DNA of 64,000 nt from Escherichia phage KarlGJung. The notes below the pieces were generated by a model. That model saw only the letters and a program-made list of their open reading frames with translations, was not told the origin of the DNA and did not search any database. Location of the stretch: sequence record MZ501089; one strand, given 5' to 3'. This document shows positions 1 through 64,000 of this stretch, one piece after another (positions within the stretch are counted from its first letter, which is position 1; each line of letters begins with the position of its first letter). Position numbers and translations under genes: made by a program.

Positions 1-349
1 CACCGCATTCAAGGTCTCGCATCATCACCCGACGCAAAACTTCAACATCATCTTTTTTACCGTCAGTAATATATCCAGTTAATTCCTCAATTGCCGCATT
101 TCCAGTCAATTTCCGAGTAGCTAACGTGAATTCAATGAAGTCGAGCATATCTGTAAGAGTCAACATTCCAAAACTCTGGGTAGCAATACCAGGTTTAGGC
201 CATTTCTTGATATAATACTGTAACCCACGAGAATAAGTCAGACGATATACTCGTTTAAGCAATTCATTATCTTTATTCTTTTCAAGAATTGCTTGCTTCT
301 GCTTAGTTGAACCAATAGATGCTATTTCGTTCAGAATTTTAAGAATCAT
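1..349 (-). CDS. 30: DNA ligase, N-terminal part (gene runs off the window start)
   Basis: Minus-strand ORF starting at ATG 347-349 and continuing past position 1; my translation begins MILKILNEIASIGSTKQKQAILEKNKDNELLKRVY..., which matches the T4 DNA ligase N-terminus as I recall it. Not in the ORF track because truncated. Confidence 0.8.
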   Translation of the reverse strand, partial: MILKILNEIASIGSTKQKQAILEKNKDNELLKRVYRLTYSRGLQYYIKKWPKPGIATQSFGMLTLTDMLDFIEFTLATRKLTGNAAIEELTGYITDGKKDDVEVLRRVMMRDLECG

Positions 350-615
350 TGTTCATCCTTTAGAGTTTGGTTTACAGCTCTATTATAAATCAATTCATCA
401 TTAAGCTCAGTCAAAGACCTGTGGTACGTGGTTCTAACTTTATTTCCTTGCATCCAGTGCTTGACGTAAATGAAACCTTGCTCTACACATTTTTTAAAAA
501 TTCGTTCGTCTTTTTGAGCTCGGAATTCTGGATTGCATCTAAAAAATTGATTTACGTGACCGTAATCACGTGTAGTATTACCTTCATTTTCATAAATAGT
601 GTGAACGACAAACAT
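346..615 (-). CDS. hypothetical protein (89 aa)
   Basis: ORF track; ATG start; stop overlaps the ligase start. Sits where the T4 30.x small genes lie. Confidence 0.45.
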   Translation of the reverse strand: MFVVHTIYENEGNTTRDYGHVNQFFRCNPEFRAQKDERIFKKCVEQGFIYVKHWMQGNKVRTTYHRSLTELNDELIYNRAVNQTLKDEQ

Positions 616-1451
616 TAGAATGCTCCTTGGAAAATATTATCACCACTAGTAGGTCTATTATACAAATACTCTATGCCACCAGGTTTAATATAGTTCCATG
701 TCTGAAACGGATGTGTCTGATATGGATGATATGGATTATAAGGATTAAATCCAGGAGTTCTCCAGGTAGTGTTCCAACGAAAAGAATCATTTTTAATCAT
801 CTTTTCAATTACATCTTTTATAGCTTTTTCACTATCAAAACTTTCTTTATTTTCCTTTGGTGAAAAAAGCTTATTCTCTACATCGTTCCATGTATAAACT
901 CGCTGAGCGGTTTTTGGAATACTGTCACGTTCCCCTCGAGCCATCCAATACACAGGAACACGTAATATTTCACTCGCATGATCGCAGTGGTGAGCGAGAT
1001 CGTCAATATAACAAATTACGTTATATTTCTCTTTTGCCTTTTTGAACAACTCTTCTTTTGAAGAATCATGACCACACATCATTACTTCTGAGAAGGCACC
1101 AGGAAAAAGAGCATTCAAATTAAATTGACGATTCAGCAGAGCGTCAATAGAATCACCCAATGCTGTAACAGCTACAAAATTATAATCTTCTTTTAATTTG
1201 TTAATTACACACAGGGCATCTTTATATGGAGACAAGTAACGAATAAAATCTGAACGATTGTATTTTTCAATTAGCTTAACGCCAAGCTCTTCATCGCAAT
1301 TAAATAGTTTACCTGGAGAGATAAATTTCTCATCTTGGATCATTTTTAAAATATGTTCCAACGGAAGATTATATTTCTGAGCAAAATAAGGAAGACCTGA
1401 TTGCCAGCTTAAACATACTCCATCAATATCAGTTAAAATAGTAGGCTTCAT
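615..1451 (-). CDS. HAD-like hydrolase-fold protein (278 aa)
   Basis: ORF track; N-terminal DIDGV motif typical of HAD phosphatases; ATGA overlap with the upstream gene. Confidence 0.5.
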   Translation of the reverse strand: MKPTILTDIDGVCLSWQSGLPYFAQKYNLPLEHILKMIQDEKFISPGKLFNCDEELGVKLIEKYNRSDFIRYLSPYKDALCVINKLKEDYNFVAVTALGDSIDALLNRQFNLNALFPGAFSEVMMCGHDSSKEELFKKAKEKYNVICYIDDLAHHCDHASEILRVPVYWMARGERDSIPKTAQRVYTWNDVENKLFSPKENKESFDSEKAIKDVIEKMIKNDSFRWNTTWRTPGFNPYNPYHPYQTHPFQTWNYIKPGGIEYLYNRPTSGDNIFQGAF

Positions 1452-1906
1452 AGAGAGTCTCTTAATAGGTTTAACACATCAATAAATTCAGCTTCGGTTA
1501 GTATTGTATCATCTTTTGTTAGACCACTAGCCATGCTGTGCTTCAAAACTTTTCCTTTCGAGGCTTGTAATGCATCACGAAAGCCCTTGTTTTGGATCGC
1601 TGCTTCAAAATATGCATTTGTGTATAATTCTTTCCACGCCGGGGAGTATCTTGAAAACGGAACTCCAAGCCAGAAGAGGGTCCCACGGTCCTGAGCTCTA
1701 GCATAAGACCTTCCAGCTTGTTGGGCGGCAAGCCCGGATAACCCAAATATACGACGTTGTTGTTCAACATTTTTCACCTTACACCCTTGGAGGAATCCTT
1801 CAAGACCTCCAAATTGAATACCATCCATAACGAAAGGCCATTGGGCGAAATTACTTAATGCACATGATGGCCACCTAAAATTACTTCTAATCTCTAACTC
1901 AGACAT
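1448..1906 (-). CDS. NADAR (YbiA-like) domain protein
   Basis: ORF track frame, start trimmed to first ATG (track start is TTG). N-terminal segment LSNFAQWPFVMDGIQF resembles the FSNFAAWPIKVDGKTW signature of E. coli YbiA as I recall it. Confidence 0.5.
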   Translation of the reverse strand: MSELEIRSNFRWPSCALSNFAQWPFVMDGIQFGGLEGFLQGCKVKNVEQQRRIFGLSGLAAQQAGRSYARAQDRGTLFWLGVPFSRYSPAWKELYTNAYFEAAIQNKGFRDALQASKGKVLKHSMASGLTKDDTILTEAEFIDVLNLLRDSL

Positions 1907-2105
1907 TTTCAATGCTTATAATTTCAACATCAGCCCAATGACCATAGCAAGGAAGACGAAATTCAACTGGCCAGTTAGGGTCCTTTTCTAATATAATAGA
2001 CTTAACTTGTGGTTCTTCGTGTTCATCAGTATACGGATTTTTATCTGTTACTTTATATGTGACCTTAATGTACTGAATTCCAAAAATCTTATTAATTATA
2101 TTCAT
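1899..2105 (-). CDS. hypothetical protein (68 aa)
   Basis: ORF track; ATG start; tightly packed in a minus-strand operon. Confidence 0.4.
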   Translation of the reverse strand: MNIINKIFGIQYIKVTYKVTDKNPYTDEHEEPQVKSIILEKDPNWPVEFRLPCYGHWADVEIISIENV

Positions 2106-2299
2106 ACTAATTCCTTTAATCCGTAGATAGGAGATAATTCATCACCCATACGAAGGTCTTCATTTCCATCTACCCAGGAAACAATATAAGCCTCTTTTAT
2201 TTGAATACCACTCCATTTAAATGGAGGTAGAACCTTAGAAATTAATCCAGGTATACCAACTCCCTTTAATTCAACGGTTTGACCTAAAAAGAATTTCAT
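2102..2299 (-). CDS. hypothetical protein (65 aa)
   Basis: ORF track; ATG start; ATGA overlap with the upstream gene. Confidence 0.4.
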   Translation of the reverse strand: MKFFLGQTVELKGVGIPGLISKVLPPFKWSGIQIKEAYIVSWVDGNEDLRMGDELSPIYGLKELV

Positions 2300-2586
2300 T
2301 AAAACCTCATCTGAAAACCATGCGATTTAACGTTACCACCGCCAATATCAGAAATATTAATTTCACGCGCAATTGAAGGGTCAATGTCAATTTCACGATT
2401 GAGTTTAGTGATAGCTAAAGTATCGCGCCCATTTACAGTACGGAACTCTAAAGGACAAACCACATCAACGTAGTTTTTAATCGATTCACTAGTAGGCTGC
2501 AAATGAGCAGGAAGGTCTTTAGGCGCCTTTGAGAAAACCACTTCACAGAAATTTTTGCGGGTATCAAAATAAGTAGTCATAAACAT
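2299..2586 (-). CDS. hypothetical protein (95 aa)
   Basis: ORF track; ATG start preceded by GAGG and an upstream UUCG hairpin. Confidence 0.45.
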   Translation of the reverse strand: MFMTTYFDTRKNFCEVVFSKAPKDLPAHLQPTSESIKNYVDVVCPLEFRTVNGRDTLAITKLNREIDIDPSIAREINISDIGGGNVKSHGFQMRF

Positions 2587-2605
2587 AATATTTTCCTCAG
2601 TAAGG

Positions 2606-2622
2606 GGCCGAAGCCCCTCATT
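2606..2622 (-). other. intercistronic UUCG-tetraloop hairpin just 5' of a ribosome-binding site
   Basis: Minus-sense GAGGGGC-UUCG-GCCCCUU, then GAGG Shine-Dalgarno and ATG at 2586. Confidence 0.5.
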
Positions 2623-2628
2623 TTATTT

Positions 2629-2994
2629 TTAAATATCAAATTCGTTAAGAACTACATCAAAGATTGCTTCCAAGTGCTCAGGTTTAGCTTTGTTACTCAG
2701 AATATGACGAATCCAAGTTTTAACTAAGAGTTTACGATTAGCACCATTCCAGCAAGGATGAGTCCCTAAATCGCGTTGGCGGAAATCATCATCCAGAGCG
2801 ATTTTGAAGTTGGAACCTTTCATCGTGATTGAAACCGTGATACCGTTTTCAAATCGCATATAAACGTAGTTAGGAGTCATATACTGTTCAATTTCGCATA
2901 CTGATCCGTTTTGATGTTTCCAGAGGCAAATAGTATCAATAGAACCTGCAATACCATTAGAAACATATTTACGTTCAAAGTTGATGTAGTTCAT
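2629..2994 (-). CDS. hypothetical protein (about 121 aa)
   Basis: ORF track frame; trimmed to ATG (MNYINF...) with GGAG Shine-Dalgarno; track start is TTG. Confidence 0.45.
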   Translation of the reverse strand: MNYINFERKYVSNGIAGSIDTICLWKHQNGSVCEIEQYMTPNYVYMRFENGITVSITMKGSNFKIALDDDFRQRDLGTHPCWNGANRKLLVKTWIRHILSNKAKPEHLEAIFDVVLNEFDI

Positions 2995-3061
2995 TTTATT
3001 CTCCAAGATGTTTAATTGCGGTACAGGTATATAATATCATATCCTGTACCAAAGTAAACAA

Positions 3062-3394
3062 TTATTTTACTACTTTCCAATGCTGCATGTCAAGTTTACC
3101 AACTTTTTTCATCTTCTCAATTAAGCGTTCTGCACGTTGGCGAGCTGTAACATAATGCCATTCGCCTAATTCATTTTGTTCAATTTTTCCAACGATTACT
3201 GTATTCAATTCATAAATCCAACCAGTAAAGAAATTATGAACTTGAATTGTAAAGGTGAAATCTGTTCCCATACCTTCTGTTGTTTCTACTTCAATAATAT
3301 CACCTTCAACTGCCATTAAGAACCACATAGTTTCATTATATTTACCATTGAAGCATTTAGTTTTAACTGCAGCGTTCAGATTAATCGTTTTCAT
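3062..3394 (-). CDS. hypothetical protein (110 aa)
   Basis: ORF track; ATG start with AAGGAG Shine-Dalgarno; early-type promoter directly upstream. Confidence 0.5.
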   Translation of the reverse strand: MKTINLNAAVKTKCFNGKYNETMWFLMAVEGDIIEVETTEGMGTDFTFTIQVHNFFTGWIYELNTVIVGKIEQNELGEWHYVTARQRAERLIEKMKKVGKLDMQHWKVVK

Positions 3395-3418
3395 TTTATT
3401 CTCCTTTGTTTGTGTAAG

Positions 3419-3452
3419 ATAATACTATCACAAAGGAACTATACTGTAAACA
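3419..3452 (-). promoter_or_regulatory. early (sigma-70-type) promoter
   Basis: Minus-sense GTTTAC, 18-nt spacer, TAGTAT(TAT); about 25 nt upstream of the ATG at 3394. Confidence 0.55.
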
Positions 3453-3470
3453 ACTTTATGCAATCTTTGG

Positions 3471-3499
3471 AAAATAAAAAAGGACTCCCGAAGGAGTCC
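3471..3499 (-). terminator. Rho-independent terminator (UUCG hairpin plus U-run)
   Basis: Minus-sense GGACUCC-UUCG-GGAGUCC followed by UUUUUUAUUUU. Confidence 0.65.
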
Positions 3500-3504
3500 T
3501 CAAC

Positions 3505-3681
3505 TTATGCTTTCTGCTTACCAAAACGAGAAGCATCATCTCGAAGAACCGCACGTGCTCGGCGCATGATCTTCTCAACAGTTTGATTGATACGAGAGTT
3601 CGACCCACGCTTGTAACCAGCGCGTTTAGAATCACCAACTTTCTTTTCAACTGCTTTCTTTGCTTTAACTTGTTTTGCCAT
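3505..3681 (-). CDS. small basic protein (about 58 aa)
   Basis: ORF track frame trimmed to MAKQVKAKKAVEKK...; lysine/arginine-rich; followed by a UUCG terminator hairpin. Start choice uncertain. Confidence 0.4.
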   Translation of the reverse strand: MAKQVKAKKAVEKKVGDSKRAGYKRGSNSRINQTVEKIMRRARAVLRDDASRFGKQKA

Positions 3682-3970
3682 TATAAATTCTCTTTTAAAT
3701 GAAAATGCAGGACTTATTGGCATTGCCTGCGCAAGCCCTCAAAGGGGTACTTAGGTTTTGAATATTTACCGACAGGATAACCATAAACCTCGTCATCATA
3801 CCACCAAGACTTACACAGATAACACTTTTCTGACGCATGATAGTAACATTCAAGAGGTACACCATAAAACTGCCGGGGTCTTAAAACTATAATGATTCGC
3901 AAATCATTAATCAGACAGTTCGATGGCTCCTCGATTTTAGCTCACACTAAGGCAGTGAATCTCCAATAAA

Positions 3971-4219
3971 TTACTTCAATGTTACCACAAAGTGACGAAC
4001 TGCTTTTCGTGCAGCAGAAGCCAGAGGCTTAGCATACTTAAGTTCATCTTTTTCCTGAAGCTCAGCAGCTAATGCAGTTTGAGCAGGATTCAGATGTTTG
4101 AAATAACGCAGGATTTCAAGAGCTTCGGCTTCAACATCAATAGATGCGCCATAGTTTTCGTGACCATTATTCCATGCGTTTCGTTGCAGTTCAAGAGCGT
4201 GTTGTAATTGTTTAATCAT
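3971..4219 (-). CDS. rIII: rIII lysis-inhibition accessory protein (82 aa)
   Basis: 82-aa ORF immediately upstream of gene 31, matching T4 rIII size and position; ATG start. Confidence 0.6.
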   Translation of the reverse strand: MIKQLQHALELQRNAWNNGHENYGASIDVEAEALEILRYFKHLNPAQTALAAELQEKDELKYAKPLASAARKAVRHFVVTLK

Positions 4220-4345
4220 TTAAAAATTCTCGTTAGAGATTAAAACTCGGTAGTCACGTTCTTCTGAATTTCATCTTCTTTCGACAGATCTCTCAGTTGT
4301 AGACTACCACATAGAATTGAAACTCAATTCATATTATTATTTATA

Positions 4346-4681
4346 TCACTTATAAAGACACGGAATAGCTTTATAGTGACAAGTAACGAATTTTTGTTTA
4401 ATTTCTTTTGGCTGCTTAAGACCCAGAGCTACAAAAGGATGCGGAACATTTCGAATTTGACCAACTGGAAGAGAAGTCAAATCGCCAACTTCGCAGAAAC
4501 CTTCAGGAACATCAGGACCAACAGAGTGAACTACACACAGTTCAGGAACTTCACCTTGAACACGTTTACCGATAATAAGTCCTGATTCTGTAACTTCTTC
4601 ATCACCGGCTTGTGCAGGTTCAGAAACTAAAATAACATATTCACCGACAGCACGAATTGGTAGCTGTTGTACTTCAGACAT
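4346..4681 (-). CDS. 31: gp31 co-chaperonin (GroES-like)
   Basis: 111-aa ORF starting [30 protein letters not shown]..., matching T4 gp31 in length and sequence as I recall it. Confidence 0.88.
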
Positions 4682-4737
4682 CGTTTTTCCTTTTTGTTAA
4701 CAGATGAATTAATAATAACAAATAATTCTTAAAGCAT

Positions 4738-5046
4738 TTATTTACCAATAAATTGAAGCAAATGCTCAACTTTCATACCATTAACAGAAATCAATTTGTC
4801 AATAGAAAAACCTCGCCATGCACCAAGCTCAACATCAAACACTGGAATCATGTCAGTAGATTCTTTCCGAGTAGATTCAGTCAATTTACCAGTTTGCATG
4901 GTTGGCATAAAGTCTGCATCACGAGTACCTTTCATAGTACGAATAGTACCATCAGACTTTTCAAAAACTACGTTTGAAACACCCATGGACAATTTAGTTT
5001 TCAAAATTTCACGAATTGCTACTTTCTGCTCAGTTGTCAGTTTCAT
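4738..5046 (-). CDS. hypothetical protein (102 aa)
   Basis: ORF track; ATG start; between gene 31 and cd. Confidence 0.45.
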   Translation of the reverse strand: MKLTTEQKVAIREILKTKLSMGVSNVVFEKSDGTIRTMKGTRDADFMPTMQTGKLTESTRKESTDMIPVFDVELGAWRGFSIDKLISVNGMKVEHLLQFIGK

Positions 5047-5283
5047 TTATTTACCTATTACAGTTTTAATATGAGTTGTTCCACGTTCTTTAAGGGTGGA
5101 AAGTAATTTTTGGCATTTTTCTAAATCAGATTTCCAACTATATGGTCTATCAATACTAGTCCAATCAGTTTTATAATACTGTTTCCATTTAGAGAAAAAA
5201 TATTTCTTATACTCTACAGCAAATGAGATGTTCTCGTTAGAATAAGAACTAATTGCTGTGAGCTTTACCAAACGAAATTTCAT
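5047..5283 (-). CDS. hypothetical protein (78 aa)
   Basis: ORF track; ATG start. Confidence 0.4.
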   Translation of the reverse strand: MKFRLVKLTAISSYSNENISFAVEYKKYFFSKWKQYYKTDWTSIDRPYSWKSDLEKCQKLLSTLKERGTTHIKTVIGK

Positions 5284-5864
5284 TATTCACCACAGAATTC
5301 GTTGATATTTTCCCAGTTTAACTTATTCAAGTTTTTCTTGGGAACATTAAACACTTCAATACCTGCATTTCGCAGAATATCATCCCAGCCAGGTTTATTT
5401 TTATCATATGTTTCGCAATAAACCAGCTTTTTAATACCAGATTGAGCTATCGCTTTTGCGCAATCTGGACAAGGAGAAAGTGTTACATACATAGTAGCAC
5501 CTTCAATAGAAGAACCATTTCGTGCAGCAAACAAAATTGCATTTAGTTCAGCATGAATTTCATTTTTAGACGACCATTCAGAGTGAGCGCTACGGTGTTC
5601 TTTCGCCAAGACAAAGCGATCAGTTGAACCAAATGATACGCATTCAGGCTTATGGCCTTGGATGATAGTATGTTTAGGTTTATTCAGCAACCAACCTTGC
5701 TCAGCGGCATAATCACAACAGTTCACACCTCCTGCGGGTGAACCGTTATACCCAGTAGAAATAATACGTCCATTCTTTTCAATTACTGCTCCTACCTTCC
5801 AGGAGCAACATTTTGATTCTTGTGATACTAAATATGCAATTTGAAGTACTGTACTCGCTTTCAT
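5283..5864 (-). CDS. cd: dCMP deaminase
   Basis: 193-aa ORF with the zinc-binding deaminase signature HAELNAI ... SPCPDCAKAI; matches T4 Cd length. Confidence 0.9.
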   Translation of the reverse strand: MKASTVLQIAYLVSQESKCCSWKVGAVIEKNGRIISTGYNGSPAGGVNCCDYAAEQGWLLNKPKHTIIQGHKPECVSFGSTDRFVLAKEHRSAHSEWSSKNEIHAELNAILFAARNGSSIEGATMYVTLSPCPDCAKAIAQSGIKKLVYCETYDKNKPGWDDILRNAGIEVFNVPKKNLNKLNWENINEFCGE

Positions 5865-6199
5865 TTCATAATCACCAGATAAGCAGATTTAGCAGTTTCA
5901 ACACGATAAATTTCATGACGAAGTTTAGTTATACTTTTAATAACAGAACTAATTATATTCTGTCCGTCTTTAAAGCGGTTTTTCTTATCAATAAAAATTG
6001 CGCCAACCATCTTTTTGTGAAGCTCAACTGGATACTTCGTCACAATAATAGCATCATATACAGAAGGATGAATACTATTTACTAGAGTGTCATTCATTAA
6101 AGTTATTCTAATGAACTGTGCTGTTTCAGAGTCAAGCGCTCTATGATCGCCAGTATCATTTTCAAGACAATTATCAATTATATCAGTTAAATTCATCAT
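5861..6199 (-). CDS. hypothetical protein (112 aa)
   Basis: ORF track; ATG start; overlaps the cd start (translational coupling). Confidence 0.45.
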   Translation of the reverse strand: MMNLTDIIDNCLENDTGDHRALDSETAQFIRITLMNDTLVNSIHPSVYDAIIVTKYPVELHKKMVGAIFIDKKNRFKDGQNIISSVIKSITKLRHEIYRVETAKSAYLVIMK

Positions 6200-6435
6200 A
6201 GTACGCCATACACCCTTTGTGCTTCAACTAATCCATCAAAATCCAGTTTAAGATGCGATATTTGATCGCCATCACCTGGATTCACAATTACTAATACTGA
6301 ACGAGGAGTTTCGGTAATAACACGAACCGATGTTTCAGGAAATCGTTCAGAAACCTTATTTACCAATTCCTGAGCAAATAGTTTAACTTTTTCTTGGAAT
6401 TCTTTAACAGTAATTGGTTTTTCACTTAGCAGCAT
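6196..6435 (-). CDS. hypothetical protein (about 79 aa)
   Basis: ORF track frame trimmed to the ATG (MLLSEKP...) with GAGGA Shine-Dalgarno, because an early promoter lies inside the track's extended N-terminus. Confidence 0.4.
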   Translation of the reverse strand: MLLSEKPITVKEFQEKVKLFAQELVNKVSERFPETSVRVITETPRSVLVIVNPGDGDQISHLKLDFDGLVEAQRVYGVL

Positions 6436-6461
6436 TTTGTTTTCCTCATTTGTTTGGTAGA

Positions 6462-6495
6462 GCCATAATATCACAACTCTACCGTAAAGTAAACT
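6462..6495 (-). promoter_or_regulatory. early promoter
   Basis: Minus-sense (A)GTTTAC, 18 nt, TATTAT. Confidence 0.5.
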
Positions 6496-6496
6496 A

Positions 6497-6772
6497 TTAA
6501 ATCGCTTTGAATTCCGCAGTTTGAGATTCAAAGCGAATGTCGCCTTTGATAACTAACTCAGCATCAAGACCGAATACGACAATGATATGCGCGGAACCTG
6601 GATACAGCGTAATGGCAACAGAATCCACCTGGTCTGGAAGCAAAGTGTTTAATACATGAGTCACTTGAGCATGGATTCGAAGCTCGGCTGCGTTATCAAG
6701 CTTTTCAAACATATTATTAGCGATAATTTGACTAAACACTACTTCTACGATTTTAGAATAAGTCGGAAACAT
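6497..6772 (-). CDS. hypothetical protein (91 aa)
   Basis: ORF track; ATG start. Confidence 0.45.
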   Translation of the reverse strand: MFPTYSKIVEVVFSQIIANNMFEKLDNAAELRIHAQVTHVLNTLLPDQVDSVAITLYPGSAHIIVVFGLDAELVIKGDIRFESQTAEFKAI

Positions 6773-6774
6773 AT

Positions 6775-6975
6775 TTACCTCACATAATTTTCTTCAAGCC
6801 AATCAATAACATCCAAAGCGTTATCAAAAGTTGAACCATCTACTTTGTCTTCTGTTTCATAATCAAGAACATCTAAGCCTACTCTTCCGTCAACAATAGG
6901 CCATAAACAAAATAGATATTTCTTTTCTTTTTCAATTTTATCACAAAGACGATAAATCTTTTCTATGTTATTCAT
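6775..6975 (-). CDS. hypothetical protein (66 aa)
   Basis: ORF track; ATG start. Confidence 0.4.
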   Translation of the reverse strand: MNNIEKIYRLCDKIEKEKKYLFCLWPIVDGRVGLDVLDYETEDKVDGSTFDNALDVIDWLEENYVR

Positions 6976-7164
6976 AAGTTTTCCATGGTAAAGGCAGTTT
7001 AGTTTTCTTTACTGTTAGTTCAACATCAGGATTCTTTTCTCTCAATTTAAGACATTCCTCCCAAGCTCTGATTTCACTAGTGAATACACAAAATTGCCCA
7101 TTACTAGTACCGACTAAACCACTATTTACAATAATAATAGCCCAAGTTTCATGATGCCACGCCA

Positions 7165-7165
<1 letters not shown>
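6968..7165 (-). CDS. hypothetical protein (65 aa)
   Basis: ORF track; ATG start. Confidence 0.4.
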
Positions 7166-8377
<1,212 letters not shown>

Positions 8378-8381
<4 letters not shown>

Positions 8382-8608
8382 TTATTTTTCTCAACTAATG
8401 ATTGAATATAATCATGCAGATCTTTAGATGCCTTACCCCACTTATTTTGATATTCATTTTTAAGATTAGCACGTGATTGAGCTAATAAAACATCATTAGT
8501 TGGAGGTAAAGATTCTAACCGCTGAATTTGGCGTCCATAAATCATTGCAGCCATCTCGGATTCATAAATCAATCCTTTGAGATGTTCAAATTGATGCCAT
8601 GAAATCAT
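8378..8608 (-). CDS. hypothetical protein (76 aa)
   Basis: ORF track; ATG start. Confidence 0.4.
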
Positions 8609-8904
8609 TTACATTTATCCTCTTTTAACTCTTGACGATAATAACATATCATAGTTTTCTGGTCATGTACATATCGTTTTACATCATTAAGCCAAATACG
8701 AAATTCCTGAGAATCTTCAAATGGCATACCTACCCAAGCTTTACCATCAATAACTTTAACTTGCCAAGATAGTTTAGCTTCGTCATATGACTTTATTTGC
8801 ACAGGCCAATTAGGATGAACTGTTTCTTTCTTTACTTCTAGAGGCTTTGTCGAACAACCAACTAGAAGACCAATAGATAATATTACTGCTGATAGTTTAA
8901 TCAT
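8605..8904 (-). CDS. outer-membrane lipoprotein, candidate o-spanin
   Basis: Signal peptide ending in the lipobox LLVGC|S; 99 aa; immediately downstream of the candidate i-spanin; position matches T4 pseT.2. Confidence 0.5.
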   Translation of the reverse strand: MIKLSAVILSIGLLVGCSTKPLEVKKETVHPNWPVQIKSYDEAKLSWQVKVIDGKAWVGMPFEDSQEFRIWLNDVKRYVHDQKTMICYYRQELKEDKCK

Positions 8905-9254
8905 TTAGAAAGGTCCTGGATGTCTTCTGCGAACTTGTTGAAGGAGTTGTTGATTTGTTTTTCAACCAATCCTGGCTTATGAGCCACCACATCCGCCTTC
9001 TTTGCGTCTTTGCGCAGTTTTTCATTTTCACGCTCAATAGCAGCAATTGCCTCACGATTTTTATTATTCATCGCATCAATATAATTATACTGAATTCGCA
9101 AATTATTTAATGCTAAGGCGTTTTCATTGGCCGTTTTTGTAATTTCAGTAACCGATGTTTCTAATCTTTCTACCTTATTTTTTAAAATAATAGATGTTCC
9201 ACCAAATACTATTACAAGTAATAGCAAACCTGCTGTCGTATTACTTAATTGCAT
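8901..9254 (-). CDS. candidate i-spanin (N-terminal TM helix plus coiled coil)
   Basis: N-terminal hydrophobic helix (AGLLLLVIVFGGTSIIL) followed by a charged, helical-looking region; position matches T4 pseT.3. Confidence 0.5.
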   Translation of the reverse strand: MQLSNTTAGLLLLVIVFGGTSIILKNKVERLETSVTEITKTANENALALNNLRIQYNYIDAMNNKNREAIAAIERENEKLRKDAKKADVVAHKPGLVEKQINNSFNKFAEDIQDLSK

Positions 9255-9751
9255 AAAGTTTTAATAACCTCTATAATATCGTCTTGAGAAAGACCGTTAA
9301 TTAAAATATGATGTTCCGCCGGAGATTTAGAAATTTTAAAGCATGCCGCAACATCTTCTGCCATATCCGATGCGCTACGATTTGGATTACTAATTCCAAG
9401 ACGATGTTTTCCCGTTAAAGGATTAACGATAATATAGCATTTACAGCTATTGATATGAACATTAGGTTGAGTCTGATTAATGAACACTTCACAATCATAC
9501 TTAGCGAGTTGATTTTCTAAAAAGACTTTCATCTCTTCAACCGCATCAGGAAGCATATCACGGGCTTGCTCAAGACGACGATTTCGATATTCTTTAATGG
9601 TCGTTTTCCGCTTGACTTGCTTAGCTAAATCTTTCTTAAGATCGGTGATATATCCAACTCGACGATTTCCTTTAAATACAGAAATCCCATCTGTAGTATC
9701 ACCGTATGCTTCAACGACCATTTCAGTAGTAATAAGTTGTAAATCCATCAT
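9245..9751 (-). CDS. alc: Alc, inhibitor of host transcription on cytosine DNA
   Basis: 167/168-aa ORF directly downstream of rnlA, as in T4; two adjacent ATG starts (true start may be 9748). Confidence 0.65.
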   Translation of the reverse strand: MMDLQLITTEMVVEAYGDTTDGISVFKGNRRVGYITDLKKDLAKQVKRKTTIKEYRNRRLEQARDMLPDAVEEMKVFLENQLAKYDCEVFINQTQPNVHINSCKCYIIVNPLTGKHRLGISNPNRSASDMAEDVAACFKISKSPAEHHILINGLSQDDIIEVIKTLCN

Positions 9752-9812
9752 AAAGTCCTCATGTTATGTCAGTAAGACTACTGTAACACAACACGAGGGA
9801 CTTGTAAACAGC

Positions 9813-11400
<1,588 letters not shown>

Positions 11401-11408
11401 AATAAAAT

Positions 11409-11422
11409 GGGCCTTGCGGCCC
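11409..11422 (-). other. GNRA-tetraloop hairpin between the Shine-Dalgarno and start codon of denA
   Basis: Minus-sense UAAGGAG-U-GGGCC-GCAA-GGCCC-AUUUUAUU-AUG. Confidence 0.5.
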
Positions 11423-11427
11423 ACTCC

Positions 11428-12606
11428 TTAAAAGTATTTTTTAAAACTCATCATAACTTTATCATCAACATCATTATCAATCTGTGCAACAAGATAAGAT
11501 GACAGTTCTACTTCTTGTGGCGCTGATTGAACATTATCAGAATTAAGATATTCACGAATCCAAGGATATGGATGTTTAACCGGAGCATCGGTAATTGGGC
11601 ATGGAAGACCGCACTGTTTCATACGAGATACAGTTAAGTAATCAATAAAGCTCCACATGCTATTTGTATTTAATCCAGGAACATCGCCATCTTTAAATAA
11701 ATGAACTGCCCAATCTTTTTCTTGACGGTTAACTTCCATGAAAATATCAACTGCTTCTTGTTCACACTCTTGAGCAATTTTAACCCATTCATCACCATCC
11801 GTGCCAAGTTGAAGTTGACGAATAATATATTGTGTACCTTTAAGATGAAGCTGCTCATCACGTGCAATGAACTTCATAATCTTGGCATTACCTTCCATGA
11901 TTTCCATGTTCTTATGGAAGTTAAAGGTACATGCGAAAGATACATAAAAACGAATAGCTTCTAATGCATTAATAACGTGCAAACAGAGGTAAAGAGATTT
12001 CATTAGCTCACGCTTCCAATATGTCTCATGCTCAATAGCATCTTCAATAACGTCTTCGTCTGCATTAATTTCTTTTTGGTATTCGATATCAGCTTTAGCG
12101 TTTTCCCAATAACGAGTTTTAATCAGAACATCATCATAATAACGTCCAATGGATTCAGCACGTTTCATAATAGCTTCATCTAATACAATTTCATCAAATA
12201 CCTTCGATGGATCAGTATAAAGATTTCGCATGATATGTGTATATGAACGGCTGTGAATAGTTTCACTAAAAGTCCATGTAGCAACCCATGTATCAAGGCT
12301 TGGGTCTGAAATTAATGACATAAGTACAGCAGACGGTGCACGACCCTGAATGCTATCCAAAAGTGATTGATACTTCAGGTTGTTAGTAAAAATATTTTGC
12401 TGATACTGAGGAAGCTTATTAAACTGTGCAGCATCCATCATTAAGTTTACTTCTTCAGGACGCCAAAAAAATGATAAAGATTTCTCAATAAGTTCTTCAA
12501 ATACTCTATGTCGTTGAATATCATATCGAGCTAAACCCAATCCAGAACCAAAAAACATCGGCTCAGTCAAAATATTAACAGGGGATGTATTAAAAACTGT
12601 ACTCAT
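11428..12606 (-). CDS. nrdB: ribonucleotide reductase beta subunit (class Ia)
   Basis: 392-aa continuous ORF, ferritin-like RNR small subunit; T4-like N-terminus MSTVFNT...; no intron interruption. Confidence 0.92.
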   Translation of the reverse strand: MSTVFNTSPVNILTEPMFFGSGLGLARYDIQRHRVFEELIEKSLSFFWRPEEVNLMMDAAQFNKLPQYQQNIFTNNLKYQSLLDSIQGRAPSAVLMSLISDPSLDTWVATWTFSETIHSRSYTHIMRNLYTDPSKVFDEIVLDEAIMKRAESIGRYYDDVLIKTRYWENAKADIEYQKEINADEDVIEDAIEHETYWKRELMKSLYLCLHVINALEAIRFYVSFACTFNFHKNMEIMEGNAKIMKFIARDEQLHLKGTQYIIRQLQLGTDGDEWVKIAQECEQEAVDIFMEVNRQEKDWAVHLFKDGDVPGLNTNSMWSFIDYLTVSRMKQCGLPCPITDAPVKHPYPWIREYLNSDNVQSAPQEVELSSYLVAQIDNDVDDKVMMSFKKYF

Positions 12607-13244
12607 TTAGAATCCTTAAATTTACATTTATCATAATGCCATCTTAAAGCATTGCCTTTATTAACTTTCTTGCCACAATGTGGACAAGGCGGATACTCTG
12701 TACCTTGCTTAGTTCTCAAAGAAATCAAATCACGGGTTTCTTTAGTATGAGGAACATCTCTTGTCGGAGAGATTGTACCATACATCGGATTAAGCACGCC
12801 GACTTTAGCAGCAGCTATATTCTTTTTAGCTTCTTCGGTTTTAGGTTTTCTCATGCGAGCTAAATGCTCTTTGGTAAATTTCCTTCCTTTAAGGGCTCTA
12901 CTTATCTTTTCTCTGGTTTCCATAGAAACTTCACGTCCTGTAGCAGCTTCAGATAAACGTCGTCTACCTAATTCGTACAGTTGAGAAGAAATTTTATATG
13001 AGCGATTTTTACCAGTCAAGCACATTAAACCAAAAGCTTTCTTTAATCCTGGGGTGTCATATATTTTACATAAAAGCCAATGAGCTATAAAATGCTCTCT
13101 ACCTGTTAATTCAACTAAATTTTCTTTATCATCAGAACCTCCCATACATCTAGGGATTATATGATGAGTCTCTTTATATCCTAATAAAGGTTCCCGAGCC
13201 TGAGCTCGGGAAATTAGGTCGTTATAGATTTTTTGATAATTCAT
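12603..13244 (-). CDS. mobE: free-standing HNH homing endonuclease (mobE-like)
   Basis: HNH motif HHIIPRCMGGSDDKENLVELTGREHFIAH; repeated NUMOD-like DNA-binding modules (TREKISRALKGRK, TKEHLARMRKPKT, TEEAKKNIAAAKVG); C-terminal Cys/His cluster; lies between nrdA and nrdB like T4 mobE. Confidence 0.7.
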   Translation of the reverse strand: MNYQKIYNDLISRAQAREPLLGYKETHHIIPRCMGGSDDKENLVELTGREHFIAHWLLCKIYDTPGLKKAFGLMCLTGKNRSYKISSQLYELGRRRLSEAATGREVSMETREKISRALKGRKFTKEHLARMRKPKTEEAKKNIAAAKVGVLNPMYGTISPTRDVPHTKETRDLISLRTKQGTEYPPCPHCGKKVNKGNALRWHYDKCKFKDSK

Positions 13245-15508
13245 TACAATTTACAGGATGAACAATCTTCAGCTTTTGGAGTTTCTATTTCATAATCATC
13301 AGTACCAGAACCATCACGGGTATTATGATAATAGAAATTTTTTCCGCCAAAATACCAAAAATACAAAAGGTCATCAATCATTATTGACATTGGAACCTTT
13401 CCTTTTGGAAAAATCTGTGGGTCATAATATGTATTCGCTGAAGCTGATTGACATACCCATTTCAGCATAATAGCTACCTGCGTAAGATAAGGTTTATTAC
13501 CTTTCTTAGCTAATTTCCATGTATAATCATAGAGGTCTATGTTATGCTCAATATTGGGCACGACTTGATTAAAGGAGCCCTCTTTTGATTCTTTAACAGA
13601 GACTGGTCCACGTGGAGGCTCGATACCGTTTGTACTGTTAGAAACTTGGGAAGATGACTCACATGGCATAAGTGCTGATAATGTGCTATTACGGATGCCA
13701 AAGAGCTTAAGGTCTTCCCGCAGCGACGACCAGTCACAAACGTATTTTGGAGCTGCGATTTGGTCAATCTTTTTATTGTACCAGTCGATAGGTAATTCGC
13801 CTCGAGACCAACGAGTGTCTGAATAATATTCACAAGGTCCTTTTTCTTTGGCGAGCTTAATGGATGCTTTAATGAGTCCATACTGTAATCTCTCAAATAG
13901 TTCATGTGTTAAATCGTTAGCATCTTCATAAGAAGCAAAGTTACTTGCCAGCCAAGCTGCATAGTTAGTAACACCTACACCGAGGTTACGACGCTTTTTA
14001 GCTTTTTCTGCTTCAGGAACTGGATATCCTTGGTAATCCAAAAGATTATCAAGAGCACGAACTTGGACTTCTGCCAATTCATTAATTTTATCTTGGTCTT
14101 GCCAGTCAAAATTATCTAGTACGAATGCAGAGAGAGTACACAATCCAATTTCAGCATCAGGACTATTCACATCATTTGTTGGAATAGCAATTTCACAGCA
14201 CAAGTTACTCTGACGAATAGGCGCCTTTTCACGAATAAACGGAGTATAGTTATTCGTATTATCAATGAACTGTACATAAATCCTTGCTGTTCCTGAACGT
14301 TCAGTCATGAGCAATTCAAATAGTTCACGGGCTTTAATACGCTTTTTACGAATATTAGGGTCTTTTTCTGCTGCTTCGTATAATTCACGGAAACGGTTTT
14401 GGTCTTTAAAATAAGAATAATAAAGCTCGCCACCCATTTCATGCGGACTGAACAAAGTAATGTAATCGTTCTTTCCGAATCGTTCCATCATCAAATCATT
14501 CAGCTGAACACCATAATCCATATGACGAATGCGGTTTTCTTCTACGCCTTTGTTATTTTTCAAAACGAGAAGATTTTCAACTTCCAAATGCCAAATAGGA
14601 TAATAAGCAGTAGCAGCGCCGCCACGAATTCCACCCTGTGAGCATGATTTAACTGCAGTCTGAAAATGTTTCCAAAAAGGAATAACACCAGTATGGCGTA
14701 CTTCACCCATGCCAATCTTAGAACCTTCAGCACGAATCATACCAACGTTAATACCAATTCCAGCGCGTTTAGAGATATATTCAACAATTGAAGCGGAAGC
14801 CTTGTTGATAGACTTTAATGAATCACCTGCCTCAATAACAACACATGAACTAAACTGTCGAGTCGGAGTACGACAACCAGCCATAATAGGAGTTGGTAAT
14901 GAAATCTGTCGAGTAGATACTGCTTCATAAAAACGAATAACATGTTTTAATCTATCAACAGGTTCATCTTGATGCAATGCCATTCCAATAGTCATAAATG
15001 CAAACTGAGGAGTTTCATAAATTTGACCAGTGGTTTTATCTTTAACTAAATATTTTTCTTTTAATTGCATCGCCCCGGAATAAGTAAATTCCATATCCCG
15101 CTCGTGCTTAATTTTTGATTCTAAAAATGTAATTTCTTCTGCTGAATATTTTGACAATAATTCAGGGTCATATTTACCTTCATTTACACAGTAAGAAATA
15201 TGGTCAATAAATGAACGCGGTTCATACTGCCCATAAACATGCTTACGAAGAGCGAACATTAGACAACGTGCAGCTACATATTGATAATCAGGCTCTTCAA
15301 CCGAAATAGAATTCGCAGCAGCCTTAATGACAATAGTCTGAATATCATCAGTTGTCATTCCATCACGGAGATAAGATTTAATATTTTCATATAATTCATA
15401 AGGATCTACTGATGTTCCCTCAGCTGCCCAAGATAAAACTTTAATAATTTTTTGTGGGTCAAAGCTCTGAGAAACACCACTACTTTTGATAACATTAATT
15501 AATTGCAT
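13244..15508 (-). CDS. nrdA: ribonucleotide reductase alpha subunit (class Ia)
   Basis: 754 aa; ATP-cone N-terminus, active-site NLCCEI, C-terminal redox cysteines (CSSCKL); T4 NrdA-like start MQLINVIKSSGVSQSF. Confidence 0.95.
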   Translation of the reverse strand: MQLINVIKSSGVSQSFDPQKIIKVLSWAAEGTSVDPYELYENIKSYLRDGMTTDDIQTIVIKAAANSISVEEPDYQYVAARCLMFALRKHVYGQYEPRSFIDHISYCVNEGKYDPELLSKYSAEEITFLESKIKHERDMEFTYSGAMQLKEKYLVKDKTTGQIYETPQFAFMTIGMALHQDEPVDRLKHVIRFYEAVSTRQISLPTPIMAGCRTPTRQFSSCVVIEAGDSLKSINKASASIVEYISKRAGIGINVGMIRAEGSKIGMGEVRHTGVIPFWKHFQTAVKSCSQGGIRGGAATAYYPIWHLEVENLLVLKNNKGVEENRIRHMDYGVQLNDLMMERFGKNDYITLFSPHEMGGELYYSYFKDQNRFRELYEAAEKDPNIRKKRIKARELFELLMTERSGTARIYVQFIDNTNNYTPFIREKAPIRQSNLCCEIAIPTNDVNSPDAEIGLCTLSAFVLDNFDWQDQDKINELAEVQVRALDNLLDYQGYPVPEAEKAKKRRNLGVGVTNYAAWLASNFASYEDANDLTHELFERLQYGLIKASIKLAKEKGPCEYYSDTRWSRGELPIDWYNKKIDQIAAPKYVCDWSSLREDLKLFGIRNSTLSALMPCESSSQVSNSTNGIEPPRGPVSVKESKEGSFNQVVPNIEHNIDLYDYTWKLAKKGNKPYLTQVAIMLKWVCQSASANTYYDPQIFPKGKVPMSIMIDDLLYFWYFGGKNFYYHNTRDGSGTDDYEIETPKAEDCSSCKL

Positions 15509-15747
15509 AAGTCCTCAACTTGAAAATCGTCTTTAAACAGTCGGTTAACTATATGAGCTATTATATCACCATGACACGGCTTTGGTTTACATGTGCATCC
15601 TAGCCTCATTCCACGTAAAGGCTCTAAATGTGCTTTAGTTATTTCTCCGGATTTAATTCGACGTATAAAATCTTTTTTGAATAATTCAATGGCAGCCTCC
15701 CGGCTGCCAGCATCTTTACCGACGTAATTTCCCCAAAAATGTACCAC
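15499..15747 (-). CDS. hypothetical protein (82 aa, GTG start)
   Basis: ORF track only; start codon is GTG with no clear Shine-Dalgarno. Confidence 0.35.
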   Translation of the reverse strand: MVHFWGNYVGKDAGSREAAIELFKKDFIRRIKSGEITKAHLEPLRGMRLGCTCKPKPCHGDIIAHIVNRLFKDDFQVEDLCN

Positions 15748-15779
15748 GGTGAATATTCACATCAAAGTCGGATTTGTAT

Positions 15780-16043
15780 TTATTCACTACCCGACATAGA
15801 CGGCCCGCGCGGTGATAATTCGGCATATTGTTTTTCCGTTAAAACAGTAATATCATAGTAACAATCAGAAGAAGTTTTAACTGTAGAAATTTTATTATCA
15901 AAATACTCACGAGTCATTTTATGAGTATAATATTTTTTGCCATAAATGATAATAGGCTGATTTGGTCCTGGAACTTCTAACTCACTTGGGTTAGGAAGTG
16001 TAAAAAGAACTACACCAGAAGTATCTTTAAATCGTAAAATCAT
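15780..16043 (-). CDS. hypothetical protein (87 aa)
   Basis: ORF track; ATG start with GAGGA Shine-Dalgarno. Confidence 0.5.
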
Positions 16044-16066
16044 AAATCCTCACAATTAAATTAAAA

Positions 16067-16378
16067 TTACACCGCCATTTTTCCTTTCAAGACGCCGTGG
16101 GACTGATAATCTTTGAGAACGAAATCTTTAGGCCTGAGTTTAAGAATGTATTCCAATTGTTCTTTAGTAGAAAGATAGCGGAATTTATAAGGCAATCCGC
16201 CTATTACCAGTTCACAAAGCTCTTTAGGTTCACGACGCAAAATTTCTTTACATTGTTCTACGTGATTCATATAGATATGAGTATTACCACCGGAAAATAT
16301 CAAATCTCCCGGAATAAGATTACACATCTTAGCTACAATATGAACTAACGTAGCATATGATGCAATATTAAATGGAAG
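16067..16378 (-). CDS. td: thymidylate synthase, exon 2 (spliced to exon 1 at 17395..17943)
   Basis: Exon 2 begins LPFNIASYATLVH (ThyA core). The ORF-track Met at 16379-16381 is the last three intron nucleotides (..AUG). Exon 1 + exon 2 = 286 aa. Confidence 0.92.
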   Translation of the reverse strand, partial: LPFNIASYATLVHIVAKMCNLIPGDLIFSGGNTHIYMNHVEQCKEILRREPKELCELVIGGLPYKFRYLSTKEQLEYILKLRPKDFVLKDYQSHGVLKGKMAV

Positions 16379-17394
16379 CATTATGTTCAGATAAGGTCGT
16401 TAATCTTACCCCGGAATTATATCCAGCTGCATGTCACCATGCAGATCAGACTATATCTCCAACTTGTTAAAGCAAGTTGTCTATCGTTTCGAGTCACTTG
16501 ACCCTACTCCCCAAAGGGATAGTCGTTAGGCATTTATGTAGAACCAATTCCATTTATCAGATTTTACACGATAAGTAACTAATCCAGACGAAATTTTAAA
16601 ATGTCTAGCTGCATCTGCTGCACAATCAAAAATAACCCCATCACATGAAATCTTTTTAATATTACTAGGCTTTTTACCTTTCATCTTTTCTGATATTTTA
16701 GATTTAGTTATGTCTGAATGCTTATGATTAAAGAATGAATTATTTTCACCTGAACGATTTCTGCATTTACTACAAGTATAAGCAGAAGTTTGTATGCGAA
16801 CACCGCACTTACAAAACTTATGGGTTTCTGGATTCCAACGCCCGTTTTTACTTCCGGGTTTACTGTAAAGAGCTTTCCGACCATCAGGTCCAAGTTTAAG
16901 CATCTTAGCTTTAACAGTTTCAGAACGTTTCTTAATAATTTCTTCTTTTAATGGATGCGTAGAACATGTATCACCAAACGTTGCATCAGCAATATTGTAT
17001 CCATTAATTTTAGAATTAAGCTCTTTAATCCAAAAATTTTCTCGTTCAATAATCAAATCTTTCTCATATGGAATTTCTTCCAAAATAGAACATTCAAACA
17101 CATTACCATGTTTGTTAAAAGACCTCTGAAGCTTTATAGAAGAATGGCATCCTTTTTCTAAATCTTTAAAATGCCTCTTCCATCTCTTTTCAAAATCTTT
17201 AGCACTTCCTACATATACTTTATTGTTTAAAGTATTTTTAATCTGATAAATTCCGCTTTTCATAAATACCTCTTTAAATATAGAAGTATTTATTAAAGGG
17301 CAGTCCTACAATTTAGCACGGGATTGTCTACTAGAGAGGTTCCCCGTTTAGATAGATTACAAGTATAAGTCACCTTATACTCAGGCCTCAATTA
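16379..17394 (-). mobile_element. group I self-splicing intron in td, carrying the I-TevI gene (1016 nt)
   Basis: Exon 1 ends ...FLG (last nt U), then in-frame TAA and the sequence UAAUUGAGGCCUGAGUAUAAGGUGACUUAUACUUGUAAUCUAUCUAAACGGGG...; intron ends ...AUAAUG (terminal G) before CUUCCAUUUAAU. Length and ends match the T4 td intron as I recall it. Confidence 0.9.
16526..17263 (-). CDS. I-TevI: GIY-YIG homing endonuclease I-TevI (intron-encoded)
   Basis: 245 aa; N-terminal GIY-YIG domain (MKSGIYQIKNTLNNKVYVGSAKDFEKRWKRH); zinc finger CKCGVRIQTSAYTCSKC; C-terminal DNA-binding domain; lies inside the td intron. Confidence 0.95.
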   Translation of the reverse strand: MKSGIYQIKNTLNNKVYVGSAKDFEKRWKRHFKDLEKGCHSSIKLQRSFNKHGNVFECSILEEIPYEKDLIIERENFWIKELNSKINGYNIADATFGDTCSTHPLKEEIIKKRSETVKAKMLKLGPDGRKALYSKPGSKNGRWNPETHKFCKCGVRIQTSAYTCSKCRNRSGENNSFFNHKHSDITKSKISEKMKGKKPSNIKKISCDGVIFDCAADAARHFKISSGLVTYRVKSDKWNWFYINA

Positions 17395-17943
17395 ACCCAA
17401 GAAAACATCTACTGATCGTTGATACCACTGAAGGTCAAGGTATCCATTACGCACATTAAACTGATAGAACATATGACAAGGCGGTAATGCCATATATTTA
17501 AGTTCAGCTGGATTCCATGCTGAAACAATTTGACGCCTATCATTTGGCAGTTTTTTAATACGATCAATAGTTTCAACTAATTGATCCACACCGCCGAAAT
17601 CACGCCATTGTTTACCGTATATAGGACCAAGTTCACCACTATGATATCCTAGGTCTTTAGCCTGGTTTTCATAGTTATCGTCCCAAATAGTTTTACCTTG
17701 AATAAGACTACCATGTGTGCGAAGACGTAAATCATTAACATTGGTAGAACCGGAAATAAACCATAGAAGCTCAGCAATGCATGCATTCCACGCAAGCTTC
17801 TTAGTTGTTACCGCAGGAAAACCTTTAGTTAAATCCCAACGTAATTTAGTACCGAACAAAGCAATTGTTCCTGTGCCTGTTCGGTCATCGGTTTCATAGC
17901 CATTTTCAAAAATGTCTTTAATTAAATCTTGGTATTGTTTCAT
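17395..17943 (-). CDS. td: thymidylate synthase, exon 1
   Basis: 183 codons, MKQYQDLIKDIFENGYETDDRTGTGT... through catalytic ...LPPCHMFYQF... to ...VDVFLG, followed by intron-borne TAA. Confidence 0.92.
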
Positions 17944-17988
17944 TTAGTACCTTATATAAATTATAATACATTTTATGAAGCTAAATAA

Positions 17989-18336
17989 TCAATACGGTTT
18001 AGCATCAAATTTTCTCTCAATTTCAGGCGTGAAATATAATTCTTTACCGCGTTTGGAAAAGCGACCAATAATATGATAATTATTCTCATCAAACGTGATA
18101 TTACCAATATCCATAGCTTTCAACCAAATATCGATATTTCTATCCAGCTTTATGTCAAAATTCCAATACGGAGAACTATTACCGAAAATACTGCAAGCGG
18201 ATTCAGTGAAACAACTGCTATAAATCTTGTCTTTAGGAACTACTAATTGATAGACACCTTTAATAAACTGAGGACCCTGCCACTTTGGCTGTTTCGTGTC
18301 TTTTTCTAATAGAATAGGGTAATAATTAAAATTCAT
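17989..18336 (-). CDS. hypothetical protein (115 aa)
   Basis: ORF track; ATG start; between frd and td. Confidence 0.45.
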   Translation of the reverse strand: MNFNYYPILLEKDTKQPKWQGPQFIKGVYQLVVPKDKIYSSCFTESACSIFGNSSPYWNFDIKLDRNIDIWLKAMDIGNITFDENNYHIIGRFSKRGKELYFTPEIERKFDAKPY

Positions 18337-18355
18337 ATTTCCGCCACGCGTTATT

Positions 18356-19178
<823 letters not shown>

Positions 19179-19182
<4 letters not shown>

Positions 19183-19538
19183 ATTACCTCCCACTGAAAG
19201 GGGCCAGAAGCAAATCCGCTATCTTTAATCATTTTAACTAAAGTTACCATTCCTCTGTTAACTGCTTGTGCGATTTCATCAAAAACTTCATCACTATCAT
19301 CGTAAAGGTCATTAAAAAGTTCTAATACGTTCTTCTGAACTTTTAATTTACAGCCAACAAATTCGCCTACAGTAAATTCGTTTCCGCCAAATCCAGCGTA
19401 AAATGTAATTACACCTGTTAACTGTCTTTCACTAGAACATAGGTCGTGTGATAAATTAATATAAGCCGTCCCAGGTGCAGTTTTAAGTTGGCAACGAATA
19501 CTTACTCGAGCAATTCCAGCTACACGAATGTCAGACAT
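19179..19538 (-). CDS. hypothetical protein (119 aa)
   Basis: ORF track; ATG start with AAGGAAA Shine-Dalgarno. Confidence 0.45.
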
Positions 19539-19548
19539 ATTATTTTCC

Positions 19549-19791
19549 TTAAACAGACTTTTTCACAATTTTCCAATCAGCTTTAAACTGCTCGACGTCA
19601 GAATGGTAAATCCAAAATCCTGCGCTTTCTCCATCCTCATAAAGAGGGCATCCATCACATTCATCTTCCCATCCCATGTCACGTAAAAGATGTTCAGCTT
19701 TTTCAACAAGTTCAGAATCTTTACCGATGATATTAAAATACCATTTACCTCTAACTTCCGAATCTTTAATGCTCTGACGTTGTAATCTCAT
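19549..19791 (-). CDS. hypothetical protein (80 aa)
   Basis: ORF track; ATG start. Confidence 0.45.
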   Translation of the reverse strand: MRLQRQSIKDSEVRGKWYFNIIGKDSELVEKAEHLLRDMGWEDECDGCPLYEDGESAGFWIYHSDVEQFKADWKIVKKSV

Positions 19792-19897
19792 TTTATTCTC
19801 CTTAGCAAGCTTTAATCAAAAGATATAAACAAACCAACATAACTGCTGCCATAATATAAGGTGCTAACATTTTCTTTTCTCCATTAGTTTTGATAGG

Positions 19898-19931
19898 GTA
19901 ATAGTATCACAACTAAAACCCTATGTAAACT
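19898..19931 (-). promoter_or_regulatory. early promoter
   Basis: Minus-sense (A)GTTTAC, 18 nt, TACTAT; -35 overlaps the stop of the upstream ORF. Confidence 0.5.
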
Positions 19932-20316
19932 ACTTTTTGAAAGTTTTTCGCAAAAGTTCAATGATTTCATCTACATTGTTTTCGTCAACAATGCAGTGAA
20001 TTTTTGTTACGCCAGAAACCTTGTCTTTGACTTCATCTTCTTCAGAAGTCGGTTCTTTATATTCGCGGAAACAATAAAACTCTTCTTCACTAAGTTCAAA
20101 ATAATCATCACCCATACCATCATCATTATAGATTTCACCATTAGCACAAATGATTTCGGTTACATAATCAAAGCCATCTAAACTTGATATTGATTTAACT
20201 TCAAACCAACCACCATTTTCTTGAATGATGCCGACCATATTAGCATTTGATGAACTAATATCAATGAAAGATTTAATACGGTGTGGATTTAACTCGTATT
20301 TTTTGCCGATTTCCAT
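19930..20316 (-). CDS. hypothetical protein (about 128 aa)
   Basis: ORF track frame trimmed to second ATG (MEIGKKYEL...), which has a GAGGAAAA Shine-Dalgarno. Confidence 0.45.
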   Translation of the reverse strand: MEIGKKYELNPHRIKSFIDISSSNANMVGIIQENGGWFEVKSISSLDGFDYVTEIICANGEIYNDDGMGDDYFELSEEEFYCFREYKEPTSEEDEVKDKVSGVTKIHCIVDENNVDEIIELLRKTFKK

Positions 20317-20361
20317 TTTGATTTTCCTCATTTTAATAGGGGCTTAATAGCCCCTTGATAA

Positions 20362-20589
20362 TTATTGTTCAATCATTCCCATGTAAAATTCTGTGTCTTC
20401 AGCATCCATACCATCACAATATTCATTAGCCATAAAGCGGGTGAGGTCTTCAAGAGGACCTTCAATAACGATTTGAATACTCCAAAACTTAGAATCTTGC
20501 ACGCTTGTGATACTAAGTTCAGGATAACGATTACGAATAATCTCTTCAATATATTCAAAATCAACGATGTCAATATCAACTTTAGCCAT
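20362..20589 (-). CDS. hypothetical protein (about 75 aa)
   Basis: ORF track frame trimmed to ATG (MAKVDIDIV...) with GAGGAA Shine-Dalgarno; early promoter upstream. Confidence 0.4.
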
Positions 20590-20629
20590 ATTGTTTTCCT
20601 CTTTAATCATCAGCAGTATTGCCGATAGT

Positions 20630-20663
20630 TGTATAGTACCATGGAAGAACAAGGATGTAAACA
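20630..20663 (-). promoter_or_regulatory. early promoter downstream of the gene 32 terminator
   Basis: Minus-sense (T)GTTTAC, 18 nt, TACTAT. Confidence 0.55.
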
Positions 20664-20680
20664 GTTTTGTGAAAAATTTT

Positions 20681-20711
20681 TAAAATAAAAAAGGGGACCT
20701 CTAGGGTCCCC
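20681..20711 (-). terminator. Rho-independent terminator after gene 32
   Basis: Minus-sense GGGGACC-CUAGA-GGUCCCC followed by UUUUUUAUUUU. Confidence 0.7.
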
Positions 20712-20733
20712 AATTAATTAGTAATATAATCTA

Positions 20734-21642
20734 TTAAAGGTCATTCAAAAGGTCATCCAGGTCCGTGTCATCAGCACTAGATGAACTGCCAGAGCTTGAG
20801 CTCATAAAATCATCTTCAGTTTTTGTATTGAAGTCATCAACATTGAATGCATCCAAATCATCAGCAACTTTATCAGCTTTCTTAGCAGCAGTTGCAGCGG
20901 CACCGCCCATCACAGCAGTTCCCATAACTTGACCGAATTTAGTGCTCAGTTCTTCAAACGATTTGAATTTATCTTTAGAAGTCATTTCAGAAAGGTCAAC
21001 CATTTGTTCGAACAGTTCTTTCTGGAAAGATTCATCGTCAATGTTTGGAATCGCAGATTGATTCAGGAATTTAGATTCGTCGTAGTTACTAAATCCAGAA
21101 ACCTGTTTAACTTTCAGTACAAAGTTAGCACCTTCCCATGGACAAGTTACATCAACCGGAGTTTCACCCATTTCAACATCAACCGCAATCATCGCGTTGA
21201 TTTTATCCCAGATTTTCTTACCGAAACGATATTTAAATACTTTACCTTCATTTTCTGGAGCAGCTGGGTCTTTTACAACAAGAATATTAGCCCAGTAAGA
21301 AGTTTTACGTTTAACAAGACTGTACTCTTTATTGTCAGTGTTGTACAGATCATTTTTACTGATGTACTGACATACTGGACAAGAATCGTAATCACCGTGG
21401 GTAGATGAACAGTTTTCAATATACCATTTACCATTTTTCTTGAAACCGTGATTTACAAGAATTGCGAATGGTGCTTGTTCATCATTTTTAGACGGAAGAA
21501 AACGAATTACTGCTTGACCGTTACCCGCATTGTCGAGTTTCAGTTTCCACTCGCCTTTATCTTCAGAAGAAAAACCACCTTTATTTCCAGCCAGTTTAGC
21601 CATTTGTGCAGCGAGTTCAGCAGTAGATTTACGTTTAAACAT
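20734..21642 (-). CDS. 32: gp32 single-stranded DNA-binding protein
   Basis: [17 protein letters not shown]..., zinc site [16 protein letters not shown], acidic Ser/Asp-rich C-terminus; matches T4 gp32. Confidence 0.97.
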
Positions 21643-21712
21643 TTTTATTTCCTTTTTAATTTAATTAACAGTTGGTGCTATGACGATGTATGACCTCATA
21701 GCTGGTCAGTGA
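21643..21712 (-). promoter_or_regulatory. gene 32 translational operator (pseudoknot plus A/U-rich leader)
   Basis: Minus-sense leader ...ACUGACCAGCUAUGAGGUCAUACAUCGUCAUAGCACC... then AUUAAAUUAAAAAGGAAAUAAAA-AUG; matches the T4 gene 32 autoregulatory operator as I recall it. Confidence 0.65.
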
Positions 21713-21725
21713 GATAATTATAATC

Positions 21726-21733
21726 TATTTATA
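21726..21733 (-). promoter_or_regulatory. late promoter (TATAAATA) for gene 32
   Basis: Exact minus-sense TATAAATA between gene 59 and gene 32. Confidence 0.55.
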
Positions 21734-21741
21734 ATAAGCAA

Positions 21742-22395
21742 TTAATACTTGCAAGATTTCACAGTTTCAATGAAAACATTTTTAGCTTTCTGTGAATCAA
21801 TATTTAAAATTTTTCTATAAGCCTTTAACTTTATAGAATAATTATTCCAGACTAAATTATCAGTCTGTTCATCATGTTTATCAATTATATTTAAAAACGA
21901 ATCAAGCAAGATAAACGTTTCAAACGAAATTATATTCGATTGAAGTAGTTTAAAAATATAACTTGATTGAACTTTTGGATTATACTCAAAGATTTCTTTA
22001 AAAGCAGAAACTTCAACTTTCTTACTAAAATAATAAATGTTGCGAATATCTTCTTCAAACTTAAATTTAATTTGCTTTAAGCGTCCGATATATTCACGAT
22101 AAAACACAAGTGCATCAGCGTCAGAGATGTCGCCAATCCAAGCATCCTGGTTAGCAACAAGATTGCTTATAAAGATTAAAGCAAGTTCCTTTAATTTATA
22201 TTTTTCTGATAACTTCTGGAAAAAATACTTATCCCTTCGCTTTTGATAAGCGGCATCAGACACCCGCATGCACCAATTATACTTAATAACATCATACTTT
22301 CCATTCATATGTTGTTTTATCATTAAGTATAATTTATAAACTGATTTACCATCAATGTATCTTTCACCACCAGCAGGCATGCGGAGTTTAATCAT
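21742..22395 (-). CDS. 59: gp59 helicase loader
   Basis: 217-aa ORF between genes 33 and 32, matching T4 gp59 size and position. Confidence 0.85.
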   Translation of the reverse strand: MIKLRMPAGGERYIDGKSVYKLYLMIKQHMNGKYDVIKYNWCMRVSDAAYQKRRDKYFFQKLSEKYKLKELALIFISNLVANQDAWIGDISDADALVFYREYIGRLKQIKFKFEEDIRNIYYFSKKVEVSAFKEIFEYNPKVQSSYIFKLLQSNIISFETFILLDSFLNIIDKHDEQTDNLVWNNYSIKLKAYRKILNIDSQKAKNVFIETVKSCKY

Positions 22396-22730
22396 AGCAG
22401 AAAATCTAATGTATTAGTTTTTTCACAACGAACAACAGAAGGACGTAAAAGATTTTCGTCAATGGCTTCTGACTGAATTTTTTCAATTATACCCGAAGGA
22501 ATAAATTTAGCAAATTGAGTTTCAGGAATAGAGTTTTCTTCTAAGAATGCTGTTGTAGCTTCAAGATAACTCATTCCAAACTCTTCTACCATTTTTTCAA
22601 TAATAAATCCATTTTCTTGACGATCAAGAAGCTTTGCTATTTCATCCTTTTCTTTCTTGATTGAAAGTTCTTTTTCTGAAAGACCGGTCTCATCGACCGG
22701 ACGAATGTCATTTAGAGAAAACTGTGTCAT
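22392..22730 (-). CDS. 33: gp33 late-transcription co-activator
   Basis: 112 aa from the ATG (MTQFSLNDIRPVDETGL...); track start is 3 codons upstream; overlaps the dsbA 3' end. Confidence 0.8.
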   Translation of the reverse strand: MTQFSLNDIRPVDETGLSEKELSIKKEKDEIAKLLDRQENGFIIEKMVEEFGMSYLEATTAFLEENSIPETQFAKFIPSGIIEKIQSEAIDENLLRPSVVRCEKTNTLDFLL

Positions 22731-22977
22731 AAAGTTCAACTACCTCTTCAGTTTCAGCTTCAAACACATCACGGTTATCTTTATGATACAAAGCTAATAG
22801 ACGATTAAACATCTTACCATCAACGCCAAGTTCATCTTTGGCACGAATTCGAATATCTTTAATCAATTCATTATAACCGGAAATTTTCAGTTTATGATCA
22901 GATGCTTCTTTAATAAATTTAGCCAAGTCTTCGCCATGGATAGCTTCATCAAATTCAACCATTTCTTTTTTAGCCAT
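22708..22977 (-). CDS. dsbA: DsbA double-stranded DNA-binding protein
   Basis: 89-aa ORF (MAKKEMVEFDEAIHGEDLAKF...) between rnh and gene 33, as in T4. Confidence 0.8.
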   Translation of the reverse strand: MAKKEMVEFDEAIHGEDLAKFIKEASDHKLKISGYNELIKDIRIRAKDELGVDGKMFNRLLALYHKDNRDVFEAETEEVVELYDTVFSK

Positions 22978-22985
22978 TATTCACC

Positions 22986-23903
22986 TCAAAATTCATTAAT
23001 GCTATTAGTTAATTTAGAAAGACCCGCTTTTACAAAATATGAATAAATTTTGCCACGCGGTGGTAATTTATATGAATTATAGTAATTCACAATGTTTGAA
23101 GCAATATTATCAGGAATATAATCAAAATCAATTAGAACTAAATTTTCTTTATAACGATTATACTCAGATTCTGAGAGAAGCACCTTAGCTTGCTCACGGT
23201 CATTAGCAATAGCTTCAACGATTGAAGTTTTCATTGAAGGAGTTCGTTCACCTTCAACTCTGGTAAACCAAAAGTCAGATCGTACTTTAACTGAAGCAAC
23301 GTTATCCTTTTTGTCGCCTTTAAGGATTTTAGTCATACAGTCAATTTCAGCAGAACCACTTTTAATTTTAACCCATTTCTTATGCATCGGTGACCATTGC
23401 TTAACATTTGGATATTTGTGAAGCTGTGTAAAGTCACCATCCGACGAAATGATTAAAATCTTGTGTCCTTCTAAAGAGAACTTTTTAACAAGAACAGCAA
23501 TATGGTCATCTGCTTCATACTTATCAATATCCATAACAATGTATGGCATATAAGCTTTCAATTCATCTATAACTTTATGGCTGGATTCAAAATAACCTTC
23601 CCAGTCCCAAGTAGATTCTTCTCGTGCTTTTCCACGGTTTTTCTTATAATAATAAGCAAAATCACGACGCCAGTATCCAGATTTCGCGTTATCAATACAC
23701 AGCACAATTTTAGTGTATCCAAGCGTTTTTGCTTTTTTGACATTAAACTTAATTGAGTTCAATATCAAATGACGAACCATTGATAAATTAATTTTTTCTT
23801 TATCTGGGAAGTTTACCAGAGCAGTTGAAAGAGCAATTTGACTAAAGTCAATAAAGCAAATTCCTTCTTTGTAATCTTCATCCAGCATCATTTCTAAATC
23901 CAT
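22986..23903 (-). CDS. rnh: RNase H (FEN-type 5'-3' exonuclease)
   Basis: 305 aa from the ATG (MDLEMMLDEDYKEG...); FEN-like core; divergent from gene 34. Track start is TTG, 5 codons upstream. Confidence 0.9.
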   Translation of the reverse strand: MDLEMMLDEDYKEGICFIDFSQIALSTALVNFPDKEKINLSMVRHLILNSIKFNVKKAKTLGYTKIVLCIDNAKSGYWRRDFAYYYKKNRGKAREESTWDWEGYFESSHKVIDELKAYMPYIVMDIDKYEADDHIAVLVKKFSLEGHKILIISSDGDFTQLHKYPNVKQWSPMHKKWVKIKSGSAEIDCMTKILKGDKKDNVASVKVRSDFWFTRVEGERTPSMKTSIVEAIANDREQAKVLLSESEYNRYKENLVLIDFDYIPDNIASNIVNYYNSYKLPPRGKIYSYFVKAGLSKLTNSINEF

Positions 23904-23965
23904 ATGAACCTCGTTCAATTAGTGAGATTTCTATTATATACTATCTAAATCTTAAAGTAAACAGG

Positions 23966-23973
23966 TATAAATA
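23966..23973 (+). promoter_or_regulatory. late promoter (TATAAATA) for gene 34
   Basis: Exact TATAAATA about 35 nt upstream of the gene 34 ATG, followed by AGGAG Shine-Dalgarno. Confidence 0.65.
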
Positions 23974-24007
23974 CTTATTATTGAAAACACAATAGGAGCC
24001 CGGGAGA

Positions 24008-27000
24008 ATGGCCGAGATTAAAAGAAAGTTCAGAGCAGAAGATGGTCTGGACGCAGGTGGCGATAAAATAATCAACGTAGCTTTAGCTGATCGTACCGTA
24101 GGAACTGACGGTGTTAACGTTGATTACTTAATTCAAGAAAACACAGTTCAGCAATATGACCCAACTCGTGGATATTTAAAAGATTTTGTAATCATTTATA
24201 ATAATCGTTTTTGGGCAGCAACGGATAATATTCCAAAACCTGCTGGAAATTTTAATAGAATTCGTTGGAAAGCATTACGTACTGATGCCGTATATACAAC
24301 CGTATCATCTGGACCATATCAATTAAAATCCGGAGAAGCAATTTCAGTAGATACATCAGTTGGCAATGACATTGAGTTTACTTTACCACCTTCTCCGCTT
24401 GATGGAGAAACCGTAATAATTCAAGATATCGGTGGAAAACCTGGCATAAATCAGGTTAAAATAAATTCTTCAAATCAGAGTATTGTCAATTTTAGAGGTG
24501 AACAGGTACGTTCAGTTTTAATGACTCATCCAAAGTCACAGATGGTATTCATTTTTAATAATCGTTTGTGGCAAATGTATATTGCTGATTATAGCAGAGA
24601 AGCTGCGATTGTTACTCCATCGACTGCATATCAAGCACAATCTAATGATTTTATCGTACGTAGATTTACTTCTGCTGCACCAATTAATGTTAAACTTCCG
24701 AGATTTGCTAATCATGGCGATATTATTAATTTCGTTGATTTAGATAAACTGAATCCACTTTATCATACAATTGTTACTACATACGATGAAACGACTTCAG
24801 TACAAGAAGTTGGAACTCATTCCATTGAAGGCCGTACATCGATTGACGGTTTCTTGATGTTTGACGATAATGAGAAATTGTGGAGATTGTTTGACGGGGA
24901 TAGTAAAGCACGTTTACGCATTATAACAACTAATTCAAATATTCGTCCAAATGAAGAAGTCATGGTATTTGGCGCGAATAATGGAACAACCCAAACAATT
25001 GAACTTCAGCTTCCGACTGATATTTCTGTTGGTGATACTGTTAAAATTTCCATGAATTACATGAGAAAAGGACAAACAGTTAAAATCAAAGCTGCTGGTG
25101 AAGATAAAATTGCTTCTTCAGTTCAATTGCTGCAATTCCCAAAACGTTCAGAATATCCGCCTGAAGCTGAATGGGTAACAGTTCAAGAATTAGTTTTTAA
25201 CGGTGAAACTAATTATGTACCAGTTTTGCAACTTGCTTATATAGAAGATTCTGATGGAAAATACTGGGTTGTACAGCAAAACGTTCCAACAGTTGAAAGA
25301 GTCGATTCTTTAAATAATTCTACTAGAGCAAGATTAGGCGTAATTGCTTTAGCTACACAAGCTCAAGCAAATGCTGATTTAGAAAATTCTCCGCAAAAAG
25401 AATTGGCAATTACTCCAGAAACGTTAGCTAATCGTACTGCTACAGAAACTCGCAGAGGTATTGCAAGAATAGCAACTACTGCTCAAGTGAATCAGAACAC
25501 CACATTCTCTTTTGCAGATGACCTTATCATCACTCCTAAAAAGCTGAATGAAAGAACTGCTACAGAAACTCGCAGAGGTGTCGCTGAAATTGCTACGCAG
25601 CAGGAAACTAATACAGGTACTGATGATACTACAATCATCACTCCTAAAAAGCTTCAAGCTCGTCAAGGTTCTGAAACATTATCGGGTATTGTAACTTTTG
25701 TATCTACCGCAGGAGCTACTCCAGCTTCTAGTCGTGAATTAAATGGTACGAATGTTTATAATAAAAACACTAATAATTTAGTTGTTTCACCTAAAGCTTT
25801 GGATCAGTATAAAGCTACTCCAACGCAACAAGGCGCAGTAATTTTAGCAGTTGAAAGTGAAGTAATTGCTGGACAAAGCCAAGAAGGATGGGCAAATGCG
25901 GTTGTAACGCCAGAAACGTTACATAAAAAGACATCAACTGATGGAAGAATTGGTTTAATTGAAATTGCTACGCAAAGTGAAGTTAATACAGGAACTGACT
26001 ATACTCGTGCAGTCACTCCTAAAACTTTAAATGACCGTAGAGCAACTGAAAGTTTAAGTGGTATAGCTGAAATTGCTACACAGGTTGAATTCGACGCAGG
26101 CGTCGACGATACTCGTATCTCTACACCATTAAAAATTAAAACCAGATTTAATAGTACTGATCGTACTTCTGTTGTTGCTCTATCTGGATTAGTTGAATCA
26201 GGAACTCTCTGGGACCATTATACCCTTAATATTCTTGAAGCAAATGAGACACAGCGTGGTACACTTCGTGTAGCTACACAAGTTGAAGCTGCTGCAGGAA
26301 CATTAGATAATGTTTTAATAACTCCTAAAAAGCTTTTAGGTACTAAATCTACCGAATCGCAAGAAGGTGTTATTAAAGTTGCAACTCAGTCTGAAACTGT
26401 GACTGGAACGTCAGCAAATACTGCTGTATCTCCAAAAAATTTAAAATGGATTGTGCAGAGTGAACCAACTTGGGCAGCAACTACTCTGATAAGAGGGTTT
26501 GTTAAAACTTCTTCTGGTTCATTAACGTTTGTTGGTAATGATACGGTAGGTTCAACACAGCCATTAGAATCATATGAGAAAAATGGTTATGCAGTATCAC
26601 CATATGAATTAAATCGCGTATTAGCAAATTATTTGCCATTAAAAGCAAAAGCTGTAGATAGTAATTTATTAGATGGTCTAGATTCGCTCCAGTTCATTCG
26701 TAGGGACATTGCACAAACAGTTAATGGTTCACTAACCTTAACCCAACAAACGAATCTGAGTGCCCCTCTTGTATCATCTAGTACTGCTACATTCGGTGGA
26801 TCAGTTTCAGCAAATAGTACATTAACTATTTCTAATACTGGAACGGCAACTCGTCTGATTTTTGAGAAAGGACCTCAAACTGGAACAAACCCGGCTCAAA
26901 CGATGACAGTCAGAGTGTGGGGAAATCAATTTAGTGGGGAATCAGACACAACACGTTCTACCGTATTTGAAGTTAGTGATGAAACGTCTAGTCATTTTTA

Positions 27001-27877
27001 TTCTCAGCGTAATAAAGCTGGAAATATAACATTTAATATCAACGGTACAGTAACACCGATAAATGTTAATGCTTCAGGAACATTGAATGCGAATGGCGTT
27101 GCTACATTTGGTAATTCAGTCACTGCAACTGGTGAAATTATTTCTCGAAGCGCAAATGCTTTCCGTGCTATTAATGGAAATTATGGTTTCATTATTCGTA
27201 ATGACGGGTCAGTAACGAATTTTATGCTTACTGCATCGGGTGATCAAACTGGCGGATTTAATGGATTGCGTCCTTTAGCTATTAATAATGCATCTGGCCA
27301 AGTAACGATTGGTGAAAGCTTAATCATTGCAAAAGGTGCTACTATAAGTTCGGGTGGTTTGACTGTTAACTCGAGAATTCGTTCTCAGGGTACTAAAACC
27401 TCTGATTTATATACCCGTGCGCCAACATCTGATACAGTAGGATTCTGGTCAATCGATATTAATGATTCAGCCACTTATAACCAGTTCCCGGGTTATTTTA
27501 AAATGGTTGAAAAAACTAATGAAGTGACTGGACTTCCATACTTAGAACGTGGTGAAGAAGTTAAATCTCCTGGTACATTGACTCAGTTTGGTAACACACT
27601 TGATTCACTTTACCAAGATTGGATTACTTATCCAACGACCCCAGAAGCACGTACCACTCGCTGGACACGTACATGGCAGAAAACCAAAAACTCTTGGTCA
27701 AGTTTTGTTCAGGTATTTGACGGAGGTAACCCTCCTCAACCTTCAGATATAGGAGCGATCCCATCTGATAATGGAATAATAGGTAATCTTACTATTCGCG
27801 ATTTCTTGCGAATTGGTAATGTTCGCATTATTCCTGACCCGGTGAATAAAACTGTTAAATTTGAGTGGATTGAATAA
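24008..27877 (+). CDS. 34: gp34 long tail fiber proximal subunit
   Basis: 1289 aa; internal repeats of the type TPxxLxxRxATETRRG(I/V)AxIATxxE (six or more copies); late promoter upstream. Confidence 0.95.
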   Translation: MAEIKRKFRAEDGLDAGGDKIINVALADRTVGTDGVNVDYLIQENTVQQYDPTRGYLKDFVIIYNNRFWAATDNIPKPAGNFNRIRWKALRTDAVYTTVSSGPYQLKSGEAISVDTSVGNDIEFTLPPSPLDGETVIIQDIGGKPGINQVKINSSNQSIVNFRGEQVRSVLMTHPKSQMVFIFNNRLWQMYIADYSREAAIVTPSTAYQAQSNDFIVRRFTSAAPINVKLPRFANHGDIINFVDLDKLNPLYHTIVTTYDETTSVQEVGTHSIEGRTSIDGFLMFDDNEKLWRLFDGDSKARLRIITTNSNIRPNEEVMVFGANNGTTQTIELQLPTDISVGDTVKISMNYMRKGQTVKIKAAGEDKIASSVQLLQFPKRSEYPPEAEWVTVQELVFNGETNYVPVLQLAYIEDSDGKYWVVQQNVPTVERVDSLNNSTRARLGVIALATQAQANADLENSPQKELAITPETLANRTATETRRGIARIATTAQVNQNTTFSFADDLIITPKKLNERTATETRRGVAEIATQQETNTGTDDTTIITPKKLQARQGSETLSGIVTFVSTAGATPASSRELNGTNVYNKNTNNLVVSPKALDQYKATPTQQGAVILAVESEVIAGQSQEGWANAVVTPETLHKKTSTDGRIGLIEIATQSEVNTGTDYTRAVTPKTLNDRRATESLSGIAEIATQVEFDAGVDDTRISTPLKIKTRFNSTDRTSVVALSGLVESGTLWDHYTLNILEANETQRGTLRVATQVEAAAGTLDNVLITPKKLLGTKSTESQEGVIKVATQSETVTGTSANTAVSPKNLKWIVQSEPTWAATTLIRGFVKTSSGSLTFVGNDTVGSTQPLESYEKNGYAVSPYELNRVLANYLPLKAKAVDSNLLDGLDSLQFIRRDIAQTVNGSLTLTQQTNLSAPLVSSSTATFGGSVSANSTLTISNTGTATRLIFEKGPQTGTNPAQTMTVRVWGNQFSGESDTTRSTVFEVSDETSSHFYSQRNKAGNITFNINGTVTPINVNASGTLNANGVATFGNSVTATGEIISRSANAFRAINGNYGFIIRNDGSVTNFMLTASGDQTGGFNGLRPLAINNASGQVTIGESLIIAKGATISSGGLTVNSRIRSQGTKTSDLYTRAPTSDTVGFWSIDINDSATYNQFPGYFKMVEKTNEVTGLPYLERGEEVKSPGTLTQFGNTLDSLYQDWITYPTTPEARTTRWTRTWQKTKNSWSSFVQVFDGGNPPQPSDIGAIPSDNGIIGNLTIRDFLRIGNVRIIPDPVNKTVKFEWIE

Positions 27878-27885
27878 GAGGTATT

Positions 27886-29001
27886 ATGGAAAAATTTATG
27901 GCAGAGTTTGGACAAGGATATGTCCAAACGCCATTTTTATCGGAAAGCAATTCAGTAAGATATAAAATAAGCATAGCGGGTTCTTGCCCGCTTTCTACTG
28001 CGGGGCCATATGTTAAATTTCAGGATAATCCCGTTGGAAATCAAACATTTAGTGCAGGTCTTCATTTAAGAGTTTTTGACCCTTCTACGGGAGCATTAGT
28101 TGATAGCAAGTCATATGCTTTTTCTGCTTCAAACAATACAACATCTGCCGCTTTTGTCAGTTTCATGAATTCTTTGTCAAACAATAGACTTGTTGCTATA
28201 TTAACTAGCGGAAAGGTTAATTTTCCTCCTGAAGTGGTATCTTGGTTAAGGGGAGCAGGAACTTCAGTTTTTCCATCAGATTCAGTATTGTCAAGATTTG
28301 ACGTGTCATATGCTGCTTTTTATACTTCTTCTAAAAGAGCTATTGCATTAGAGCATGTTAAACTAAGTAATAGAAAAAGCACAGATGATTATCAAACTAT
28401 TTTAGATGTTGTATTTGATAGTTTAGAAGACGTCGGAGCTACAGGATTTCCTAAAAGAACATACGAAAGCGTTGAGCAATTTATGTCTGCGGTTGGAGGA
28501 ACTAATAATGAAATTGCGCGATTGCCAACTTCAGCTGCTATAAGTAAACTTTCTGACTACAATTTAATTCCTGGTGATGTTCTTTATCTTAAAGCACAAC
28601 TATATGCTGATGCTGATTTACTTGATCTTGGAACTACAAATATATCTATTCGTTTTTATGATGCATCAAATGGATATATTTCCTCGACCCAAGCTGAGTT
28701 TACTGGGCAAGCTGGGTCTTGGGAATTAAAAGAAGATTATGTAGTTGTTCCTGAAAATGCAGTAGGATTTACGATATATGCACAAAGAACTGCCCAAGCA
28801 GGTCAAGGCGGCATGAGAAATTTAAGTTTTTCTGAAGTATCAAGAAATGGCGGCATTTCAAAACCTGCCGAATTTGGCGTCAACGGTATTCGCGTTAATT
28901 ATGTCTGTGAATCGGCTTCACCTCCAGATATAATGGTACTTCCTACACAAGCCTCTTCTAAAACTGGCAAAGTGTTTGGGCAAGAATTTAGAGAAGTTTA
29001 A
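27886..29001 (+). CDS. 35: gp35 long tail fiber hinge connector
   Basis: 371-aa ORF immediately after gene 34; T4 gp35-like size and position. Confidence 0.85.
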   Translation: MEKFMAEFGQGYVQTPFLSESNSVRYKISIAGSCPLSTAGPYVKFQDNPVGNQTFSAGLHLRVFDPSTGALVDSKSYAFSASNNTTSAAFVSFMNSLSNNRLVAILTSGKVNFPPEVVSWLRGAGTSVFPSDSVLSRFDVSYAAFYTSSKRAIALEHVKLSNRKSTDDYQTILDVVFDSLEDVGATGFPKRTYESVEQFMSAVGGTNNEIARLPTSAAISKLSDYNLIPGDVLYLKAQLYADADLLDLGTTNISIRFYDASNGYISSTQAEFTGQAGSWELKEDYVVVPENAVGFTIYAQRTAQAGQGGMRNLSFSEVSRNGGISKPAEFGVNGIRVNYVCESASPPDIMVLPTQASSKTGKVFGQEFREV

Positions 29002-29004
29002 ACT

Positions 29005-29030
29005 GAGGGAGCCTTCGGGTTCCCTTTTTC
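29005..29030 (+). terminator. Rho-independent terminator after gene 35
   Basis: Plus-sense GGGAGCC-UUCG-GGUUCCC followed by UUUUUC. Confidence 0.55.
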
Positions 29031-29032
29031 TT

Positions 29033-29040
29033 TATAAATA
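29033..29040 (+). promoter_or_regulatory. late promoter (TATAAATA) for gene 36
   Basis: Exact TATAAATA 24 nt upstream of the gene 36 ATG, just after the gene 35 terminator hairpin. Confidence 0.65.
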
Positions 29041-29063
29041 ATATTAAAATAAAGGGGCATATA

Positions 29064-29714
29064 ATGGCTGATTTAAAAGTAGGTTCAACTGTAGGTGGAT
29101 CTGTCATTTGGCATCAAGGAAATTTTCCATTGAATTCAGCCGGTGACGATGTACTCTACAAATCATTTAAAATATATTCAGAATATAATAAACCACAGGC
29201 AGCTGATAACGATTTCGTTTCTAAAGCTAATGGTGGTACTTACACCGGTCCAATTACTATTAATTACGGGGTAAATAGTTATCTTCAATTAAGTAATAAT
29301 GAAACCCCCATTCGAATTCGTTCTGGTGGCGGTACCGGTAATACTCTTGTAGTTGGCGGCTCTTCCGGCGGTATTAGTTTTAGACCTGCAGGTAGTGAAA
29401 TCACTACTGGACAAATTACGATTACGCCAGAAGGTTTGACAACATTTACCAAAGCTGTAACGGCTCCATCTGTAACTGTTACATCTACTCCTTCCGCAGC
29501 ATCTGATGTTACTCGTAAAGATTATGTTGATGGAGCAATAAATACTGTTACAGCAAATGCAAACTCTAGGGTATTACGCTCTGGAGACACTATGACAGGA
29601 AATTTAACTGCGCCAAACCTTTTTTCACAGAATCCTGCATCTCAACCTTCACACGTTCCACGATTTGACCAAATCGTAATGAAGGATTCTGTTCAAGATT
29701 TCGGCTATTATTAA
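29064..29714 (+). CDS. 36: gp36 long tail fiber distal connector
   Basis: 216 aa, [24 protein letters not shown]...; late promoter TATAAATA upstream. Confidence 0.85.
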
Positions 29715-29722
29715 GAGGACTT

Positions 29723-32692
29723 ATGGCTACTTTAAAACAAATACAATTTAAAAGAAGCAAAACCGCAGGTCAACGTCCTGCTGCTTCAGTATTAGCCGAA
29801 GGTGAATTGGCTATAAACTTAAAAGATAAAACAATTTTCACAAAAGATGACTCAGGTAGTGTTATAGAATTAGGTTTAAAATATGGAGGAACTATAAATG
29901 GGTCTTTAGAGGTTACAGAAAATATAACTGGAACTTTAATTGGAAATTCTAGCACAGCTACTAAATTGCAAACACCTAGGAAAATTAATGGTATATCTTT
30001 TGATGGGTCAAAAGATATCACGCTAACTCCATCTGACATAAATGTCAATAGCACAACATTTATAAAAAATAATGGCGAATTACCTACTGATGCTAATTTA
30101 GATACGTATGGGCCCATTGAAGAATATCTTGGTGTTTGGTCGAAATCTACTTCAACAAATGCGCAACCAGCAAATAAATTCCCAGAAGAAAATGCCGTAG
30201 GTGTACTAGAAGTATTTGTGGCCGGCCAATTTGCTGGCACTCAGCGTTATACTGTAAGATCTGGTAACGTCTATATTCGTTCCTTATCTGCTAAATGGAA
30301 TGGCGTCGATGGTCCATGGGGTGTGTGGCGTAATGTTCAAGCGTCAACTCGTCCACTTTCACAAACGATTGACCTTGATAGCTTGGGAGAATTAGAACAT
30401 TGTGGCTTATGGAGAAACAGTTCAAGCGCAATCGCATCATTTGATCGCCATTATCCAGAAGAAGGATCAGCCGCACAAGGATTTTTAGAAATATTTGAAG
30501 GTGGTTTATACGCAAGAACGCAGCGTTATACTACCCGCATGGGTATGGTTTATACTCGTTGTCTCGCTGCTGCATGGGATGCTAGTGCACCTAAGTGGGA
30601 GGAATGGAAGCAGGTTGGTCATGGCACACCAGCGACTTTCTATGATGGAGATCTGAATGATTTTAAAACTCCTGGGTTATATAACATTTTAGGCACTGAT
30701 GCCGTTATTAACTGTCCTACTGGTGAAGGTTTACCAGCCGTTATTGTTGGTTTGCTGGAAGTTAAACAGCGTGCTTCTGGTGGTGCTATTTTCCAAAAAT
30801 TTACTACTGCCGGAACGGGTGCAACTACTCGCGATCGTATTTTTGAGCGTGCATATACTGGTGGTGCGTGGGGCGCATGGAACGAAGTATATACATCTTA
30901 TTCTCTTCCAATTACTTTGGGTATGGGTGGTATTAAAGCTCAATTAGCGGAGTTAGATTGGCAAACCTTTGATTTTGTTCCTGGTAGTATGTTTAGCGTT
31001 CCTTTGAACAAAATAAAGAACATGCCAGCAAATATGGATTGGGGGACGATTGACGGAAACTTGGTTATGTTTTCCGTTGGTCCTAGCGAACACACTGGCA
31101 CAGGGCGTACTGTTCAAGTGTGGCGCGGTACTGTATCTCAGGCGAACTATCGTTATTTCGTTGTTCGTATCGCTGGTAATCCAGGAAGTAGGACTAATAC
31201 TTGTCGTCGTGTTGTTGTGGAAGATGGTCGCCACACATGGACAGCACAGCAAGATTTTAATGGTGCTGTCAACTTTGGTGGTTCGACAACTTTTAAGTCC
31301 ACTACAACTTTTAACACAGAAGTTAAATTCCGTTCATCCAATGCATTTAAAATGTATGGCGGTAATTTTGGCACAATTTTCCGTAATGATGGTGAAAGTC
31401 TTTATATTCTTTCCACCGACGAAAATGATCAAGATGGAAACTTTAATACAAATAGACCTTTCCGCTATCAATTAAAAACTGGCGATGTTACTTTGGGTGG
31501 CACTAGCGGTGCTAACGCTTTAGTATTAAAAGGCGGTTCTCTTGCTGCTACCTTTAGCGGTGATGTTAATTTAAGTAAAGGTACGCTGACGTTTGAAGCG
31601 GGTGGTAAGCAATCACGCGATTATTTCCGGTTTAATCATTGGGGTGATAGCAATAACGCTCGTGATAACATTATTCAGTTAGAAGATAGTAAAGGCGCTC
31701 ATTTTTCCACTGAACGTACTTTAGCGACGGGTGCAATTAAAACTAAGTTCTTTGGTGAAGTTGAATCCGATGGTCGATTGACTATTAAACGTCCTGGTGA
31801 TTCTATTGTATTATCAACAACTGCTGGTAATGCTTTGCATATTCGTGGTGACATAGACGGGACTGGTAACTGGTATATTGGTAAGGGTGGTGCTGATAAT
31901 TCGCTAGCATTTTATAGCTATGCTTCTCAGGCGGCAGTACATATCACAAACAATGGTGAGATTGCGTTAAACCCGCAAAATACCGCAATGGTTAACGTTA
32001 ACCGTGACCGTGTACGCATTAACGGTTCTGGATGGATTGCTAGACAACCGGGTGATTGGGGCAACCAATGGCGAGTAGAAGCTCCATTATTCGTTGATCA
32101 TGGTTATGTTTCACAGGATTGTTATTATCCTATTCTTAAAGCAAGAAGCGTTATAACCAATCAAGGATATAGCACCGCTGTTGACTTTGGTATGCGTCGT
32201 ATTCCATCACAGTGGGGGCAAGCAATCATTCGTGTCGGATCCACGGAGGCTTCTCCTGATGCTGGACACCCACAAGCTGTGTTTGAATTCCATCATGATG
32301 GATTCTTTTATACACCAGGAAATGGTAGCTTTAGCGATGTGTATATTCGTTCTGACTCCCGTCTCAAGATTAATAAAGAAGAATTAGAATATGGAGCGGT
32401 CGAAAAAGTTTGCCGACTGAAAGTTTATATTTACGATAAAGTTAAGTCTATTAAAGACCGTAGTGTTATTAAACGTGAAGTTGGTATTATTGCTCAGGAC
32501 CTTGAAAAGGAATTACCGGAAGCTGTATCTAAAGTTGAAGTTGATGGATCTGATGTTCTGACAATTTCTAACTCTGCTGTGAATGCTCTTTTAATTAAGG
32601 CTATTCAGGAAATGAGTGAAGAAATTAAAGAATTGAAAACGCCTCTCTTTACTAAAATTGCTCGCAAAATTAGTAAATATTTTAAATTCTAA
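29723..32692 (+). CDS. 37: gp37 long tail fiber distal subunit with C-terminal chaperone-like domain
   Basis: 989 aa; N-terminal region similar to gp36/gp34 N-termini; C-terminal roughly 115 aa begins at an SDSRLK motif followed by predicted helical segments. Confidence 0.9.
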
Positions 32693-32728
32693 CAACAAGG
32701 GGGAAATGCCCCCTTTGGAGTATAAATT

Positions 32729-33511
32729 ATGGCAGTAGTTGGTGTTCCTGGTTGGATTGGAAGTTCAGCCGCAAATGAAACAGGACAGCGCTGGATGAGT
32801 CAAGCGGCTGGTCAATTAAGATTGGGTGTTCCTTGCTGGATGAGTCAATTTGCAGGTCGCTCACGAGAAATTATTCACACGCTTGGAGCAGACCATAACT
32901 TCAATGGTCAATGGTTCCGAGATAGATGTTTTGAGGCAGGTAGTGCACCTATAGTGTTTAATATTACGGGTGATTTAGTATCATATTCTAAAGATGTTCC
33001 TTTATTCTTCATGTACGGAGATACACCAAATGAATATGTTCAGTTAAATATACATGGCGTAACGATGTATGGACGTGGCGGTAATGGTGGTAGCAATAGT
33101 CCTGGCTCAGCTGGAGGTCATTGTATTCAAAACGATATTGGTGGGAGACTAAGAATTAATAATGGTGGAGCTATTGCTGGCGGCGGTGGCGGCGGTGGCG
33201 GCGGATATTATTCTCCTTTTTCACAAATGAGATTAACCTTTGGCGGTGGTGGTGGGCGTCCGTTTGGTGCACCTGGCGGATCTATTGATATGCAATCAGG
33301 CGCAACTGCTGGTACTATTTCTGCACCTGGCTCAGGATCCGTGAATGGTATCTATAATGGTGGAAACGGTGGTGAAGTAGGTTCCGCGGGAGGTAGATGC
33401 AATATTCGCGGTCAAGGATCTGAATATAATGGCGGCGCTGCTGGTTATGCTGTCATAGGGTCTGCTCCAACGTGGCAAAATGTTGGAGCAATATATGGTC
33501 CAAGAGTATAA
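32729..33511 (+). CDS. 38: gp38 receptor-binding adhesin, glycine-rich (T2/T6-type)
   Basis: 260 aa with several glycine-rich motifs ([50 protein letters not shown]) separated by short variable segments; directly follows gene 37. Confidence 0.85.
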
Positions 33512-33541
33512 TGTGAATAAATACCCTTAAAAGGAGGGTCT

Positions 33542-34198
33542 ATGGCAGCACCTAGAATATCATTTTCGCCCTCTGATATTCTGTTTGGTGTTCTAGATCG
33601 CTTGTTCAAAGATAACGCTACCGGGAAAGTTCTTGCTTCCCGGGTAGCTGTCGTAATTCTTTTATTTATGATGGCGATTGTTTGGTATAGGGGAGATAGT
33701 TTCTTTGAGTACTATAAGCAATCAAAGTATGAAACATACAGTGAAATTATTGAAAAGGAAAGAAATGCACGCTTTGAATCTGTCGCCCTGGAACAACTCC
33801 AGATAGTTCACATATCATCTGAGGCAGACTTTAGTGCGGTGTATTCTTTCCGCCCTAAAAACTTAAACTATTTTGTTGATATTATAGCATACGAAGGAAG
33901 ATTACCTTCAACAATAACTGAAAAATCACTTGGAGGATATCCTGTTGATAAAACTATGGATGAATATACAGTTCATTTAAATGGACGTCATTATTATTCC
34001 AACTCAAAATTTGCTTTTTTACCAACTAAAAAGCCTACTCCCGAAATAAACTACATGTACAGTTGTCCATATTTTAATTTGGATAATATCTATGCTGGAA
34101 CGATAACCATGTACTGGTATAGAAATGATCATATAAGTAATGACCGCCTTGAATCAATATGTGCTCAGGCGGCCAGAATATTAGGAAGGGCTAAATAA
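33542..34198 (+). CDS. t: holin T
   Basis: 218 aa; one N-proximal TM helix (VAVVILLFMMAIVWY) and a large C-terminal domain; matches T4 T holin size and position after gene 38. Confidence 0.9.
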   Translation: MAAPRISFSPSDILFGVLDRLFKDNATGKVLASRVAVVILLFMMAIVWYRGDSFFEYYKQSKYETYSEIIEKERNARFESVALEQLQIVHISSEADFSAVYSFRPKNLNYFVDIIAYEGRLPSTITEKSLGGYPVDKTMDEYTVHLNGRHYYSNSKFAFLPTKKPTPEINYMYSCPYFNLDNIYAGTITMYWYRNDHISNDRLESICAQAARILGRAK

Positions 34199-34471
34199 TT
34201 ATTTGTTCGTATACATCTCTAGATATCGATATACACCCTCAAAACCCTCGTTGAATTCGTCGATGAGGGTTTTCTTATCTTCTTGAGTTAATTCAGAAAC
34301 AATTTTACGGAATGAATTCTGATTTAATTTTCTACCTTCATGCGTTACTCCAATCTCATTCAGAAATGCAATAAAATTAGCACGATTCTCAACAATATCT
34401 TCTCTGGAAAATTTAATCAAAATAGACGCAACAGTAATAATTTCACGAACTGTATCAATGTTTTTATTCAT
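34199..34471 (-). CDS. asiA: AsiA anti-sigma-70 factor
   Basis: 90-aa ORF MNKNIDTVREIITVASILIKFSREDIVENRANFIAF...; T4 AsiA-like; convergent with t. Confidence 0.9.
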   Translation of the reverse strand: MNKNIDTVREIITVASILIKFSREDIVENRANFIAFLNEIGVTHEGRKLNQNSFRKIVSELTQEDKKTLIDEFNEGFEGVYRYLEMYTNK

Positions 34472-34483
34472 TAACTATACCAC

Positions 34484-34636
34484 TCAATTAGTTGACTTTG
34501 TTATAATATCATCAGACGTTTGATTTGTAAACTGGTCTGTGCTATTTTCTTCAAAAATTTTTTCTACGAATTCCTTGAACGACTTACGTTCCTGAGCTAC
34601 ATTATGCTCGATTACTTTTTCAAGATTATGACTCAT
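34484..34636 (-). CDS. small hypothetical protein (about 50 aa)
   Basis: Hand-translated ORF MSHNLEKVIEHNVAQERKSFKEF...; ATGA overlap with the arn stop. Not in the ORF track (<60 aa). Confidence 0.3.
   Translation of the reverse strand: MSHNLEKVIEHNVAQERKSFKEFVEKIFEENSTDQFTNQTSDDIITKSTN
34500..34533 (-). promoter_or_regulatory. early promoter upstream of asiA
   Basis: Minus-sense (A)GTTTAC, about 18 nt, TATTAT/TATAAC. Confidence 0.45.
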
Positions 34637-34911
34637 TCGAAATAATCTTCAATTTCATAATCATGGACATAAATCATTATAGTTTTTAATACATCATCAA
34701 TACTTTTTCCTGGAGCTGGAATTACGTAAAAATATCCTGCTTTTGAGAGGTCTTTATAAGTTCCAATCAAGAAATCATTATTCTCAAGATGTAACTCTTC
34801 AACTAATTCATTGACAATTGAATGGTATAGGTTTGGTAGAAACTTATATAGCTTTTCTAGAATATCAATTTTGATTGTGTATTGAACCACGGACTGAGAA
34901 TCAATAATCAT
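34633..34911 (-). CDS. arn: Arn anti-restriction nuclease (anti-McrBC)
   Basis: 92-aa ORF next to asiA, as in T4; acidic. Confidence 0.75.
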   Translation of the reverse strand: MIIDSQSVVQYTIKIDILEKLYKFLPNLYHSIVNELVEELHLENNDFLIGTYKDLSKAGYFYVIPAPGKSIDDVLKTIMIYVHDYEIEDYFE

Positions 34912-34988
34912 AGACCTTCCCCTTATGTTTCTGTTTGCGATTAGATTCTTTAAACGCTTTCTTCTTATCCTTATGGACAGAAGCTTTA

Positions 34989-35213
34989 TTAAAATTGTGT
35001 TTTGCGACTAAATTGTTCATAGTGCTGAATTACCTCTCTCAAACACTTGCATGTGAATGAAAACTTTTTAGCTACACCACATTCAAATATATGTTCTCTT
35101 AAATCACGTGTGTCAGTATATCCCATCTCAACAATAAAATGTCTTATTAGATTTTTATCTTTATCATTGAGAGAATTAAAATAATCGGATTTTGAATTAA
35201 TTTCCCTGGCCAA
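34989..35213 (-). CDS. hypothetical protein (74 aa, TTG start)
   Basis: ORF track; start is TTG with GGTGA upstream; an alternative 39-aa ATG-initiated ORF overlaps in another frame. Confidence 0.3.
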   Translation of the reverse strand: MAREINSKSDYFNSLNDKDKNLIRHFIVEMGYTDTRDLREHIFECGVAKKFSFTCKCLREVIQHYEQFSRKTQF

Positions 35214-35493
35214 ATTGAATCACCTTCAGTTGACGTTTTAGTTCTTTTATCATTTCTTCGTTCATCGCAATATAAAGATCGCGTAAAGCAGGTTTTAACA
35301 TTCCATTTACTGGAGAACTAAATGGACATACATAATCTTTTCCTACGAGCTTTTTGGTGAATTCCATATCACAGAACTGAAATGCCGGTTCATTGGCATA
35401 AATTCCCCAATTAGTTGACATCATTTTATTGGCATATTCCAACGCCTGGATTTGATTCTTAATTCCATCAATTTGAAACTTTTTAATATTCAT
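35197..35493 (-). CDS. hypothetical protein (98 aa)
   Basis: ORF track; ATG start. Confidence 0.45.
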   Translation of the reverse strand: MNIKKFQIDGIKNQIQALEYANKMMSTNWGIYANEPAFQFCDMEFTKKLVGKDYVCPFSSPVNGMLKPALRDLYIAMNEEMIKELKRQLKVIQFGQGN

Positions 35494-35954
35494 TAGTAAA
35501 GGTCCTCAGAGTAAAGTTCTTTTTCACTACCACCGCGTTCAATACGTACTTGTCCGGCGTAAGTTGCAATAATCATTGCTTCTTCACGTGTCCAGTAATT
35601 GCTATACTGATCAATAAACCCTTGGTCATCATCACAAACTTGCTGAGTAACTAATTGGGGTTTAACTACATCTAAAACTTCTGCCATATCTTTAGAATAA
35701 TGACGAGCACCTGGAATAACAAGAGTTCGTCCATCTTTTAATTTAAAACGGTTGGCGGCACAAACAATTCGTCGTTGATACTTTTGGTTTTCATCCCAGT
35801 ATGCGGTCTGCCAACAGATTTCAGGAACTTCTTTTAGAATATCTTCTTCTGTGCATTTATAACCATGCGCTTTAAATTTTTCAACAAGACTTTCTGGAGT
35901 TTCACGACATAAAGGAACATTCAGCATTTTTAAACGATTAATAAATGGGTTCAT
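35493..35954 (-). CDS. hypothetical protein (153 aa)
   Basis: ORF track; ATG start. Confidence 0.45.
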
Positions 35955-36280
35955 TTAAACCATCCTTTAATACGTTGCCATAAAGTTTTCTGTTGAGCTT
36001 TGTTAACACCAATTGAACGAATAACTGGTTGAGATTCCTGAAATTCTTTATAATCAGCAAGGTAAATTTCGTAAGCTGCATCCGTAAATGAACTTATCGC
36101 TGCCATAAAATTATTGCGAATACCTACTGGAGCATCTTTACTTTCACGAATAATCATGTATTTACCAGTCTTAATCTTTACGATAGTTCCAAGATAAGCT
36201 CCATGGTACCAGATGTCCCAACCCTCTTGAGTAGGTTCTACACAACGACGAAGTTCATTGACAATTTCTAACTTGTTCAT
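35951..36280 (-). CDS. hypothetical protein (109 aa)
   Basis: ORF track; ATG start; immediately downstream of motA. Confidence 0.45.
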
Positions 36281-36290
36281 TATTTATTCC

Positions 36291-36926
36291 TCACAGTTCA
36301 GATGCTACAGTGATTACAGCTTCAATGTTTTCTGCCGAGCGTTTAATGTCAAGATACACATTACCGTTTTTAGCGATTTTACATGACATTCCGATATCAG
36401 TAAATTTCTGAATATGATGTTCCATCATTTTGTATCCAAAAATTCGCATATTTCCATTATTGTTAATTTCAAAATTACGAATTCCGTGAGTGCGTTTTTC
36501 TAAAATGGCAAGATAATTACTACGATAAGTTTCAACCTTTTTAAGAACAAATCCATTTTCATCTAAAAGTTTTAACATGAGGTCTTTATCTTCTTCCATA
36601 TCAGAAGTAATCTCACGAGCTTTACGAGTTGCTCGTTTTTTCAGTAGTTCCGGAGCATTTTCCTGCGCGTATAAAGTTGCTGCGTTTGAAATAATATCTT
36701 GAGCTTCACCTGTAATGATTAATCCATCACCAGATTTCTCCACCAGGCCTTTTTTAATCAATACCCCAATATTACTATTAACTACTGCGTTACCTAAATC
36801 TGGATGCACCTCACGAACTTCTGCAGCTGTAATGAAATCTTTCTTAGCAATGGTAATTAAAATCGCAGCAGTTTTTTCATTCAGAACATCGTTAGAAGCT
36901 TTGATGATGTAAGTTACTTTAGACAT
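36291..36926 (-). CDS. motA: MotA middle-transcription activator
   Basis: 211 aa, MSKVTYIIKASNDVLNEKTAAILITIAKKDF...; matches T4 MotA. Confidence 0.92.
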   Translation of the reverse strand: MSKVTYIIKASNDVLNEKTAAILITIAKKDFITAAEVREVHPDLGNAVVNSNIGVLIKKGLVEKSGDGLIITGEAQDIISNAATLYAQENAPELLKKRATRKAREITSDMEEDKDLMLKLLDENGFVLKKVETYRSNYLAILEKRTHGIRNFEINNNGNMRIFGYKMMEHHIQKFTDIGMSCKIAKNGNVYLDIKRSAENIEAVITVASEL

Positions 36927-36960
36927 TTTAATCTCCGTTTCAGTTCATTTATTTGATAGG

Positions 36961-36993
36961 TCTATAGTATCATGTTTAAAGCAGAAGTAAACA
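36961..36993 (-). promoter_or_regulatory. early promoter upstream of motA
   Basis: Minus-sense (T)GTTTAC, 17 nt, TACTAT. Confidence 0.5.
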
Positions 36994-37031
36994 CTTTTTT
37001 GCACTCTTTTTCAAGAGCTCTAATAAAGTAC

Positions 37032-37259
37032 TTACTTAATGTTCAGATTACGAACTTCGATTTCGTCTTCATGGGCAAAATCAAACTGTTTGAATTCTGT
37101 GTCACCTTTAAATTTAAAAATCATTGTGAAGAAAGTCAGAACACCAGGTTTTTCTTCACGAACTCCACAGATATCATATTCAATACCATCTACAACCAGT
37201 TTGTTAGCAGTCAGAGCATTTTTAGCTTTAACGATTTCGTTTTCGATTTTAAATTTCAT
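37032..37259 (-). CDS. hypothetical protein (75 aa)
   Basis: ORF track; ATG start; early promoter upstream. Confidence 0.45.
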   Translation of the reverse strand: MKFKIENEIVKAKNALTANKLVVDGIEYDICGVREEKPGVLTFFTMIFKFKGDTEFKQFDFAHEDEIEVRNLNIK

Positions 37260-37305
37260 TTTTTGTATCTCCGGGTTGTTTGTTTCAGTTCATTTATTTG
37301 ATAGT

Positions 37306-37339
37306 TGTATAGTACCACAGTATGCTTTGGTTGTAAACC
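37306..37339 (-). promoter_or_regulatory. early promoter
   Basis: Minus-sense GGTTTAC, 18 nt, TACTAT; immediately downstream of the terminator after gene 52. Confidence 0.55.
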
Positions 37340-37360
37340 GTTTTGTGAAAAAATTTTTGA

Positions 37361-37389
37361 AATAAAAAAGGGAGAGCCGAGGCTCTCCC
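37361..37389 (-). terminator. Rho-independent terminator after gene 52
   Basis: Minus-sense GGGAGAGCC-UCGG-CUCUCCC followed by UUUUUUAUUU. Confidence 0.65.
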
Positions 37390-37394
37390 TAAAA

Positions 37395-37544
37395 TTACTG
37401 CATGACTGTGATAACTGTCATGATAACACGTTGAATTCCGAACGCAAGAAGACCTCCTGCTACGGCAGGAACAACACCTAAACCCGCCAGTAAAATGCCA
37501 CCAGATACTAATGCAGCGCTTGTGATACCAATGAATGGACTCAT
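37395..37544 (-). CDS. small hydrophobic membrane peptide (about 49 aa)
   Basis: Hand-translated ORF MSPFIGITSAALVSGGILLAGLGVVPAVAGGLLAFGIQRVIM...; ATGA overlap with the gene 52 stop; followed by a terminator hairpin. Confidence 0.3.
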   Translation of the reverse strand: MSPFIGITSAALVSGGILLAGLGVVPAVAGGLLAFGIQRVIMTVITVMQ

Positions 37545-38869
37545 TTGATTTCCTCTAAATCTTTGGTGTATTCTGTAACTACATCAGTAGTTTTCCAATA
37601 TTCGTTTTCTTCTTTTTTGGCTTTAGCTTCTTCAGCAAGTTTCTTTGCTTCGTCGGAAGTCATATGAAAAATGTTCATTCCAACTAGTTTATCAACATAA
37701 GAAGAATACATATCAATTTTAGAAAGTTCTTCGGTCAGTTCTTTGCGAGTTTTACCTTGTACAACAATTTCACCTGAAATTACTTTCTTAATGAAATGTG
37801 CCTTGGCAAAAGCTAAACGAAATGCTGATTCAGTTTCTTTGATTTTGTTATCAATTCGTTTTTGGACATAAGTTTTACGAACTTCAACGAAGTCTTTGAT
37901 TAAATCAACTACATTATCGTAAACTTGCAGCTTTCCTTTCTCATTAATGACGGTAATATTCTGGGAACGACGCTCAATCAACCCGAAGTCTTTCATAATT
38001 TTTGCATGGCGTTCTTCTTCATTATCGCTCAAAGAGTATTCTTTTCGGAATTTAACTTTGAAGCCAAAGCCATGCTCACCACAAGCATCATCCCATGTAA
38101 TGAAGCCTTTATCTTCAAGCGGGTCTAAGATTTTACTCACATAAGTTTCACGATCATACTTATATGGAATCTCAGTGATATGCATTTGAGTTCGTGAAGT
38201 AAACTTATATGTTCCACGAATTTCATATTGCCCATCAATTTCAACGACTTCACCACGAAATTCTGGGAATTCTACCTTCGGTTTAGTTACTTTCTTTCCT
38301 TGAAGAGCTTGCAGTACAGCTTTCTTGACAGAAGAAACACTATGAGGAAGAATGTAAGTTGCATAACCAGTTGCAATACCGGAAACGCCATTAAGAAGAA
38401 CAGTAGGAATAATAGGCAAATAGAAAGCAGGCGGAATGTGTTCTTTATCTTGATGTACTGGAGCATATTCAGTATCTTTATATACGTTATAGAAATTTTT
38501 ACTTACACGAGCAAAAATATAACGACTTGCTGCTGCCTTTTGGACAGTACGAGAACCAAAGTTTCCTTGACCGTCTAACAGAGGAAAGTTATTATTCCAA
38601 GTGTTAGCCATCAAAGCACCTGCGTCTTGCGCAGAGTTTTCACCATGATGATATCCAAGGTCCGCTACACCGCCTGCGATAGAAGCGAGTTTGTGAAACT
38701 TATCTTTATTTCCTCGTGCCAAATCAAGAGCTCGAGCAATAACAAATCGTTGAACTGGCTTAAATCCGTCAATCATATTTGGAATGGCACGATTTTCAAC
38801 CGTGTACATAGCATAAGCCAATGCTTCATTATCAATGATACTTTTTAAATCACGATTATTCAGTTGCAT
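37541..38869 (-). CDS. 52: gp52 DNA topoisomerase II medium subunit (GyrA-like)
   Basis: 442 aa, MQLNNRDLKSIIDNEALAYAMYTVENRAIPNMIDGFKPVQR...; type IIA topoisomerase breakage-reunion domain. Confidence 0.95.
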   Translation of the reverse strand: MQLNNRDLKSIIDNEALAYAMYTVENRAIPNMIDGFKPVQRFVIARALDLARGNKDKFHKLASIAGGVADLGYHHGENSAQDAGALMANTWNNNFPLLDGQGNFGSRTVQKAAASRYIFARVSKNFYNVYKDTEYAPVHQDKEHIPPAFYLPIIPTVLLNGVSGIATGYATYILPHSVSSVKKAVLQALQGKKVTKPKVEFPEFRGEVVEIDGQYEIRGTYKFTSRTQMHITEIPYKYDRETYVSKILDPLEDKGFITWDDACGEHGFGFKVKFRKEYSLSDNEEERHAKIMKDFGLIERRSQNITVINEKGKLQVYDNVVDLIKDFVEVRKTYVQKRIDNKIKETESAFRLAFAKAHFIKKVISGEIVVQGKTRKELTEELSKIDMYSSYVDKLVGMNIFHMTSDEAKKLAEEAKAKKEENEYWKTTDVVTEYTKDLEEIK

Positions 38870-38873
38870 AAAT

Positions 38874-39014
38874 TTACCATACTAGTGAATGTAGTGCCAT
38901 AATAACATCAGAAATGAAAAGCACGACTTGAATTAATCCGAACATTATTCCGTAATATAATGCTATCAATAAAATAGCAAGGGCTAATGAATAGCCCAAG
39001 ATTTTCTTAATCAT
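38874..39014 (-). CDS. small membrane peptide (about 46 aa)
   Basis: Hand-translated ORF MIKKILGYSLALAILLIALYYGIMFGLIQVVLFISDVIMALHSLVW; not in the ORF track. Confidence 0.3.
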   Translation of the reverse strand: MIKKILGYSLALAILLIALYYGIMFGLIQVVLFISDVIMALHSLVW

Positions 39015-39165
39015 TAGTAGATAACAACACAAATGTTAAATATGCACACATACCCTGAGCTAAAGCTTGCGAAAACACACTGCTGGCATCAATACAGATA
39101 GTTAAAACACATGCTACTATCCAACAAATAAATGAAATAACTCCTAATAATTTTGCGATATTCAT
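39007..39165 (-). CDS. small membrane peptide (about 52 aa), ac-like by size and position
   Basis: Hand-translated ORF MNIAKLLGVISFICWIVACVLTICIDASSVF...; lies between stp and gene 52 where T4 ac sits. Confidence 0.3.
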   Translation of the reverse strand: MNIAKLLGVISFICWIVACVLTICIDASSVFSQALAQGMCAYLTFVLLSTND

Positions 39166-39172
39166 ATTTTCC

Positions 39173-39253
39173 TCACTGGCGTCCGAAGACGCCTTTAGTT
39201 TTAAGATTATTACGATAGAACTGCATCACGTGTTCGTTGTGGAAATTACTCAT
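39173..39253 (-). CDS. stp: Stp peptide (26 aa)
   Basis: Hand-translated [26 protein letters not shown], matching the T4 Stp peptide as I recall it; start overlaps the ndd stop (TAATG). Confidence 0.75.
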
Positions 39254-39711
39254 TAATACGCCTGCAAAACGAATTTAAAATTATCAGCCAACATACGGTT
39301 CATTTCTTCAAGTGTTTGATACTCAGAATGATGATTACGAGTAAACGCTAAAGCTAACTGTCCTTTTCCAAATCCCGTCGTCAGAGGTTTCATCTTAGAA
39401 GCAGGCAGATAAAATACTGTGTATACCATATTGTTATTTGCAATAGTACATGCAAGCTGAGACCGACGTTGACGAATATGACTTAGAACTGCACTGAATC
39501 CTTGCTTAGAACGCTGATTACCTACATAAAATCGTGCAGACACACATGGATTACTAAATGGACGACCATCTAATTTACTTACTAAAAAATAAAATCCAGG
39601 TTTAGATAAAATATCTTTATGCGGAGTTCCCAAAAACCACTCACCACCCTTGATTGTACCAATAACAGTAGCGCCTGCATTATTCAGATCAGTAACAGTC
39701 ATGTATTTCAT
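39253..39711 (-). CDS. ndd: Ndd nucleoid disruption protein
   Basis: 151 aa from the ATG ([18 protein letters not shown]...); track start is GTG, 16 codons upstream. Confidence 0.8.
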
Positions 39712-39771
39712 ATTAATTTCCTCTAAATTATTTTCTACTCCAAGGCCGCATGAATACACGCGGCCATTAAA

Positions 39772-39987
39772 TTAATCGTCGCAGTCGACGCTCAATTCCC
39801 AAAACTCTTCTACGGTATAAGTTTCAGTATCATTTTCAATACAGAAACGTTCATTACTGTTATTTGCTAAAGTAGCATTAACTGTCATTTTTTCGCTAGT
39901 GCTCTTAAGAGGTGAAATACGAATTAACTGATCACCGTTATCTAAACAAAAAATTTCACCAACTTTTACATCTTTAAAACTTTTCAT
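39772..39987 (-). CDS. hypothetical protein (71 aa)
   Basis: ORF track; ATG start. Confidence 0.45.
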   Translation of the reverse strand: MKSFKDVKVGEIFCLDNGDQLIRISPLKSTSEKMTVNATLANNSNERFCIENDTETYTVEEFWELSVDCDD

Positions 39988-40102
39988 AATTCACCTCAAG
40001 GAGTATAAAATCCAAACGCAGTTGTTGACCATCCCATCCAATATGGAAAATTTGCACCAATGTAAAACATAAGAATATAAAACCAACCGCTCAGCAAATT
40101 CA

Positions 40103-40300
40103 TCATTTTACACCATTCCAAATTGTTTCAACCACGGATTTTAAACCATTTTGATGAATATCAATTCCGACTACTGTCATCAAATAGATTCCAACTACAA
40201 CTGAACCTAAGGCAAAAATCAGCATGAAAATGAATAAAGCCGGAAAAATATTATCGAAAAACCATTCAATAAATGTAAAAGCACTGCGTTTACGCTTCAT
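40103..40300 (-). CDS. small membrane protein (about 65 aa)
   Basis: ORF track frame trimmed to ATG (MKRKRSAF...) with GAGGAAAA Shine-Dalgarno; one hydrophobic helix. Confidence 0.4.
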   Translation of the reverse strand: MKRKRSAFTFIEWFFDNIFPALFIFMLIFALGSVVVGIYLMTVVGIDIHQNGLKSVVETIWNGVK

Positions 40301-40307
40301 ATTTTCC

Positions 40308-40421
40308 TCACATAAATCCAAAGTAAGCGTTTAATACATCAATCATTAAAACGATTGGGAATATACTCAAAACTACTAGTATTATAACTACATTCCATAT
40401 AGCTTTAACAATCTTTTTCAT
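40308..40421 (-). CDS. small membrane peptide (about 37 aa)
   Basis: ORF track frame trimmed to ATG (MKKIVKAIWNVVIILVVLSIFPIVLM...) with GGAGG Shine-Dalgarno; an early promoter occupies the track's extended N-terminus. Confidence 0.35.
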   Translation of the reverse strand: MKKIVKAIWNVVIILVVLSIFPIVLMIDVLNAYFGFM

Positions 40422-40446
40422 TTTCTGTTCCTCCGTAGTTGATAGG

Positions 40447-40480
40447 GTAATAGTACCACGGAAGAACAGTCTTGTAAACA
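40447..40480 (-). promoter_or_regulatory. early promoter
   Basis: Minus-sense (T)GTTTAC, 18 nt, TACTAT. Confidence 0.5.
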
Positions 40481-40664
40481 ACTTTTTTAAAAATATTCGT
40501 AATAAATGTGAATACCAACTACTACCGCTGAAACCTGTGCAACCAACCACGCACAAGCAATAAGTACAGAATTCAAAATTTTCATAATAACCTCATTACA
40601 AAAGTAAATGTTAAACAAATTAATGGAATACTAATTAACCAAACAAAACACCACCATAATGAAC

Positions 40665-40928
40665 TCATAGTTCAATCTCAGCGATTTTCATTTCATTATT
40701 GTTAATAGCATTTTTAAGACTATCCGAAAGAATTACATTCCAGTGGTCATTCATATGACCATTAACTAAGCGTGTAATTTCTTCGGGAGTTGAAAAATAA
40801 GGCGTATCAGACTCCCAATGCGATAATCCTAAGCGAGTATAAATCATGCCTTCATCATCGCTAGAATATTCAACTGACACAAACTCATCAGTTATTTTAT
40901 GTTTAACGTAAAAGAACTTAAATTTCAT
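40665..40928 (-). CDS. hypothetical protein (87 aa)
   Basis: ORF track; ATG start with GGAGG Shine-Dalgarno; strong early promoter upstream. Confidence 0.5.
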   Translation of the reverse strand: MKFKFFYVKHKITDEFVSVEYSSDDEGMIYTRLGLSHWESDTPYFSTPEEITRLVNGHMNDHWNVILSDSLKNAINNNEMKIAEIEL

Positions 40929-40953
40929 TTTCTGTTCCTCCGTAGTTGATAGT

Positions 40954-40987
40954 TGTATAGTACCACGGTCCTTGTGGTATGTAAACT
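40954..40987 (-). promoter_or_regulatory. early promoter
   Basis: Minus-sense (A)GTTTAC, 18 nt, TACTAT, with an A/T-rich upstream tract; drives ORF 40665..40928. Confidence 0.55.
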
Positions 40988-41003
40988 GTTTTATGAAAAT
41001 TTT

Positions 41004-41561
41004 TTAAATGGAAAGATACCATCCGCTGTAGTTGCTTTTTCTTACAACTTTACGAAGGTCTTCTCTGTCACCGATGAACTTCGGAGTGTACTGGATGACA
41101 CCTGGATGAATTTCTTTAGTGTTGAATATAATTATACAGTCGGCGACTTGATGATTTAGAATGGGCCCTAGATTTATTCCAGAACCATATTGATACTCTC
41201 CGCTGCATCCCGTTGTTACCGAAATCCAACGCGAGTCAGTTTGATGTGTCTTAACTTCTACGCGAAGCCCACAGTATTTTGGATGTGCTAAAACATCCCA
41301 TGCATATGTGTACGGATCATCGACATCTTCTTGGCCTTTATTGACATATCCGCTTAGCCAATCTGCCACGAAAAACTCGGCGTACACAGCGATACGGCAT
41401 CTTTCGATAACTTCTGCCTTATCCTGATTTGGGTTTTGTTTTAAAGAGTATCTTGCAGTATCAGCAATTTTGACCTTCATTTCACTAGTCAAGTCACTGT
41501 TCGATAGGGTAAATGACGGAATCTGAAATAGTCTCTGCAAACCCGGATTCGTTTTCTGCAT
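41004..41561 (-). CDS. denB: endonuclease IV
   Basis: 185-aa ORF MQKTNPGLQRLFQIPSF...; matches T4 DenB size and position between ndd and rIIB. Confidence 0.85.
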   Translation of the reverse strand: MQKTNPGLQRLFQIPSFTLSNSDLTSEMKVKIADTARYSLKQNPNQDKAEVIERCRIAVYAEFFVADWLSGYVNKGQEDVDDPYTYAWDVLAHPKYCGLRVEVKTHQTDSRWISVTTGCSGEYQYGSGINLGPILNHQVADCIIIFNTKEIHPGVIQYTPKFIGDREDLRKVVRKSNYSGWYLSI

Positions 41562-41647
41562 TTAAACTTTCCTTTTATGTCTGAATCACTGGTATTCATA
41601 TAATAAATCATAATTTCTCTTAAAACAAAAGGGCCGAAGCCCTTATT

Positions 41648-41842
41648 TTATTTGAATTGTGCAATTCTTTTCTCTAGACATTCAGCATAAGATTTCATTG
41701 AGATGAACTGTGAAAGTAGCAGTTCTTGCTCAACTGCACTAACTGTTAGAAACTTTGCGCTTTCTAAAAATTTACTCAGTGCATTAATTTTGAGCATTAA
41801 TTGATCGTATTCTTCTTTTACTCGTGCTTGATAACCTAACAT
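41648..41842 (-). CDS. hypothetical protein (64 aa)
   Basis: ORF track; ATG start; flanked by UUCG hairpins. Confidence 0.45.
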   Translation of the reverse strand: MLGYQARVKEEYDQLMLKINALSKFLESAKFLTVSAVEQELLLSQFISMKSYAECLEKRIAQFK

Positions 41843-41861
41843 AATTTTCCTTAGTTAAGGG

Positions 41862-41873
41862 CCGAAGCCCTTA
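41862..41873 (-). other. intercistronic UUCG hairpin immediately after the rIIB stop
   Basis: Minus-sense GGGC-UUCG-GCCC followed by UUAACUAAGGAAAAUUAUG; a similar hairpin lies at 41631..41642 upstream of denB. Confidence 0.5.
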
Positions 41874-42809
41874 TTTAAATTGTTCAGTAACGTCTTCAAC
41901 TACTTCGTATTGGCAGGTACGCATTTTAGCATCGTTGTAATCAATCGGAATTGATACTACATCACGCGGATGTACTTTAACTTTTACGACTAGGCTGGTT
42001 GAACTGCCAAAGTGACGAATATAAGATTTAGAACACACATGCAGACCACGAGAACAAGTTTGTGTATCATCGTCATTCACACGAGTACGTGGCATTTTAA
42101 CTACTTTACCCGGACTGTTATCAAAGGTGTTTGAGTGACAGTCAAAGTAATTGCTGCGAACTACTTTCCAAGCATAGAAGTAACCATCTTCTGTAATTTC
42201 AATATCGTTTGCTACCAAGAAATCAAAGAGTCGAGATACCGCTTTTTGGCTTGGGTTTTCCAGCAGATTTTCCAAGAACGGAAAATAAAATTCAAAGTTT
42301 TCGCCTTTTTCCATCGAGTCAAGAATACGATCAACCAAACCAGACCGCAATTCGATATTTTGATAGAACAAGCTTCCACCTTCAATTCGAACATCGCCGG
42401 AAATATATTTTTCAACAGCACGGCGAACATTAATTTTTTGTGCAGCTTCTTCCAGCTTATCCGCTACAAGCAGATTAAGAATTTCCTGGAAGTTTGAATG
42501 AGTATTAGGAGTTGCGTTATAAGTTACACCGTCAACAGTAATTGAAATGAATTTTTTAGATGCATTCCAAATAATGTCAGATTTAGCAACTGGAGCAATA
42601 ACTGCATCGCTATTAACTTTAACTGTAATATCACCGCTAATAGTAACTTTAGGGCGTTTAGCTTCTTCAGCATTTTTCAAAACACGACGGATTGTGTCAA
42701 CCGATACATCCTTCCAATAAGCTAATTCCTGTTGGGTATAATTACCACTTGAATACAGTTTAACAATTTCAGCTTGTTCGTTTTTGGTCAGGCATTTAAT
42801 ATTGTACAT
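41871..42809 (-). CDS. rIIB: rIIB protein
   Basis: 312-aa ORF immediately downstream of rIIA; matches T4 rIIB size. Confidence 0.9.
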   Translation of the reverse strand: MYNIKCLTKNEQAEIVKLYSSGNYTQQELAYWKDVSVDTIRRVLKNAEEAKRPKVTISGDITVKVNSDAVIAPVAKSDIIWNASKKFISITVDGVTYNATPNTHSNFQEILNLLVADKLEEAAQKINVRRAVEKYISGDVRIEGGSLFYQNIELRSGLVDRILDSMEKGENFEFYFPFLENLLENPSQKAVSRLFDFLVANDIEITEDGYFYAWKVVRSNYFDCHSNTFDNSPGKVVKMPRTRVNDDDTQTCSRGLHVCSKSYIRHFGSSTSLVVKVKVHPRDVVSIPIDYNDAKMRTCQYEVVEDVTEQFK

Positions 42810-42820
42810 AATTTTCCTTA

Positions 42821-44998
42821 TTAGGCCGCAAGGGCCTTCATAGTTTTAGCGATTTGGGAAACTTCATCATCACTTAAAGAGTTGCGATAACCGATGAAGT
42901 CGGAAACAATACGGAATTTCTTGGTAAACTCAGCAACCATTTTATCACTATTTTTTGAAGCATTACGTGATAATTCATCAAAAAGATTAGTTACCGTCCA
43001 GATGTCATGACCGATGGTATCTTTTCCACCATTAAAATATACACCGCGCAATGAACTAACTATATTAGCGAGTCGTGTATATTCTTCAGAAACTTCATCT
43101 GTACTGAAGTACTTCATCATAAAATCTAGTTCAGGATGCTTGATAATTTTATCAATATATCGTTGAGCTGAACTTGAATAACCTACATACTTATCATAAT
43201 CTACATCATCAAAAGCATCTACATATAAATCACGCAAAGCTTCAAAAATACATTGGCACTGACCGAGCTCTTTTACCTTTTTCTGCAAAAGCGGACGAAT
43301 AACATAAAATTCATTAATGCCAATAAGATTAGCCATACGAATCAAAATATTCATAGATGGATGACAAAGCGATGTAGTACCATCCATAGAGAAAATATCA
43401 GAACGATGCATATACGCTACATAACCAGTAATTTCATCTGCTTCTGACGTAAGTGTAAATAGTTCCTCTTTTTCCCAGCGCCCGTCTTTAATTTCAAACT
43501 TAAATGCTGTAGCAGCTTTAGGACGAGGAGCTTTACTTTTAACTACCTTTGGAATATAACTTTTTACTAAAGCTTCAATTTCTGACAAATAGTGAATGTT
43601 AACTTCATCACTTTCAAACATCGCCATAATATCAGGGAGTAAATCAATCTGCGATTCTACTTCCGGATTAATAAACAGAAGACGCTCATTGTGATGAATA
43701 TTTAAAGTGTTATTAAATTCACTATCATCTAACGCATGTGCTAATCCACGGACAATATTAACACGATTTTTAATATTATCAATAACGATATTAATTTTTG
43801 TTGTATTAATACCAAACAGACGATAACTTGATGCAACGGCTGAAGTTTCATGACTTTGCTTAATACGCTTCAGTCGAGGGTCAAGATTTACTTCATACAC
43901 AACCCCTGCATTGCATAGCTTACTGTCAGGTTCAAACATGCTCTGCATTTTCTTATATGACAGATTTTTAGTCGTGAATTTGACTGAATTACTAATCATA
44001 TAATCTCGAGCAGAATACCCCATCTTCATCAATTCACGATATGTATGACGAGGAGATGTAGATTCTTTAAATCGTTTTACATCTTCATTAAATGCTTTCT
44101 CACTAAGCTCTTTAACTCGTTCAATAATATTTTTACGAGTACGATCATCCAATGAAAGAGCTTCACGTGATGGAGCAATATCAAGTGAACCCATTGGAAA
44201 CTTAATGTAATTTACTTCATTGCGAATGCTTAGCCAGTTACGGTCTCTAATAACACCATCGATAGGATAAACAATACCGCCATAGATAGCATATAATCCA
44301 CCACGATCTGGCCAGTATCTTTCTGGATTTACACCGTAATAGTCATCAAAATCCGGAAAATAATCAATTTCGCGGTCAAGACCATTAATGATAGCCAAAT
44401 CTTTGAACGGTCGCATGATATAAGAAACTTCATAAGCAAAGTTTCTAAAGTCTTTTTCTTCAACTGGAACTACGATTTCAATACCAGTTTTATCATCTGG
44501 ACCCATTTCTTTCACGAATGTAGGTTTAATTTGTGGACCATCGCCATCCATGTAAGCTACATAACCACGAATTTCACCTTTATGATACGAAGTAATACTA
44601 AATGTATCAGTATAACTAAACGGAGATTTAGAACCTAAACCAAATCCGCCAATGAAATCGTTAGATTCAGCCTTAGATGAACTGAAGTATGAATTATACA
44701 AACCAGGAGAATTATCATCACCCTGAATATCAAAATCACTCATACCCGGACCAAAATCTCGACAAACAAATCGCGGATCTAATCGTCCTGGAACTTGTAT
44801 GATAAATTTTTCAGGATTTCCATTAAGTGCATGGGCATCAATCATATTAGTAATTAATTCACGGACTACTGCACGAATCTTGTTTGTATACAAATCAGAT
44901 GACAGAATTTTAAATACTTTAGGAGATGCTGTGATGCTAAATGCTTTTGATTTAGAACCATTGCCAAGAATTGTTTCTTTTTCAGTGGTGATAATCAT
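42821..44998 (-). CDS. rIIA: rIIA protein
   Basis: 725-aa ORF ([20 protein letters not shown]...); matches T4 rIIA size and order. Confidence 0.93.
42824..42837 (-). other. intercistronic hairpin between rIIA and rIIB
   Basis: Minus-sense GGCCC-UUG-CGGCC-like stem-loop directly after the rIIA stop and before the rIIB Shine-Dalgarno. Confidence 0.4.
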
Positions 44999-45008
44999 AA
45001 TTTCCTCA

Positions 45009-45212
45009 TTAATTCATATTACGCTTAATAACTTCAGCAACTTCTAGTAATTCATCTTTAGTTGCAGTGTCGGATTGAATTTTATCTCTAATATCTTTAA
45101 AGCGGTTTTTAAATTCTTCGGCTTCTCCCATATCGAAAAAGCGTTGAATGATTCTATATTCTCGATGAACTGCTTTATCAAAAAGTTCTAAATTTACTTT
45201 ATATGATTTCAT
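45009..45212 (-). CDS. hypothetical protein (67 aa)
   Basis: ORF track; ATG start; early promoter upstream; position of T4 rIIA.1. Confidence 0.5.
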
Positions 45213-45234
45213 TTCAATATCCTCATTTGCCCAA

Positions 45235-45268
45235 TTAATTATACCACATCCTTGTGGTAAAGTAAACT
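45235..45268 (-). promoter_or_regulatory. early promoter upstream of the rIIA operon
   Basis: Minus-sense (A)GTTTAC, 18 nt, TATAAT. Confidence 0.55.
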
Positions 45269-47084
45269 ACTGGCTCATCCATTCTTTACGAAGGTCAGCA
45301 TTATCTCCCATGAGCATTTCAAAAAGCTCTTTCCAGTTCTCAGGAAGTTTAACAACATCATATACTGGATTTTGAATCATCTCACGATATTCAGATTTTT
45401 CCAAAGAGCCAAGTCCTTTAATATAACGGATGCTATGTTTAGGTAGAGCATCTTTAGCACTCTCATATTCAGCGACTGTATAAAACCATTCTTGTTTTTT
45501 ACCGACCTGAGCGATGATTACAGGAGTTTTGACAAAACGAATTCTTCCTTGCTCAAACAGTTCTGGCCAATTACTAAAAAACCCGAGCAGAGAAGGATAA
45601 ATGCTTCCTAGACCATCATGGTCAGCATCAGTCATAATAGCAATATTATGATAATTCAAGTTTTCAGCTTTTTCACCGAGAACTAATCCAGTGATTGCGC
45701 AAATATCAAATAGTTCTTTGTTTTTAAGCATATCTGCATAAGACATACCCCAACTGTTGAGAACTTTACCGCGCAATGGATAACCACCGTGAAGTTCTTT
45801 ATCACGAACATCAATAAGATATCCGATAGCCGAATCACCCTCAGTCAAGAAAAGAGTAGTGTCAGCATCTTTACCACAAAGATTCGCTTTGATATGTTTA
45901 TGAACCTTAGCTTTAGAAGCCTTTTTAGCTGCTTTAGTTTCTGCTGCTTTTTCTGCCGCCAATTTACGAGCCAAAGCAGCTTCAATAATCGGCATTAGAA
46001 TTGCTTCATTATTTAGAATAGCGCGTGAAATCTTTTTAGCATCAAGTTGAATATGACTACGAATTTCGCCAAATGGAGAAGTCAAACGCTCTTTAGTTTG
46101 AGAATCAAATCGCATGTTTTTCATATCACGAACAAACATAACGATAGTCAAACATTCTTTAACACGCGCTTTAGTTACATCAATTTTGAACTTACGTTTG
46201 ATTTGTGGAATAAGGTCTTCACAAATATCATCCATAACACAGTCAATGTGATGGCCACCATTCTTAGTGTGAATGTTATTGACGTATGTTAATTGACGAA
46301 AACCATCCGGTGAACGACCAACCGCAATAGAACAATTTTCTTGTTCTTGAACAATAGCATGCTCATCATATTGGCGTGCATATTTCTTAAAATTGCCCTG
46401 AACCTTTTTACCATTAAAGGTAAATTGAATATCAGGATAAACTACTGCAAGTGTCTGGAGACGATCTAGTGTAATGTCAAGATAAACTTGGGACAGCTCA
46501 TTAGTTTCAAATGACATAAAATCAGGAATGAAAGTAACACGAGTTCCTTTCCATTTTCCAGGAATAGTTTCCCATGATTTATTTTCCATGCCATTTGAAC
46601 AACGAACTACAATATTATTTTGACCATCACCAGTTTCACCGACAAACATCACAGAAAAAATGTTTGTCAAACTAGAACCAACACCATTCATACCGCCAGT
46701 GACGCGTTCTTTATCATCACCGAAGTTACCACCTGCTTTTGGAATAGTCCATGCAGCAACAGGACCAGGAATTTCTTCACCGGTAGGTGTTTTAACCATC
46801 GCCTGCGGAATACCACGACCGTTATCTTCAACTGTTACTTGATTGTTTTTAATAGTAACATTAATTTTATTTGCGAATTTAAACTTAGTACGAATACCTT
46901 CATCTACTGAGTTATCGATAATTTCATCAATAAGCTTAACAAGACCAGGTACATACTGAACACTTTCCCATTTACCAAACAGAAAGCGCTCATGCATTTC
47001 ATTAGCAGAAGAGCCAATATACATGCCGCTACGCTTTTTGATATGTTCAATATCGCTCAGAATTTTAATTTCATTCTTAATCAT
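45267..47084 (-). CDS. 39: gp39 DNA topoisomerase II large subunit (GyrB-like), unsplit
   Basis: 605/606-aa continuous ORF with GHKL ATPase region and TOPRIM-like region; C-terminal part corresponds to what is the separate gene 60 product in T4. Confidence 0.92.
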   Translation of the reverse strand: MIKNEIKILSDIEHIKKRSGMYIGSSANEMHERFLFGKWESVQYVPGLVKLIDEIIDNSVDEGIRTKFKFANKINVTIKNNQVTVEDNGRGIPQAMVKTPTGEEIPGPVAAWTIPKAGGNFGDDKERVTGGMNGVGSSLTNIFSVMFVGETGDGQNNIVVRCSNGMENKSWETIPGKWKGTRVTFIPDFMSFETNELSQVYLDITLDRLQTLAVVYPDIQFTFNGKKVQGNFKKYARQYDEHAIVQEQENCSIAVGRSPDGFRQLTYVNNIHTKNGGHHIDCVMDDICEDLIPQIKRKFKIDVTKARVKECLTIVMFVRDMKNMRFDSQTKERLTSPFGEIRSHIQLDAKKISRAILNNEAILMPIIEAALARKLAAEKAAETKAAKKASKAKVHKHIKANLCGKDADTTLFLTEGDSAIGYLIDVRDKELHGGYPLRGKVLNSWGMSYADMLKNKELFDICAITGLVLGEKAENLNYHNIAIMTDADHDGLGSIYPSLLGFFSNWPELFEQGRIRFVKTPVIIAQVGKKQEWFYTVAEYESAKDALPKHSIRYIKGLGSLEKSEYREMIQNPVYDVVKLPENWKELFEMLMGDNADLRKEWMSQ

Positions 47085-47107
47085 CACTTATCCTCGTTTG
47101 GTTTCGG

Positions 47108-47140
47108 GAATATTATACTCCAGTAATCATAAAGCTAAAG
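47108..47140 (-). promoter_or_regulatory. possible MotA-dependent middle promoter for gene 39
   Basis: Minus-sense TTAGCTTTA (MotA-box-like), 12 nt, TATAAT, about 25 nt upstream of the gene 39 ATG. Imperfect box. Confidence 0.35.
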
Positions 47141-47154
47141 GCCCGAAGGCCTTT

Positions 47155-47415
47155 TTATTTAAAACGAATAGTTGAATCCTTAAAGAACAGCCCAGAACAT
47201 ACTGTTCCTTCTACTTTCTGCCCGGTAGGTCCAACAGCACGAAATCCAGTATGTTGGAAATCATTTTCAGAGCAACCAAACCAGTTATATCCAGTGATTT
47301 CAATATTCGTAAAACCACTTGATGATAAAATTTTAGTTGCATTATCAGCATCAGTACATCCTACTAAAGATACTGCTAATACTAATGCTGCGATAGAACG
47401 ATTAACATATTTCAT
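47155..47415 (-). CDS. small lipoprotein (about 86 aa)
   Basis: ORF track frame trimmed to ATG (MKYVNRSIAALVLAVSLVGC...); lipobox SLVGC. Confidence 0.45.
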   Translation of the reverse strand: MKYVNRSIAALVLAVSLVGCTDADNATKILSSSGFTNIEITGYNWFGCSENDFQHTGFRAVGPTGQKVEGTVCSGLFFKDSTIRFK

Positions 47416-47420
47416 AATTT

Positions 47421-47792
47421 TCACTTAAATTTAATGGCTTGAAGGAGACTAATAATTCTTAAACGGCTTCTTTCATCTTTAACTGTAAAAGAAAGAGGAT
47501 CGCCAGATTTCATAGTGATAGTGCATTCAAAATCAAAATCTTCGGAAACTTCTTTGAAGAAGTCAAATTCTTCATCATAAATTAGAACATTACTCTGACA
47601 ACTATGAAGAATTTTTCCATCATTTCCAGATGCTGTACTAATCATTGTAACATTATGACCTTTCATATCTTCAACGATAAATTCACTAGTCAATATTACA
47701 GCATTAATAGAACTATTCCTATTACTAGCAGAAAGTAGATATTTCTGTTCTTCACCTTCACGAATGCAATATTTCTTACCGATTTTAAACAT
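47421..47792 (-). CDS. hypothetical protein (123 aa)
   Basis: ORF track; ATG start. Confidence 0.45.
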   Translation of the reverse strand: MFKIGKKYCIREGEEQKYLLSASNRNSSINAVILTSEFIVEDMKGHNVTMISTASGNDGKILHSCQSNVLIYDEEFDFFKEVSEDFDFECTITMKSGDPLSFTVKDERSRLRIISLLQAIKFK

Positions 47793-47794
47793 AA

Positions 47795-47971
47795 TTACCC
47801 TTTAAGTAAGTCGTAAAATCCACCATTCACATGCTTAGGAGCAGAAGGCCGACGAGTAGACAAACGATGACATTTAGGGCAAACATCATTTTCTCGTTCA
47901 GAAATCTTTTTAATTTTTTCATATTCATGCCCGCAATCTTCGGATTGGCATTTATAATCATACATTGGCAT
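47795..47971 (-). CDS. small zinc-ribbon protein (about 58 aa)
   Basis: Hand-translated MPMYDYKCQSEDCGHEYEKIKKISERENDVCPKCHRLSTRRP...; CxxC...CPKC arrangement; not in the ORF track. Confidence 0.4.
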   Translation of the reverse strand: MPMYDYKCQSEDCGHEYEKIKKISERENDVCPKCHRLSTRRPSAPKHVNGGFYDLLKG

Positions 47972-47973
47972 AA

Positions 47974-48393
47974 TTATTCCTTAAAGTGTGCTTTCAGCAT
48001 TTGATACAAGGACCATGCCTGTTCATTATTTTCAATAGTAACTTTCATGACAGGAAATTCTGTGAAATCTTCTATTTGTTCTTGCTCTTCCTGCTCTTGT
48101 TCTTCAGCTGCCTGGTATGGATTTTCCACTTCATCAAAGAATTCAGCTTCGCTAGTAGAAAGCCAAATAAAATCTTCATCCAAAATATCTTTACCGGAGG
48201 ATAATGCCAATCTTCCAGTAGATGTCACAATTTTAGTAGGACGACCAAGATAGTCAATATCTATAACTTTAAAAGGTTCCATACCTAAACGTCGTGCATA
48301 AATTCCGTTTTCAGTATGGTCTTTAATAAAAGCTTCTTGAGCTTGTTTATTTTTAAATTGATACCATTTATTAACTTCAAATTTAATAGCCAT
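47974..48393 (-). CDS. hypothetical acidic protein (139 aa)
   Basis: ORF track; ATG start; contains an [10 protein letters not shown] acidic run. Confidence 0.45.
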
Positions 48394-48608
48394 TAATAAA
48401 TTTCCTTCCAGTAAGTTGTTCCATCTTCAGTAATTTCACGAAATACACCATAAATTGGTTGTTTATCACCAACCTTTTCATACACATAAACCGAAGTCAA
48501 GTGAGTAAACTTGATGGTGTGTTCCTTTTGAACTACTACCAAATCTGGATTGAATAATACATCTTCAAATTCGTCATTAGTGCAGTTCTGAACAATTTTA
48601 CGTTTCAT
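48393..48608 (-). CDS. hypothetical protein (71 aa)
   Basis: ORF track; ATG start; size and position comparable to T4 cef (uncertain). Confidence 0.4.
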
Positions 48609-48621
48609 TACAATTTCCTCA

Positions 48622-48891
48622 TTAATTGAACAGTGGAGCGATGCGTTTCAGAAGAGTAGCAGCACCTTTGGCAAATTTTACATCATGAAAAACAGTTTCT
48701 TCTTCCGTTACAACACGAGCTTTAATGTTTTCACAATCCCAATTTTTGCGAACAATCTTCAAAAGCTGCAGTAAATCTTTACATTCAGCAATATCGATAA
48801 CACATCCACGAGAATCTTCCATTATCGCACGATAACCGTAAGCCATACCATAATCATTAAAAGATTGCTCGATGATAATTAAGTTTTCCAT
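48622..48891 (-). CDS. hypothetical protein (about 89 aa)
   Basis: ORF track frame trimmed to ATG (MENLIIIEQ...) with GGAGAA Shine-Dalgarno. Confidence 0.45.
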   Translation of the reverse strand: MENLIIIEQSFNDYGMAYGYRAIMEDSRGCVIDIAECKDLLQLLKIVRKNWDCENIKARVVTEEETVFHDVKFAKGAATLLKRIAPLFN

Positions 48892-48988
48892 TTTATTCTC
48901 CAAGTTATTTTCTGTATCAGTAGTTGATATTGATATAGTACCATAATCAACTACTGATGTATATAGTTTTATGAAAAAATTTTAAACT

Positions 48989-49480
48989 TTATGCATAGCG
49001 AGCTTTGCTGTAGTGTTTAATCCAACTTTCAGGAATGACTTTGTATGTTCCTAAAAATACCGCGTTGTATAACTTAACGCCATCTTCTACCCATTGATCG
49101 GTAATGTATGCACACATAGCGCGAGTACGGTTAACAACACCTTCCTCACCTTCAGTAAATTCAAACTCATAAGGAGCAACGAACTTGATAGCTTGACCGA
49201 GTTTCCACTTAAAGTCTACACCTACATGCGAAGTATCAATCGTTTCAATTCCTTTAGCGGGAACAGCTTTCAAAAACGCAGGCTCAAGAAATTTCCATCG
49301 AACATAACCAAACTGAGGTTTAGACATTCCATCTTTAGGAATGATACGCACTTTTACTTCAGAATCTTCATCTTTAACACCATGTTTAAGCTGAATGCTT
49401 ACGACTTCAACCAATTTTCCTGCTGCCTTAGAACGGGATTTATCAGATACACGAGCAATTTCACCGATATTAATATTCAT
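48989..49480 (-). CDS. hypothetical protein (163 aa), paralog of the next ORF
   Basis: C-terminal ITDQWVEDGVKLYNAVFLGTYKVIPESW closely matches the C-terminus of ORF 49554..50054; size and position comparable to T4 motB (uncertain). Confidence 0.5.
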   Translation of the reverse strand: MNINIGEIARVSDKSRSKAAGKLVEVVSIQLKHGVKDEDSEVKVRIIPKDGMSKPQFGYVRWKFLEPAFLKAVPAKGIETIDTSHVGVDFKWKLGQAIKFVAPYEFEFTEGEEGVVNRTRAMCAYITDQWVEDGVKLYNAVFLGTYKVIPESWIKHYSKARYA

Positions 49481-49553
49481 AATTATCTCTCACTTGTTAA
49501 AAAGATTTTATACTCCGCAGGACCATTATACTCTGGTCCCAAGAGTTTGTAAA

Positions 49554-50054
49554 CTAGCTTACACGAACATTAATCACTGCGCTGCGAGGAACTACAGAGT
49601 ACTCTCCAGCATGAACTACATTAAGAAGTTCAACGCCATCTTCAACCCACTGGTCAGTTACCCAACCGCCAACCGGATTCGCGAATGGACGACGAATATA
49701 AACTGCCTTACACAACAAATCAGTCGGGTCTTCAATTTTTTCAACTGGTGTTACATACATAGAAACTAAATCCATATCAATATGGGATTTTTCTTGTTCT
49801 TCTTTTTCAATTTCTGTCAATAAATTGAAATCTTCTTCATAGATGATGAATGATGATACCCTTCCATAATAGTTTCTAATTTCCATGTACACTGTACCAA
49901 TGAGAATTCCGCTATTAACACTAATAACAGTAAAAGGATATCCGCCAGTTGTACCAAGAAGTTCCCAAAACTTGCTATCAGTCGTATTCGACATTGTCTG
50001 GAAATCAATTTCAGATGGTTTTTTCATTTGATACGTAGTATTAATTTTAATCAT
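49554..50054 (-). CDS. hypothetical protein (166 aa), paralog of the previous ORF
   Basis: C-terminal VTDQWVEDGVELLNVVHAGEYSVVPRSA matches ORF 48989..49480. Confidence 0.5.
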   Translation of the reverse strand: MIKINTTYQMKKPSEIDFQTMSNTTDSKFWELLGTTGGYPFTVISVNSGILIGTVYMEIRNYYGRVSSFIIYEEDFNLLTEIEKEEQEKSHIDMDLVSMYVTPVEKIEDPTDLLCKAVYIRRPFANPVGGWVTDQWVEDGVELLNVVHAGEYSVVPRSAVINVRVS

Positions 50055-50064
50055 AATTTTCTCT

Positions 50065-50568
50065 TTAGTCTAAGGTAATAAAGCCTTTTAGTTCGGCATG
50101 AGATTTGCGGAACATTACTTGATGCCCGCCAACGATAACTTGGTCATCTGGTACTTCGTATACAGCGAGATAAAATCCTTTAGAAGATAATTCTTCCCGC
50201 TCTTCTCGTGTGAACCATCTCATCATATCATATTCGCTAGCGAAAGCAAAATGATAAAGAGCTATAAACCATCCGGGAATATAATGATCTACGCCTACAT
50301 ATTCTTCTTTCTCAAAGTTAGTATTAATTGCTATATTAGCATTTTTAACTAATAATTTGTCTTCGCGCGGAAGAGGAATTCTTTTATTATCATTACTATG
50401 ATGCATAAAATTAGGTCTGTCATAACCTACACGTAATAACCACTCTTCACTCCATGAATCTATTATACTTCTATATGGCGTTATTTGAACACAAAGATCT
50501 CGACGTATTGTTATAGCATCTTCATAATTAAGAATACTAAATGATGATTCAACACGATAAATTTTCAT
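50065..50568 (-). CDS. hypothetical protein (about 167 aa)
   Basis: ORF track frame trimmed to ATG (MKIYRVESS...) with GAGGA Shine-Dalgarno, downstream of an early promoter. Confidence 0.45.
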   Translation of the reverse strand: MKIYRVESSFSILNYEDAITIRRDLCVQITPYRSIIDSWSEEWLLRVGYDRPNFMHHSNDNKRIPLPREDKLLVKNANIAINTNFEKEEYVGVDHYIPGWFIALYHFAFASEYDMMRWFTREEREELSSKGFYLAVYEVPDDQVIVGGHQVMFRKSHAELKGFITLD

Positions 50569-50592
50569 TTTATTATCCTCAGTAGCTATGGT

Positions 50593-50626
50593 GTTATAAT
50601 ACCACAACTAACCGAGGAAGTAAACA
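50593..50626 (-). promoter_or_regulatory. early promoter
   Basis: Minus-sense GTTTAC, 18 nt, TATTAT. Confidence 0.5.
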
Positions 50627-50631
50627 ACTTT

Positions 50632-51315
50632 TTATCGTTTTGTTGGAAGAGATAGAGGATCGCACTCTTCCTCTGACGGAGCATCTTCAAGACCCATAGC
50701 ATAGCGCAAAGCATACTTCATCATCAGGATGTCTTTCGCACAGTCATGAATAGAATCATGCGCAACGAATCCATCTAAAGTTCCTTTTGGAAGAGGACAC
50801 GTGGTCATATCACGAACAAGGAGAAGTGCTTCAATTCTGGTACGAATATCACGCTGATTCCAAAATTTACAAGGTTCTAACTTAAATGTATCAAGCTCAT
50901 TCTCGGAAACGCCGTTAAGACGTTGAATATCGCGAATGAGATCGACTAAAATTGGAAAATCAAACGACATTCCACGGCACCAGCCTTGAGATTTCCAAGG
51001 ATCGATATTATGCGCATTGATGTAATCATTAAATTTTGCAATACCATCGATAGTGCTTACATCTTCATCTGATGGCGCAATATTTTTTCGAGCTTCAGGA
51101 GATTGATTCTTCCACCATTCGATAGTGCTTTTAGTAAAAAGACGATGTCCTTTTTGGCTTTTTAAATCAAATTTGATTTTAATGCCACGTGAAACTAATT
51201 CATCAAATGTTTCAACGACTTCTGGATTAGGGTCAAAAGCAATTACAGCCAAATCAATAACAGCTGCTTTTTCACCGCTTCCCATTGTTTCAAAATCTAT
51301 AATAAAATCAAACAT
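50632..51315 (-). CDS. dexA: exonuclease A (DEDD-type 3'-5' exonuclease)
   Basis: 227-aa ORF MFDFIIDFETMGSGEKAAVIDLAVIAF... (Exo I motif DFETMG); T4 DexA size. Confidence 0.85.
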   Translation of the reverse strand: MFDFIIDFETMGSGEKAAVIDLAVIAFDPNPEVVETFDELVSRGIKIKFDLKSQKGHRLFTKSTIEWWKNQSPEARKNIAPSDEDVSTIDGIAKFNDYINAHNIDPWKSQGWCRGMSFDFPILVDLIRDIQRLNGVSENELDTFKLEPCKFWNQRDIRTRIEALLLVRDMTTCPLPKGTLDGFVAHDSIHDCAKDILMMKYALRYAMGLEDAPSEEECDPLSLPTKR

Positions 51316-51590
51316 TAAATTTTCCTTGCTAAATCGCGAATTTGACCTACAGTATAATCTTGGATATAAACTTTATTAATAGGCTCATCAATAAATTTTG
51401 CCATAGATTCAATATCTTTTTGTATCTCTTCAAGACTGTATACTATCTTTAAAGCTTTTTCGCGAATAGTAATATTTTCAGGACTAGAATTTTCCTCAAT
51501 GACAGCTTTAACATTTGTCATAAGAGATTTAAACTGATGCAAACTTAATTCAATCATTAATAACCGCCTTATAAAGATGGCTAATTTCAC
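51315..51590 (-). CDS. hypothetical protein (91 aa)
   Basis: ORF track; ATG start. Confidence 0.45.
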   Translation of the reverse strand: MKLAIFIRRLLMIELSLHQFKSLMTNVKAVIEENSSPENITIREKALKIVYSLEEIQKDIESMAKFIDEPINKVYIQDYTVGQIRDLARKI

Positions 51591-51810
51591 CTAAAGCATA
51601 ATCACTGATTGTGACAGTTTTCACTTCACCACAAAAGAATTCTAACGCAATCAAATCTCGTTCAATTTCTTCCAATTGAAGCATTAACTTACCAGATTCA
51701 ATTTTTACATTTCTACGATTTTTACTATAAGCTATTTCATAAATTTCGCTCACTTTATCTTGAAGAAGATAAAACTGATCTTTAGTTATTTCCACGAATA
51801 GCTTCCTCAA
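51550..51810 (-). CDS. hypothetical protein (86 aa)
   Basis: ORF track; overlaps the downstream ORF by about 40 nt; start uncertain. Confidence 0.35.
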   Translation of the reverse strand: MRKLFVEITKDQFYLLQDKVSEIYEIAYSKNRRNVKIESGKLMLQLEEIERDLIALEFFCGEVKTVTISDYALGEISHLYKAVIND

Positions 51811-52042
51811 ATTTAATTAGTAATTTACAGACACTTTCATCTAATGTAATTACTGTATCTGTATTACTATGATATGATTGTTTTTCAATTCGTTTAATTG
51901 CTAATATAGTATCACTTATAAGATAAAGCTTATGAAGGAGCTCAGCTCCTGTTACCATAACATTAAGATTATCTTGCTTATTAGTATGCTTCCTTATACC
52001 ATCTATTAGACGATTTAAATATTTTGAATTGATGTTAATCAT
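51782..52042 (-). CDS. hypothetical protein (86 aa)
   Basis: ORF track; directly downstream of dda. Confidence 0.4.
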   Translation of the reverse strand: MININSKYLNRLIDGIRKHTNKQDNLNVMVTGAELLHKLYLISDTILAIKRIEKQSYHSNTDTVITLDESVCKLLIKFEEAIRGNN

Positions 52043-52048
52043 ATATCC

Positions 52049-53368
52049 TCACACATAAAATACGTCATAACGACCACGGGTAACACCAACATAAAGAAGT
52101 TGTTGAGCTAATTCAGCATCTGCATAATGAATGCAAGGCGTATAAATGAAAGCACGGTCTACAGACATACCCTGAGCTTTATGGAATGTTGATGCAGGAA
52201 GTGCTTTCACTTTACTAAACTGTGATTTAGCATCCCAAAAATCACTCCATGGAGCTTTTCCGCCTTTGTTCCAATTTTTATAAGTTTCTGCCGTTTTACC
52301 TAAAAATAGGTTAAACTTATACAGTTCTTCATCAGATGAAATTATTTTAATCTTTTCACGATAATATTCATCATCGCCATAAGTTTCTACTGTTAAATCC
52401 CAATGACGAATTAGATATTCTCCAGGAACACCACGAGCTTTAACAAACGTCGATGTATACTCTGCTTCTATAATACGAACTAATTGTCCGTTATTAAAAA
52501 TAATTTCTGACACAGGCTTTCCATCAATTTTATATGTTTTAATTAATGGTTCCTGCATTACAATAATTTCACCGACAATAAAATCTTTATCAGTTTCAAA
52601 AATCTTTTTACGAATAATGCTATTTAACTTGTCAACAGATTTATTCGTAAATGCCATTACGCGATTTTCAAACAAATCATCTAGTGATTTGACGATTGAA
52701 AAATAATTTACCATAAAATCGCGTAAAGCGGTATCACCAGTAAATCCACGTACTCCATGACCGTCAACAACTTTATCATAAATCCACTTACCGTTGCGAA
52801 CATCAGTAGCTACATCAATAATAGGAGCATTACTGCGTTTAACTTCAGTAAGTTCACACTGATAAAAATCTTTGTGTGTAAAGAATGGACTGATATAAGC
52901 AGTATTTTCTCCTGGATCAACAGGTCTAATTTGCTTATTATCACCTATTCCAATTATAGTACACCAAGGTGGAATAGTTGAAAGCAGAATTTTAAATAGC
53001 TTTCTATCATACATTGACACTTCGTCGCAGATTAATACCCTGCATTTAGCTAAATCTGGTACTTCCTTCTGTTCAAAAAGAACGTTTTCTTCATACGTAA
53101 CTGGGTTAATTTTAAGAATACTATGAATAGTACTTGCTTCTTTCCCTGATAGTTTTGAAAGAATCTTTTTAGCTGCATGAGTAGGAGCTGCTAAAATAAT
53201 ACCAGTTTCACCCGTAGATATTAAAGCTTCAATGATGAACTTAGTAAGAGTAGTCTTACCGGTACCGGCAGGTCCATTAATAGTTACATGGTGTTTCTTT
53301 TCTTTAATAGCCTTCATAACAGTGTTAAAGGCATTTTTCTGGCCTTCGGTCAAATCATCAAATGTCAT
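52049..53368 (-). CDS. dda: Dda DNA helicase (SF1)
   Basis: 439 aa; Walker A GPAGTGKTT; T4 Dda-like N-terminus MTFDDLTEGQKNAFN. Confidence 0.92.
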   Translation of the reverse strand: MTFDDLTEGQKNAFNTVMKAIKEKKHHVTINGPAGTGKTTLTKFIIEALISTGETGIILAAPTHAAKKILSKLSGKEASTIHSILKINPVTYEENVLFEQKEVPDLAKCRVLICDEVSMYDRKLFKILLSTIPPWCTIIGIGDNKQIRPVDPGENTAYISPFFTHKDFYQCELTEVKRSNAPIIDVATDVRNGKWIYDKVVDGHGVRGFTGDTALRDFMVNYFSIVKSLDDLFENRVMAFTNKSVDKLNSIIRKKIFETDKDFIVGEIIVMQEPLIKTYKIDGKPVSEIIFNNGQLVRIIEAEYTSTFVKARGVPGEYLIRHWDLTVETYGDDEYYREKIKIISSDEELYKFNLFLGKTAETYKNWNKGGKAPWSDFWDAKSQFSKVKALPASTFHKAQGMSVDRAFIYTPCIHYADAELAQQLLYVGVTRGRYDVFYV

Positions 53369-53676
53369 CGTAAATTCCCTGCAATTGGTATACTAACAAT
53401 ACGCCCAGTATCTAAAATTCGCTGATATAATCTTTGCGTGTCTACGTCAGGCTTAACATGTTTAACTTCTATTTTATTAAACCAAAATTTACGTGGAGTC
53501 TCAACTAATCTTGGAATTCCCTTACCTAAAGCTAGTCGATACTGCTCTTTAAGAGTAGTAAATACTTTATCAGCAATATTCCATTCAAAAAATACAGCAG
53601 GACGATGTTCATCAAGCGGAACTGGCGCCGTAAATCCGTCTTTGTCTCGGTAAACTATCGCGTATACATAAACCAT
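53365..53676 (-). CDS. hypothetical protein (103 aa)
   Basis: ORF track; ATG start; ATGA overlap with dda. Confidence 0.45.
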   Translation of the reverse strand: MVYVYAIVYRDKDGFTAPVPLDEHRPAVFFEWNIADKVFTTLKEQYRLALGKGIPRLVETPRKFWFNKIEVKHVKPDVDTQRLYQRILDTGRIVSIPIAGNLR

Positions 53677-53677
53677 A

Positions 53678-54424
53678 TTATCCTCGGATAAGTTTAAAAA
53701 TTGAACAATTTAGCGGGTATCCTCTTTTCAGTTTAAGTTTATCAATAAAAGACAAGTTTTGATACCGCTCTACACCTTGAATAATTTTATCACACATATC
53801 ATATTGCATTTCTGCTTCTGACAACTTTTTCACAATTTTCCAATCCGAGCCTTTAAGAAGAACGTTCAATTTAACAACTTCAGCACCTTCTGCTATGCGA
53901 GAACCATCAATACGAGCTTTGAGTGCTATAATCCTTAGCTTAATGTCAGATGTCTGTTTTGATTTAGAAAGCTGAGAAATGTGTTCAATTCGGTTTTCAC
54001 GTTTTTTCTGTATAGCTTTAATTTGATTATAAGTCTTTTTGATTTTAGCCCATTTCTTTTCATCTAAATTTAGTTTATGAACTTTTTTCGCAGATGAATG
54101 ACCAATTCGCAAAGCAAATAAATCACGCTTTTCAATCAACTCTTCTAAAGTATAATCAGAACGAAATGTATTATACTTTTTCTTTACTGCAATAACATTC
54201 CCTTTAATGTATCCAACGTTATTATCAAAACGTTCTAATGATAATTTCTCTCCTTCAATACGATTATCAAAAGGTTCTCCCGAGTAAGCACAAACTTTTT
54301 GATCTAAAATGTTCTTAATGTAATTGAAGTCTAAGTTAAAATCTTTAGAACGTCTTTTTGCAGATGCCTGAGTATGCTCTAGACGACGTTTAATTTTACG
54401 AATTTGGTTATTAGACAGCTTCAT
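53678..54424 (-). CDS. basic, lysine-rich protein (248 aa), Srd-like by position and size
   Basis: ORF track; ATG start; early promoter upstream; lies between dda and modA. Confidence 0.5.
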   Translation of the reverse strand: MKLSNNQIRKIKRRLEHTQASAKRRSKDFNLDFNYIKNILDQKVCAYSGEPFDNRIEGEKLSLERFDNNVGYIKGNVIAVKKKYNTFRSDYTLEELIEKRDLFALRIGHSSAKKVHKLNLDEKKWAKIKKTYNQIKAIQKKRENRIEHISQLSKSKQTSDIKLRIIALKARIDGSRIAEGAEVVKLNVLLKGSDWKIVKKLSEAEMQYDMCDKIIQGVERYQNLSFIDKLKLKRGYPLNCSIFKLIRG

Positions 54425-54457
54425 ATTTTTCTCACATCTTACGGACGGTTAACTACT

Positions 54458-54491
54458 TATACTATAACATTTTTACCTTAACTTGTAAACA
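54458..54491 (-). promoter_or_regulatory. early promoter upstream of the srd-like gene
   Basis: Minus-sense (T)GTTTAC, 18 nt, TATAGT. Confidence 0.55.
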
Positions 54492-54502
54492 ACTTTATGA
54501 AA

Positions 54503-54529
54503 AATGCTTTAAAACTTTCATGGTATAAT
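54503..54529 (+). promoter_or_regulatory. candidate MotA-type middle promoter on the plus strand (antisense to modA)
   Basis: Plus-strand AAATGCTTTA (MotA-box-like), 12-nt spacer, TATAAT; would transcribe into the modA/modB antisense strand. Confidence 0.3.
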
Positions 54530-54546
54530 GAATCTAAGTCCTTCCA

Positions 54547-55149
54547 TTATAGATTAAATCCTTCAAAATCAAGAGTATAGATAGTGTATGTTGAATACTT
54601 TTTATACTCGTATCTATCCGCAATTCTAAATACACTTCCAGCTGGTATCATTACTTCTTGTTCATCTGAAACTAATTCCATATTACGATAGCGATGGCTA
54701 TCCGGAAACTTAAAACTCGGACTATATTCTTTACAACGTAGAGCTTTTATAGCATACTCCTGGAAATTGAATACCATAGGAGCTTTGAATTCAAAAATAA
54801 CTTGTGTGTTATACTCTAAACCGGAAGCAAAATGTAGAGCTATATTTTTATCATATGAAGCTGATACGACTTTATCAAATGTAATAATATCAATTCCTTG
54901 ATTTAATACTTGCTTAGTCTCAGCTGGAACACCTCTCCAAAGAGGTTTATCGTTTGGTTCCAAACGAGATTTGATTATTTCATTTAACCAAGTATGGTCA
55001 TCTGGTTTATTAGTAATACAATGAATTAAAAGTTCAATTTCAGATAAATTAAACCCTTCAGAAAGTAATTCTTCACGAATAGAAGCACGCACCGATGCAT
55101 CCATTGATTTGATTTTAAAATCTTTTAATTGCATTGCTGAATATTTCAT
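54547..55149 (-). CDS. modA: ADP-ribosyltransferase ModA
   Basis: 200 aa; ART-like elements (LWRGVP arginine, ...EQEVMIPAG glutamate); adjacent paralog ModB. Confidence 0.8.
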   Translation of the reverse strand: MKYSAMQLKDFKIKSMDASVRASIREELLSEGFNLSEIELLIHCITNKPDDHTWLNEIIKSRLEPNDKPLWRGVPAETKQVLNQGIDIITFDKVVSASYDKNIALHFASGLEYNTQVIFEFKAPMVFNFQEYAIKALRCKEYSPSFKFPDSHRYRNMELVSDEQEVMIPAGSVFRIADRYEYKKYSTYTIYTLDFEGFNL

Positions 55150-55769
55150 TCAACTACCTCAATATCATACACTTTAAATGTTCCAAATGAATCGTGTAAT
55201 TTTTCTTTTGAAATAGAAGTTATTCTATACTTTCCAATTGGAATCATCCATTCTTGTTCACGCACAATCATCATTAAGTTATCAGTACGCTCTGAATCTA
55301 ATCCATCAGTATCTTCATATGTATACTTAAATTCAGTATTAGGAGAAGAAAGTATAATATCGCTGATATGGTCAGAATAATTAAAAGCTTTATCAGTTTT
55401 TAAGCGAAATATTATTTCAGTGAAATACTCAACATAAGAAAAACCACATGCTGTGTGCAAACTAGTAGTAAATGAATCTACTCTGTTCGTTGAAAACACT
55501 TCTCCGACTTGTAAATCTTTAATGAGTTCTTTTGTCGATTTTGATATACCACGATATAGCTGATAAGGCGATTTAGTTAAATGCTTTTTAACGATTTTAT
55601 TCAACTGCCGATGAAGAGCTTCATTCTTTTTGGCTTCCATACACTGCCAAAGAACTGACTGTTCAAAGTCAGTAAATTTTTCACAGACCTTTTTGTACAT
55701 ATCATATTGAAAATCAACACTTTCAGCTTTTATAGATAACTGTTCAACATCTGCGAGATTAATAATCAT
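55146..55769 (-). CDS. modB: ADP-ribosyltransferase ModB
   Basis: 207 aa from the ATG with GGAGG Shine-Dalgarno (MIINLADVEQ...); ART-like elements (LYRGIS, ...EQEWMIPIG). Confidence 0.8.
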   Translation of the reverse strand: MIINLADVEQLSIKAESVDFQYDMYKKVCEKFTDFEQSVLWQCMEAKKNEALHRQLNKIVKKHLTKSPYQLYRGISKSTKELIKDLQVGEVFSTNRVDSFTTSLHTACGFSYVEYFTEIIFRLKTDKAFNYSDHISDIILSSPNTEFKYTYEDTDGLDSERTDNLMMIVREQEWMIPIGKYRITSISKEKLHDSFGTFKVYDIEVVE

Positions 55770-55791
55770 GATAGCCTCCATATACTTCAGA

Positions 55792-55826
55792 AGCTATCAT
55801 ATCATTGTTAGGAAGGAAAGTAAACA
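55792..55826 (-). promoter_or_regulatory. early promoter upstream of modB
   Basis: Minus-sense (T)GTTTAC, 17 nt, weak -10 (ATATGAT). Confidence 0.4.
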
Positions 55827-55836
55827 ACTTTTTGAA

Positions 55837-56019
55837 TTATTTTGCCCAGGGAGCCCAAGGCGGAGGGTCAAGATGGTATGAAGCTAGTTCTTCTAGAAGA
55901 GCATCTGGGGCTTCAATTCCATAATTCTGTAATACTATACGGTACTCTTTCTTATAATCACTAGAATCATTCTGGATATTCGTAGAATGATTATCTTCTA
56001 ACATCTCAAATAAATCCAT
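55837..56019 (-). CDS. hypothetical protein (60 aa)
   Basis: ORF track. Confidence 0.4.
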   Translation of the reverse strand: MDLFEMLEDNHSTNIQNDSSDYKKEYRIVLQNYGIEAPDALLEELASYHLDPPPWAPWAK

Positions 56020-56027
56020 ATTAATTC

Positions 56028-56510
56028 CTAGCGATAAAAACCAAAATAACGATTAGCTTCAATAATCTTTCTTTCTTCTTCAGATATTCTCCAGCGTAGT
56101 CCAACATCAAAATGAGCCCAGACCATCTTAACAAATGCATTTATATCTTTAATATCTTCAATAATGAATGTTTTACTTTTAGAAGGTTGACCTGCTAAAT
56201 TAAGTGCTAATTTAACTTTATCGTCTTCAAACAGGGCAAAAAGACCATATTCATGAGCTCTTTTATAGCCTTTAATAGTTAAAGCTTCAGAAGAAGAAAA
56301 CGGTGAATCAGTATTCTGTAAAATATCTTCAGTATGCTTTATAATTAGAATAACATTTTCTGGATATTTTCTTTCTTTTATATCTTTAATTAAAAGATCC
56401 GGATTTTCTGCTAAAGGAATAATTAATGAGCATTTTTTATCAAGTGCATTTACTGATTTACCTTCTTTAGACATAAATTCTATTGAATAATGTTTTGCTA
56501 CTTCAATCAT
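56028..56510 (-). CDS. hypothetical protein (160 aa)
   Basis: ORF track; ATG start overlapping the upstream small ORF stop. Confidence 0.45.
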
Positions 56511-56667
56511 GTGATTTCCTTTTGCCTACTAATGGGCCGTCAGGAATTTTGTTTTCCTGGATATATTTCTCATTTTCTTCCATCATTTTACTGCCAATTT
56601 TAAGAAGCAAATCCAGTGCTTCATTTGCTTTAGCCTTGGCCTCTTCTAGCGTCATATCTCTGTTCAT
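56503..56667 (-). CDS. small hypothetical protein (about 54 aa)
   Basis: Hand-translated [42 protein letters not shown]...; ATGA overlaps at both ends; not in the ORF track. Confidence 0.3.
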
Positions 56668-56867
56668 GATTTATCCCCATAGATATCTCTCATCAATTTA
56701 AGCGCTGAGCGTTCTAATTTCTTTTCTTTCTCAGCACTAATCATTGATTTCATCCATTCTTCTGATTCGTTCTGCATTTCTTTATTTGCTTGTTCAACCC
56801 AACCATCATCAATATACATCGAGTTTGGTCTATTGAACCATTCAAGCATCTTCTTCAGAGCTTTCAT
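56664..56867 (-). CDS. hypothetical protein (67 aa)
   Basis: ORF track. Confidence 0.4.
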
Positions 56868-57339
56868 TTGTTTTACCTAAAACAACAGTAGGAGCATCAT
56901 CAAATTCATGAATTTTGAGCAAATTTGGATGTAAACTATTCCATACAGAAGAAATAAAGTATGATAAAGCATCTTCACTCGCAATTATAAATTTATTTCC
57001 TTTATCTATTTTCCAACTATATACTGAATCGTACGAATAAAAAGATAAAGGTTTATCATTATATTGTTCTGCGCTAACATTAATGTATTCTGATTTAGTA
57101 AATGCTTCAATTGCTCTAAACGGAATATTTGGTACAGTTTCAATAATACCAATCTTTTTAAGTTTTATTTCAGCATCTTCTGGAACTGGCATTGAAACGA
57201 AATTTTCTACGAGATACATTGGGTCACAATAACCCTTATCAATCATTACTGCTACAGTAATTGGAACATCTTTAGCAAATGACAAACTATTACTGCTAAT
57301 ATACATTTCAAACAAAATCGCTTCCATAATTTTCCTCAA
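56842..57339 (-). CDS. hypothetical protein (165 aa)
   Basis: ORF track; start uncertain. Confidence 0.4.
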
Positions 57340-57677
57340 TCACAAGATGTAGATGAACAACTAGAATCACAAGAACTTCCACATGAATCGCCCGTCCACA
57401 CATGAACAGGAACATTAGTATCATATGAATCAGAACTAGACTGTGTATTCTGCGTATTAGATGATGTAGTAGGTGTTGACCAGCGCCAAGGATTTTTATA
57501 ATATTCTTGGGCTTCTTCATAAGTCATAGTAACTGCTTCTACTGTTCCATCTCCCATATAAACATACTCAACTACAGTTAAAGGAAGGTAGTCATTTGAA
57601 ATAGGAACTACACCTTCTCCGGGAGTTGTAGAGAAAAAATCTGTAAAGAAACTTTTAAACCAATTAAAGATAAACAT
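57336..57677 (-). CDS. hypothetical protein with cysteine-rich C-terminus (113 aa)
   Basis: ORF track; ends ...[18 protein letters not shown], preceded by a Ser/Thr-rich stretch. Confidence 0.45.
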
Positions 57678-57883
57678 TACAAAAAGCCTTTCTTGAATTC
57701 GACTTGCTTCTCACCATAATCATATCGAATTTCTGCATTAAATTCGACAGAACCATCTGCGTACATCATAAATGAATGCACAACAACTTCTGTAGACCAT
57801 GGTTGTAGTTCATATTTCTTCATTACGTGTCGTGAAATGATAATATCTAAATCTTCATTCGGTTTAATCCAACGATTTAACAT
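57677..57883 (-). CDS. hypothetical protein (68 aa)
   Basis: ORF track; ATG start with GAGGAGAG Shine-Dalgarno; early promoter upstream. Confidence 0.45.
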   Translation of the reverse strand: MLNRWIKPNEDLDIIISRHVMKKYELQPWSTEVVVHSFMMYADGSVEFNAEIRYDYGEKQVEFKKGFL

Positions 57884-57906
57884 AGCGCTCTCCTCTATAA
57901 GATAAT

Positions 57907-57940
57907 TCTATTATACCATACTCATTTTGGAAAGTAAACC
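57907..57940 (-). promoter_or_regulatory. early promoter
   Basis: Minus-sense GGTTTAC, 18 nt, TATAAT; immediately downstream of the soc terminator. Confidence 0.6.
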
Positions 57941-57947
57941 ATTTAAA

Positions 57948-57973
57948 TGAAAAAAGGACTCCCGAAGGAGTCC
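57948..57973 (-). terminator. Rho-independent terminator after soc
   Basis: Minus-sense GGACUCC-UUCG-GGAGUCC followed by UUUUUUCAUUU. Confidence 0.65.
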
Positions 57974-57981
57974 TTGAATTA

Positions 57982-58227
57982 TTAACCACCAGTTACTTTC
58001 CACAAATCTTCGTTTGCAGCAATCCATTCAGTACGCTGATTTTCTTCATATACAGTAGTATATGCTGCTTTTTCTGAAGGGAACGTCTGGTAATGAGCAC
58101 CAGAAATTTTGTGAACGTCAGAATAAAGAGGGAAAGCTACTGAAATTTCCTTTCCTTCAATTTTCTTATTTCCATCTAATTTCTGCTCAAATGTTTTGAT
58201 ATTAACATAACCGCGAGTACTAGCCAT
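57982..58227 (-). CDS. soc: Soc small outer capsid protein
   Basis: 81-codon ORF MASTRGYVNIKTFEQKLDGNKKIEGKEISVAF...; late promoter upstream and terminator downstream. Confidence 0.9.
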   Translation of the reverse strand: MASTRGYVNIKTFEQKLDGNKKIEGKEISVAFPLYSDVHKISGAHYQTFPSEKAAYTTVYEENQRTEWIAANEDLWKVTGG

Positions 58228-58257
58228 GTAATTCTCCTTTTATTTAAATTACATGAT

Positions 58258-58265
58258 TATTTATA
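58258..58265 (-). promoter_or_regulatory. late promoter (TATAAATA) for soc
   Basis: Exact minus-sense TATAAATA about 30 nt upstream of the soc ATG. Confidence 0.6.
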
Positions 58266-58295
58266 ATAAATTCTCGCGGCTTTTAAGACGAGCTG

Positions 58296-58814
58296 TTAAT
58301 AACCTCGGTCTTGACGAACGAAATTTTCAGCATTTTTCAGATAATAAAGTTTAAAGATTTCTTCTGCTGTAAGACCAAGACCTTGAAACATGTTCAGAAC
58401 AAAATGGAGAATATCAATCATTTCGAATTTGATTTCTAACTGGTCCTGTGGAGACAAATCAGTAATCAGAGTTTCACGACGTTCACCATGCTGAGCTTTC
58501 CACGGCTTCCATACAGCAGATGCATCTTTTTCGCCATTGCTCATACCACCAAGAGAAGTCAGAAGTTCGCGGAATTCATCATCAATATAATCTTTCTGAT
58601 TACGCAGCCAATCAACAACTTCACCTGCAGTAGCCAAATCATCAGGATGACGGTTATATTCAGGTTTATCTTTAGCTAAACGAATCTGCAGAGATTTCTG
58701 CATGTCAAGCATTACCTGCAGCGGGTCTTTTTCATCACCGAGAATATCCCAATATTCATTTTGAGCTTTATCAGCGCCTTCGATCAGTTGACTACATTCG
58801 TTAAAGTAAGCCAT
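58296..58814 (-). CDS. 56: gp56 dCTPase/dUTPase (MazG-like)
   Basis: About 172 aa from the ATG (MAYFNECSQLIEGADKAQNEYWD...); track start is TTG, 5 codons upstream. Confidence 0.85.
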   Translation of the reverse strand: MAYFNECSQLIEGADKAQNEYWDILGDEKDPLQVMLDMQKSLQIRLAKDKPEYNRHPDDLATAGEVVDWLRNQKDYIDDEFRELLTSLGGMSNGEKDASAVWKPWKAQHGERRETLITDLSPQDQLEIKFEMIDILHFVLNMFQGLGLTAEEIFKLYYLKNAENFVRQDRGY

Positions 58815-58874
58815 TATTTTTCCTTTCAATTCATTAATAAGTTAAATAATTATATCATTTGAGTATGTAAGCAA

Positions 58875-59663
<789 letters not shown>

Positions 59664-59667
59664 TCAT

Positions 59668-59862
59668 TTATTGCAGCAAAAAAAATGAATTATACAATTC
59701 ATCATCATATGTATTTGATAGTAATACTAACACGTTTTGCGATTTAGCATATTCATTAAACCTCGCCTGAATAGTTGGATTATCAGTAAATGATTCTCTT
59801 TTTGTCCATTTATTACGTGGATAATATCCGCATGGTAAAAAATCTAATATCATCCTCAGCAA
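59668..59862 (-). CDS. hypothetical protein (64 aa, uncertain start)
   Basis: ORF track; first codon is TTG, and the internal ATG has almost no spacing to its GAGG; may be leaderless or not real. Confidence 0.3.
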   Translation of the reverse strand: MLRMILDFLPCGYYPRNKWTKRESFTDNPTIQARFNEYAKSQNVLVLLSNTYDDELYNSFFLLQ

Positions 59863-59867
59863 TTTAT

Positions 59868-59901
59868 TTTATAATACCATAACAAGCTGAAAAAGTAAAC
59901 A
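59868..59901 (-). promoter_or_regulatory. early promoter
   Basis: Minus-sense GTTTAC, 18 nt, TATTAT. Confidence 0.5.
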
Positions 59902-59944
59902 AATTTATGAAATTTGTGATAAATATTAATTTAAAGGAGGACAT

Positions 59945-60145
59945 ATGGTACAAAAATTAATGGCACTTGTTAATGCCATAAAAGGTAATAAAAAACGTAT
60001 AGCTTTTACTATTTCTGCTATGGTAGGAATTTTACTCTGGAATTTTGTTTTATCGCCAATTGCTATTGCTCACGGCGTTAATATTCCAGTAATTACTCTT
60101 GATACATTCGTAGATTTAGCATTTGCTTTGGTTGGGTTAATTTAA
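59945..60145 (+). CDS. small membrane protein (66 aa), opposite strand to its neighbours
   Basis: ORF track; ATG start with strong AAGGAGG Shine-Dalgarno; two predicted hydrophobic helices; 3' end overlaps the gene 61 stop. Confidence 0.5.
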   Translation: MVQKLMALVNAIKGNKKRIAFTISAMVGILLWNFVLSPIAIAHGVNIPVITLDTFVDLAFALVGLI

Positions 60146-61170
60146 ATCTTGGCATATTTAGATAGCCTCATTTTAGCCATCAACCCTTGGGCAATATTAT
60201 TTTTCATATATTCCATAATTTGTTCAGGGGTTGCACCTTCCTTTCTAATCATATCATTAACATCTTTTGATTTCCAGGGAGATTTATCCCAAAACATAAC
60301 CCTTTCTCCTGCATCAACTAATTTAGTCATTCGCTTAATTGTATCAGGGTGACGAGGTTCATTATCTAAGACCCACACTCGTCTATCTTTAAATGGAACA
60401 ATTTCTAGGTCTAATTGACCACCCGTAATAGCTATACCATTTTCAATAAAAAGTGAATCTATAGGTCCTTCTAGAACATATACATCGCCATCTTTAACTC
60501 GTTCGACTCCATAGATTTTTGTTGCCTCAGGATAAGCTTTGATGGTGATATATTTTTGAGGAGCATCTTTCTTTAATGCACGTCCTTGAAAAGACTCAGC
60601 TTTTCCATTAGCATTATAAATTGGAATAACAAGACGAGGCTCAGAAATTTCCTTTTTGTATGTTCCCGGTGCTATGCTATTAACTAATTTAGGCCATTCG
60701 GTTGTAAACCAAAGATATTTCCATTTATCCTTTGGAATACAACGAGCTTTTACATATTTTATAATTGGATGGTCTTCCGCCAGTTTATCTAATCTAACGC
60801 ATGACGGAAGAGATTTAATTATTTTCTTCTCAGGTTGTTTAGGAAGTTCTTTAGGTTTTTCTACTGGACGACTTTTACCTTTTTCTTTTCTTATTTCAAA
60901 GATATACTCACGATATAAATCAGGTTCAAACTCCTTTAAATATATTCCGATTGGTGCATGATAGTTACAGTTATAACAATGAATATTTCCTTCATTATTA
61001 TCGCCATAATACCATCCACGAGCTTTATTCTGGTCGGTTTTTGAATCTCCACAAACAGGGCATCTAAACCGTAATTTAAAAGTTGAACTATTATTTACTT
61101 GTGTGAATTTAGGTAAATGAGCTAATGCACGGTATGCAAACTCATTATCAATCCAAGGTATTGATGACAT
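60142..61170 (-). CDS. 61: gp61 DNA primase
   Basis: 342 aa; N-terminal zinc ribbon (CPVCGDSKTD ... CYNC) and TOPRIM-type core. Confidence 0.92.
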   Translation of the reverse strand: MSSIPWIDNEFAYRALAHLPKFTQVNNSSTFKLRFRCPVCGDSKTDQNKARGWYYGDNNEGNIHCYNCNYHAPIGIYLKEFEPDLYREYIFEIRKEKGKSRPVEKPKELPKQPEKKIIKSLPSCVRLDKLAEDHPIIKYVKARCIPKDKWKYLWFTTEWPKLVNSIAPGTYKKEISEPRLVIPIYNANGKAESFQGRALKKDAPQKYITIKAYPEATKIYGVERVKDGDVYVLEGPIDSLFIENGIAITGGQLDLEIVPFKDRRVWVLDNEPRHPDTIKRMTKLVDAGERVMFWDKSPWKSKDVNDMIRKEGATPEQIMEYMKNNIAQGLMAKMRLSKYAKI

Positions 61171-61172
61171 TT

Positions 61173-61337
61173 TTACTCTTCTTTTTCTTTAGATTCCTCT
61201 TTTTTCTTTTTAGGAATCTGTTCAGGACCTTTATTTACTACAGCGCCTGATGTTGTTCCAGTAGAGATATTTTCAGGATTACCACCTGAATCTCCAGCGA
61301 CCATATCTTCTTTGATAAATTCTTTATATGTTTTCAT
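61173..61337 (-). CDS. small hypothetical protein (about 54 aa)
   Basis: Hand-translated MKTYKEFIKEDMVAGDSGGNPENISTGTTSGAVVNKGPEQIPKKKKEESKEKEE; directly upstream of gene 61; not in the ORF track. Confidence 0.35.
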   Translation of the reverse strand: MKTYKEFIKEDMVAGDSGGNPENISTGTTSGAVVNKGPEQIPKKKKEESKEKEE

Positions 61338-61338
61338 A

Positions 61339-61695
61339 TTAACCTCTATTCATAAAAGCATTAAAAATTTGGTCATCAATAGATGGTGCAGTAATATTTT
61401 CTGCATCATTTAGCAAATCATTAATTTCATCAGATAGCATAACACATGTACCTTTATTTCCTGTAATTGTTACTGCGCAATTACGAACGTTTTCTTTATT
61501 AAATTTTAGGTTAATATTTTCGTAATGAAAATCCTTTAATGCCGAATATATCTTTAAAATGAAATTGTCTTTTACTACAATAAACCCAACCTCACTATTA
61601 AAACGTGGTTCATGGAAACTGTAATAAACCTTTTCATCTATAAAATCGTATGAAATTTTTTCCATTTTTAAATATGAAAATTCAGAACTATACAT
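61339..61695 (-). CDS. hypothetical protein (118 aa)
   Basis: ORF track; ATG start. Confidence 0.45.
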   Translation of the reverse strand: MYSSEFSYLKMEKISYDFIDEKVYYSFHEPRFNSEVGFIVVKDNFILKIYSALKDFHYENINLKFNKENVRNCAVTITGNKGTCVMLSDEINDLLNDAENITAPSIDDQIFNAFMNRG

Positions 61696-61707
61696 ACTAA
61701 CCTCTAA

Positions 61708-62001
61708 TTACTCACCTACCACTTCAGCGATGATATTTTTGTTATTAAAGTTTTTATCGCAATACAGAACATAATTATACTGCATTACACCACCAGACTT
61801 AAGCTGTTTTTGCACTTCGGCTTTCATTTCAGGACGATCGCGCTCAACGATATTCATAATATCTGCTTCAATTTGAGTTTCAACCTCAGTCTGATCCGCA
61901 GTCATAGACCATTCGCACAAATCTTTATCATAGCCTGCCATAGCAGGCTGAGCAGCACAAGAAGATAAAGCAAAAATTGTAGCAAAGATAAATTTTTTCA
62001 T
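61708..62001 (-). CDS. sp: secreted periplasmic protein, Spackle-like
   Basis: 97 aa with a signal peptide (MKKFIFATIFALSSCAAQPAMA); third ORF downstream of gene 41, where T4 sp (61.3) lies. Confidence 0.55.
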   Translation of the reverse strand: MKKFIFATIFALSSCAAQPAMAGYDKDLCEWSMTADQTEVETQIEADIMNIVERDRPEMKAEVQKQLKSGGVMQYNYVLYCDKNFNNKNIIAEVVGE

Positions 62002-62023
62002 GATAATCTCCTCAGTAGTTTAT

Positions 62024-62058
62024 GTTTATAGTATCTCAATTTCCAACAAAAGTAAACA
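62024..62058 (-). promoter_or_regulatory. early promoter upstream of the sp-like gene
   Basis: Minus-sense GTTTAC, 18 nt, TACTAT. Confidence 0.5.
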
Positions 62059-62059
62059 G

Positions 62060-62317
62060 TTATTTTAAAACTTCTGCATAATCACATGTTACAAACTGTT
62101 TCTCTAGCTTAACGATCTTACGAAAATACCTTTTACACTGACGAATCTGCCGCTTCGTAGGACGTACAGCAAACTTAATAAATTCCACTCGACCAGATGG
62201 AGGACTTTCTTCTGGTGGAATATCTAATACCAATTCCCACGTATCTGCAATAAGTGCTTTGAATTGTGTATTTTTCCTGACGTTATACGGAGTAGGTTTA
62301 AATAAAACAATATGCAT
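62060..62317 (-). CDS. hypothetical protein (85 aa)
   Basis: ORF track; ATG start. Confidence 0.45.
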   Translation of the reverse strand: MHIVLFKPTPYNVRKNTQFKALIADTWELVLDIPPEESPPSGRVEFIKFAVRPTKRQIRQCKRYFRKIVKLEKQFVTCDYAEVLK

Positions 62318-62318
62318 A

Positions 62319-62501
62319 TTATCCTCGGCAATCTACTTCACACACTTTCTTGTCATCAATGAAAGCTTTAACTAATGCTTTATTAACTTCAGCATACTGA
62401 GTAGTAGCCCATTGAACGTCATCTTTCATCATTGTGGTTTCTTTAGTAAACATGCTTTCATTCTTAAACCACCCCATAAAAACTACCTTTAGCAATTCCA
62501 T
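62319..62501 (-). CDS. dmd: Dmd-like antitoxin (60 aa)
   Basis: 60-aa ORF immediately downstream of gene 41, the position and size of T4 dmd (61.5); early promoter upstream. Confidence 0.5.
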   Translation of the reverse strand: MELLKVVFMGWFKNESMFTKETTMMKDDVQWATTQYAEVNKALVKAFIDDKKVCEVDCRG

Positions 62502-62529
62502 AACAATCTCCTCATTTAACCAACAAGAC

Positions 62530-62561
62530 TACTATACCATAGTCTTGTCAGCTTGTAAACT
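62530..62561 (-). promoter_or_regulatory. early promoter upstream of the dmd-like gene
   Basis: Minus-sense GTTTAC, 18 nt, TATAGT; -35 overlaps the gene 41 stop. Confidence 0.45.
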
Positions 62562-63987
62562 AAAATTTTAATTCATTTGCCAAAGCATCTAACTGAGCTC
62601 GAGTCGATTCGTTTCTTTGATAGCGATTCTGCTCAGCTTGTATCTGTTGTGAACCTGCTACCTCACTCACTTCAGTTGGAGTAGAATCTTGTTCAATTTC
62701 TACCCATTTCTGATTTCCTTTTTGAACACCCATCAAAAACTTATTCCATTTGTTCTTATCGCCATATCGTGATTTGATTTGCTTAATGAGTTGTTGTTCA
62801 GCAGCTGCTAGCTCCTCGGTTTCAATGACCGCAAGCATAAAATCAGCTGTTGCTGGAAGACCGGCAGATTCTGCAATATCGCTCATGTTAACATCAGAAG
62901 AATCCCAAGCTTGTTTACCAACCTGTGCTGCAGTCCAAAGAACAGTTTCGGTTTCAACAGCAAGAGCACGTAATTCCTCTGCAATGGCTTTAACAGTTGT
63001 GTAACTATTTTCTGAGTAAACTCTAATGCGGCAAGATTTACAAATACCCAGATAGTCGACAATAATGATTGTTGGAACAAAATTCTTCTTGAGCTTTAAT
63101 TCGTTTAAAAGCGATCGAAATGTATTAGCATCTGCTCCACCAGTAGGATACTGTTTAACTATTAAACGACCGAGAGTAGATTTCTCGCGCCATTTTTCCA
63201 TTTTTCCTTTATACTCAGCGTAAGAAATATGCCCGTCATCAATGTCATCAAGAGAAACATCAAGCATATTAGCATCAATACGCTTAGCACAGACTTCTTC
63301 TGCCATTTCCATGGAAATGTAAAGAACATTATGTCCGAGCTGCAAATAATCTGCTGCCAATGAACACAGACCTAATGACTTACCGACGTTAACACCAGCC
63401 ATTAAAACGTTCAGTGTTCCAGTTTCAGCTCCACCTTTAGTAATTTTATTTAGAATTTTGAGTCTAAATGGAACCTTACGAGCTTTATTCATATAAGATA
63501 GCCAACGTGCTTCGTAGTCATCCATCCAATCATGACCAACGTAACTATCAAATGAAATTGATAATGCTTGGCGCATGATGTCAGGAATAGCACCTACATC
63601 TGGCATTTTCTTATTTCGTTTTTCCGGAGGAAGCTCAGCATTAGTTTGAATTTCAATTATTTTAGACGTAGCATTAAACATCGCCCTTTGCTGAACATAT
63701 TTTTCTGTTTCTTTTACTAACCAGCTATGGTCTTCTGGAGAATCGGCTAGTTTCGAAATAAGTGTTTTTACACCAGAATATTCTGTTTCAGTAAATGAAC
63801 TATTTTCTAATGCAACATTTAACGCATTAATAGATGGAACGCTATGGTACTCATTAACATGAGATTTAATTAATTTGAACGTATTTTTAGCTGGACCACT
63901 TTCAAAATATTCTGAATCCATATATGGCCAAACTTTTGAAAAATAAGCTTGATCAAATATGAGATGAGAAAGAATAATTTCTACCAC
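62560..63987 (-). CDS. 41: gp41 replicative DNA helicase (DnaB-like)
   Basis: 475 aa, MVEIILSHLIFDQAYFSKVWPYMD...; Walker A MAGVNVGKSLGL; start codon appears to be GTG preceded by AAGGAG. Confidence 0.93.
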   Translation of the reverse strand: MVEIILSHLIFDQAYFSKVWPYMDSEYFESGPAKNTFKLIKSHVNEYHSVPSINALNVALENSSFTETEYSGVKTLISKLADSPEDHSWLVKETEKYVQQRAMFNATSKIIEIQTNAELPPEKRNKKMPDVGAIPDIMRQALSISFDSYVGHDWMDDYEARWLSYMNKARKVPFRLKILNKITKGGAETGTLNVLMAGVNVGKSLGLCSLAADYLQLGHNVLYISMEMAEEVCAKRIDANMLDVSLDDIDDGHISYAEYKGKMEKWREKSTLGRLIVKQYPTGGADANTFRSLLNELKLKKNFVPTIIIVDYLGICKSCRIRVYSENSYTTVKAIAEELRALAVETETVLWTAAQVGKQAWDSSDVNMSDIAESAGLPATADFMLAVIETEELAAAEQQLIKQIKSRYGDKNKWNKFLMGVQKGNQKWVEIEQDSTPTEVSEVAGSQQIQAEQNRYQRNESTRAQLDALANELKF

Positions 63988-64000
63988 ACTTACTCCTTAA

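Follow-up and report, generated by a model that had tools for sequence, protein, structure and literature searches.

A 64-kb stretch of Escherichia phage KarlGJung read as a T6-like mosaic segment of a Tequatrovirus genome, gene 30 to gene 41

Which of the classical T-even phages does the 64,000-nucleotide stretch of Escherichia phage KarlGJung analysed here (MZ501089; the whole stretch is termed the window) resemble most closely, and does it hold anything new? A first-pass annotation had placed it as a core segment, gene 30 to gene 41, of a phage more T2/T6-like than T4-like, with novelty confined to small unassigned ORFs. We put the probability at about 97% that the window is a T6-like mosaic stretch of a Tequatrovirus (T4-family) coliphage genome, gene 30 through gene 41; its content is well-described biology, with nothing out of the ordinary.

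When the three thirds of the window were searched separately by megablast against 50,697 phage records, 830-1106 records matched per third; the top matches, all Tequatrovirus and including T6, PST, a48, HP3.1 and OE5505, showed 95-100% coverage and 95.7-97.8% nucleotide identity, and no single record in this collection exceeded approximately 97-98% to any third. E = 0 matches of such size are not chance against shuffled expectation. Over the first 25 kb, T6 was one of the strongest matches. By tblastn, 108 of the 113 T4 coding sequences from gene 30 through gene 41 matched with strict collinearity, most of them with amino acid identities of 95-100%; 107 of these matches are genuine (a 37-aa mobA remnant merely cross-hits the HNH gene), far above the at least 45 T4-like ORFs counted previously. 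The BLAST and synteny comparison proposed in the first-pass annotation turned up neither best hits outside the Tevenvirinae nor a departure from T-even gene order: the best matches all belong to Tevenvirinae/Tequatrovirus, and the genes are arranged collinearly with those of T4, T6 and T2. The gene 30 to gene 41 assignment holds. Identity, gene order and junctions are direct observations here. On the T4 map, the window (35.4% GC; Table 1) starts near 127 kb, crosses the rIIB/rIIA origin and ends near 22 kb; structural genes, gene 42 and the glucosyltransferases fall outside these 64 kb.

Table 1. Features of the window. Identities to T4 are amino acid identities.
Feature	Position	Strand	Identity to T4	Other
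Gene 30 (DNA ligase), N-terminal 116 codons, cut by window edge	2..349	-	100% (q1-116, tblastn)	
30.1, 30.2	346..1451	-	98-99%	
30.3 = AdfN (anti-DarT NADAR factor), full length, 152 aa	1448..1906	-	99.3%	
30.4-30.8	1899..3394	-	97-100%	
rIII	3971..4219	-	100%	
Late-promoter motif TATAAATA upstream of rIII	4338..4345			Motif search
Gene 31 (GroES-like co-chaperonin)	4346..4681	-	100%	
cd (dCMP deaminase)	5283..5864	-	99.5%	
cd.4, cd.5	6775..7195	-	97%, 93%	T4-type module
pseT (polynucleotide kinase/phosphatase)	7165..8073	-	99.3%	
103-aa accessory ORF	8070..8381	-	Missing in T4	phrog_2364, E=2e-42
pseT.2, pseT.3 (spanins)	8605..9254	-	99%, 96%	
alc	9245..9751	-	98.2%	
rnlA (RNA ligase 1)	9813..10937	-	98.7%	
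denA (endonuclease II)	10990..11424	-	99.3%	
nrdB, intronless, 392 aa, continuous ORF	11428..12606	-		
HNH/NUMOD3 homing endonuclease, 213 aa	12603..13244	-		phrog_655, E=5e-67; Pfam HNH, NUMOD3
nrdA	13244..15508	-	98.4%	
td (thymidylate synthase)	16067..17943	-		Exon 1 17395..17943; exon 2 16067..16378
td group I intron, 1016 nt	16379..17394	-		Insertion relative to intronless T2 td
I-TevI (GIY-YIG homing endonuclease) within td intron, 245 aa	16526..17263	-	100%	
115-aa accessory ORF, td-frd gap	17989..18336	-	Missing in T4	phrog_1928; in T6 and T2
frd (dihydrofolate reductase)	18356..18937	-	97.9%	
Accessory ORFs, 85 aa and 119 aa (DUF7247)	18937..19538	-		T6-type; phrog_3183, phrog_3566, PF23905
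Gene 32 (ssDNA-binding protein)	20734..21642	-	98.7%	
TATAAATA motif upstream of gene 32	21726..21733			Motif search
59, 33, dsbA, rnh	21742..23903	-	99-100%	
Late-promoter motif TATAAATA	23966..23973	+		Gene 34 starts 42 nt downstream
Gene 34 (proximal long-tail-fibre subunit)	24008..27877	+	91.2%	95-98% nt to T6
Gene 35	27886..29001	+	96%	
Late-promoter motif TATAAATA	29033..29040	+		Gene 36 starts 31 nt downstream
Gene 36	29064..29714	+	66.5%	T6-type; ~95% nt to T6
Gene 37 (distal fibre subunit, 989 aa)	29723..32692	+		T6/fPS-65-type
Gene 38 (polyglycine-rich receptor-binding adhesin, 260 aa)	32729..33511	+		
t (holin)	33542..34198	+	98.2%	
asiA, asiA.1, arn, arn.1-arn.4	34199..36280	-	94-100%	arn.4 in long 109-aa T6 form (phrog_1594)
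motA	36291..36926	-	98.1%	
75-aa accessory ORF	37032..37259	-		phrog_10955, E=1e-48
motA.1, gene 52 (topoisomerase II medium subunit)	37395..38869	-	98%, 99.8%	
52.1, ac, stp, ndd, ndd.1-ndd.6	38877..40668	-	93-100%	
87-aa accessory ORF	40665..40928	-		T6-type; phrog_2390
denB, denB.1	41004..41842	-	98%	
rIIB, rIIA	41871..44998	-	98.7%, 98.2%	
Gene 39 (topoisomerase II large subunit), unsplit, 605 aa	45267..47084	-		
39.1, 123-aa accessory ORF, 39.2, goF, cef	47155..48608	-		T2-type block
motB, motB.1, motB.2	48989..50568	-	81-90%	.1 and.2 T4-type
dexA, dexA.1, dexA.2, 86-aa accessory ORF, dda	50632..53368	-		
dda.1, srd, modA, modB, modA.2-4, srh, mrh, mrh.1, mrh.2	53365..57883	-	78-99.6%	
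soc	57982..58227	-	98.8%	
TATAAATA motif upstream of soc	58258..58265			Motif search
Gene 56 (dCTPase), divergent allele	58296..58814	-	74%	
dam	58875..59654	-	97.3%	T2-type by best match
64-aa remnant of ~181-186-aa gene	59668..59862	-		phrog_8706, positions 122-179 of 186 only
Gene 61 (primase), 61.1	60142..61337	-	99.1%, 96.3%	
118-aa ORF at T4 61.2 (adfA) position	61339..61695	-		T2-type; phrog_4122, E=4e-72
sp, 61.4, dmd	61708..62501	-	96-98%	
Gene 41 (replicative helicase), complete, 475 aa	62560..63987	-	99.4%	

In collinear blastn alignments, coverage of the window and identity were 95.9% and 95.5% for T6 (NC_054907.1, AP018814.1, MH550421.1), 88.5% and 95.3% for T4 (NC_000866), and 86.5% and 94.8% for T2 (AP018813.1), whose coverage is the lowest of the three. 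The best of these references changes between 1-kb bins, and at 98.9% of its positions the window agrees with one or more of ten reference loci; judged by sequence, the window is a mosaic of T4-, T2- and T6-type pieces and nearest to T6. A chimeric contig assembled from several T-even phages, whether co-infecting or only co-occurring, would likewise change its best reference every few kb and contain short perfect matches to different phages, such as positions 36900-37400 (100% over the full length in 15 of 15 matches listed, ACG-C40 included, with a best-place identity of at least 99% in 109 Tequatrovirus records), positions 7950-8450 with the 103-aa ORF (100% in R5505 and AdolfPortmann) and gene 38 (fPS-65). 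Such an artefact is nevertheless very unlikely: similar mosaicism exists between all complete references (T2, T4, T6), the ORFs over the junctions are all intact and collinear, and most of the window is identical to no record, which is unexpected in a chimera of known phages. The genome is instead a natural recombinational mosaic, with modules known from T6, T2, T4 and other isolates.

In favour of the window being phage T6, or a T6 variant from the laboratory, T6 ranks first of the three classical references and has many features in common with the window (the unsplit 605-aa gene 39, the intronless nrdB, a td intron containing I-TevI, a 213-aa HNH gene that separates nrdA from nrdB, the td/frd accessory ORFs, and the gp36/gp37/gp38 tail-fibre tip type), yet this reading has hardly any probability left. 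Even in the aligned parts identity is only 95.5%, and the T6 record lacks dam (present in T4 and T2; T6 leaves 58855-59933 uncovered), cd.4/cd.5 (also missing from T2; T6 leaves 6819-7131 uncovered), motB.1/motB.2 (uncovered by T6 and T2 in blastn), the 75-aa ORF between motA and gene 52, and the T2-type 118-aa ORF; conversely, the 175-aa ORF that follows cd.2 in T6 is missing from the window. Gene 56 is only ~74% identical to T6 at the nucleotide level and 99.1% to phages Pinarejo and Elenatom. Identity with T6 is already refuted at the strain level.

The tail-fibre module, by its sequence, is T6/fPS-65-type and unlike T2. The gp37 protein is 94.7% identical to that of the Yersinia phage fPS-65 (NC_055724.1), 90.0% to T6 and 22% to T2, and is unrelated to T4 gp37 past the first ~64 residues; it carries a C-terminal chaperone domain and, by motif search, the site DVYIR|SDSRLKI, which corresponds to the predicted gp37 maturation site DVYIR|SD(G/S)RLKI (PMC7917993) shared with fPS-65. 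Gene 37 differs from its fPS-65 counterpart at 30900-31900, a segment for which no record exceeds 93.8% nucleotide identity, and outside the tail-fibre tip the best matches to the window do not include fPS-65. T4 gp38 is a 183-aa chaperone; the window has instead the glycine-rich adhesin recognised earlier, with 62 glycines in 260 residues (24%) and G9 and G5 runs. It is identical to fPS-65 gp38 (99.9% at the nucleotide level), 92-93% identical to T6 and 51-53% to T2 (amino acids), and its structural matches are PDB 9v85_A (E=5.5e-79) and 6f45_D (S16 gp38; E=1.2e-49). The earlier T2/T6-like label is therefore kept as a T6-like mosaic and dropped for T2 at the tail fibre. A T2-type phage, for which the fused gene 39, an nrdB of 392 aa with no intron, dam, the 118-aa ORF at the 61.2 (adfA) position and the block 39.2-goF-cef could be cited, is practically excluded by the low T2 coverage, by tail-fibre proteins unrelated in detail, and by two elements that T2 lacks, the td intron and the HNH gene lying between nrdA and nrdB.

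Compared with T4, the window shares the td intron, I-TevI, cd.4/cd.5, motB.1/motB.2 and the late-promoter positions, and has several T6/T2-type accessory ORFs beyond the T4 set. The expectation that these small ORFs would hold the novelty was not borne out; every non-T4 ORF tested is a member of an established PHROG family, and four unusual stretches of DNA, each searched on its own and two of them with non-T4 ORFs, found matches of 96.6-100% nucleotide identity in other Tequatroviruses. The 322-bp segment holding the 75-aa ORF is uncovered by T4, T6 and T2 (blastn). The parent gene of the 64-aa remnant is intact in T2 and OE5505, and ~360 bp of T2 are missing in the window. The 118-aa ORF is 34% identical to T4 gp61.2 over 103 aa; its Pfam AdfA match (32.2 bits, positions 113-211) retains a weak C-terminal similarity alone.

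We infer functions and regulation from homology with T4, and promoters and receptor likewise from homology. The window is a contiguous piece of a lytic Escherichia/Yersinia-infecting Tequatrovirus genome that would operate as T4 does. Its minus strand carries predicted early and middle genes in four functional groups: nucleotide metabolism (nrdAB, td, frd, cd, 56), replication (32, 59, 61, 41, dda, rnh, topoisomerase 39/52), host takeover (alc, ndd, denA/B, modA/B, asiA, motA, srd) and counter-defence (arn, dmd, pseT/rnlA, and 30.3, named adfN in PMC11257639). The plus strand holds the long-tail-fibre genes 34-38, a late operon, together with holin t, which would be driven from TATAAATA late promoters, and the gp38 adhesin capping the gp37 trimer would mediate host recognition.

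The window also has its own set of selfish elements. The T4 elements absent from it are the nrdB intron with I-TevIII, segG downstream of gene 32, segF, mobA/60.1 and the gene 60 bypass cassette; the T4 segG, segF and 60.1 sequences gave no tblastn match in the window. The two claims of the first-pass annotation that bear on these loci proved accurate. In global alignment with the T4 nrdB locus, a single 598-nt gap coincides exactly with the T4 intron, and gene 39 is one ORF that joins T4 gp39 residues 1-473 to gp60 residues 27-160, without the mobA/60.1 insert or the 50-nt bypass; its product is 99.8% identical to T6 and 99.7% to T2 gp39 (blastp). The elements present are the td intron with I-TevI and the 213-aa mobE-like HNH gene. 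The intron interrupts td at position 549/550 of the gene (286 aa after splicing) and is 99.7-99.9% identical to the T4 and T6 introns (99.9% at the nucleotide level for T6); td exon 2 is only 73% identical to T6 at the nucleotide level. Rfam gave no td group I intron call in the window, probably due to interruption by the 738-nt I-TevI ORF; support for the intron comes from its near-identity to those of T4 and T6. The intron with its endonuclease had gone unmentioned in the first-pass annotation. The HNH gene joins a mobE-like N-terminus (60% over 127 aa to T4 mobE) and an nrdB.1-like C-terminus (99% over 83 aa; tblastn) in a single ORF; T6 and a48 have the same gene type, and the T6 record annotates this 213-aa ORF as well.

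Megablast searches of the window in three thirds against 50,697 GenBank phage records yielded 1106, 1021 and 830 matching records, and all best matches (95-100% query coverage, 95.7-97.8% identity) were Tequatrovirus isolates, among them T6, Yersinia phage PST, a48, HP3.1, ES19/21, OE5505 and PYps5T. The first-pass annotation had described the whole window (GC content 35.4%) as a T-even segment running from gene 30 to gene 41, and this description is borne out by gene content and order: when the 113 unspliced T4 coding sequences annotated between these genes were translated and used as tblastn queries, 108 matched the window, on the expected strands and without a single departure from the T4 gene order, mostly with 95-100% amino acid identity. 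The earlier tally of 45 ORFs matching T4 was right in direction and too low in number. Among the T4 sequences tested, I-TevIII, segG, segF, 60.1 and the T4-type gp38 had no counterpart in the window, and the sole mobA match was a cross-hit onto the HNH endonuclease gene next to nrdB. The rIIB/rIIA junction, the conventional origin of T4 coordinates, lies inside the window, and the blastn blocks shared with the corresponding stretches of T4, T6 and T2 are all collinear with it.

In these blastn comparisons, T6 covered 95.9% of the window with 95.5% identity in the aligned parts, T4 88.5% with 95.3%, and T2 86.5% with 94.8%. The product of identity and coverage within the window, about 92% for T6 and about 84% for T4, lies above the threshold of ~70% nucleotide identity to T4 for the genus Tequatrovirus (Straboviridae, Tevenvirinae); against the species line of at least 95% nucleotide identity over genome length, the same values, which apply to the window, place it in neither Tequatrovirus T6 nor Tequatrovirus T4. 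The closest of the three references changes repeatedly across 1-kb bins. T6-type sequence makes up the entire tail-fibre region (24-34 kb) as well as the accessory ORFs around td and frd and the HNH gene of 213 aa. The T4 type is seen in cd.4/cd.5 (about 6.8-7.2 kb) and in motB.1/motB.2 (about 49.6-50.6 kb), and the T2 type in the 39.2-goF-cef block (47-49 kb), in dam (58.9-59.7 kb) and in the 118-aa ORF that occupies the 61.2 position. Judged from these comparisons, the accurate label is a T6-like mosaic Tequatrovirus that is not T6, T2 or T4 itself; it adds a new mosaic to a genus that has been sampled very densely, with over 1000 related records. In a panel comparison with only ten reference loci, 98.9% of window positions had an identical base in at least one of them. 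A chimeric assembly was considered as the source of the mosaic and was rejected or down-weighted. Assignment to a T2 type was rejected, as gp37 has 22% amino acid identity to T2 and the td gene of T2 is intronless; identity with T6 itself comes closest and was rejected on the value of about 92% together with module differences from the T6 record, including cd.4/.5 and dam, which is missing from that record. The earlier description of the window as T2/T6-like is supported with this refinement, the tail-fibre tip being of T6 and not of T2 type.

Coordinates of features in the window, with strand and basis of assignment
Feature	Position	Strand	Basis or remark
gene 30, first 116 codons	2..349	-	tblastn
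30.3 (adfN), full-length	1448..1906		tblastn
accessory ORF	8070..8381		PHROG match
nrdB, one ORF, 392 aa	11428..12606	-	global alignment to T4 nrdB locus
HNH/NUMOD3 homing-endonuclease ORF, 213 aa, single	12603..13244	-	between nrdA and nrdB
nrdA.1, 82 aa	15499..15747		from GTG start
td	16067..17943		alignment; intron 16379..17394
accessory ORF	17989..18336		PHROG match
accessory ORF	18937..19194		PHROG match
accessory ORF	19179..19538		PHROG match
gene 38, 260-aa adhesin	32729..33511	+	sequence match to solved gp38 adhesins
accessory ORF	37032..37259		PHROG match
accessory ORF	40665..40928		PHROG match
gene 39, unsplit, 605 aa	45267..47084	-	blastp
accessory ORF	47421..47792		PHROG match
accessory ORF	48622..48903		PHROG match
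accessory ORF	51782..52042		PHROG match
gene 56 (dCTPase), essential	58296..58814		divergent allele
64-aa ORF between dam and gene 61	59668..59862		within 59655..60141
accessory ORF	59945..60145		PHROG match
118-aa T2-type ORF in place of T4 gene 61.2 (adfA, anti-DarT factor A)	61339..61695	-	PHROG match
gene 41, complete	62560..63987	-	tblastn

The three differences from T4 that had been picked out initially, in nrdB, gene 39 and gp38, are all real according to alignments and database matches. T2, T4 and T6 are known from textbooks to vary in the presence of the nrdB intron, in the split or unsplit state of gene 39/60 and in the chaperone or adhesin type of gp38, and the reference records of these phages themselves show all three differences. 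Annotations for nearly every gene of the window can be transferred from T4 and T6, and the ORFs of the window are therefore not to be treated as unknown in downstream scans. As a caveat, many product names in the public T6 (NC_054907) and T2 (AP018813) records are plainly wrong transfers, such as "single stranded DNA-binding protein" for nrdA and "major capsid protein" for gene 41 and cd, and should not be trusted for this purpose.

Gene 38 starts 36 nt downstream of gene 37 and encodes a product within the size range (about 250-265 aa) of T2/T6/S16-type adhesins, which are encoded directly after gene 37 and are homologous to the solved gp38 of Salmonella phage S16; phmmer matched it to 9v85_A (E=5.5e-79) and, over residues 5-257, to S16 gp38 (6f45_D, E=1.2e-49). 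Its 62 glycines make up 24% of the protein and 34% of the C-terminal 146 residues. Adhesins of this type combine an N-terminal gp37-docking domain with C-terminal polyglycine motifs flanking variable loops (PMC7917993); correspondingly, W9, W22 and W37 are invariant in an alignment with T6, T2 and the Yersinia phage fPS-65, and in the C-terminal part G9 and G5 runs are conserved with variable segments in between. Compared with T6, identity is 90.0% for gp37 and 92-93% for gp38, whereas gp38 of T2 shares only 51-53%, so that the tip is clearly T6-like and not T2-like. The fPS-65 gp38 is identical in amino acid sequence (99.9% in nucleotides), and its gp37 is 94.7% identical; this gp38 has been linked to a dependence on LPS inner-core heptose in Y. 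pseudotuberculosis (PMC7917993). The likeness to fPS-65 and T6 allows a host-receptor prediction for the window phage, although only loosely. T6 itself uses Tsx as its receptor. At its C-terminal end gp37 carries a chaperone domain and the site DVYIR|SDSRLKI, a one-residue variant of the cleavage site that has been proposed in fPS phages (PMC7917993); gp37 would be cleaved here, after which gp38 would dock and act as the adhesin. The least-matched kilobase of the window lies within gp37 (30900-31900), where distal fibres are usually hypervariable. Because no phage record exceeds 93.8% identity there, yet the adjoining gp38 gene is nearly identical to that of fPS-65, a recombination breakpoint within gene 37 or immediately behind it is implied.

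The td gene carries a 1016-nt insertion, seen as a gap against the intronless T2 gene at gene position 549/550, at the T4 intron site and with a GIY-YIG ORF, as expected for the td group I intron with I-TevI; window, T4 and T6 have this element in common. The intron is 99.7% identical to that of T4, 99.9% to T6 and 99.8% to a48, and I-TevI is 100% identical in amino acids to its T4 counterpart. The exons have diverged: exon 1 is 86-87% and exon 2 73-88% identical to T4 and T6, and differences from T4 occur no more than 3 nt away from the 3' splice site; exon 1 finds its best match, at 96.6%, in other phage records. Such a near-identical intron in divergent exons bears the signature of a mobile intron recently spread among divergent host alleles, which is known biology in a very clean example. 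An Rfam scan of the whole window at gathering thresholds gave no matches, the td intron included; it was confirmed by alignment. With nrdB intron, segG, segF and mobA absent, the window gives a clean picture of selfish-element dynamics in T-even phages.

In nrdB, global alignment to the T4 locus leaves one 598-nt gap that coincides exactly with the T4 intron; small indels also occur about 100 nt (90-140 nt) upstream of the insertion site. On the exon-1 side of the empty site (at about 11930), positions 11900..12200 are unusually divergent, with 85-88% identity to the best panel member; this divergence could be connected with resistance against cutting by the neighboring mobE-like endonuclease. 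That 213-aa HNH protein shares 60% identity with T4 MobE in its first 127 residues and 99% with T4 "nrdB.1" in its last 83; because both map onto one ORF, the two separate T4 genes look like a single gene that has been split or has had its N-terminal part replaced. T6 and a48 share the 213-aa form, whereas T2 has nothing between nrdA and nrdB. In nrdA.1, only residues 30-108 of the 108-aa T4 protein align to the window ORF, at 100%; the N-terminal stretch, where the T4 gene overlaps nrdA.2, is either absent or altered.

The gene 39 product is 99.8% identical to T6 gp39 and 99.7% to T2 gp39. Counted on an ORF that begins one GTG codon early, T4 gp39 residues 1-473 correspond to residues 2-474, and T4 gp60 residues 27-160 to residues 473-606, end to end. 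The 1.1-kb T4 segment comprising the gp39 C-terminus, mobA, 60.1, the gp60 N-terminus and the 50-nt bypass is represented in the window by 64 nt of continuous coding sequence, as in the unsplit T2/T6-type gene without mobA insert or bypass.

Novelty had been expected in the small unassigned ORFs, an expectation that was not upheld: each ORF without a T4 counterpart matches an existing family of phage proteins (PHROG), most over full length, with E-values of 1e-30 to 1e-72. The sole DNA missing from T4, T6 and T2 together (36973-37294), with a 75-aa ORF on the (-) strand between motA and gene 52, was dropped as a candidate for a segment without close relatives; it is found at 99% identity or more at its best place in 109 other Tequatrovirus records, and the query region matches at 100% over the full 501 nt in all 15 matches listed. 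The ORF at 8.0-8.4 kb likewise has a 100% nucleotide match in other records. The gene 56 allele has 74% amino acid identity to T4 and about 74% nucleotide identity to T6, and is 99.1% identical in nucleotides to phages Pinarejo and Elenatom; in T4 this gene adjoins segF, which the window lacks. Between dam and gene 61, the 64-aa ORF matches only positions 122-179 of the 186-position phrog_8706; since about 360 bp of T2 sequence are missing at this spot, it is what a deletion has left of a ~181-aa gene, of which T2 and the related phage OE5505 keep intact copies. ARAGORN found no tRNA genes in the window; none are expected, because the T4 tRNA cluster lies elsewhere in the genome. All the biology of the window is already established for T-even phages.

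The 118-aa ORF at the 61.2 position differs from AdfA (T4 gp61.2), a protein of ~208 aa with a functional His at about position 164: it aligns only to T4 residues 109-208 with 34% identity, and has a Cys where T4 AdfA has this His. It nevertheless shares the last 13 residues, SIDDQIFNAFMNRG, and matches the Pfam AdfA family with 32 bits. T2 has the same 118-aa form, and has been treated as lacking adfA; the counter-defence gene 30.3 was identified as adfN in the same study (PMC11257639).

A wider reading combines these observations: the phage would represent an undescribed Tequatrovirus species or lineage, the combination of gp38 and gp37 might confer an E. coli-Yersinia host range, and the 118-aa ORF could be a minimal functional relative of AdfA. 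The possibility of an undescribed species or lineage arises because no phage record exceeds about 97% (97-98%) identity over any third of the window; taken as a whole, this reading is doubtful, with a chance of roughly one in four. If true, a gp38 identical to that of fPS-65 would be combined with a distal-shaft segment of gp37 that no record matches above 93.8%. Beyond correct labelling, the importance of the window is slight; it is mildly useful for receptor prediction from the fibre tip and as an example of selfish elements.

Identity, gene order and junctions are direct observations; functions and regulation are predicted by homology with T4. The (-) strand would carry early and middle functions as in T4: nucleotide metabolism (nrdA/B, td, frd, cd, 56); replication and recombination (32, 59, rnh, 61, 41, dda, dexA, topoisomerase 39/52); host shut-off and transcription takeover (alc, ndd, denA, denB, modA/B, srd, asiA, motA); and counter-defence (arn, dmd, pseT/rnlA, stp, 30.3). 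Among the hydroxymethylcytosine-pathway and accessory genes, 56, cd, alc, denA, denB and arn fall in the interval, and gene 42 and the glucosyltransferases map outside. The (+) strand would hold the late long-tail-fibre operon 34-38 with holin t. The putative late-promoter motif TATAAATA precedes gene 34 by 42 nt and gene 36 by 31 nt on the (+) strand, and lies upstream of soc, gene 32 and rIII on the (-) strand; these are the only five in the window, all where T4 has late transcription.

Follow-up and report, generated by a model that had tools for sequence, protein, structure and literature searches.

A NADAR-fold protein of Escherichia phage KarlGJung is the ortholog of T4 AdfN, a published counter to DarTG1

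An open reading frame near the beginning of the Escherichia phage KarlGJung sequence almost certainly encodes AdfN (anti-DarT factor NADAR, gp30.3 in phage T4), a minimal stand-alone N-glycosidase of the NADAR fold that counters DarTG1. Publications from 2023 to 2026 already describe this gene, with the fold, the enzymology and the role against host defence of its product. Within the window, that is, the whole stretch of 64,000 nucleotides that was analysed (sequence record MZ501089), the gene is full length and syntenic with its T4 ortholog, and its product has the same fold and the conserved catalytic residues. The enzymatic activity and the anti-DarTG1 phenotype should hold in KarlGJung too, by analogy with published experiments on the T4 protein, which is 99% identical. 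A sequence-only reading of this DNA had presented the gene as the best candidate for an under-characterised anti-defense function; that description no longer applies, as gp30.3 has been characterised experimentally in print under the name AdfN.

The adfN coding sequence (T4 gene 30.3; 1448–1906, minus strand; 459 nt, 152 amino acids plus stop) runs from an ATG at 1906 to a TGA at 1450–1448 and is predicted to specify a stand-alone, NADAR-core ADP-ribosylglycohydrolase. The sequence-only reading had located this frame and its N-terminal motif correctly, leaving the strand unstated. An in-frame TTG lies upstream at 1912, and the listing of open reading frames stretches the gene to that codon; the ATG is the start used in the T4 annotation and in all close relatives. 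Upstream lies gene 30.4 (1899–2105, minus strand; 68 amino acids), which matches PHROG 2042, a family of unknown function, and whose stop shares 8 nt with the start of adfN. Downstream lies gene 30.2 (615–1451, minus strand; 278 amino acids), whose ATG shares an ATGA overlap with the adfN stop. These overlaps at both ends of adfN are the ordinary tight packing of T4-style genomes.

The gene order of the region is that of T4: cd, 31.2, 31.1, 31, rIII, 30.9 through 30.4, 30.3, 30.2, 30.1 and 30 (ligase). The first 4 kb of the window share 99.5% identity with Escherichia phage TadeuszReichstein (BASEL Bas43, with bas43_ locus tags), and at least 80% of this segment is covered by each of about 477 Tequatrovirus records. 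In the later part, identity to other T4-like phages is about 96%, which makes the window a mosaic Tequatrovirus. Scans of positions 1–4400 returned 19 promoter-like sites (14.3 ± 4.0 in shuffled sequence) and 4 terminator-like sites (2.7 in shuffled sequence), no excess over the shuffled background, and none of them specific to 30.3.

The open reading frame is orthologous to gene 30.3 of phage T4. The two proteins have the same length and are identical at 151 of 152 positions, the sole change being I125M; at the nucleotide level, three synonymous changes accompany the altered codon. Residue 125 is a non-conserved position among homologs, and the substitution is conservative. The KarlGJung protein is likewise identical to its Bas43 counterpart at 151 of 152 residues, and it is 100% identical to a protein of phage teqskov. 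More widely, we collected 104 homologs from a set of 5.8 billion proteins and found tblastn matches in 1,510 phage records, and the family occurs almost exclusively in T4-like and other large phages. Several of the database homologs are truncated or fused fragments (P0007, P0013 and P0017 among them), and several carry the JGI name ‘YbiA (DUF1768 family)’.

Placing this protein in the NADAR superfamily required comparisons of profiles and structures. A Pfam scan assigned it to PF08010 (Phage_30_3) with 235.3 bits against a gathering cut-off of 36 (E=2.2e-70), covering model positions 1–138 of 138. A direct hmmscan for the NADAR family PF08719 gave no match at E<=1, an NCBIfam scan gave no match, the PHROG match was to PHROG 652 (‘unknown function’), and a single-sequence phmmer search of the PDB returned nothing but a spurious ATP pyrophosphatase match (E=0.6). 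The missing PF08719 match reflects the fact that Pfam keeps the phage branch as a separate model, with homology still present. For the more sensitive comparisons we used an alignment of 59 full-length homologs, drawn from the 104 collected and reaching down to 35% identity. Eight of these 59 sequences individually match PF08719 as well (best E=1.5e-7). Searching the PDB with the alignment profile gave E. coli YbiA (2b3w) as the top match, over the signature block (E=0.01), and in hhalign the same profile aligned with the MG1655 YbiA sequence over 91 columns, at 94% probability and E=1.3e-7. The AlphaFold2 model derived from the alignment had a mean pLDDT of 93.1 and a pTM of 0.88. The only significant matches of this model in the fold search were the three solved NADAR structures, which ranked first in Foldseek (YbiA, E=2.9e-5 and TM 0.70).

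Together, the profile and structure comparisons overturn the initial negatives from the Pfam NADAR model, NCBIfam and phmmer, and membership of the 30.3 protein in the NADAR superfamily, with the YbiA fold, is solid. The NADAR/YbiA-like assignment made from the bare sequence was thus borne out by the profile-profile alignment to YbiA, the cross-matches of homologs to PF08719 and the fold search. Of the checks proposed with it, the domain search was negative when taken literally, as the direct PF08719 scan found only the sister family PF08010; the profile and structure comparisons were unambiguous. The sequence-only reading had also named two outcomes that would speak against it, namely a lack of any significant NADAR domain hit and a lack of effect on DarT toxicity. 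Taken literally, both would have misfired, because PF08719 yields no match, and because the T4 protein leaves DarT1 toxicity in uninfected cells unrelieved yet restores phage plating.

The NADAR signature block can be read directly from the sequence (1778–1858, minus strand; residues 17–43, LSNFAQWPFVMDGIQFGGLEGFLQGCK). The segment quoted in the sequence-only reading is found exactly, as A16-LSNFAQWPFVMDGIQFGGLEGF-L39, in which the quoted letters are residues 17–38, and it is followed by QGCK43; the motif is far beyond chance. The block aligns to FSNFAAWPIKVDGKTWPTSEHYFQAQK of YbiA and contains two catalytic residues, E36 (codon 1801–1799, minus strand, GAA) and K43 (codon 1780–1778, minus strand, AAG), which align with YbiA E48 and K55. 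Positions P13, A16, L17, S18, N19, F20, F25, E36, G37, F38, Q40, Q50, G58, A61, G65, A112, H123, T134, L136, T137, F141 and R149 do not vary among the 59 homologs, and at least 90% of these sequences keep K43.

A further residue, H123 (codon 1538–1540, minus strand, CAC), marks the phage NADAR subfamily. It belongs to the last β-strand, which the AlphaFold2 model places at residues 120–123. The hhalign alignment stops at K122 opposite YbiA V124; one position further, H123 meets YbiA E125. This agrees with published reports that phage NADARs have a His in place of the last-strand Glu of the YbiA type or Asp of the DarG1 type (PMC11125620; PMC11543638; PMC12945103). The C-terminal α-helix (1454–1495, minus strand; residues 138–151) is modeled with high confidence and is intact. 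This is the element lost from the inactive RB69 allele, in which the final 15 residues are cut off by a frameshift at gene position 411, leaving the phage sensitive to DarTG1 (PMC11257639).

The function of the T4 protein is known from genetics and biochemistry. NADARs were found to hydrolyse guanine-ADP-ribose and to act as DarT1 antitoxins, and a phage subfamily with the His was noted (Schuller et al., Mol Cell 2023, PMC11543638). Phage crosses then traced the DarTG1 resistance of T-even phages to gene 30.3, which received the new name adfN (Johannesman et al., bioRxiv 2024, PMC11257639; Nat Commun 2025, PMC11825919). AdfN is both necessary and sufficient for this resistance: on DarTG1 cells, ectopic expression of T4 AdfN brings RB69 plating back by about 5 logs, and deletion of adfN from T4 and T2 costs about 4 logs (PMC11257639; PMC11825919). 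Rescue is abolished by the E36A and K43A substitutions in T4 AdfN (PMC11257639). Purified AdfN strips ADP-ribose from DarT1-modified DNA, and a two-hybrid assay detected no binding between AdfN and DarT1 (PMC11257639; PMC11825919). AdfN does not counter DarTG2 (PMC11257639; PMC11825919). The sequence-only reading had proposed that a phage NADAR could oppose DarT-type systems by removing ADP-ribose from guanine; on the published T4 experiments, this is right for DarTG1 and does not extend to DarTG2, which acts on thymidine.

Independent work points the same way. In vitro, the T4 NADAR hydrolyses G-ADPr, and in vivo its antitoxin activity was absent (Toxins 2024, PMC11125620). The methods of that study list the construct as ‘gp30.3; residues 1-208’, a misfit with the 152-residue gp30.3 (PMC11125620). 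T4 gp61.2 (AdfA) has 208 residues, and the entry is probably a tabulation slip. The AdfN protein was purified independently in the Nat Commun study (PMC11825919). The T4 enzyme removes G-ADPr and leaves C-ADPr in place, and NADARs from every family, that of phages among them, are reported to remove G-ADPr from RNA in vitro (Toxins 2026, PMC12945103). Taken together, the in vitro studies cover G-ADPr hydrolysis on both DNA and RNA. In a HIDEN-SEQ transposon screen, insertions in 30.3/adfN were lost specifically on DarTG1 hosts; the gene was dispensable on E. coli K-12 without DarTG1, and the macrodomain protein Tk.4/AdfM emerged as the counterpart for DarTG2 (preprint 10.1101/2025.11.20.689424). 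Finally, the BASEL Tevenvirinae Bas35–Bas47 were reported as fully resistant to DarTG1 (PMC11257639; PMC11825919), and Bas43, the closest sequenced relative of the window, belongs to this set.

Because E36, K43, H123 and the C-terminal helix are intact, the I125M change is conservative and Bas43 is among the resistant phages, we assign the KarlGJung gene as adfN with high confidence. By the mechanism proposed for T4, the DarT1 toxin of DarTG1 would ADP-ribosylate guanine bases of the infecting T-even DNA and block its replication. AdfN, expressed from the cluster of early genes that separates rIII from the DNA ligase gene, would hydrolyse the guanine-ADP-ribose bond, releasing ADP-ribose and making the template replicable again. 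Its active site would combine H123, on the last strand, with E36 and K43, both carried by the helix after the LSNF...DG hairpin. In this scheme the target is the modified nucleic acid and not the toxin, the protein would serve as an orphan mimic of the DarG1 antitoxin, and thymidine ADP-ribosylation by DarTG2 would not be countered.

Comparison with known systems sharpens this picture. KarlGJung and T4 AdfN (PF08010) have in common E36/K43/H123, the neighbors 30.4 and 30.2, the start and stop overlaps and an internal 30.3’ frame. DarG1, the antitoxin of DarTG1 (represented by the Geobacter lovleyi NADAR 8bat and the E. coli C7 NADAR), is encoded next to darT, whereas adfN is an orphan: no darT1 was found beside it, and the neighboring 30.4 and 30.2 have no ART domain. 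AdfN also lacks the N-terminal extension of DarG1, with 152 residues against 219 in 8bat and a signature block that begins at residue 17, and it has His 123 where DarG1 has a catalytic last-strand Asp. In uninfected cells, T4 AdfN is no substitute for DarG1 (PMC11257639; PMC11125620). The 30.3 protein is only 15–21% identical to E. coli YbiA (2b3w) and the eukaryotic and bacterial stand-alone NADARs (Phytophthora NADAR, 8bau), the group covered by PF08719. The catalytic E43 of the Phytophthora enzyme corresponds to T4 AdfN E36, on the helix after the SNF...DG hairpin. YbiA-type NADARs have a last-strand Glu in contrast to the His of AdfN, and cytidine-ADPr is removed by YbiA-type and general NADARs and not by the T4 enzyme (PMC12945103).

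Several other phage proteins serve the same purpose of DarTG evasion, namely AdfA (T4 gp61.2), AdfB (ICP1), AdfM (T4 Tk.4), NADAR-Bas32 and NADAR-Bas60. AdfM and the two Bas NADARs are enzymatic erasers like AdfN (PMC11257639; 10.1101/2025.11.20.689424), whereas AdfA and AdfB act without catalysis, by binding the toxin. AdfM differs from AdfN in being a macrodomain aimed at thymidine modification by DarTG2, and NADAR-Bas32 and NADAR-Bas60 differ in belonging to other NADAR clades and in being active in uninfected cells.

It is conceivable, though we consider it improbable, that AdfN does more than erase DarT1 marks, for instance by removing ADP-ribose from guanine in RNA or by countering other, undiscovered defences that use guanine-targeting ADP-ribosyltransferases. 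A related reading, in which the main or additional role of AdfN lies elsewhere (on soluble ADP-ribose derivatives such as host immune signals, on RNA ADP-ribosylation or on the marks left by the phage's own ADP-ribosyltransferases Alt, ModA and ModB) and the anti-DarTG1 effect is one facet, seems to us unlikely. A comparative-genomics survey argued for a possible preference of phage NADARs for low-molecular-weight ADPr derivatives and pointed to ART co-expression in T4-like phages (Iyer et al. 2022, PMC9503650). The in vitro activity of the phage family on RNA (PMC12945103) speaks for the same idea, and the authors of the AdfN work themselves raised other ADP-ribosylating defences as possible targets (PMC11825919). 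Both modA and modB lie within the window (54547–55149 and 55146–55781, minus strand; 97% and 96% identical to their T4 counterparts), and alt lies just past the ligase gene in relatives, so that the window holds ADP-ribose writers and an eraser together. Against this, in vivo substrates other than DarT1 marks are unsupported, adfN is not needed on K-12 hosts that lack DarTG1 (10.1101/2025.11.20.689424), and Alt, ModA and ModB are annotated as protein-targeting, with a linkage unlike guanine-N2.

It is far less probable that the 30.3 protein is a housekeeping N-glycosidase of the YbiA type, acting on reactive intermediates of the riboflavin pathway or other small metabolites, with no part in counter-defence. 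In favor of this reading, E. coli YbiA has an N-glycosidase annotation, and it scores among the best matches to the 30.3 protein in both structure and profile comparisons. However, the last-strand Glu that defines YbiA is a His in 59 of 59 homologs, the family is nearly restricted to T4-like and other large phages, and T4 gp30.3 has a DarTG1-specific phenotype and de-ADP-ribosylates DNA (PMC11257639; 10.1101/2025.11.20.689424). We rejected the housekeeping reading on this substitution, this distribution and the T4 genetics. Natural inactive alleles do exist, in the RB69 frameshift (PMC11257639) and in the truncated or fused database homologs, but an inactive allele of this kind in the window is equally remote and was rejected, as the gene encodes all 152 residues with its catalytic residues and C-terminal helix present and I125M as the only difference from active T4 AdfN.

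For AdfN as a DarTG1 counter, the in vivo mechanism is only partly understood, because T4 AdfN fails to relieve DarT1 toxicity in uninfected cells and rescues non-T-even phages only weakly (PMC11257639; PMC11825919). To account for this dependence on T-even infection, the authors invoked either a T-even factor, the cause named in the published version, or a substrate preference (PMC11825919; PMC11125620). The dependence may reflect a phage partner. The adjacent gene 30.2 has an N-terminal HAD-superfamily motif I (TDIDGV; DIDGV), belongs to PHROG 420 and weakly matches a polynucleotide kinase PHROG (E=0.003); a Pfam scan of its product found no family. We considered a conserved 30.2–30.3 module as a candidate for the T-even factor. 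In one metagenomic contig with T4 synteny, 30.3 is followed by a 30.2 homolog (64% identity). In two distant phage contexts, the genes downstream of the 30.3 homolog are unrelated to 30.2, and on this very small sample the module gains no support.

T4 encodes a full-length AdfA (61.2), whereas KarlGJung apparently does not. The corresponding slot between 61.1 and sp holds a 118-residue protein (61339–61695, minus strand) that is only 34% identical to the C-terminal half (~100 residues) of the 208-residue T4 AdfA and has a Cys aligned to the T4 AdfA His that is presumed to be functionally critical. Roughly 330 phage records match the short form and 487 match the 208-residue form. Given this short, divergent variant, AdfN is probably the only known anti-DarT1 factor in KarlGJung, as in T2. 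If AdfN is indeed the sole anti-DarT1 layer, KarlGJung would be a clean background for finding a partner or extra substrates.

Within adfN, the +1 frame contains a second ORF of 75 codons, 30.3’ (1543–1770, minus strand), which the T4 annotation lists as an internal translation product. Its length exceeds that of 99.4% of codon shuffles. The frame is open in PSD2001 (80% nucleotide identity) and in two metagenomic homologs, whereas MHG19, Phi1 and L004 have it closed. Of the four differences between the window and T4, two are synonymous in 30.3 and non-synonymous in 30.3’. In this tiny sample of relatives there was no sign of purifying selection on 30.3’, and the frame is not conserved across the family; the comparison would lean, if anything, against strong selection on it. 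More speculatively, the overlapping frame might encode a functional peptide.

In the records that we inspected, among more than 1,500 carrying the gene, the 30.3 product is almost always labeled ‘hypothetical protein’. As PF08719 and NCBIfam are also silent on it, transfer of the name AdfN, DNA guanine ADP-ribosylglycohydrolase, is warranted. The NADAR signature is recognisable from bare sequence where the standard Pfam NADAR model fails.

Two kinds of genomic surroundings were seen around distant homologs. In the contigs L004 (7115–7879, minus strand), L005 and L006, NUDIX and Thg1-like genes lie within about 3–4 kb of a 39%-identical 30.3 homolog, and this could be an ADP-ribose-processing neighborhood; these contigs resemble large-phage genomes, and one of them is 308 kb long. 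In L007, an 82-kb metagenomic contig that is apparently phage-derived, the 30.3 homolog matches both PF08010 and PF08719, and a small GGDEF-domain protein of 165 residues is encoded about 1.7 kb upstream of it (1819–2316, plus strand).

Follow-up and report, generated by a model that had tools for sequence, protein, structure and literature searches.

The window analysed here, 64,000 nucleotides of Escherichia phage KarlGJung (sequence record MZ501089), is by its sequence a Tequatrovirus, and the DNA around nrdB and denA is 99.6% identical to that of Tequatrovirus phages such as AR1 and RB14. All local genes share the minus strand and follow one another as nrdA, a mobE-type HNH gene, nrdB, denA and rnlA (Table 1). 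In the window, nrdB is a continuous ORF of 392 aa that carries neither a group I intron nor a remnant of I-TevIII; in T4, by contrast, the gene is a join of two pieces. Between nrdA and nrdB there is an intact 213-aa mobE-type HNH ORF (12603-13244, minus strand), which is missing in AR1 and whose stop overlaps the nrdB start by 4 nt; its T4 counterpart is annotated as mobE (141 aa) plus nrdB.1. A T4 omics paper, which uses coarse temporal classes, assigns nrdB RNA to 'early' and denA to 'middle'. The nrdB-denA junction itself has exactly the same letters in phage T4 as in the window. As RNA it reads ...AAA UAC UUU UAA GGAG U-GGGCC-GCAA-GGCCC-A UUUUAUU AUG AAA GAA...

Table 1. Features of the nrdB-denA junction (window coordinates)
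Feature	Position	Strand	Basis or remark
nrdB, ribonucleotide reductase small subunit, 392 aa, intron-less	11428..12606	-	ORF list; DNA 99.6% identical to nrdB of AR1, RB14
nrdB stop UAA	11430-11428	-	sequence
Shine-Dalgarno AAGGAG; its initial AA doubles as the end of the nrdB stop	11424..11429	-	
Hairpin U-GGGCC-GCAA-GGCCC-A, 6-bp stem, GNRA tetraloop closed by C-G	11408..11423	-	
U-rich spacer UUUUAUU, hairpin foot to AUG; also possible terminator U tract	11401..11407	-	
denA, endonuclease II, GIY-YIG, 136 aa	10990..11400	-	AUG 11400-11398
In-frame GUG, the RefSeq T4 denA start (144 aa); overlaps SD and hairpin	11422..11424	-	ORF list, NC_000866

The peculiarity of this junction is the distance between the Shine-Dalgarno sequence (SD) and the denA start codon. 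An earlier note on this DNA had described AAGGAG, overlapping the nrdB stop, as the only good SD for denA and had placed it about 24 nt from the ATG; by our count, 23 nt lie between its last G and the A of AUG. The GGGCC-GCAA-GGCCC hairpin that the note saw between the two is present, and the folded spacing, estimated there at about 10 nt, comes to 7 nt with the 6-bp stem or to 9 nt if only the five G-C pairs are counted. Likewise, the nrdB stop and the denA AUG are 27 nt apart in the linear sequence and 11 nt apart with the hairpin folded. The description of the distal SD as the only good one is borne out by pairing energies: its duplex with the anti-SD reaches -8.7 kcal/mol, compared with -3.0 kcal/mol for the best denA site at canonical distance and a median of -5.9 kcal/mol at normal distance over the genes of the window. 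We also searched for a closer SD, the finding named in the earlier note as speaking against its reading, and that same -3.0 kcal/mol was the best the canonical window had to offer. An AAGG does occur in the loop and 3' arm of the hairpin; it is paired, and lineages with a UUCG loop have no such AAGG. The automatic annotation of MZ753803.1 puts a denA ribosome_binding_site on an AGG (L002 587-589, corresponding to window 11415-11413) that spans the loop and the 3' arm.

The hairpin is predicted to be very stable. In isolation it folds with -11.6 kcal/mol, and within 100 nt of context its stem has a pairing probability of about 1.0. The 71-nt junction context has a minimum free energy (MFE) of -18 kcal/mol (z = -3.1), and none of 200 dinucleotide shuffles folds as well. 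Stable perfect-stem tetraloop hairpins are strongly enriched in the window as a whole, with 12 cases against a mean of 0.53 in 30 dinucleotide shuffles. This enrichment, together with the covariation of the stem described below, shows that the denA hairpin is not a product of chance. A scan of positions 10500-12500 against Rfam at permissive E-values gave sub-threshold matches only, the best being L20_leader with 24.7 bits against a gathering threshold of 58.7.

To see the junction in its phylogenetic breadth, we gathered nrdB-denA junctions from two sources, annotated phages of many genera and IMG/VR contigs retrieved with a DenA alignment. After de-duplication the set held 27 distinct junctions from at least 10 Tevenvirinae genera, among them Tequatro-, Mosig-, Dhaka-, Gelderland-, Winkler-, Gapriver-, Karam- and Roskildevirus, unclassified Klebsiella and Serratia phages and IMG/VR metagenomic relatives. 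The same layout recurs in all 27, although, because the phages compared are phylogenetically related, such counts do not represent independent events. Overlapping the nrdB stop or abutting it is an SD-like purine run (AAGGAG, AAGGA, AAGG, AAGAG or UAGGAG); 0-3 nt past this run a GC-rich stem of 4-7 pairs starts, and a tail of 6-10 nt devoid of an SD or any purine run leads to the AUG. Nominal SD-AUG spacing ranges from 21 to 28 nt, while the effective spacing is 6-10 nt in 26 junctions and 14 nt in the remaining one. This layout is kept while the letters of tail and stem drift.

The way in which the stem drifts is informative. Its variants include GGGCC/GGCCC, GGGAC/GUCCC, GGGGC/GCCCC and GGGAGAC/GUCUCCC. 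In a loop-anchored alignment of 24 distinct hairpins, 89.9% of the cells are paired and five of the seven pairs display compensatory changes; the covariation score is 0.431 against 0.180 in shuffles, with none of 500 shuffles reaching the observed value, and slid registers do much worse than the true one. The loop is UUCG in nearly all genera and GCAA or GUAA in Tequatrovirus (GUAA in one variant), alongside single cases of UUAG, UUUG and a 5-nt CUUGA. Since the loops swap among the extra-stable classes UUCG, GCAA and GUAA, it is stability rather than sequence that is being kept. The GGA(G) following the nrdB UAA is also kept across genera, and because it is non-coding, its retention cannot be explained by the NrdB protein.

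Equally telling are the phages that depart from this layout. In Krischvirus, another gene precedes denA and a hairpin is followed by denA's own strong SD, GAGGAAAGGA, near the start. A Tevenvirinae-like contig (L046, IMGVR_UViG_2974786931_000001, about 560-605), with a denA relative of 73% identity, has lost both hairpin and SD, and its nrdB stop overlaps the denA start as ATGA, making it a natural 'deletion mutant' of the element. Aeromonas phages have denA overlapping a different upstream gene, also as ATGA, and in Slopekvirus denA begins 3 nt past its upstream gene. Thus, wherever the arrangement is absent, a normal SD, a coupling overlap or a 3-nt gap takes its place, which argues that it is a solution to the problem of initiation rather than an incidental feature.

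The same comparison bears on the choice of start codon. RefSeq T4 (NC_000866.4) annotates denA at 137517-137951, that is, from the in-frame GUG, which opens the longest ORF; WG01 denA is annotated from an equivalent upstream in-frame AUG, while AR1 and most relatives are annotated from the AUG used here (136 aa). Were the GUG the genuine start, the hairpin would be coding, and the extension would have to be translated through a structure of -11.6 kcal/mol. Because the GUG shares its first G with the SD, there would moreover be no spacing at all between them. Of the 27 junctions, only 6 offer an in-frame start at -24, and in several the frame is closed by a stop at -9, -24 or -27, whereas the AUG is conserved in all relatives compared. 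Crystallised EndoII (PDB 2WSH, 'endonuclease II') corresponds to the product from the AUG over residues 1-136 (E = 1e-86). We therefore rejected the GUG on the grounds of conservation and the 2WSH match, and regard initiation there as barely credible. This has a bearing on annotation, in that the upstream GUG or AUG given as the denA start in RefSeq T4 and some relatives falls within the element.

Could the AAGGAG be irrelevant to denA altogether? Initiation might be independent of any SD and proceed through ribosomal protein S1 bound to the U- or AU-rich region at the AUG, the hairpin being just one of the many intercistronic terminator or stabiliser hairpins of T4. The denA tail and first codons are indeed AU-rich (UUUUAUUAUGAAAGAAAUU), and several of the 12 stable hairpins in the window are clear terminators followed by promoters. 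However, this would leave the non-coding GGA(G) past the UAA without a reason to persist across genera, and the tails are not always U-rich (GUAAAGCU, UUGCCC). Neither does it fit the other genes of the window. Four other stable hairpins directly precede a gene there, each time in the order hairpin, GAGGAAAAU or AAGGAAAAUU, AUG; every one of these genes has its own SD, and denA is the only case among window hairpins directly preceding genes in which the SD lies 5' of the hairpin. We consider S1-driven initiation very improbable.

An SD separated from its start codon by a structure is not without precedent in T4. According to a review (PMC3014915), a structure between SD and AUG cuts the spacing from 22 to 5 nt at gene 38, a stem-loop cuts it from 27 to 11 nt at gene 25, and destabilising mutations at both genes reduce initiation; for gene 25, reporter and DMS data are cited (Nivinskas 1999; Malys and Nivinskas 2009). 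The resemblance between the T4 gene 37-38 junction (UAAGGAGAGGGGCUUCGGCCCUUCUAAAUAUG; longer stretch gcaUAAGGAGAGGGGCUUCGGCCCUUCUAAAUAUG) and nrdB-denA is close. Both have an upstream UAA overlapping AAGGAG, followed immediately by a GC-rich tetraloop hairpin, a short tail and the AUG. Nominal and effective spacings are 22 and 5 nt for gene 38 and 23 and 7 nt for denA, and in one and the same scan the SD and hairpin energies are -8.1 and -13.0 for gene 38 and -8.0 and -13.7 for denA. There are differences as well. The gene 38 loop is UUCG, whereas the denA loop is GCAA here (mostly UUCG in other genera); gene 38 belongs to the late genes, denA to the prereplicative ones; and the gene 38 tail, CUAAAU, is not U-rich and does not look like a terminator (d = -52), unlike UUUUAUU of denA. 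The effect on initiation has been shown experimentally for genes 38 and 25, as reported in the same review, while denA is known from sequence comparison.

Gene 25, at the 26-25 junction, is a second parallel. It shares with denA a distant SD and an intervening stem-loop, and it is picked up by the census described below, but its stem is AU-rich, weaker (-6.4) and lacks a special tetraloop, its SD is GAGG, and its stop/start geometry differs. The two also differ in how far they extend: the gene 25 arrangement is kept in close T-even phages and absent in distant relatives (PMC3014915), whereas conservation of the denA element reaches further, across at least 10 genera.

How often such an arrangement arises can be judged from a census of the whole assembled T4 genome on both strands, in which we required an SD of at most -5.5 kcal/mol within 12 nt 5' of a hairpin of at most -4 kcal/mol, and an ATG or GTG 3-12 nt past the hairpin opening an ORF of at least 40 codons. 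Nine sites passed, and those at annotated starts belong to genes 25, 38, denA and 30.6. Gene 30.6 has an ordinary canonical GAGG in the 3' flank of its hairpin, so that 25, 38 and denA are the only annotated starts of the T4 genome found by the census that have no SD of their own. With stricter thresholds (hairpin at most -8, SD at most -7), only denA and 38 remained, and the strict census gave no matches in a reversed decoy and six shuffles. The census thus recovers both published split sites and adds exactly one, denA.

Within the window, the ORF start at 20331 had come up as a second candidate for a split ribosome-binding site (RBS), but it proved false: the start of frd.2 at AUG 20316 has its own GAGGAAAAU. 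The stretch 20316-20355 (minus strand) holds a hairpin, AGGGGCUAUUAAGCCCCU, and past it two in-frame AUGs. The first, at 20331 (133 aa, no SD), is the start annotated in AR1, while AUG 20316 gives 128 aa, as in T4 frd.2; with its good GAGGAAAAU, the latter is the likelier start.

Taken together, the layout of the 27 junctions, the covariation, the likeness to gene 38 and the census support the proposal of the earlier note that the hairpin may bring SD and start codon together. On this comparative evidence, we think that the nrdB-denA junction is probably a split ('accommodated') RBS bridged by a hairpin, and there is a reasonable case for counting denA as the third such site in T4, after genes 25 and 38. 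Having no SD at normal distance, denA would use the AAGGAG on the nrdB stop, 23 nt upstream. The extra-stable tetraloop hairpin would stay folded and bulge out of the mRNA path of the 30S subunit, so that the SD-antiSD helix and the denA AUG would end up about 7 unpaired nt apart, a workable spacing. A C(GNRA)G or C(UUCG)G hairpin should also refold very fast, and the site would therefore be restored each time a ribosome finishing nrdB melts the hairpin. If so, the hairpin would be expected to enhance denA initiation.

The mechanism class is thus already known, and what is new here is the wide, covarying conservation and the near-identity to the gene 38 cassette. In the searchable literature we came across no paper on the denA RBS, its hairpin, its translation or its 3' ends, though an earlier mention in older T4 work is possible. 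A hairpin-bridged RBS has been a textbook curiosity known from two T4 genes, and a third case would make it look less like an oddity and more like a reusable solution. There are practical consequences too. Automatic annotation tools label the hairpin as a terminator only or put the RBS inside the stem, and for RBS prediction and design the denA case supports skipping very stable tetraloop hairpins when SD-start spacing is counted.

Would the structure perhaps do the opposite and hide the start site? The earlier reports of hairpins that sequester the RBS in T4-type phages concern e, I-TevI and Aeh1 mobE (PMC3014915), and denA has in common with them a stable local hairpin at the initiation region and a product, a nuclease, whose level should be limited. 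According to this alternative, the hairpin would be extended by pairing of the SD with the U tract and of the stop region with the AUG, forming a negative element that limits a potentially toxic nuclease and yields only to ribosomes on the last stretch of nrdB. The MFE fold of the 71-nt context does pair GGAG with UUUU and CUUUUA with UGAAAG, and the unpaired probabilities predicted in the window are 0.20 for the SD and 0.43 for the AUG. Yet the outer pairs, G.U or A-U, follow from composition only, since a purine run faces a tail rich in U; columns 1-2 show no compensatory change, and column 3 is paired in only 54% of cells. Predicted accessibility of the SD follows no trend across lineages, its unpaired probability lying anywhere between 0.03 and 0.72. 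Gene 38, where the structure improves initiation according to the review, has the same predicted extension, and the fixed 6-10 nt tail would be left unexplained. In e, I-TevI and Aeh1 mobE, moreover, translation is blocked and the stem itself includes the SD or the AUG, whereas the conserved denA core stem contains neither. Chiefly because the outer pairs lack compensation and gene 38 extends alike, we give this alternative a low weight and consider sequestration of the denA site highly unlikely.

The serious rival to a bridged SD is termination-reinitiation, in which ribosomes that finish nrdB do not leave the mRNA but begin anew at the AUG 27 nt further on. The hairpin would then be mainly a terminator or a stabiliser of the nrdB mRNA 3' end, and the SD would at most tether the ribosome. 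The SD overlaps the stop in every junction, and since the stop is 4-5 nt from the stem, a ribosome ending nrdB must melt it. Coupling mechanisms of this type have been reviewed (PMC12548453), and simple patterns reveal no promoter-like site just upstream of denA. The replacement of the element by an ATGA overlap without an SD in L046 and the ATGA overlap with a different upstream gene in the Aeromonas phages, the only true ATGA stop/start overlaps found, fit reinitiation as well as they fit bridging. Nevertheless, reinitiation in its pure form could do without a conserved SD and without a tail held at 6-10 nt, and scanning from stop to start would be hindered by the stable hairpin on the way. 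The terminator role that it assigns to the hairpin sits poorly with L051, L052 and Mosigvirus, which lack the U tract and keep both hairpin and spacing. Finally, gene 38, whose cassette is nearly the same, is reported to use a bridged SD (PMC3014915). Reinitiation as the main route to denA therefore seems unlikely to us, although it may act jointly with bridging.

The two processes might even be combined. The series 'stop on AAGGAG, tetraloop hairpin, ~7 nt, AUG' could be a dedicated device for handing over ribosomes at both nrdB-denA and 37-38, a rather doubtful idea at present. A ribosome terminating at the UAA would melt the hairpin and then be held by the SD on the stop codon, and instant refolding of the tetraloop hairpin would bring the AUG to the P site. 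Synthesis of denA would in that case be a fixed fraction of nrdB termination events, and the presence of almost the same sequence at two junctions that are unrelated would point to a regulatory module that is portable. The T4 37-38 junction (L068 323-352; T4 159622-159651) resembles the denA junctions of Karamvirus and of L053 over 30 nt, with the near-common sequence UAAGGAGAGGG(G/C)CUUCGG(C/G)CCCUU..., which hints that the cassette may have been copied between the two loci. The nrdB-denA junction offers a clean test system for asking which of bridging, reinitiation after nrdB and termination controls how much of this host-DNA-degrading nuclease is made.

As for termination, the earlier note had suggested that the hairpin could also act as a partial terminator, and here the outcome is divided: the idea is plausible for Tequatrovirus, but the U tract on which it depends is not conserved elsewhere. 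In the window, a GC-rich 6-bp stem with five G-C pairs is followed by UUUUAUU, which is the layout of a terminator. ARNOLD annotates the identical 16 nt as a putative terminator in MK327939 (phage G4498), and with an approximate score of the d'Aubenton-Carafa type we obtained a discriminant of +24.7 and a T-tail score of 3.94. A useful yardstick is the weak terminator inside mobE (window 13212-13191), which ends 30-50% of transcripts (PMC2790892, Wilson and Edgell 2009) and, like the denA hairpin, combines a GC stem, a 4-nt loop and a short interrupted U tract within the nrd operon. In our implementation this proven terminator scores -24, so the discriminant is to be read as approximate only; since the denA hairpin outscores it, partial termination is plausible. 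Unlike the mobE terminator, however, the denA hairpin is directly followed by a start codon with no SD between, and its U tract is not kept outside Tequatrovirus. The tract is poor in many genera and absent in L051 (GUAAAGCU) and L052 (AUAAAGCU), both of which retain hairpin, SD and spacing, and T-tail scores are down to 0.62 in these two and 1.22 in Mosigvirus. Because genera that keep hairpin and spacing can do without the U tract, termination is not the reason for which the element is conserved, and it is at most a lineage-specific second function.

In Tequatrovirus, judging from the letters, the hairpin with its UUUUAUU probably ends or pauses some transcripts or protects the 3' end of nrdB mRNA, which would keep the nuclease low and tied to nrdB transcription. 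A ribosome close behind the polymerase is known in principle to prevent a hairpin from forming (PMC12548453). Since only 4-5 nt separate the nrdB stop from the stem, such a ribosome should do so here as it finishes nrdB, and read-through into denA would then depend on nrdB translation. The built-in terminator scan did not list the denA hairpin, probably owing to a G.U extension of the stem that consumes the U tract. Patterns for MotA boxes and late promoters found nothing in the 1.3 kb upstream of denA, a weak negative because the pattern also missed the published nrdB middle promoter.

We also considered cleavage of the denA GGAG by RegB and rejected it. The published consensus, GGAGRAYARAA, is not matched by the 3' context, GGAGUGGGCCG; at this site most genera carry GGAA, GGAC or GGAU; and GGAGs beside stable structures of the UUCG type have been reported to be RegB-resistant. 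Judged by sequence, RegB cleavage here is unlikely.

Other hairpins of the window display recurring arrangements of their own. UUCG hairpins at 2603-2618, 39178-39193 and 41856-41873 (minus strand) are followed by GAGGAAAAU or AAGGAAAAUU and an AUG within 12-16 nt, a module of 'hairpin, SD, start' that is the reverse of the order at denA. The hairpin at 41873-41856 begins UAAGGGC, which places the upstream stop codon within the stem. Three very stable tetraloop hairpins, two with UUCG and one with CUCG, lie at 3481-3500, 37369-37390 and 57954-57975 (minus strand). Each precedes UUUUUAUUU or UUUUCAUUU and then a promoter-like GUUUAC... with a -10-like element, and they look like units of terminator and early promoter between transcription units.

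Follow-up and report, generated by a model that had tools for sequence, protein, structure and literature searches.

Is the open reading frame lodged between the two ribonucleotide reductase genes of Escherichia phage KarlGJung a free-standing homing endonuclease directed at the nrd locus? The original prediction, made from the letters of a 64,000-nucleotide stretch (MZ501089, hereafter the window), held that it is, and the comparisons reported here point the same way. The window is from a T6-like Tequatrovirus. Its minus strand carries, in order, nrdA (13244 to 15508), which encodes the 754-aa large subunit of the aerobic ribonucleotide reductase (Ribonuc_red_lgC, Ribonuc_red_lgN, and ATP-cone), the frame in question (12603 to 13244; 213 aa), and nrdB (11428 to 12606), which encodes the 392-aa small subunit (Ribonuc_red_sm). 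As predicted, the start of the frame overlaps the nrdA stop codon, by 1 nt in the sequence TAATGA. Its own stop codon overlaps the nrdB start codon by 4 nt in the sequence ATGA, an overlap missing from the original prediction. The uninterrupted state of nrdB was likewise borne out: the group I intron insertion site, between 11930 and 11931 (after nrdB nt 676; the nick site described below is about 550 nt upstream), is empty in comparison with T4, SHFML-26, SHFML-11, and U5. The nrdB introns are 598 nt long in T4 and about 1,083 to 1,090 nt in the other three phages.

Both domain types expected from the letters, HNH and NUMOD, were recovered above the Pfam cutoffs: NUMOD3 (PF07460; E of 1.1e-8, 35.3 bits against a cutoff of 20.4) and HNH (PF01844; E of 8.6e-5, 23.0 bits against a cutoff of 21.4). 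The frame also matched PHROG 655, "homing endonuclease" (E of 4.8e-67), and its product shared 99.1% identity with the MobE annotated in T6 and 71%, over the full length, with MobE of T4. It is thus the T6 version of an already described phage gene, mobE. Comparison with orthologues in other genera gave dN/dS ratios of 0.10 (Boboto) and 0.15 (LHE83), which indicate purifying selection; given these ratios and the identity to T6 MobE, the frame is not a chance one.

The HNH catalytic motif spans aa 24 to 55 (KETHHIIPRCMGGSDDKENLVELTGREHFIAH; 13080 to 13175, minus strand), of which the Pfam match covers aa 24 to 44. Residues H27, H28, N42, E50, H51, and H55 were invariant among 40 homologues. A structure model (mean pLDDT of 86.6) places a strand-strand-helix arrangement over the motif, at residues 25 to 28, 43 to 46, and 48 to 61, with pLDDT above 90. 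The best-scoring NUMOD3 repeat in the Pfam match lies at aa 103 to 121 (12882 to 12938, minus strand). Closer to the C terminus, a Cys-X2-Cys...His-X3-Cys module (C187, C190, H203, and C207; 12624 to 12686, minus strand), invariant in the same 40 homologues, probably binds zinc and contributes to DNA binding. A PDB sequence search with the frame returned marginal matches to the HNH motif only (E of 0.19 to 0.89) and did not recover I-HmuI, and an NCBIfam search returned just one subthreshold match, to an IscB HNH model.

A weak ribosome-binding site and low, coupled expression had been proposed, and the signals around mobE agree with this. No Shine-Dalgarno-like sequence was found in the 25 nt upstream of its ATG (aagattgttcatcctgtaaattgtaATG). 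The T4 gene is promoterless and cotranscribed with nrdA (PMC2790892; PMC2988022); it has no translation-initiation region of its own, and its UAAUGA overlap makes translational coupling probable (PMC2988022). Within the 5' end of the window gene we found an intrinsic-terminator hairpin (13191 to 13212, minus strand; TTCCCGAGC-TCAG-GCTCGGGAA, with the tail CCTTTATTAG), which consists of a 9-bp stem and a 4-nt loop and begins 29 nt after the AUG. Its sequence is identical to that of the T4 counterpart, which has been mapped as a terminator of 30 to 50% efficiency about 27 nt after the AUG (PMC2790892). The predicted free energy is -21.3 kcal/mol (z of -3.9), and 97% of the hairpin cells were paired across eight phages from four genera, with one compensated change from A-U to G-C in Boboto and KM16. 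The TTATTAGG variant, specific to the window, may alter the terminator.

The 3' end of mobE holds signals for nrdB. The nrdB Shine-Dalgarno sequence AAGGA (12613 to 12617), 6 nt before the nrdB ATG, lies inside the mobE coding sequence. The last 225 nt of mobE are about 96% identical to those of T4, where the nrdB promoter resides, and contain two consensus-like candidate sites. The first, a candidate MotA-type middle promoter identified by pattern match (12772 to 12796, minus strand; TGCTTAA, 12 nt, TACAAT), lies in a region that is 96 to 100% identical to T4; a MotA middle-promoter regular expression gave no match in its strict form and a single site in its relaxed form. The second (12630 to 12653, minus strand) combines a MotA-box-like AATGCTTTA, 9 nt, and TATGAT and is the same in T4 and T6. 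Spacers of middle promoters are usually 11 to 13 nt long, so this shorter one makes the second candidate uncertain.

As described so far, mobE is a selfish gene whose product nicks DNA; damage to the neighboring nrdB of related phages without mobE would allow it to spread. At a probability of roughly 80%, we favor the reading that the frame in the window is the T6-type allele of this free-standing HNH homing endonuclease, with the following scheme of expression, nicking, spread, and self-protection. Lacking a promoter and a ribosome-binding site of its own, mobE would be carried on the nrdA message, and about a third to a half of the transcripts would stop some 30 nt into the gene, at the hairpin; the protein would probably be made in small amounts, with termination-reinitiation taking place where UAAUGA joins the two genes. 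In a mixed infection, the NUMOD3 and Cys/His modules would bind the FFWRPEE-coding block in the nrdB of a phage without mobE, and the N-terminal HNH domain would then nick the noncoding strand of nrdB near codon 42. In recombinational repair, the donor genome would serve as the template for mobE and the sequences flanking it, raising inheritance above the Mendelian expectation. The donor's own nrdB would escape through substitutions at codons 42 to 44, in particular the change of Gln43 (CAG) to Ser (TCT). Finally, the 3' end of mobE would supply the nrdB ribosome-binding site and probably a middle promoter, so that a clean deletion of mobE would be penalized. The present data cover the identity of the gene, its domains and junctions, the hairpin, the polymorphism at the self site, population footprints, and purifying selection. 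How the gene is transcribed, how efficient the terminator is, nicking, and inheritance in super-Mendelian proportions are carried over in this scheme from the literature on the T4 allele; we found no experiments on the T6-type protein in the literature examined.

The target sequences fit the homing part of the favored reading, and nrdB targeting has been published for the T4 allele: T4 MobE nicks T2 nrdB at nt 122 to 126 (PMC2790892). The surrounding region, nrdB nt 114 to 131 (12476 to 12493, minus strand), is polymorphic, reading GAG AAA TCT TTA TCA in the window versus GAA AAG CAG TTG TCA in T2. The adjacent FFWRPEE block (12451 to 12471, minus strand), which Wilson and Edgell proposed as the site bound by MobE's DNA-binding module (PMC2790892), is conserved. 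Codon 43 (12478 to 12480) is TCT (Ser) in the window, and Gln is near-universal elsewhere. Base-by-base reading of six T6-type carriers (the window, T6, SHFML-26, Boboto, HY03, and HMD-9) gave Ser43 TCT in every one. In an 80-nt stretch across the nick site, 32 of the 35 Tequatrovirus records with the T6-type cassette described below reached an identity to the window of 95% or more; the two HY03 records and HMD-9 fell below 95%, and their nick sites were read directly instead. T6-type carriers have the haplotype EKSLS, T4 has ERQIS, LHE83 and KM16 have EKQLG, and nearly all T4-like phages without mobE have EKQLS.

Does the T6-type enzyme nick the same site as its T4 relative? The two forms are set apart by a sharply bounded central cassette (12858 to 13075, minus strand; aa ~57 to 129), which covers the post-HNH helices, the linker, and the NUMOD3 repeats. 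Sliding identity to T4 is about 45% at the DNA level within the cassette and 96 to 100% in the flanks, and the T4 cassette is 57 nt longer. Since the central third, presumed to form the linker and part of the DNA-binding region, shows no relationship to T4 in its DNA and the protein is 19 aa shorter, nick position or specificity may differ from T4. The T6-type enzyme might therefore nick elsewhere or recognize another nrdB variant, and the alleles could attack each other's nrdB; this is a possibility that we consider tentative and that is compatible with the favored reading. The pairing of each MobE variant with its own nrdB haplotype points in this direction, as does the nature of the changes: the T6 haplotype alters all three bases of codon 43, and the T4 haplotype alters codons 42, 44, and 45. 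Conversely, the two alleles are essentially the same in the HNH domain and in the final 85 aa, which hold the Cys/His module, and all haplotypes fall on the same four codons (42 to 45).

The T6-type cassette was found in the 35 Tequatrovirus records at an identity of at least 95% and in three Jiaodavirus records at 89%, whereas the T4 cassette was limited to 22 records, all from the T4 clade. In Tequatrovirus, Jiaodavirus, and Dhakavirus alike, the T6 type sits between nrdA and nrdB, and more distant versions occur in Moonvirus and an Acinetobacter phage; none of the 34 IMG/VR loci recovered in a survey with NrdB carried T6-type mobE. Judged by these records, the T6 type is more common than the T4 type and extends to other genera, and the T4 allele, the one studied experimentally, looks like a rare variant of a gene whose window allele is widespread. 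A broader proposal, which we regard as more doubtful than a difference in specificity as such, is that T6-type MobE is the mainstream and probably ancestral form, that its cassette and Gln43Ser mark a specificity distinct from that of T4, and that mutual attack on nrdB by these alleles and the other HNH occupants of the slot with a common N-terminal module drives cassette shuffling at a fixed breakpoint past the HNH motif.

An inactive nuclease would suffice if mobE were kept solely for the nrdB ribosome-binding site and promoter in its 3' end. Apart from these signals themselves, such a role is suggested by one phage from the IMG/VR survey (L031), in which just a 168-nt frameshifted remnant of the mobE 3' part remains upstream of nrdB, demonstrating that this part can be retained alone. 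Wilson and Edgell also argued that the nrdB promoter within mobE selects against its deletion (PMC2790892). However, dN/dS was 0.07 to 0.17 in every third of the protein and not in the 3' end alone, the catalytic and Cys/His residues are all invariant, and the central cassette is highly conserved in the Tequatrovirus records. The full 642-nt frame was intact in the eight carriers read, from three genera: Tequatrovirus (the window, T6, SHFML-26, HY03, and HMD-9), Jiaodavirus (Boboto), and Dhakavirus (LHE83). We therefore consider a dead passenger improbable.

Less probable still is that MobE directs or regulates another phage endonuclease that cuts nrdB. Nicking by T4 MobE was demonstrated in vivo only, in vitro activity was never obtained, and Wilson and Edgell raised this option and did not exclude it; nevertheless, deletion of the HNH motif abolished the T4 nick (PMC2790892), and the window allele has a complete, invariant motif under purifying selection. 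An intron- or intein-encoded enzyme of the I-TevIII type, for which there are regional precedents in I-TevI (td of the window) and I-TevIII (nrdB of T4 and SHFML-26), can be dismissed from the junctions, since the first codon of the frame overlaps the nrdA stop and its last codon the nrdB start, both reductase genes have their full length, and Rfam gave no group I intron signal in 11300 to 13500 even at E up to 1. At gathering thresholds Rfam had no matches in the whole window, and relaxing E to 1 brought up nothing relevant around mobE.

Among the known systems, the one nearest to the free-standing allele of the window is that of T6 itself (AY262134.2, ABI48942.1; also MH550421 and AP018814), which has the same 213-aa frame in the same slot, the same TAATGA and ATGA overlaps, an intronless nrdB, the nick-site haplotype of the window, and a td intron, which in the window harbors I-TevI. 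The original prediction did not recognize this published T6 layout. Two residues differ between the proteins, with Leu-Gly instead of Ser-Glu at positions 21 and 22, just past the hairpin. Taken over its full extent, the region shows 96.3% identity to T6, and its best match is phage AdolfPortmann (98.4%). The 3' end of nrdA in the window is T2-like all the way to mobE (2 mismatches to T2 versus 6 to T6 in the last 50 nt), and nrdB nt 351 to 650 are of the Aplg8 type rather than the T6 type.

T4 MobE (PMC2790892) shares the slot, the first ~55 aa with the HNH motif, the last ~85 aa, the hairpin, the start overlap, and the 3' nrdB signals. It is longer (232 versus 213 aa), with the central ~73 aa replaced and an extra NUMOD3-like repeat, and T4 nrdB, apart from its haplotype, differs in its intron with a defunct I-TevIII. 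In Aplg8, Ptacy1496, Sf23, and one IMG/VR locus (L009), the slot holds an HNH-NUMOD1-type occupant of 243 to 248 aa, which shares the first ~60 codons with the hairpin and the TAATG overlap; its C-terminal 180 aa are unrelated, and related proteins (P0071 and P0074) carry Pfam NUMOD1. In 2005, Sandegren et al. reportedly gave the first description of Hef and set the mobE genes of T-even phages side by side. Hef of phage U5 (AY262133.2) sits in the same slot and is reported to cleave nrdB, but it is 544 aa long, has no tblastn match to MobE, and was called "a unique endonuclease" in the review by Edgell et al. (PMC2988022); U5 also carries an nrdB intron, which the window lacks. MobE of Aeromonas phage Aeh1 is an HNH mob-family enzyme tied to the same reductase genes, but it lies inside nrdA, which it splits in two, and is regulated by a hairpin that sequesters the ribosome-binding site and an RNase E site (PMC2988022); nrdA in the window is intact. 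In the case of I-HmuI and I-HmuII of Bacillus phages, Wilson and Edgell proposed a shared design, an HNH nicking domain with an extended DNA-binding region and homing via nick repair (PMC2790892), although these enzymes are intron encoded; our searches recovered no sequence or fold match of MobE to either.

What the gene is, where it lies, that its expression is coupled and low, and how it acts on nrdB have all been published, and GenBank already contained the T6 sequence in exactly this arrangement, which the 2009 study of T4 made use of (AY262134.2; PMC2790892). The finding is correct but ordinary and matters little as a discovery. Its value is comparative: the allele-specific nrdB haplotypes, together with mobE-less phages that carry a resistant patch, form a natural data set for the coevolution of homing endonucleases and their targets. 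The IMG/VR survey contributed haplotypes of mobE-less phages and the L031 remnant. A hypervariable segment of nrdB (nt ~495 to 600) was considered as another resistance patch linked to whichever protein fills the slot and was rejected, as its variants do not follow that protein. Synonymous divergence of mobE lies below that of the flanking genes (dS between the window and Boboto of 0.55 for mobE and 1.64 for nrdB). Some phages without mobE appear to bear only the resistant nrdB patch; in phage 121/2022-2B, nrdB nt 1 to 100 are T2-like and nt 101 to 150 are T6-like. The short conversion tracts in this phage and in SHFML-11 have the appearance of footprints.

The reading frame under study is the already known mobE gene, of T6 type, in its usual context. 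The surrounding genome is that of a T4-like phage, and the ORF and its neighbors are all minus-strand genes arranged as in T4: pseT, rnlA, denA, nrdB, ORF, nrdA, nrdA.1, nrdA.2, td. The 213-aa ORF (12603-13244) is flanked by nrdA (13244-15508, 754 aa) and nrdB (11428-12606, a single ORF of 392 aa), both confirmed by Pfam. It shares one base with the nrdA stop (...AAATTGTAATGAATT...) and four with the nrdB start (...TCTAAATGAGT...), and it matches NUMOD3 (E 1.1e-8) and HNH (E 8.6e-5) above the curated Pfam cut-offs. Thus, the original prediction of a 213-aa HNH/NUMOD ORF between nrdA and nrdB, overlapping the nrdA stop and lying next to an uninterrupted 392-aa nrdB, was right in every detail, and its interpretation as a whole is supported.

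In PHROGs, the ORF was assigned to family 655, "homing endonuclease" (E 4.8e-67). It is 99.1% identical (tblastn) to the protein annotated as MobE in the T6 record AY262134.2, where the genes likewise run nrdA-mobE-nrdB, and 71% identical to the 232-aa T4 MobE. Over the whole 4.8-kb region, identity is 98.4% with phage AdolfPortmann and 96.3% with T6. Since T4 mobE has been characterized in a study whose comparison included the T6 record (Wilson and Edgell 2009; PMC2790892), both the gene and its arrangement are already known. Residues H27, H28, N42, H51, and H55, as well as C187, C190, H203, and C207, were invariant across 40 homologues, and the structure model of the protein was confident (mean pLDDT of 86.6). 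When solved structures were searched by sequence and by fold, I-HmuI was not among the hits, which were weak HNH matches only. A protein 100% identical to the window MobE (P0001) was found only in Logan/ENA assemblies (two contigs) and not in NCBI phage records, where the closest entries were 98-99% identical.

T4 mobE begins at a UAAUGA overlap without a ribosome-binding site (PMC2988022), and the same is true of mobE in the window. The T4 gene also has, 27 nt after the AUG, a terminator hairpin whose stem is 9 bp and whose loop is 4 nt (PMC2790892). An identical sequence, TTCCCGAGC-TCAG-GCTCGGGAA, is found at 13191-13212, with the stem beginning 29 nt after the AUG. Its predicted fold has an energy of -21.3 kcal/mol (z of -3.9), and in an alignment of eight phages from four genera 97% of cells were paired; one stem pair is G-C in Boboto and KM16 and A-U in the other six phages. 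The last ~225 nt of mobE, ~96% identical to T4, hold the Shine-Dalgarno sequence of nrdB and two promoter-like sites, both candidates for the nrdB promoter mapped in T4.

Two side observations concern these signals. At 13181-13218 (minus strand), the window reads TTATTAGG (MobE Leu-Gly, positions 21-22), a variant common to the window and Klebsiella phage Boboto, as opposed to TTATCCGA (Ser-Glu) in T4 and T6. With this variant CCUAAU can pair with AUUAGG, lengthening the terminator hairpin across its U-tract, which might alter termination efficiency. In L031, an IMG/VR locus, all that is left of mobE between nrdA and nrdB is a frameshifted, decayed 3' remnant of ~168 nt, upstream of nrdB at 3501, which keeps the AATGCT... 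and AAGGA elements ahead of the nrdB start. Such a remnant would fit a loss of the endonuclease with selection to keep the nrdB expression signals embedded in the gene.

Comparison of the T4 and T6-type alleles indicates that both are mosaics. Their DNA is 96-100% identical over nrdA, nrdB, and, within mobE, the first ~170 and last ~255 nt, but identity to T4 falls to ~45% between 13075 and 12858, a stretch that has 57 nt more in T4. The two proteins share the HNH domain and the C-terminal 85 aa and differ by a replacement that takes in the post-HNH helices, the linker, and the NUMOD3 repeats. The T6-type version of this central cassette was found in 35 Tequatrovirus records (at least 95% identity) and in three Jiaodavirus Klebsiella phages (89%); the T4 cassette was found in only 22 records, all of them T4 or its very close relatives. 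Boboto (Jiaodavirus) and LHE83 (Dhakavirus) have the same 642-nt gene at this position. KM16 (Moonvirus) and Acinetobacter phage Melin have more distant versions, placed by a reading of the mobE/nrdB junction in KM16 and by annotation between nrdA and nrdB in Melin. A third occupant of 243-248 aa (L041, Aplg8 981-1727; L047, Ptacy1496 1501-2232; and L009) consists of the first ~60 codons of mobE, hairpin included, joined to an unrelated C-terminal domain, with the breakpoint near the 5' boundary of the T4/T6 cassette. In U5, the slot is occupied by Hef. The nrdA-nrdB slot is a site of shuffling.

MobE-dependent nicking of T2 nrdB occurs at nt 122-126, and carriers are polymorphic at nt 114-131, adjoining the conserved FFWRPEE block (PMC2790892). 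The nick-site codons are GAG AAA TCT TTA TCA in the window, GAA AAG CAG TTG TCA in T2, and GAG CGG CAG ATC AGT in T4; nearly all T4-like NrdB proteins read EKQLSFFWRP. Base-by-base reading of six T6-type carriers (window, T6, SHFML-26, Boboto, HY03, and HMD-9) showed Ser43 (TCT) in every one, and across an 80-nt stretch that includes the nick site, 32 of the 35 Tequatrovirus records with the cassette match the window at 95% identity or more. Other haplotypes were ERQIS in T4 and EKQLG in LHE83 and KM16. The putative resistance haplotypes thus track the mobE allele. The residual novelty lies in this pattern of cassettes and haplotypes, which refines the comparative picture and does not amount to a new type of system.

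Elsewhere in nrdB, a segment at 12018-12107 (nt ~495-600, NrdB aa ~165-200) is hypervariable among Tequatrovirus phages that are closely related and 97-100% identical over the rest of the gene. It comes as one of at least six unrelated cassettes, small indels included. We rejected a link to the slot occupant, as the variants do not track it: the version in the window is that of Aplg8 and Ptacy1496 and nearly that of T2 and LHE83, and T4 and T6 have another together.

The dN/dS of mobE was 0.10 for the window versus Boboto and 0.15 for the window versus LHE83, and each third of the protein gave a low value; MobE is thus maintained. Between the window and Boboto, dS was 0.55 for mobE, one third of the value for nrdB (1.64), a difference that would follow from a transfer of mobE between genera later than the divergence of the host genes. 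Phages 121/2022-2B and SHFML-11 lack mobE and have the T2-type 51-bp intergenic spacer, yet their nrdB contains the T6-type Ser43 patch. The nrdB of 121/2022-2B is T2-like over nt 1-100 and T6-like over nt 101-150, the pattern to be expected after a short conversion tract starting from the nick. The window's own nrdA is T2-like at its 3' end, all the way to mobE.

MobE of the window is most likely an active homing endonuclease that works as the T4 allele does. It would be expressed from the nrdA transcript at a low, coupled level and would nick the non-coding strand of nrdB near codon 42 in a mobE-less phage, after which mobE of the donor genome would be copied by recombinational repair; the carrier's own nrdB site would be shielded by the Ser43 haplotype. 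Alongside the gene identity, signals, selection, and homing footprints observed here, we infer nicking and mobility of the T6-type allele from the T4 allele, for which alone they have been shown. What is least certain is the effect of the central cassette, whose replacement may have changed the nick position or specificity.

The nrdB gene of T6-type carriers is usually intron-less. Among the 33 full-length matches listed in the search with the 4.8-kb region, five records, representing three phages (vB_ECOLIGBLB0003, SHFML-26, and HY03), had an intron insertion of ~1.09 kb. In SHFML-11 (L042), the nrdB intron is present with a full-length endonuclease ORF. Rfam detected no intron-like RNA around mobE in the window.

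Judged by ORF sizes against the T4 map, several other T4 endonuclease insertions are presumably absent from the window. The 302-aa gene 32-like and 217-aa gene 59-like ORFs at 20734-22395 seemingly lack segG between them, a single 606-aa gene 39-like ORF at 45267-47087 presumably stands in place of the split 39/mobA/60 arrangement, and a segF-sized ORF is seemingly absent beside the gene 56-like ORF at 58296-58829. In the td gene (16067-17943, minus strand), exon 1 (17392-17943) is separated from exon 2 (16067-16381) by a group I intron of ~1,010 nt, which scored 42.5 bits against Rfam Intron_gpI, below the gathering score of 50. The intron carries an I-TevI ORF (16526-17263, minus strand) that matched the PDB I-TevI chains 1I3J, 1MK0, and 1LN0 (E 1e-61 to 1e-77). 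Since td is split and nrdB is whole, the window has the td intron without the nrdB intron, as does T6.

Follow-up and report, generated by a model that had tools for sequence, protein, structure and literature searches.

A near-identical copy of the T4 td group I intron, with an intact I-TevI gene, in the thymidylate synthase gene of Escherichia phage KarlGJung

The thymidylate synthase gene (td) of the T4-like phage KarlGJung (Tequatrovirus) is interrupted by an insert of 1016 nt that is almost certainly a T4-type td group I intron carrying I-TevI. The window, by which we mean the whole stretch of DNA that was analysed, comprises 64,000 nt of sequence record MZ501089. The td intron together with I-TevI is the archetypal phage group I intron/homing endonuclease combination and is already known in detail; in the literature the intron is assigned to subgroup IA2. 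A first-pass annotation made from the nucleotide sequence had proposed that td is split into pieces of 183 and 103 codons by a 1016-nt insert, with splice junctions at 17395|17394 and 16379|16378 on the minus strand. All of these coordinates and counts turn out to be exact, as do the predicted terminal bases (U at the end of exon 1, G at the end of the intron). The gene is organized as follows.

17943..17395, minus strand: td exon 1, 549 nt (183 codons), with the 3' end ...CTTGGGT (U)
17394..16379, minus strand: group I intron, 1016 nt, starting with TAATTGAGG (UAA) and ending with ...CATAATG, the terminal omega-G being at 16379
17263..16526 including the stop codon, minus strand: I-TevI ORF, 245 amino acids, with a GIY-YIG domain, a zinc finger and a DNA-binding domain
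16378..16067, minus strand: td exon 2, 312 nt (103 codons plus stop), starting with CTTCCATTT

The start ATG of td lies at position 17943, as obtained both from reading the minus strand and from the ORF listing, and the PPCH motif with the catalytic cysteine of ThyA is located in exon 1. The insertion point is fixed by the intronless allele of EC.W13-3 (L007), which reads ...GGT|CTTCCATTTAAT..., the insert being placed exactly between GGT and CTT. The position of the junction is unique and cannot slide. In the unspliced message, an in-frame UAA at 17394..17392 ends translation after residue 183, and the three bases at the end of the intron supply an AUG from which exon 2 can also be read (ORF 16067..16381).

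Splicing exons 1 and 2 in silico yields a ThyA of 286 amino acids with an uninterrupted reading frame. Residues 1-286 align with the T4 thymidylate synthase structure (PDB entry 1TIS) with zero gaps and an E-value of 2e-189, and the protein covers the complete Pfam model Thymidylat_synt (PF00303; positions 1-266 of 266, 314.3 bits). A gapless ThyA of this length is what the first-pass annotation had expected after splicing, a frameshift at the junction being the outcome that would have spoken against it; the frame is not shifted. The region DVFLG|LPFNIASY around the junction is unbroken in intronless Escherichia coli ThyA and in phage ThyA. Compared with the uninterrupted thymidylate synthase of EC.W13-3, the spliced protein shows 86% identity through the junction, and gaps occur solely in the divergent C-terminal part. 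The earlier description of td as an essential nucleotide-metabolism gene stands as far as nucleotide metabolism is concerned; 'essential' is too strong, as td is important in T4 but not strictly essential.

The intron differs from the T4 reference genome (NC_000866) at three of its 1016 positions. It has the same length (1016 nt) as the intron in the original T4 td record (M12742), from which it differs by two substitutions in 1016 nt. The first, at position 17132, is synonymous and falls in the codon for Lys44 of I-TevI. The second (A for C) is found at position 16446 in the single-stranded segment J7/9 between P7 and P9, a site that is either A or C in the td introns of relatives. Neither substitution touches a helix. 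As is required of a group I intron, the last base is a guanosine (...CAUAAUG, position 16379). Self-splicing of the T4 td intron is well established (PMC2988022), and the near-identity to this experimentally studied element suggests that the KarlGJung intron would likewise splice by the group I pathway.

The standard td helices P1 to P10, consisting of 80 pairs in 15 helices, were mapped onto the sequence. All 80 modelled pairs are canonical in the KarlGJung intron, and they are distributed over two segments that flank the ORF.

17401..17303, minus strand: 5' ribozyme segment, canonical pairs, corresponding to RF00028 model positions 1-117
17401-17395 with 17386-17380, minus strand: P1, exon sequence CUUGGGU paired with the internal guide sequence GCCUGAG
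17379-17374 with 17369-17364, minus strand: P2, closed by a GUGA loop
17356-17351 (5' strand) with 16485-16480 (3' strand), minus strand: P3
17347-17342 with 17323-17318, minus strand: P4
17337-17335 with 17329-17327, minus strand: P5
17317-17316 (5' strand) with 16531-16530 (3' strand), minus strand: P6
17310-17303 (5' strand) with 16544-16537 (3' strand), minus strand: P6a
16544..16379, minus strand: 3' ribozyme segment, canonical pairs, corresponding to RF00028 model positions 128-253
16524-16519 with 16454-16449, minus strand: P7, forming a pseudoknot with P3
16518-16516 with 16511-16509, minus strand: P7.1
16504-16500 with 16495-16491, minus strand: P7.2
16479-16473 with 16466-16460, minus strand: P8
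16444-16438 with 16433-16427, minus strand: P9, closed by a GUGA loop
16426-16422 with 16415-16411, minus strand: P9.1
16410-16405 with 16395-16390, minus strand: P9.2
17389-17387 (intron GAG) with 16378-16376 (exon 2 CUU), minus strand: P10, 3 bp possible

The intron RNA can therefore form a complete group I core running from P1 to P10 and including the P3/P7 pseudoknot. A U-1·G9 wobble in P1 marks the 5' splice site, and both L2 and L9 are GUGA tetraloops.

This fold was compared across an alignment of eight td introns from which the ORF had been trimmed. Standard pairs are formed in 99.1% of the cells, compared with 30-43% after sliding the partners by one to three columns. P1 pairs in 100% of cells across the eight introns, also where either the exon or the guide sequence has changed on one side alone. 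Compensatory changes are present in five pairs (two in P8, two in P9.2 and one in P10), a number that was reached in none of 500 shuffles. Helices P3, P4, P5, P6 and P7 are invariant across the eight introns, so that covariation argues neither for nor against them; it is the Rfam model that supports these helices. RNAalifold, to which no structure was supplied, recovers P2 to P6a, P7.1, P7.2, P8, P9, P9.1 and P9.2. When the ORF-trimmed intron is folded as a single sequence by minimum free energy, 55 of the 71 non-pseudoknot pairs are recovered but P1 and P9 come out misfolded; this fold therefore served as a cross-check only.

Recognition of the intron by covariance models depends on the ORF. 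An Rfam scan of the whole window at the gathering score gave no match at all. In a permissive local search the intron reaches 42.5 bits with RF00028 (E = 3.3e-9), which is below the gathering cutoff of 50 bits; only the 3' half of this alignment is sensible, its 5' half having been pulled into ORF sequence. When taken alone, the 5' end (17404-17296) matches model positions 1-117 with 16.9 bits and the 3' end (16540-16427) matches positions 128-253 with 30.4 bits. The intron is missed in situ because a loop of 757 nt in P6a, which holds the ORF, splits the core. Natural td introns that are devoid of the ORF exceed the cutoff, with scores of 73.8 bits for CE1, 64.1 for BYEP01, 63.8 for EI, 70.3 for HP3 and 66.9 for Shinka. 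The F1 intron, which is 446 nt long and has 187 nt of the loop left, falls short of the gathering score, and the intronless td allele used as a control gives no RF00028 match. The first 93 and the last 207 nt of the 320-nt Shinka intron are 100% identical to the KarlGJung intron, the KarlGJung segment 17301..16586 being the part that Shinka lacks. The 66.9 bits of Shinka are thus in effect the score of the KarlGJung ribozyme without its ORF. Membership of RF00028 is in this way obtained once the ORF loop is absent, through the natural ORF-less introns, and not in situ.

According to the first-pass annotation, the lack of a group I covariance-model hit would count against the intron. At the gathering score there is indeed no match, while the local, half-intron and ORF-less-relative scores all favour a group I intron. 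As an ORF-bearing intron can be invisible at the default Rfam threshold, the absence of a match is not a safe refutation. The proposal that the insert is a group I intron is upheld by the RF00028 scores of its natural ORF-less equivalents, by the canonical helices P1 to P10 and by the near-identity to the T4 td intron.

The ORF of 245 codons was correctly taken to encode a complete GIY-YIG endonuclease: its product is 100% identical to T4 I-TevI and hence an intact copy of this enzyme. Pfam identifies the domains GIY-YIG (residues 3-90), I-TevI_ZnF (149-179) and I-TevI_DNA-bd (192-242), and matches in the PDB are found for the catalytic domain (entries 1MK0 and 1LN0) and for the DNA-binding domain (entry 1I3J). 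Coding sequence and ribozyme overlap, the 3' strands of P6a and P6 being the last codons of I-TevI and the stop codon UAA being located in J6/7, an arrangement that is likewise found in T4 (PMC2988022). The start of the ORF is overlapped by a region that probably controls its expression.

17297..17259, minus strand: putative I-TevI regulatory region, identical in sequence to T4
17294-17287, minus strand: late-promoter-like box AATAAATA, where T4 has the operator

Within this region, a hairpin (17297-17282 with 17273-17259) covers the Shine-Dalgarno sequence GAGG and the AUG of I-TevI, which its stem pairs with the region of the AATAAATA box. A segment of 66 nt reaching from upstream of the ORF into it folds with a minimum free energy of -16.6 kcal/mol (z = -3.06). 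In T4 this hairpin prevents I-TevI from being translated off the long early transcripts, a late promoter located within the hairpin frees the ribosome-binding site, and I-TevI represses itself through an operator that overlaps the late promoter (PMC2988022). By analogy with T4, the same late-promoter, hairpin and operator functions may be expected in KarlGJung. The exact T4 late-promoter consensus TATAAATA does not occur in the intron and is found five times in the window, compared with 9.4 expected; the box upstream of I-TevI reads AATAAATA in T4 as well, rather than the consensus. A sigma-70 promoter scan of positions 15700-18500 returned 13 promoter-like sites, compared with 12.3 expected, and this promoter class is the wrong one for T4 late genes. 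A plus-strand 'terminator' picked up in a scan of the same segment was rejected, being the P8 helix read backwards.

A td stretch of 2.2 kb matches 762 phage records, in 163 of which the match spans 80% or more of the stretch, and with this recurrence the occurrence of the td intron is not a chance pattern. The best match is phage AV121 with 98.9% identity. The full-length intron arrangement is thus present in roughly 163 records of the phage collection, and the spliced junction is matched in one place by 403 of 577 phage records, which are intronless or contain a short intron. A scan of viral contigs for GACTCGAAACGATAGACA, intended to collect many td introns, returned a single locus (L008), which was set aside.

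The identity of intron and exons to their counterparts differs markedly. All three intron segments are 99.4-100% identical to those of T4, RB3 and AV121. Exon 1 of KarlGJung is 86.0% identical to that of T4, 86.7% to that of RB3 and 96.5% to that of AV121; among the relatives compared it is close to AV121 only, the identity to the others being 86-87%. For exon 2 the values are 88.8% (T4), 98.1% (RB3) and 100% (HP3). In Klebsiella phage EI the exons are 72-78% identical to those of KarlGJung and the ribozyme core is 96-98% identical. Taken together, RB3, HP3, F1 and EI have a ribozyme core of 96-100% identity inside exons of 72-87% identity. Such a step in identity between intron and exons is the expected trace of horizontal transfer of the intron, and is consistent with homing between phages. 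The patchy distribution of td-type introns among the T-even phages has long been known and is ascribed to homing (PMC2988022, refs 11-13). In the roughly 150 nt to either side of the intron, similarity to T4 is raised; the intronless allele of EC.W13-3 is conserved there too, so that coding constraint and co-conversion are not separable in these flanks. It is conceivable, although we regard it as doubtful, that the KarlGJung copy entered a diverged td lineage by homing in recent times and that the U at position +3 in P10 and the A in J7/9 might alter splicing efficiency or the site preference of I-TevI. If so, KarlGJung would be a natural variant that is useful for studying the mutual adaptation of intron and exons.

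The low in-situ Rfam score, which stays under the gathering cutoff, could also be taken as a sign of a decayed, splicing-defective intron, in which case td would effectively be a pseudogene and the host ThyA would supply dTMP. The element does decay in relatives, where ORF-deleted introns of 262-446 nt are encountered. Nevertheless, decay of the KarlGJung copy is very improbable: only two substitutions, none of them in a helix, separate it from the self-splicing T4 intron, all 80 modelled pairs are canonical, the exons keep an intact full-length ThyA frame and the intact ORF encodes a protein identical to active I-TevI. We find it scarcely credible that the insert is an intervening element of another kind, be it a group II intron, an intein or a free-standing endonuclease cassette that splits td into separately translated halves. 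Many annotations do list two 'thymidylate synthase' coding sequences and a 'homing endonuclease', and the AUG at the end of the intron would allow exon 2 to be translated from ORF 16067..16381. The T4 and RB3 records, however, annotate a joined td coding sequence with I-TevI inside, and the sequences flanking the endonuclease ORF form a complete group I core which passes RF00028 without the ORF. The insert cannot be an intein, since it opens with a stop codon (UAA, 17394-17392) at which the ORF of exon 1 ends. A group II intron is excluded as well: among the group II domain models (for example RF02004, D1-D4) a weak match was obtained (12.5 bits, E = 7.7), but with a cutoff of 34.5 bits this is at chance level.

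The combination of a T4-identical intron with a diverged td gene might in principle be an assembly or contamination chimera caused by laboratory T4 reads rather than a natural mosaic, as mixed reads could yield a step such as that between the intron (99.7-100% identical to T4) and exon 1 (86%). The same mosaic is nevertheless seen in many independent genomes, with AV121 being 98.9% identical over the whole 2.2 kb, and RB3, HP3, F1 and Klebsiella phage EI combine a ribozyme core of 96-100% identity with exons of 72-87% identity. The junctions are exact, P1 forms properly between the end of exon 1 and the guide sequence, and homing is known to leave these introns unevenly distributed among the T-even phages (PMC2988022, refs 11-13). 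We therefore judge a chimera to be extremely improbable.

For a T4-type td intron carrying I-TevI, which is the reading that we prefer, the near-identity to T4 suggests the following course of events. A free guanosine bound in P7 would attack the RNA chain after U-1, and the 3'-OH of exon 1 that is freed in this step would then attack after the terminal G, by which the exons are joined. I-TevI, encoded in the P6a loop, would probably be made late in infection from an intron-internal promoter, since in the longer early transcripts the hairpin is expected to fold over the ribosome-binding site. In a mixed infection, I-TevI would recognize the region around the insertion site of an intronless td allele and cleave this allele at CAACG, 23/25 nt upstream, and repair of the cut gene from an intron-bearing copy would install the intron. 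The intron-bearing allele itself should be immune to I-TevI because the intron splits the recognition site.

17421..17417, minus strand: CAACG, I-TevI cleavage motif (CNNNG), at -27..-23 from the insertion site in exon 1

The intronless td site of KarlGJung was reconstructed as CCTTCAGTGGTATCAACGATCAGTAGATGTTTTCTTGGGT|CTTCCATTTAATATTGCATC. Of the 52 positions from -27 to +25, four (-22, +3, +6 and +18) deviate from the T4 homing site, and CAACG is kept. The location of this motif is in agreement with the 23/25-nt distance rule for cleavage by I-TevI (PMC2988022). Given the identity of the protein and the near-identity of the element to those of T4, cleavage and homing are likely to operate in KarlGJung in the same manner.

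The td gene is best annotated as a single joined coding sequence (17943..17395 plus 16378..16067), the intron being entered as a feature that contains I-TevI. Many deposited relatives list td as two 'thymidylate synthase' fragments, which the joined coding sequence corrects. More generally, ORF-bearing group I introns can fail the Rfam gathering score entirely, and this holds even for the best-studied phage intron. The td intron mosaic together with its ORF-less derivatives illustrates the known life cycle of homing elements, in which invasion is followed by loss of the endonuclease, and introduces no new principle.

The KarlGJung element resembles the T4 td intron in its host gene, in its insertion site (GGU|CU.), in the position of the ORF in the P6a loop, in its ribozyme helices and in the I-TevI protein. 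It differs from T4 in its surroundings: the exons around the intron are 11-14% diverged, exon 2 has U instead of A as its third base, which extends P10 to 3 bp compared with 2 bp in T4, and an extra ORF of 115 amino acids lies between frd and td, whereas these two genes overlap in T4. The phages AV121, RB3, LZ2 and U5 and Salmonella phage Melville carry the same element at the same site, with differences in the exon backgrounds. The introns of AV121 and RB3 are 99.9-100% identical to that of KarlGJung, while the Melville intron is diverged (ribozyme 85-97% identical, ORF region 75%) and contains compensatory changes that support the same fold. The ORF-less td introns of CE1 (262 nt), BYEP01 (263 nt), EI (315 nt), HP3 (320 nt), Shinka (320 nt) and F1 (446 nt) share the ribozyme core and the insertion site with KarlGJung. 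With I-TevI wholly or largely deleted, they are presumably no longer able to home on their own, in contrast to the KarlGJung intron, which retains the full ORF of 245 amino acids.

Further group I introns of T4 interrupt the nucleotide-metabolism genes nrdB (with I-TevIII) and nrdD (sunY; with I-TevII). They, too, carry an endonuclease ORF that loops out from the ribozyme core, and their control by a late promoter and hairpin is of the same style (PMC2988022). Their host genes and insertion sites differ from those of the td intron, and I-TevIII is an HNH enzyme. In the KarlGJung window the nrdB ORF is uninterrupted and without an Rfam match at E <= 0.01, so that no second intron is present in this gene; nrdD is absent from the ORFs in the annotated part of the window (to about 31 kb). 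A second GIY-YIG ORF, at 10990..11424, was considered as a free-standing homing endonuclease and then dropped, its position making denA (endonuclease II) the more likely identity. Outside the phages, the thyA gene of Bacillus mojavensis contains a group I intron encoding I-BmoI, a GIY-YIG endonuclease related to I-TevI; here the host is a bacterium, the intron sequence is different and the endonuclease is only distantly similar to I-TevI.

The two exons of td differ in their closest relatives. By sequence comparison, exon 2 (16067..16378, minus strand) is 100% identical to that of phage HP3 and 98% identical to that of phage RB3, whereas exon 1 (17395..17943, minus strand) shares only 86–87% identity with both. 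These contrasting relationships suggest that recombination broke the sequence at the td intron or close to it. The final three intron bases (16379..16381, minus strand) read AUG in frame with exon 2 and thereby generate a spurious 104-aa ORF (16067..16381, minus strand), and many deposited genomes, in place of one joined td, list this ORF as a 'thymidylate synthase' CDS of its own.

Natural derivatives of the td intron are found in six relatives, in which the ribozyme is kept and I-TevI is mostly or wholly lost. These short introns represent the step in the life cycle of a homing element at which the endonuclease is lost.

Deletion derivatives of the td intron (phage, td locus, intron length)
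CE1, L011, 262 nt
BYEP01, L004, 263 nt
EI, L009, 315 nt
HP3, L005, 320 nt
Shinka, L014, 320 nt
F1, L006, 446 nt

The intron is 1017 nt long in the T4 reference genome (NC_000866.4, L001), compared with 1016 nt in both the original T4 td record (M12742.1, L013) and the window. The extra T of NC_000866.4 lies just past helix P6a, in GGACT[T]GCCC, and corresponds to window position 17303. The two T4 records disagree here because of a sequencing difference or else a polymorphism between strains.

Four further genes in the nrd and frd–td intervals bear on the comparison with T4 and with AV121, the closest relative.

Genes in the nrd and frd–td intervals
10990..11424, minus strand, 144-aa GIY-YIG ORF downstream of nrdB, matching phrog_1111 'endonuclease'
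11428..12606, minus strand, nrdB, a single uninterrupted 392-aa ORF with Pfam Ribonuc_red_sm
12603..13244, minus strand, free-standing 213-aa endonuclease gene (HNH and NUMOD3) between nrdA and nrdB
17989..18336, minus strand, 115-aa ORF between frd and td, matching phrog_1928

The GIY-YIG ORF is probably denA and not a mobile endonuclease, a reading based on its position: AV121 carries an annotated 'endonuclease' at the matching place, and in the T4 gene order this place is that of denA (endonuclease II). Its listed GTG start is probably eight codons too far upstream.

The 115-aa ORF between frd and td gave no match in a Pfam search. AV121 and RB3 carry it as well; T4 lacks it, and there frd and td overlap directly.

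The HNH protein encoded between nrdA and nrdB is 60% identical to T4 MobE across residues 1–127, but at 213 aa it is longer than MobE, which has 141 aa. A 'Hef' endonuclease has been reported in place of mobE in some phages (PMC1275590). AV121 lacks the HNH and NUMOD3 gene and instead has an intron in nrdB. In the window nrdB is unbroken and a search around the gene returned no group I intron match; KarlGJung therefore has the td intron and lacks the nrdB intron. In this it differs from T4, in which the nrdB intron is present, and from AV121, where that intron is approximately 1.1 kb long and encodes a 269-aa endonuclease.
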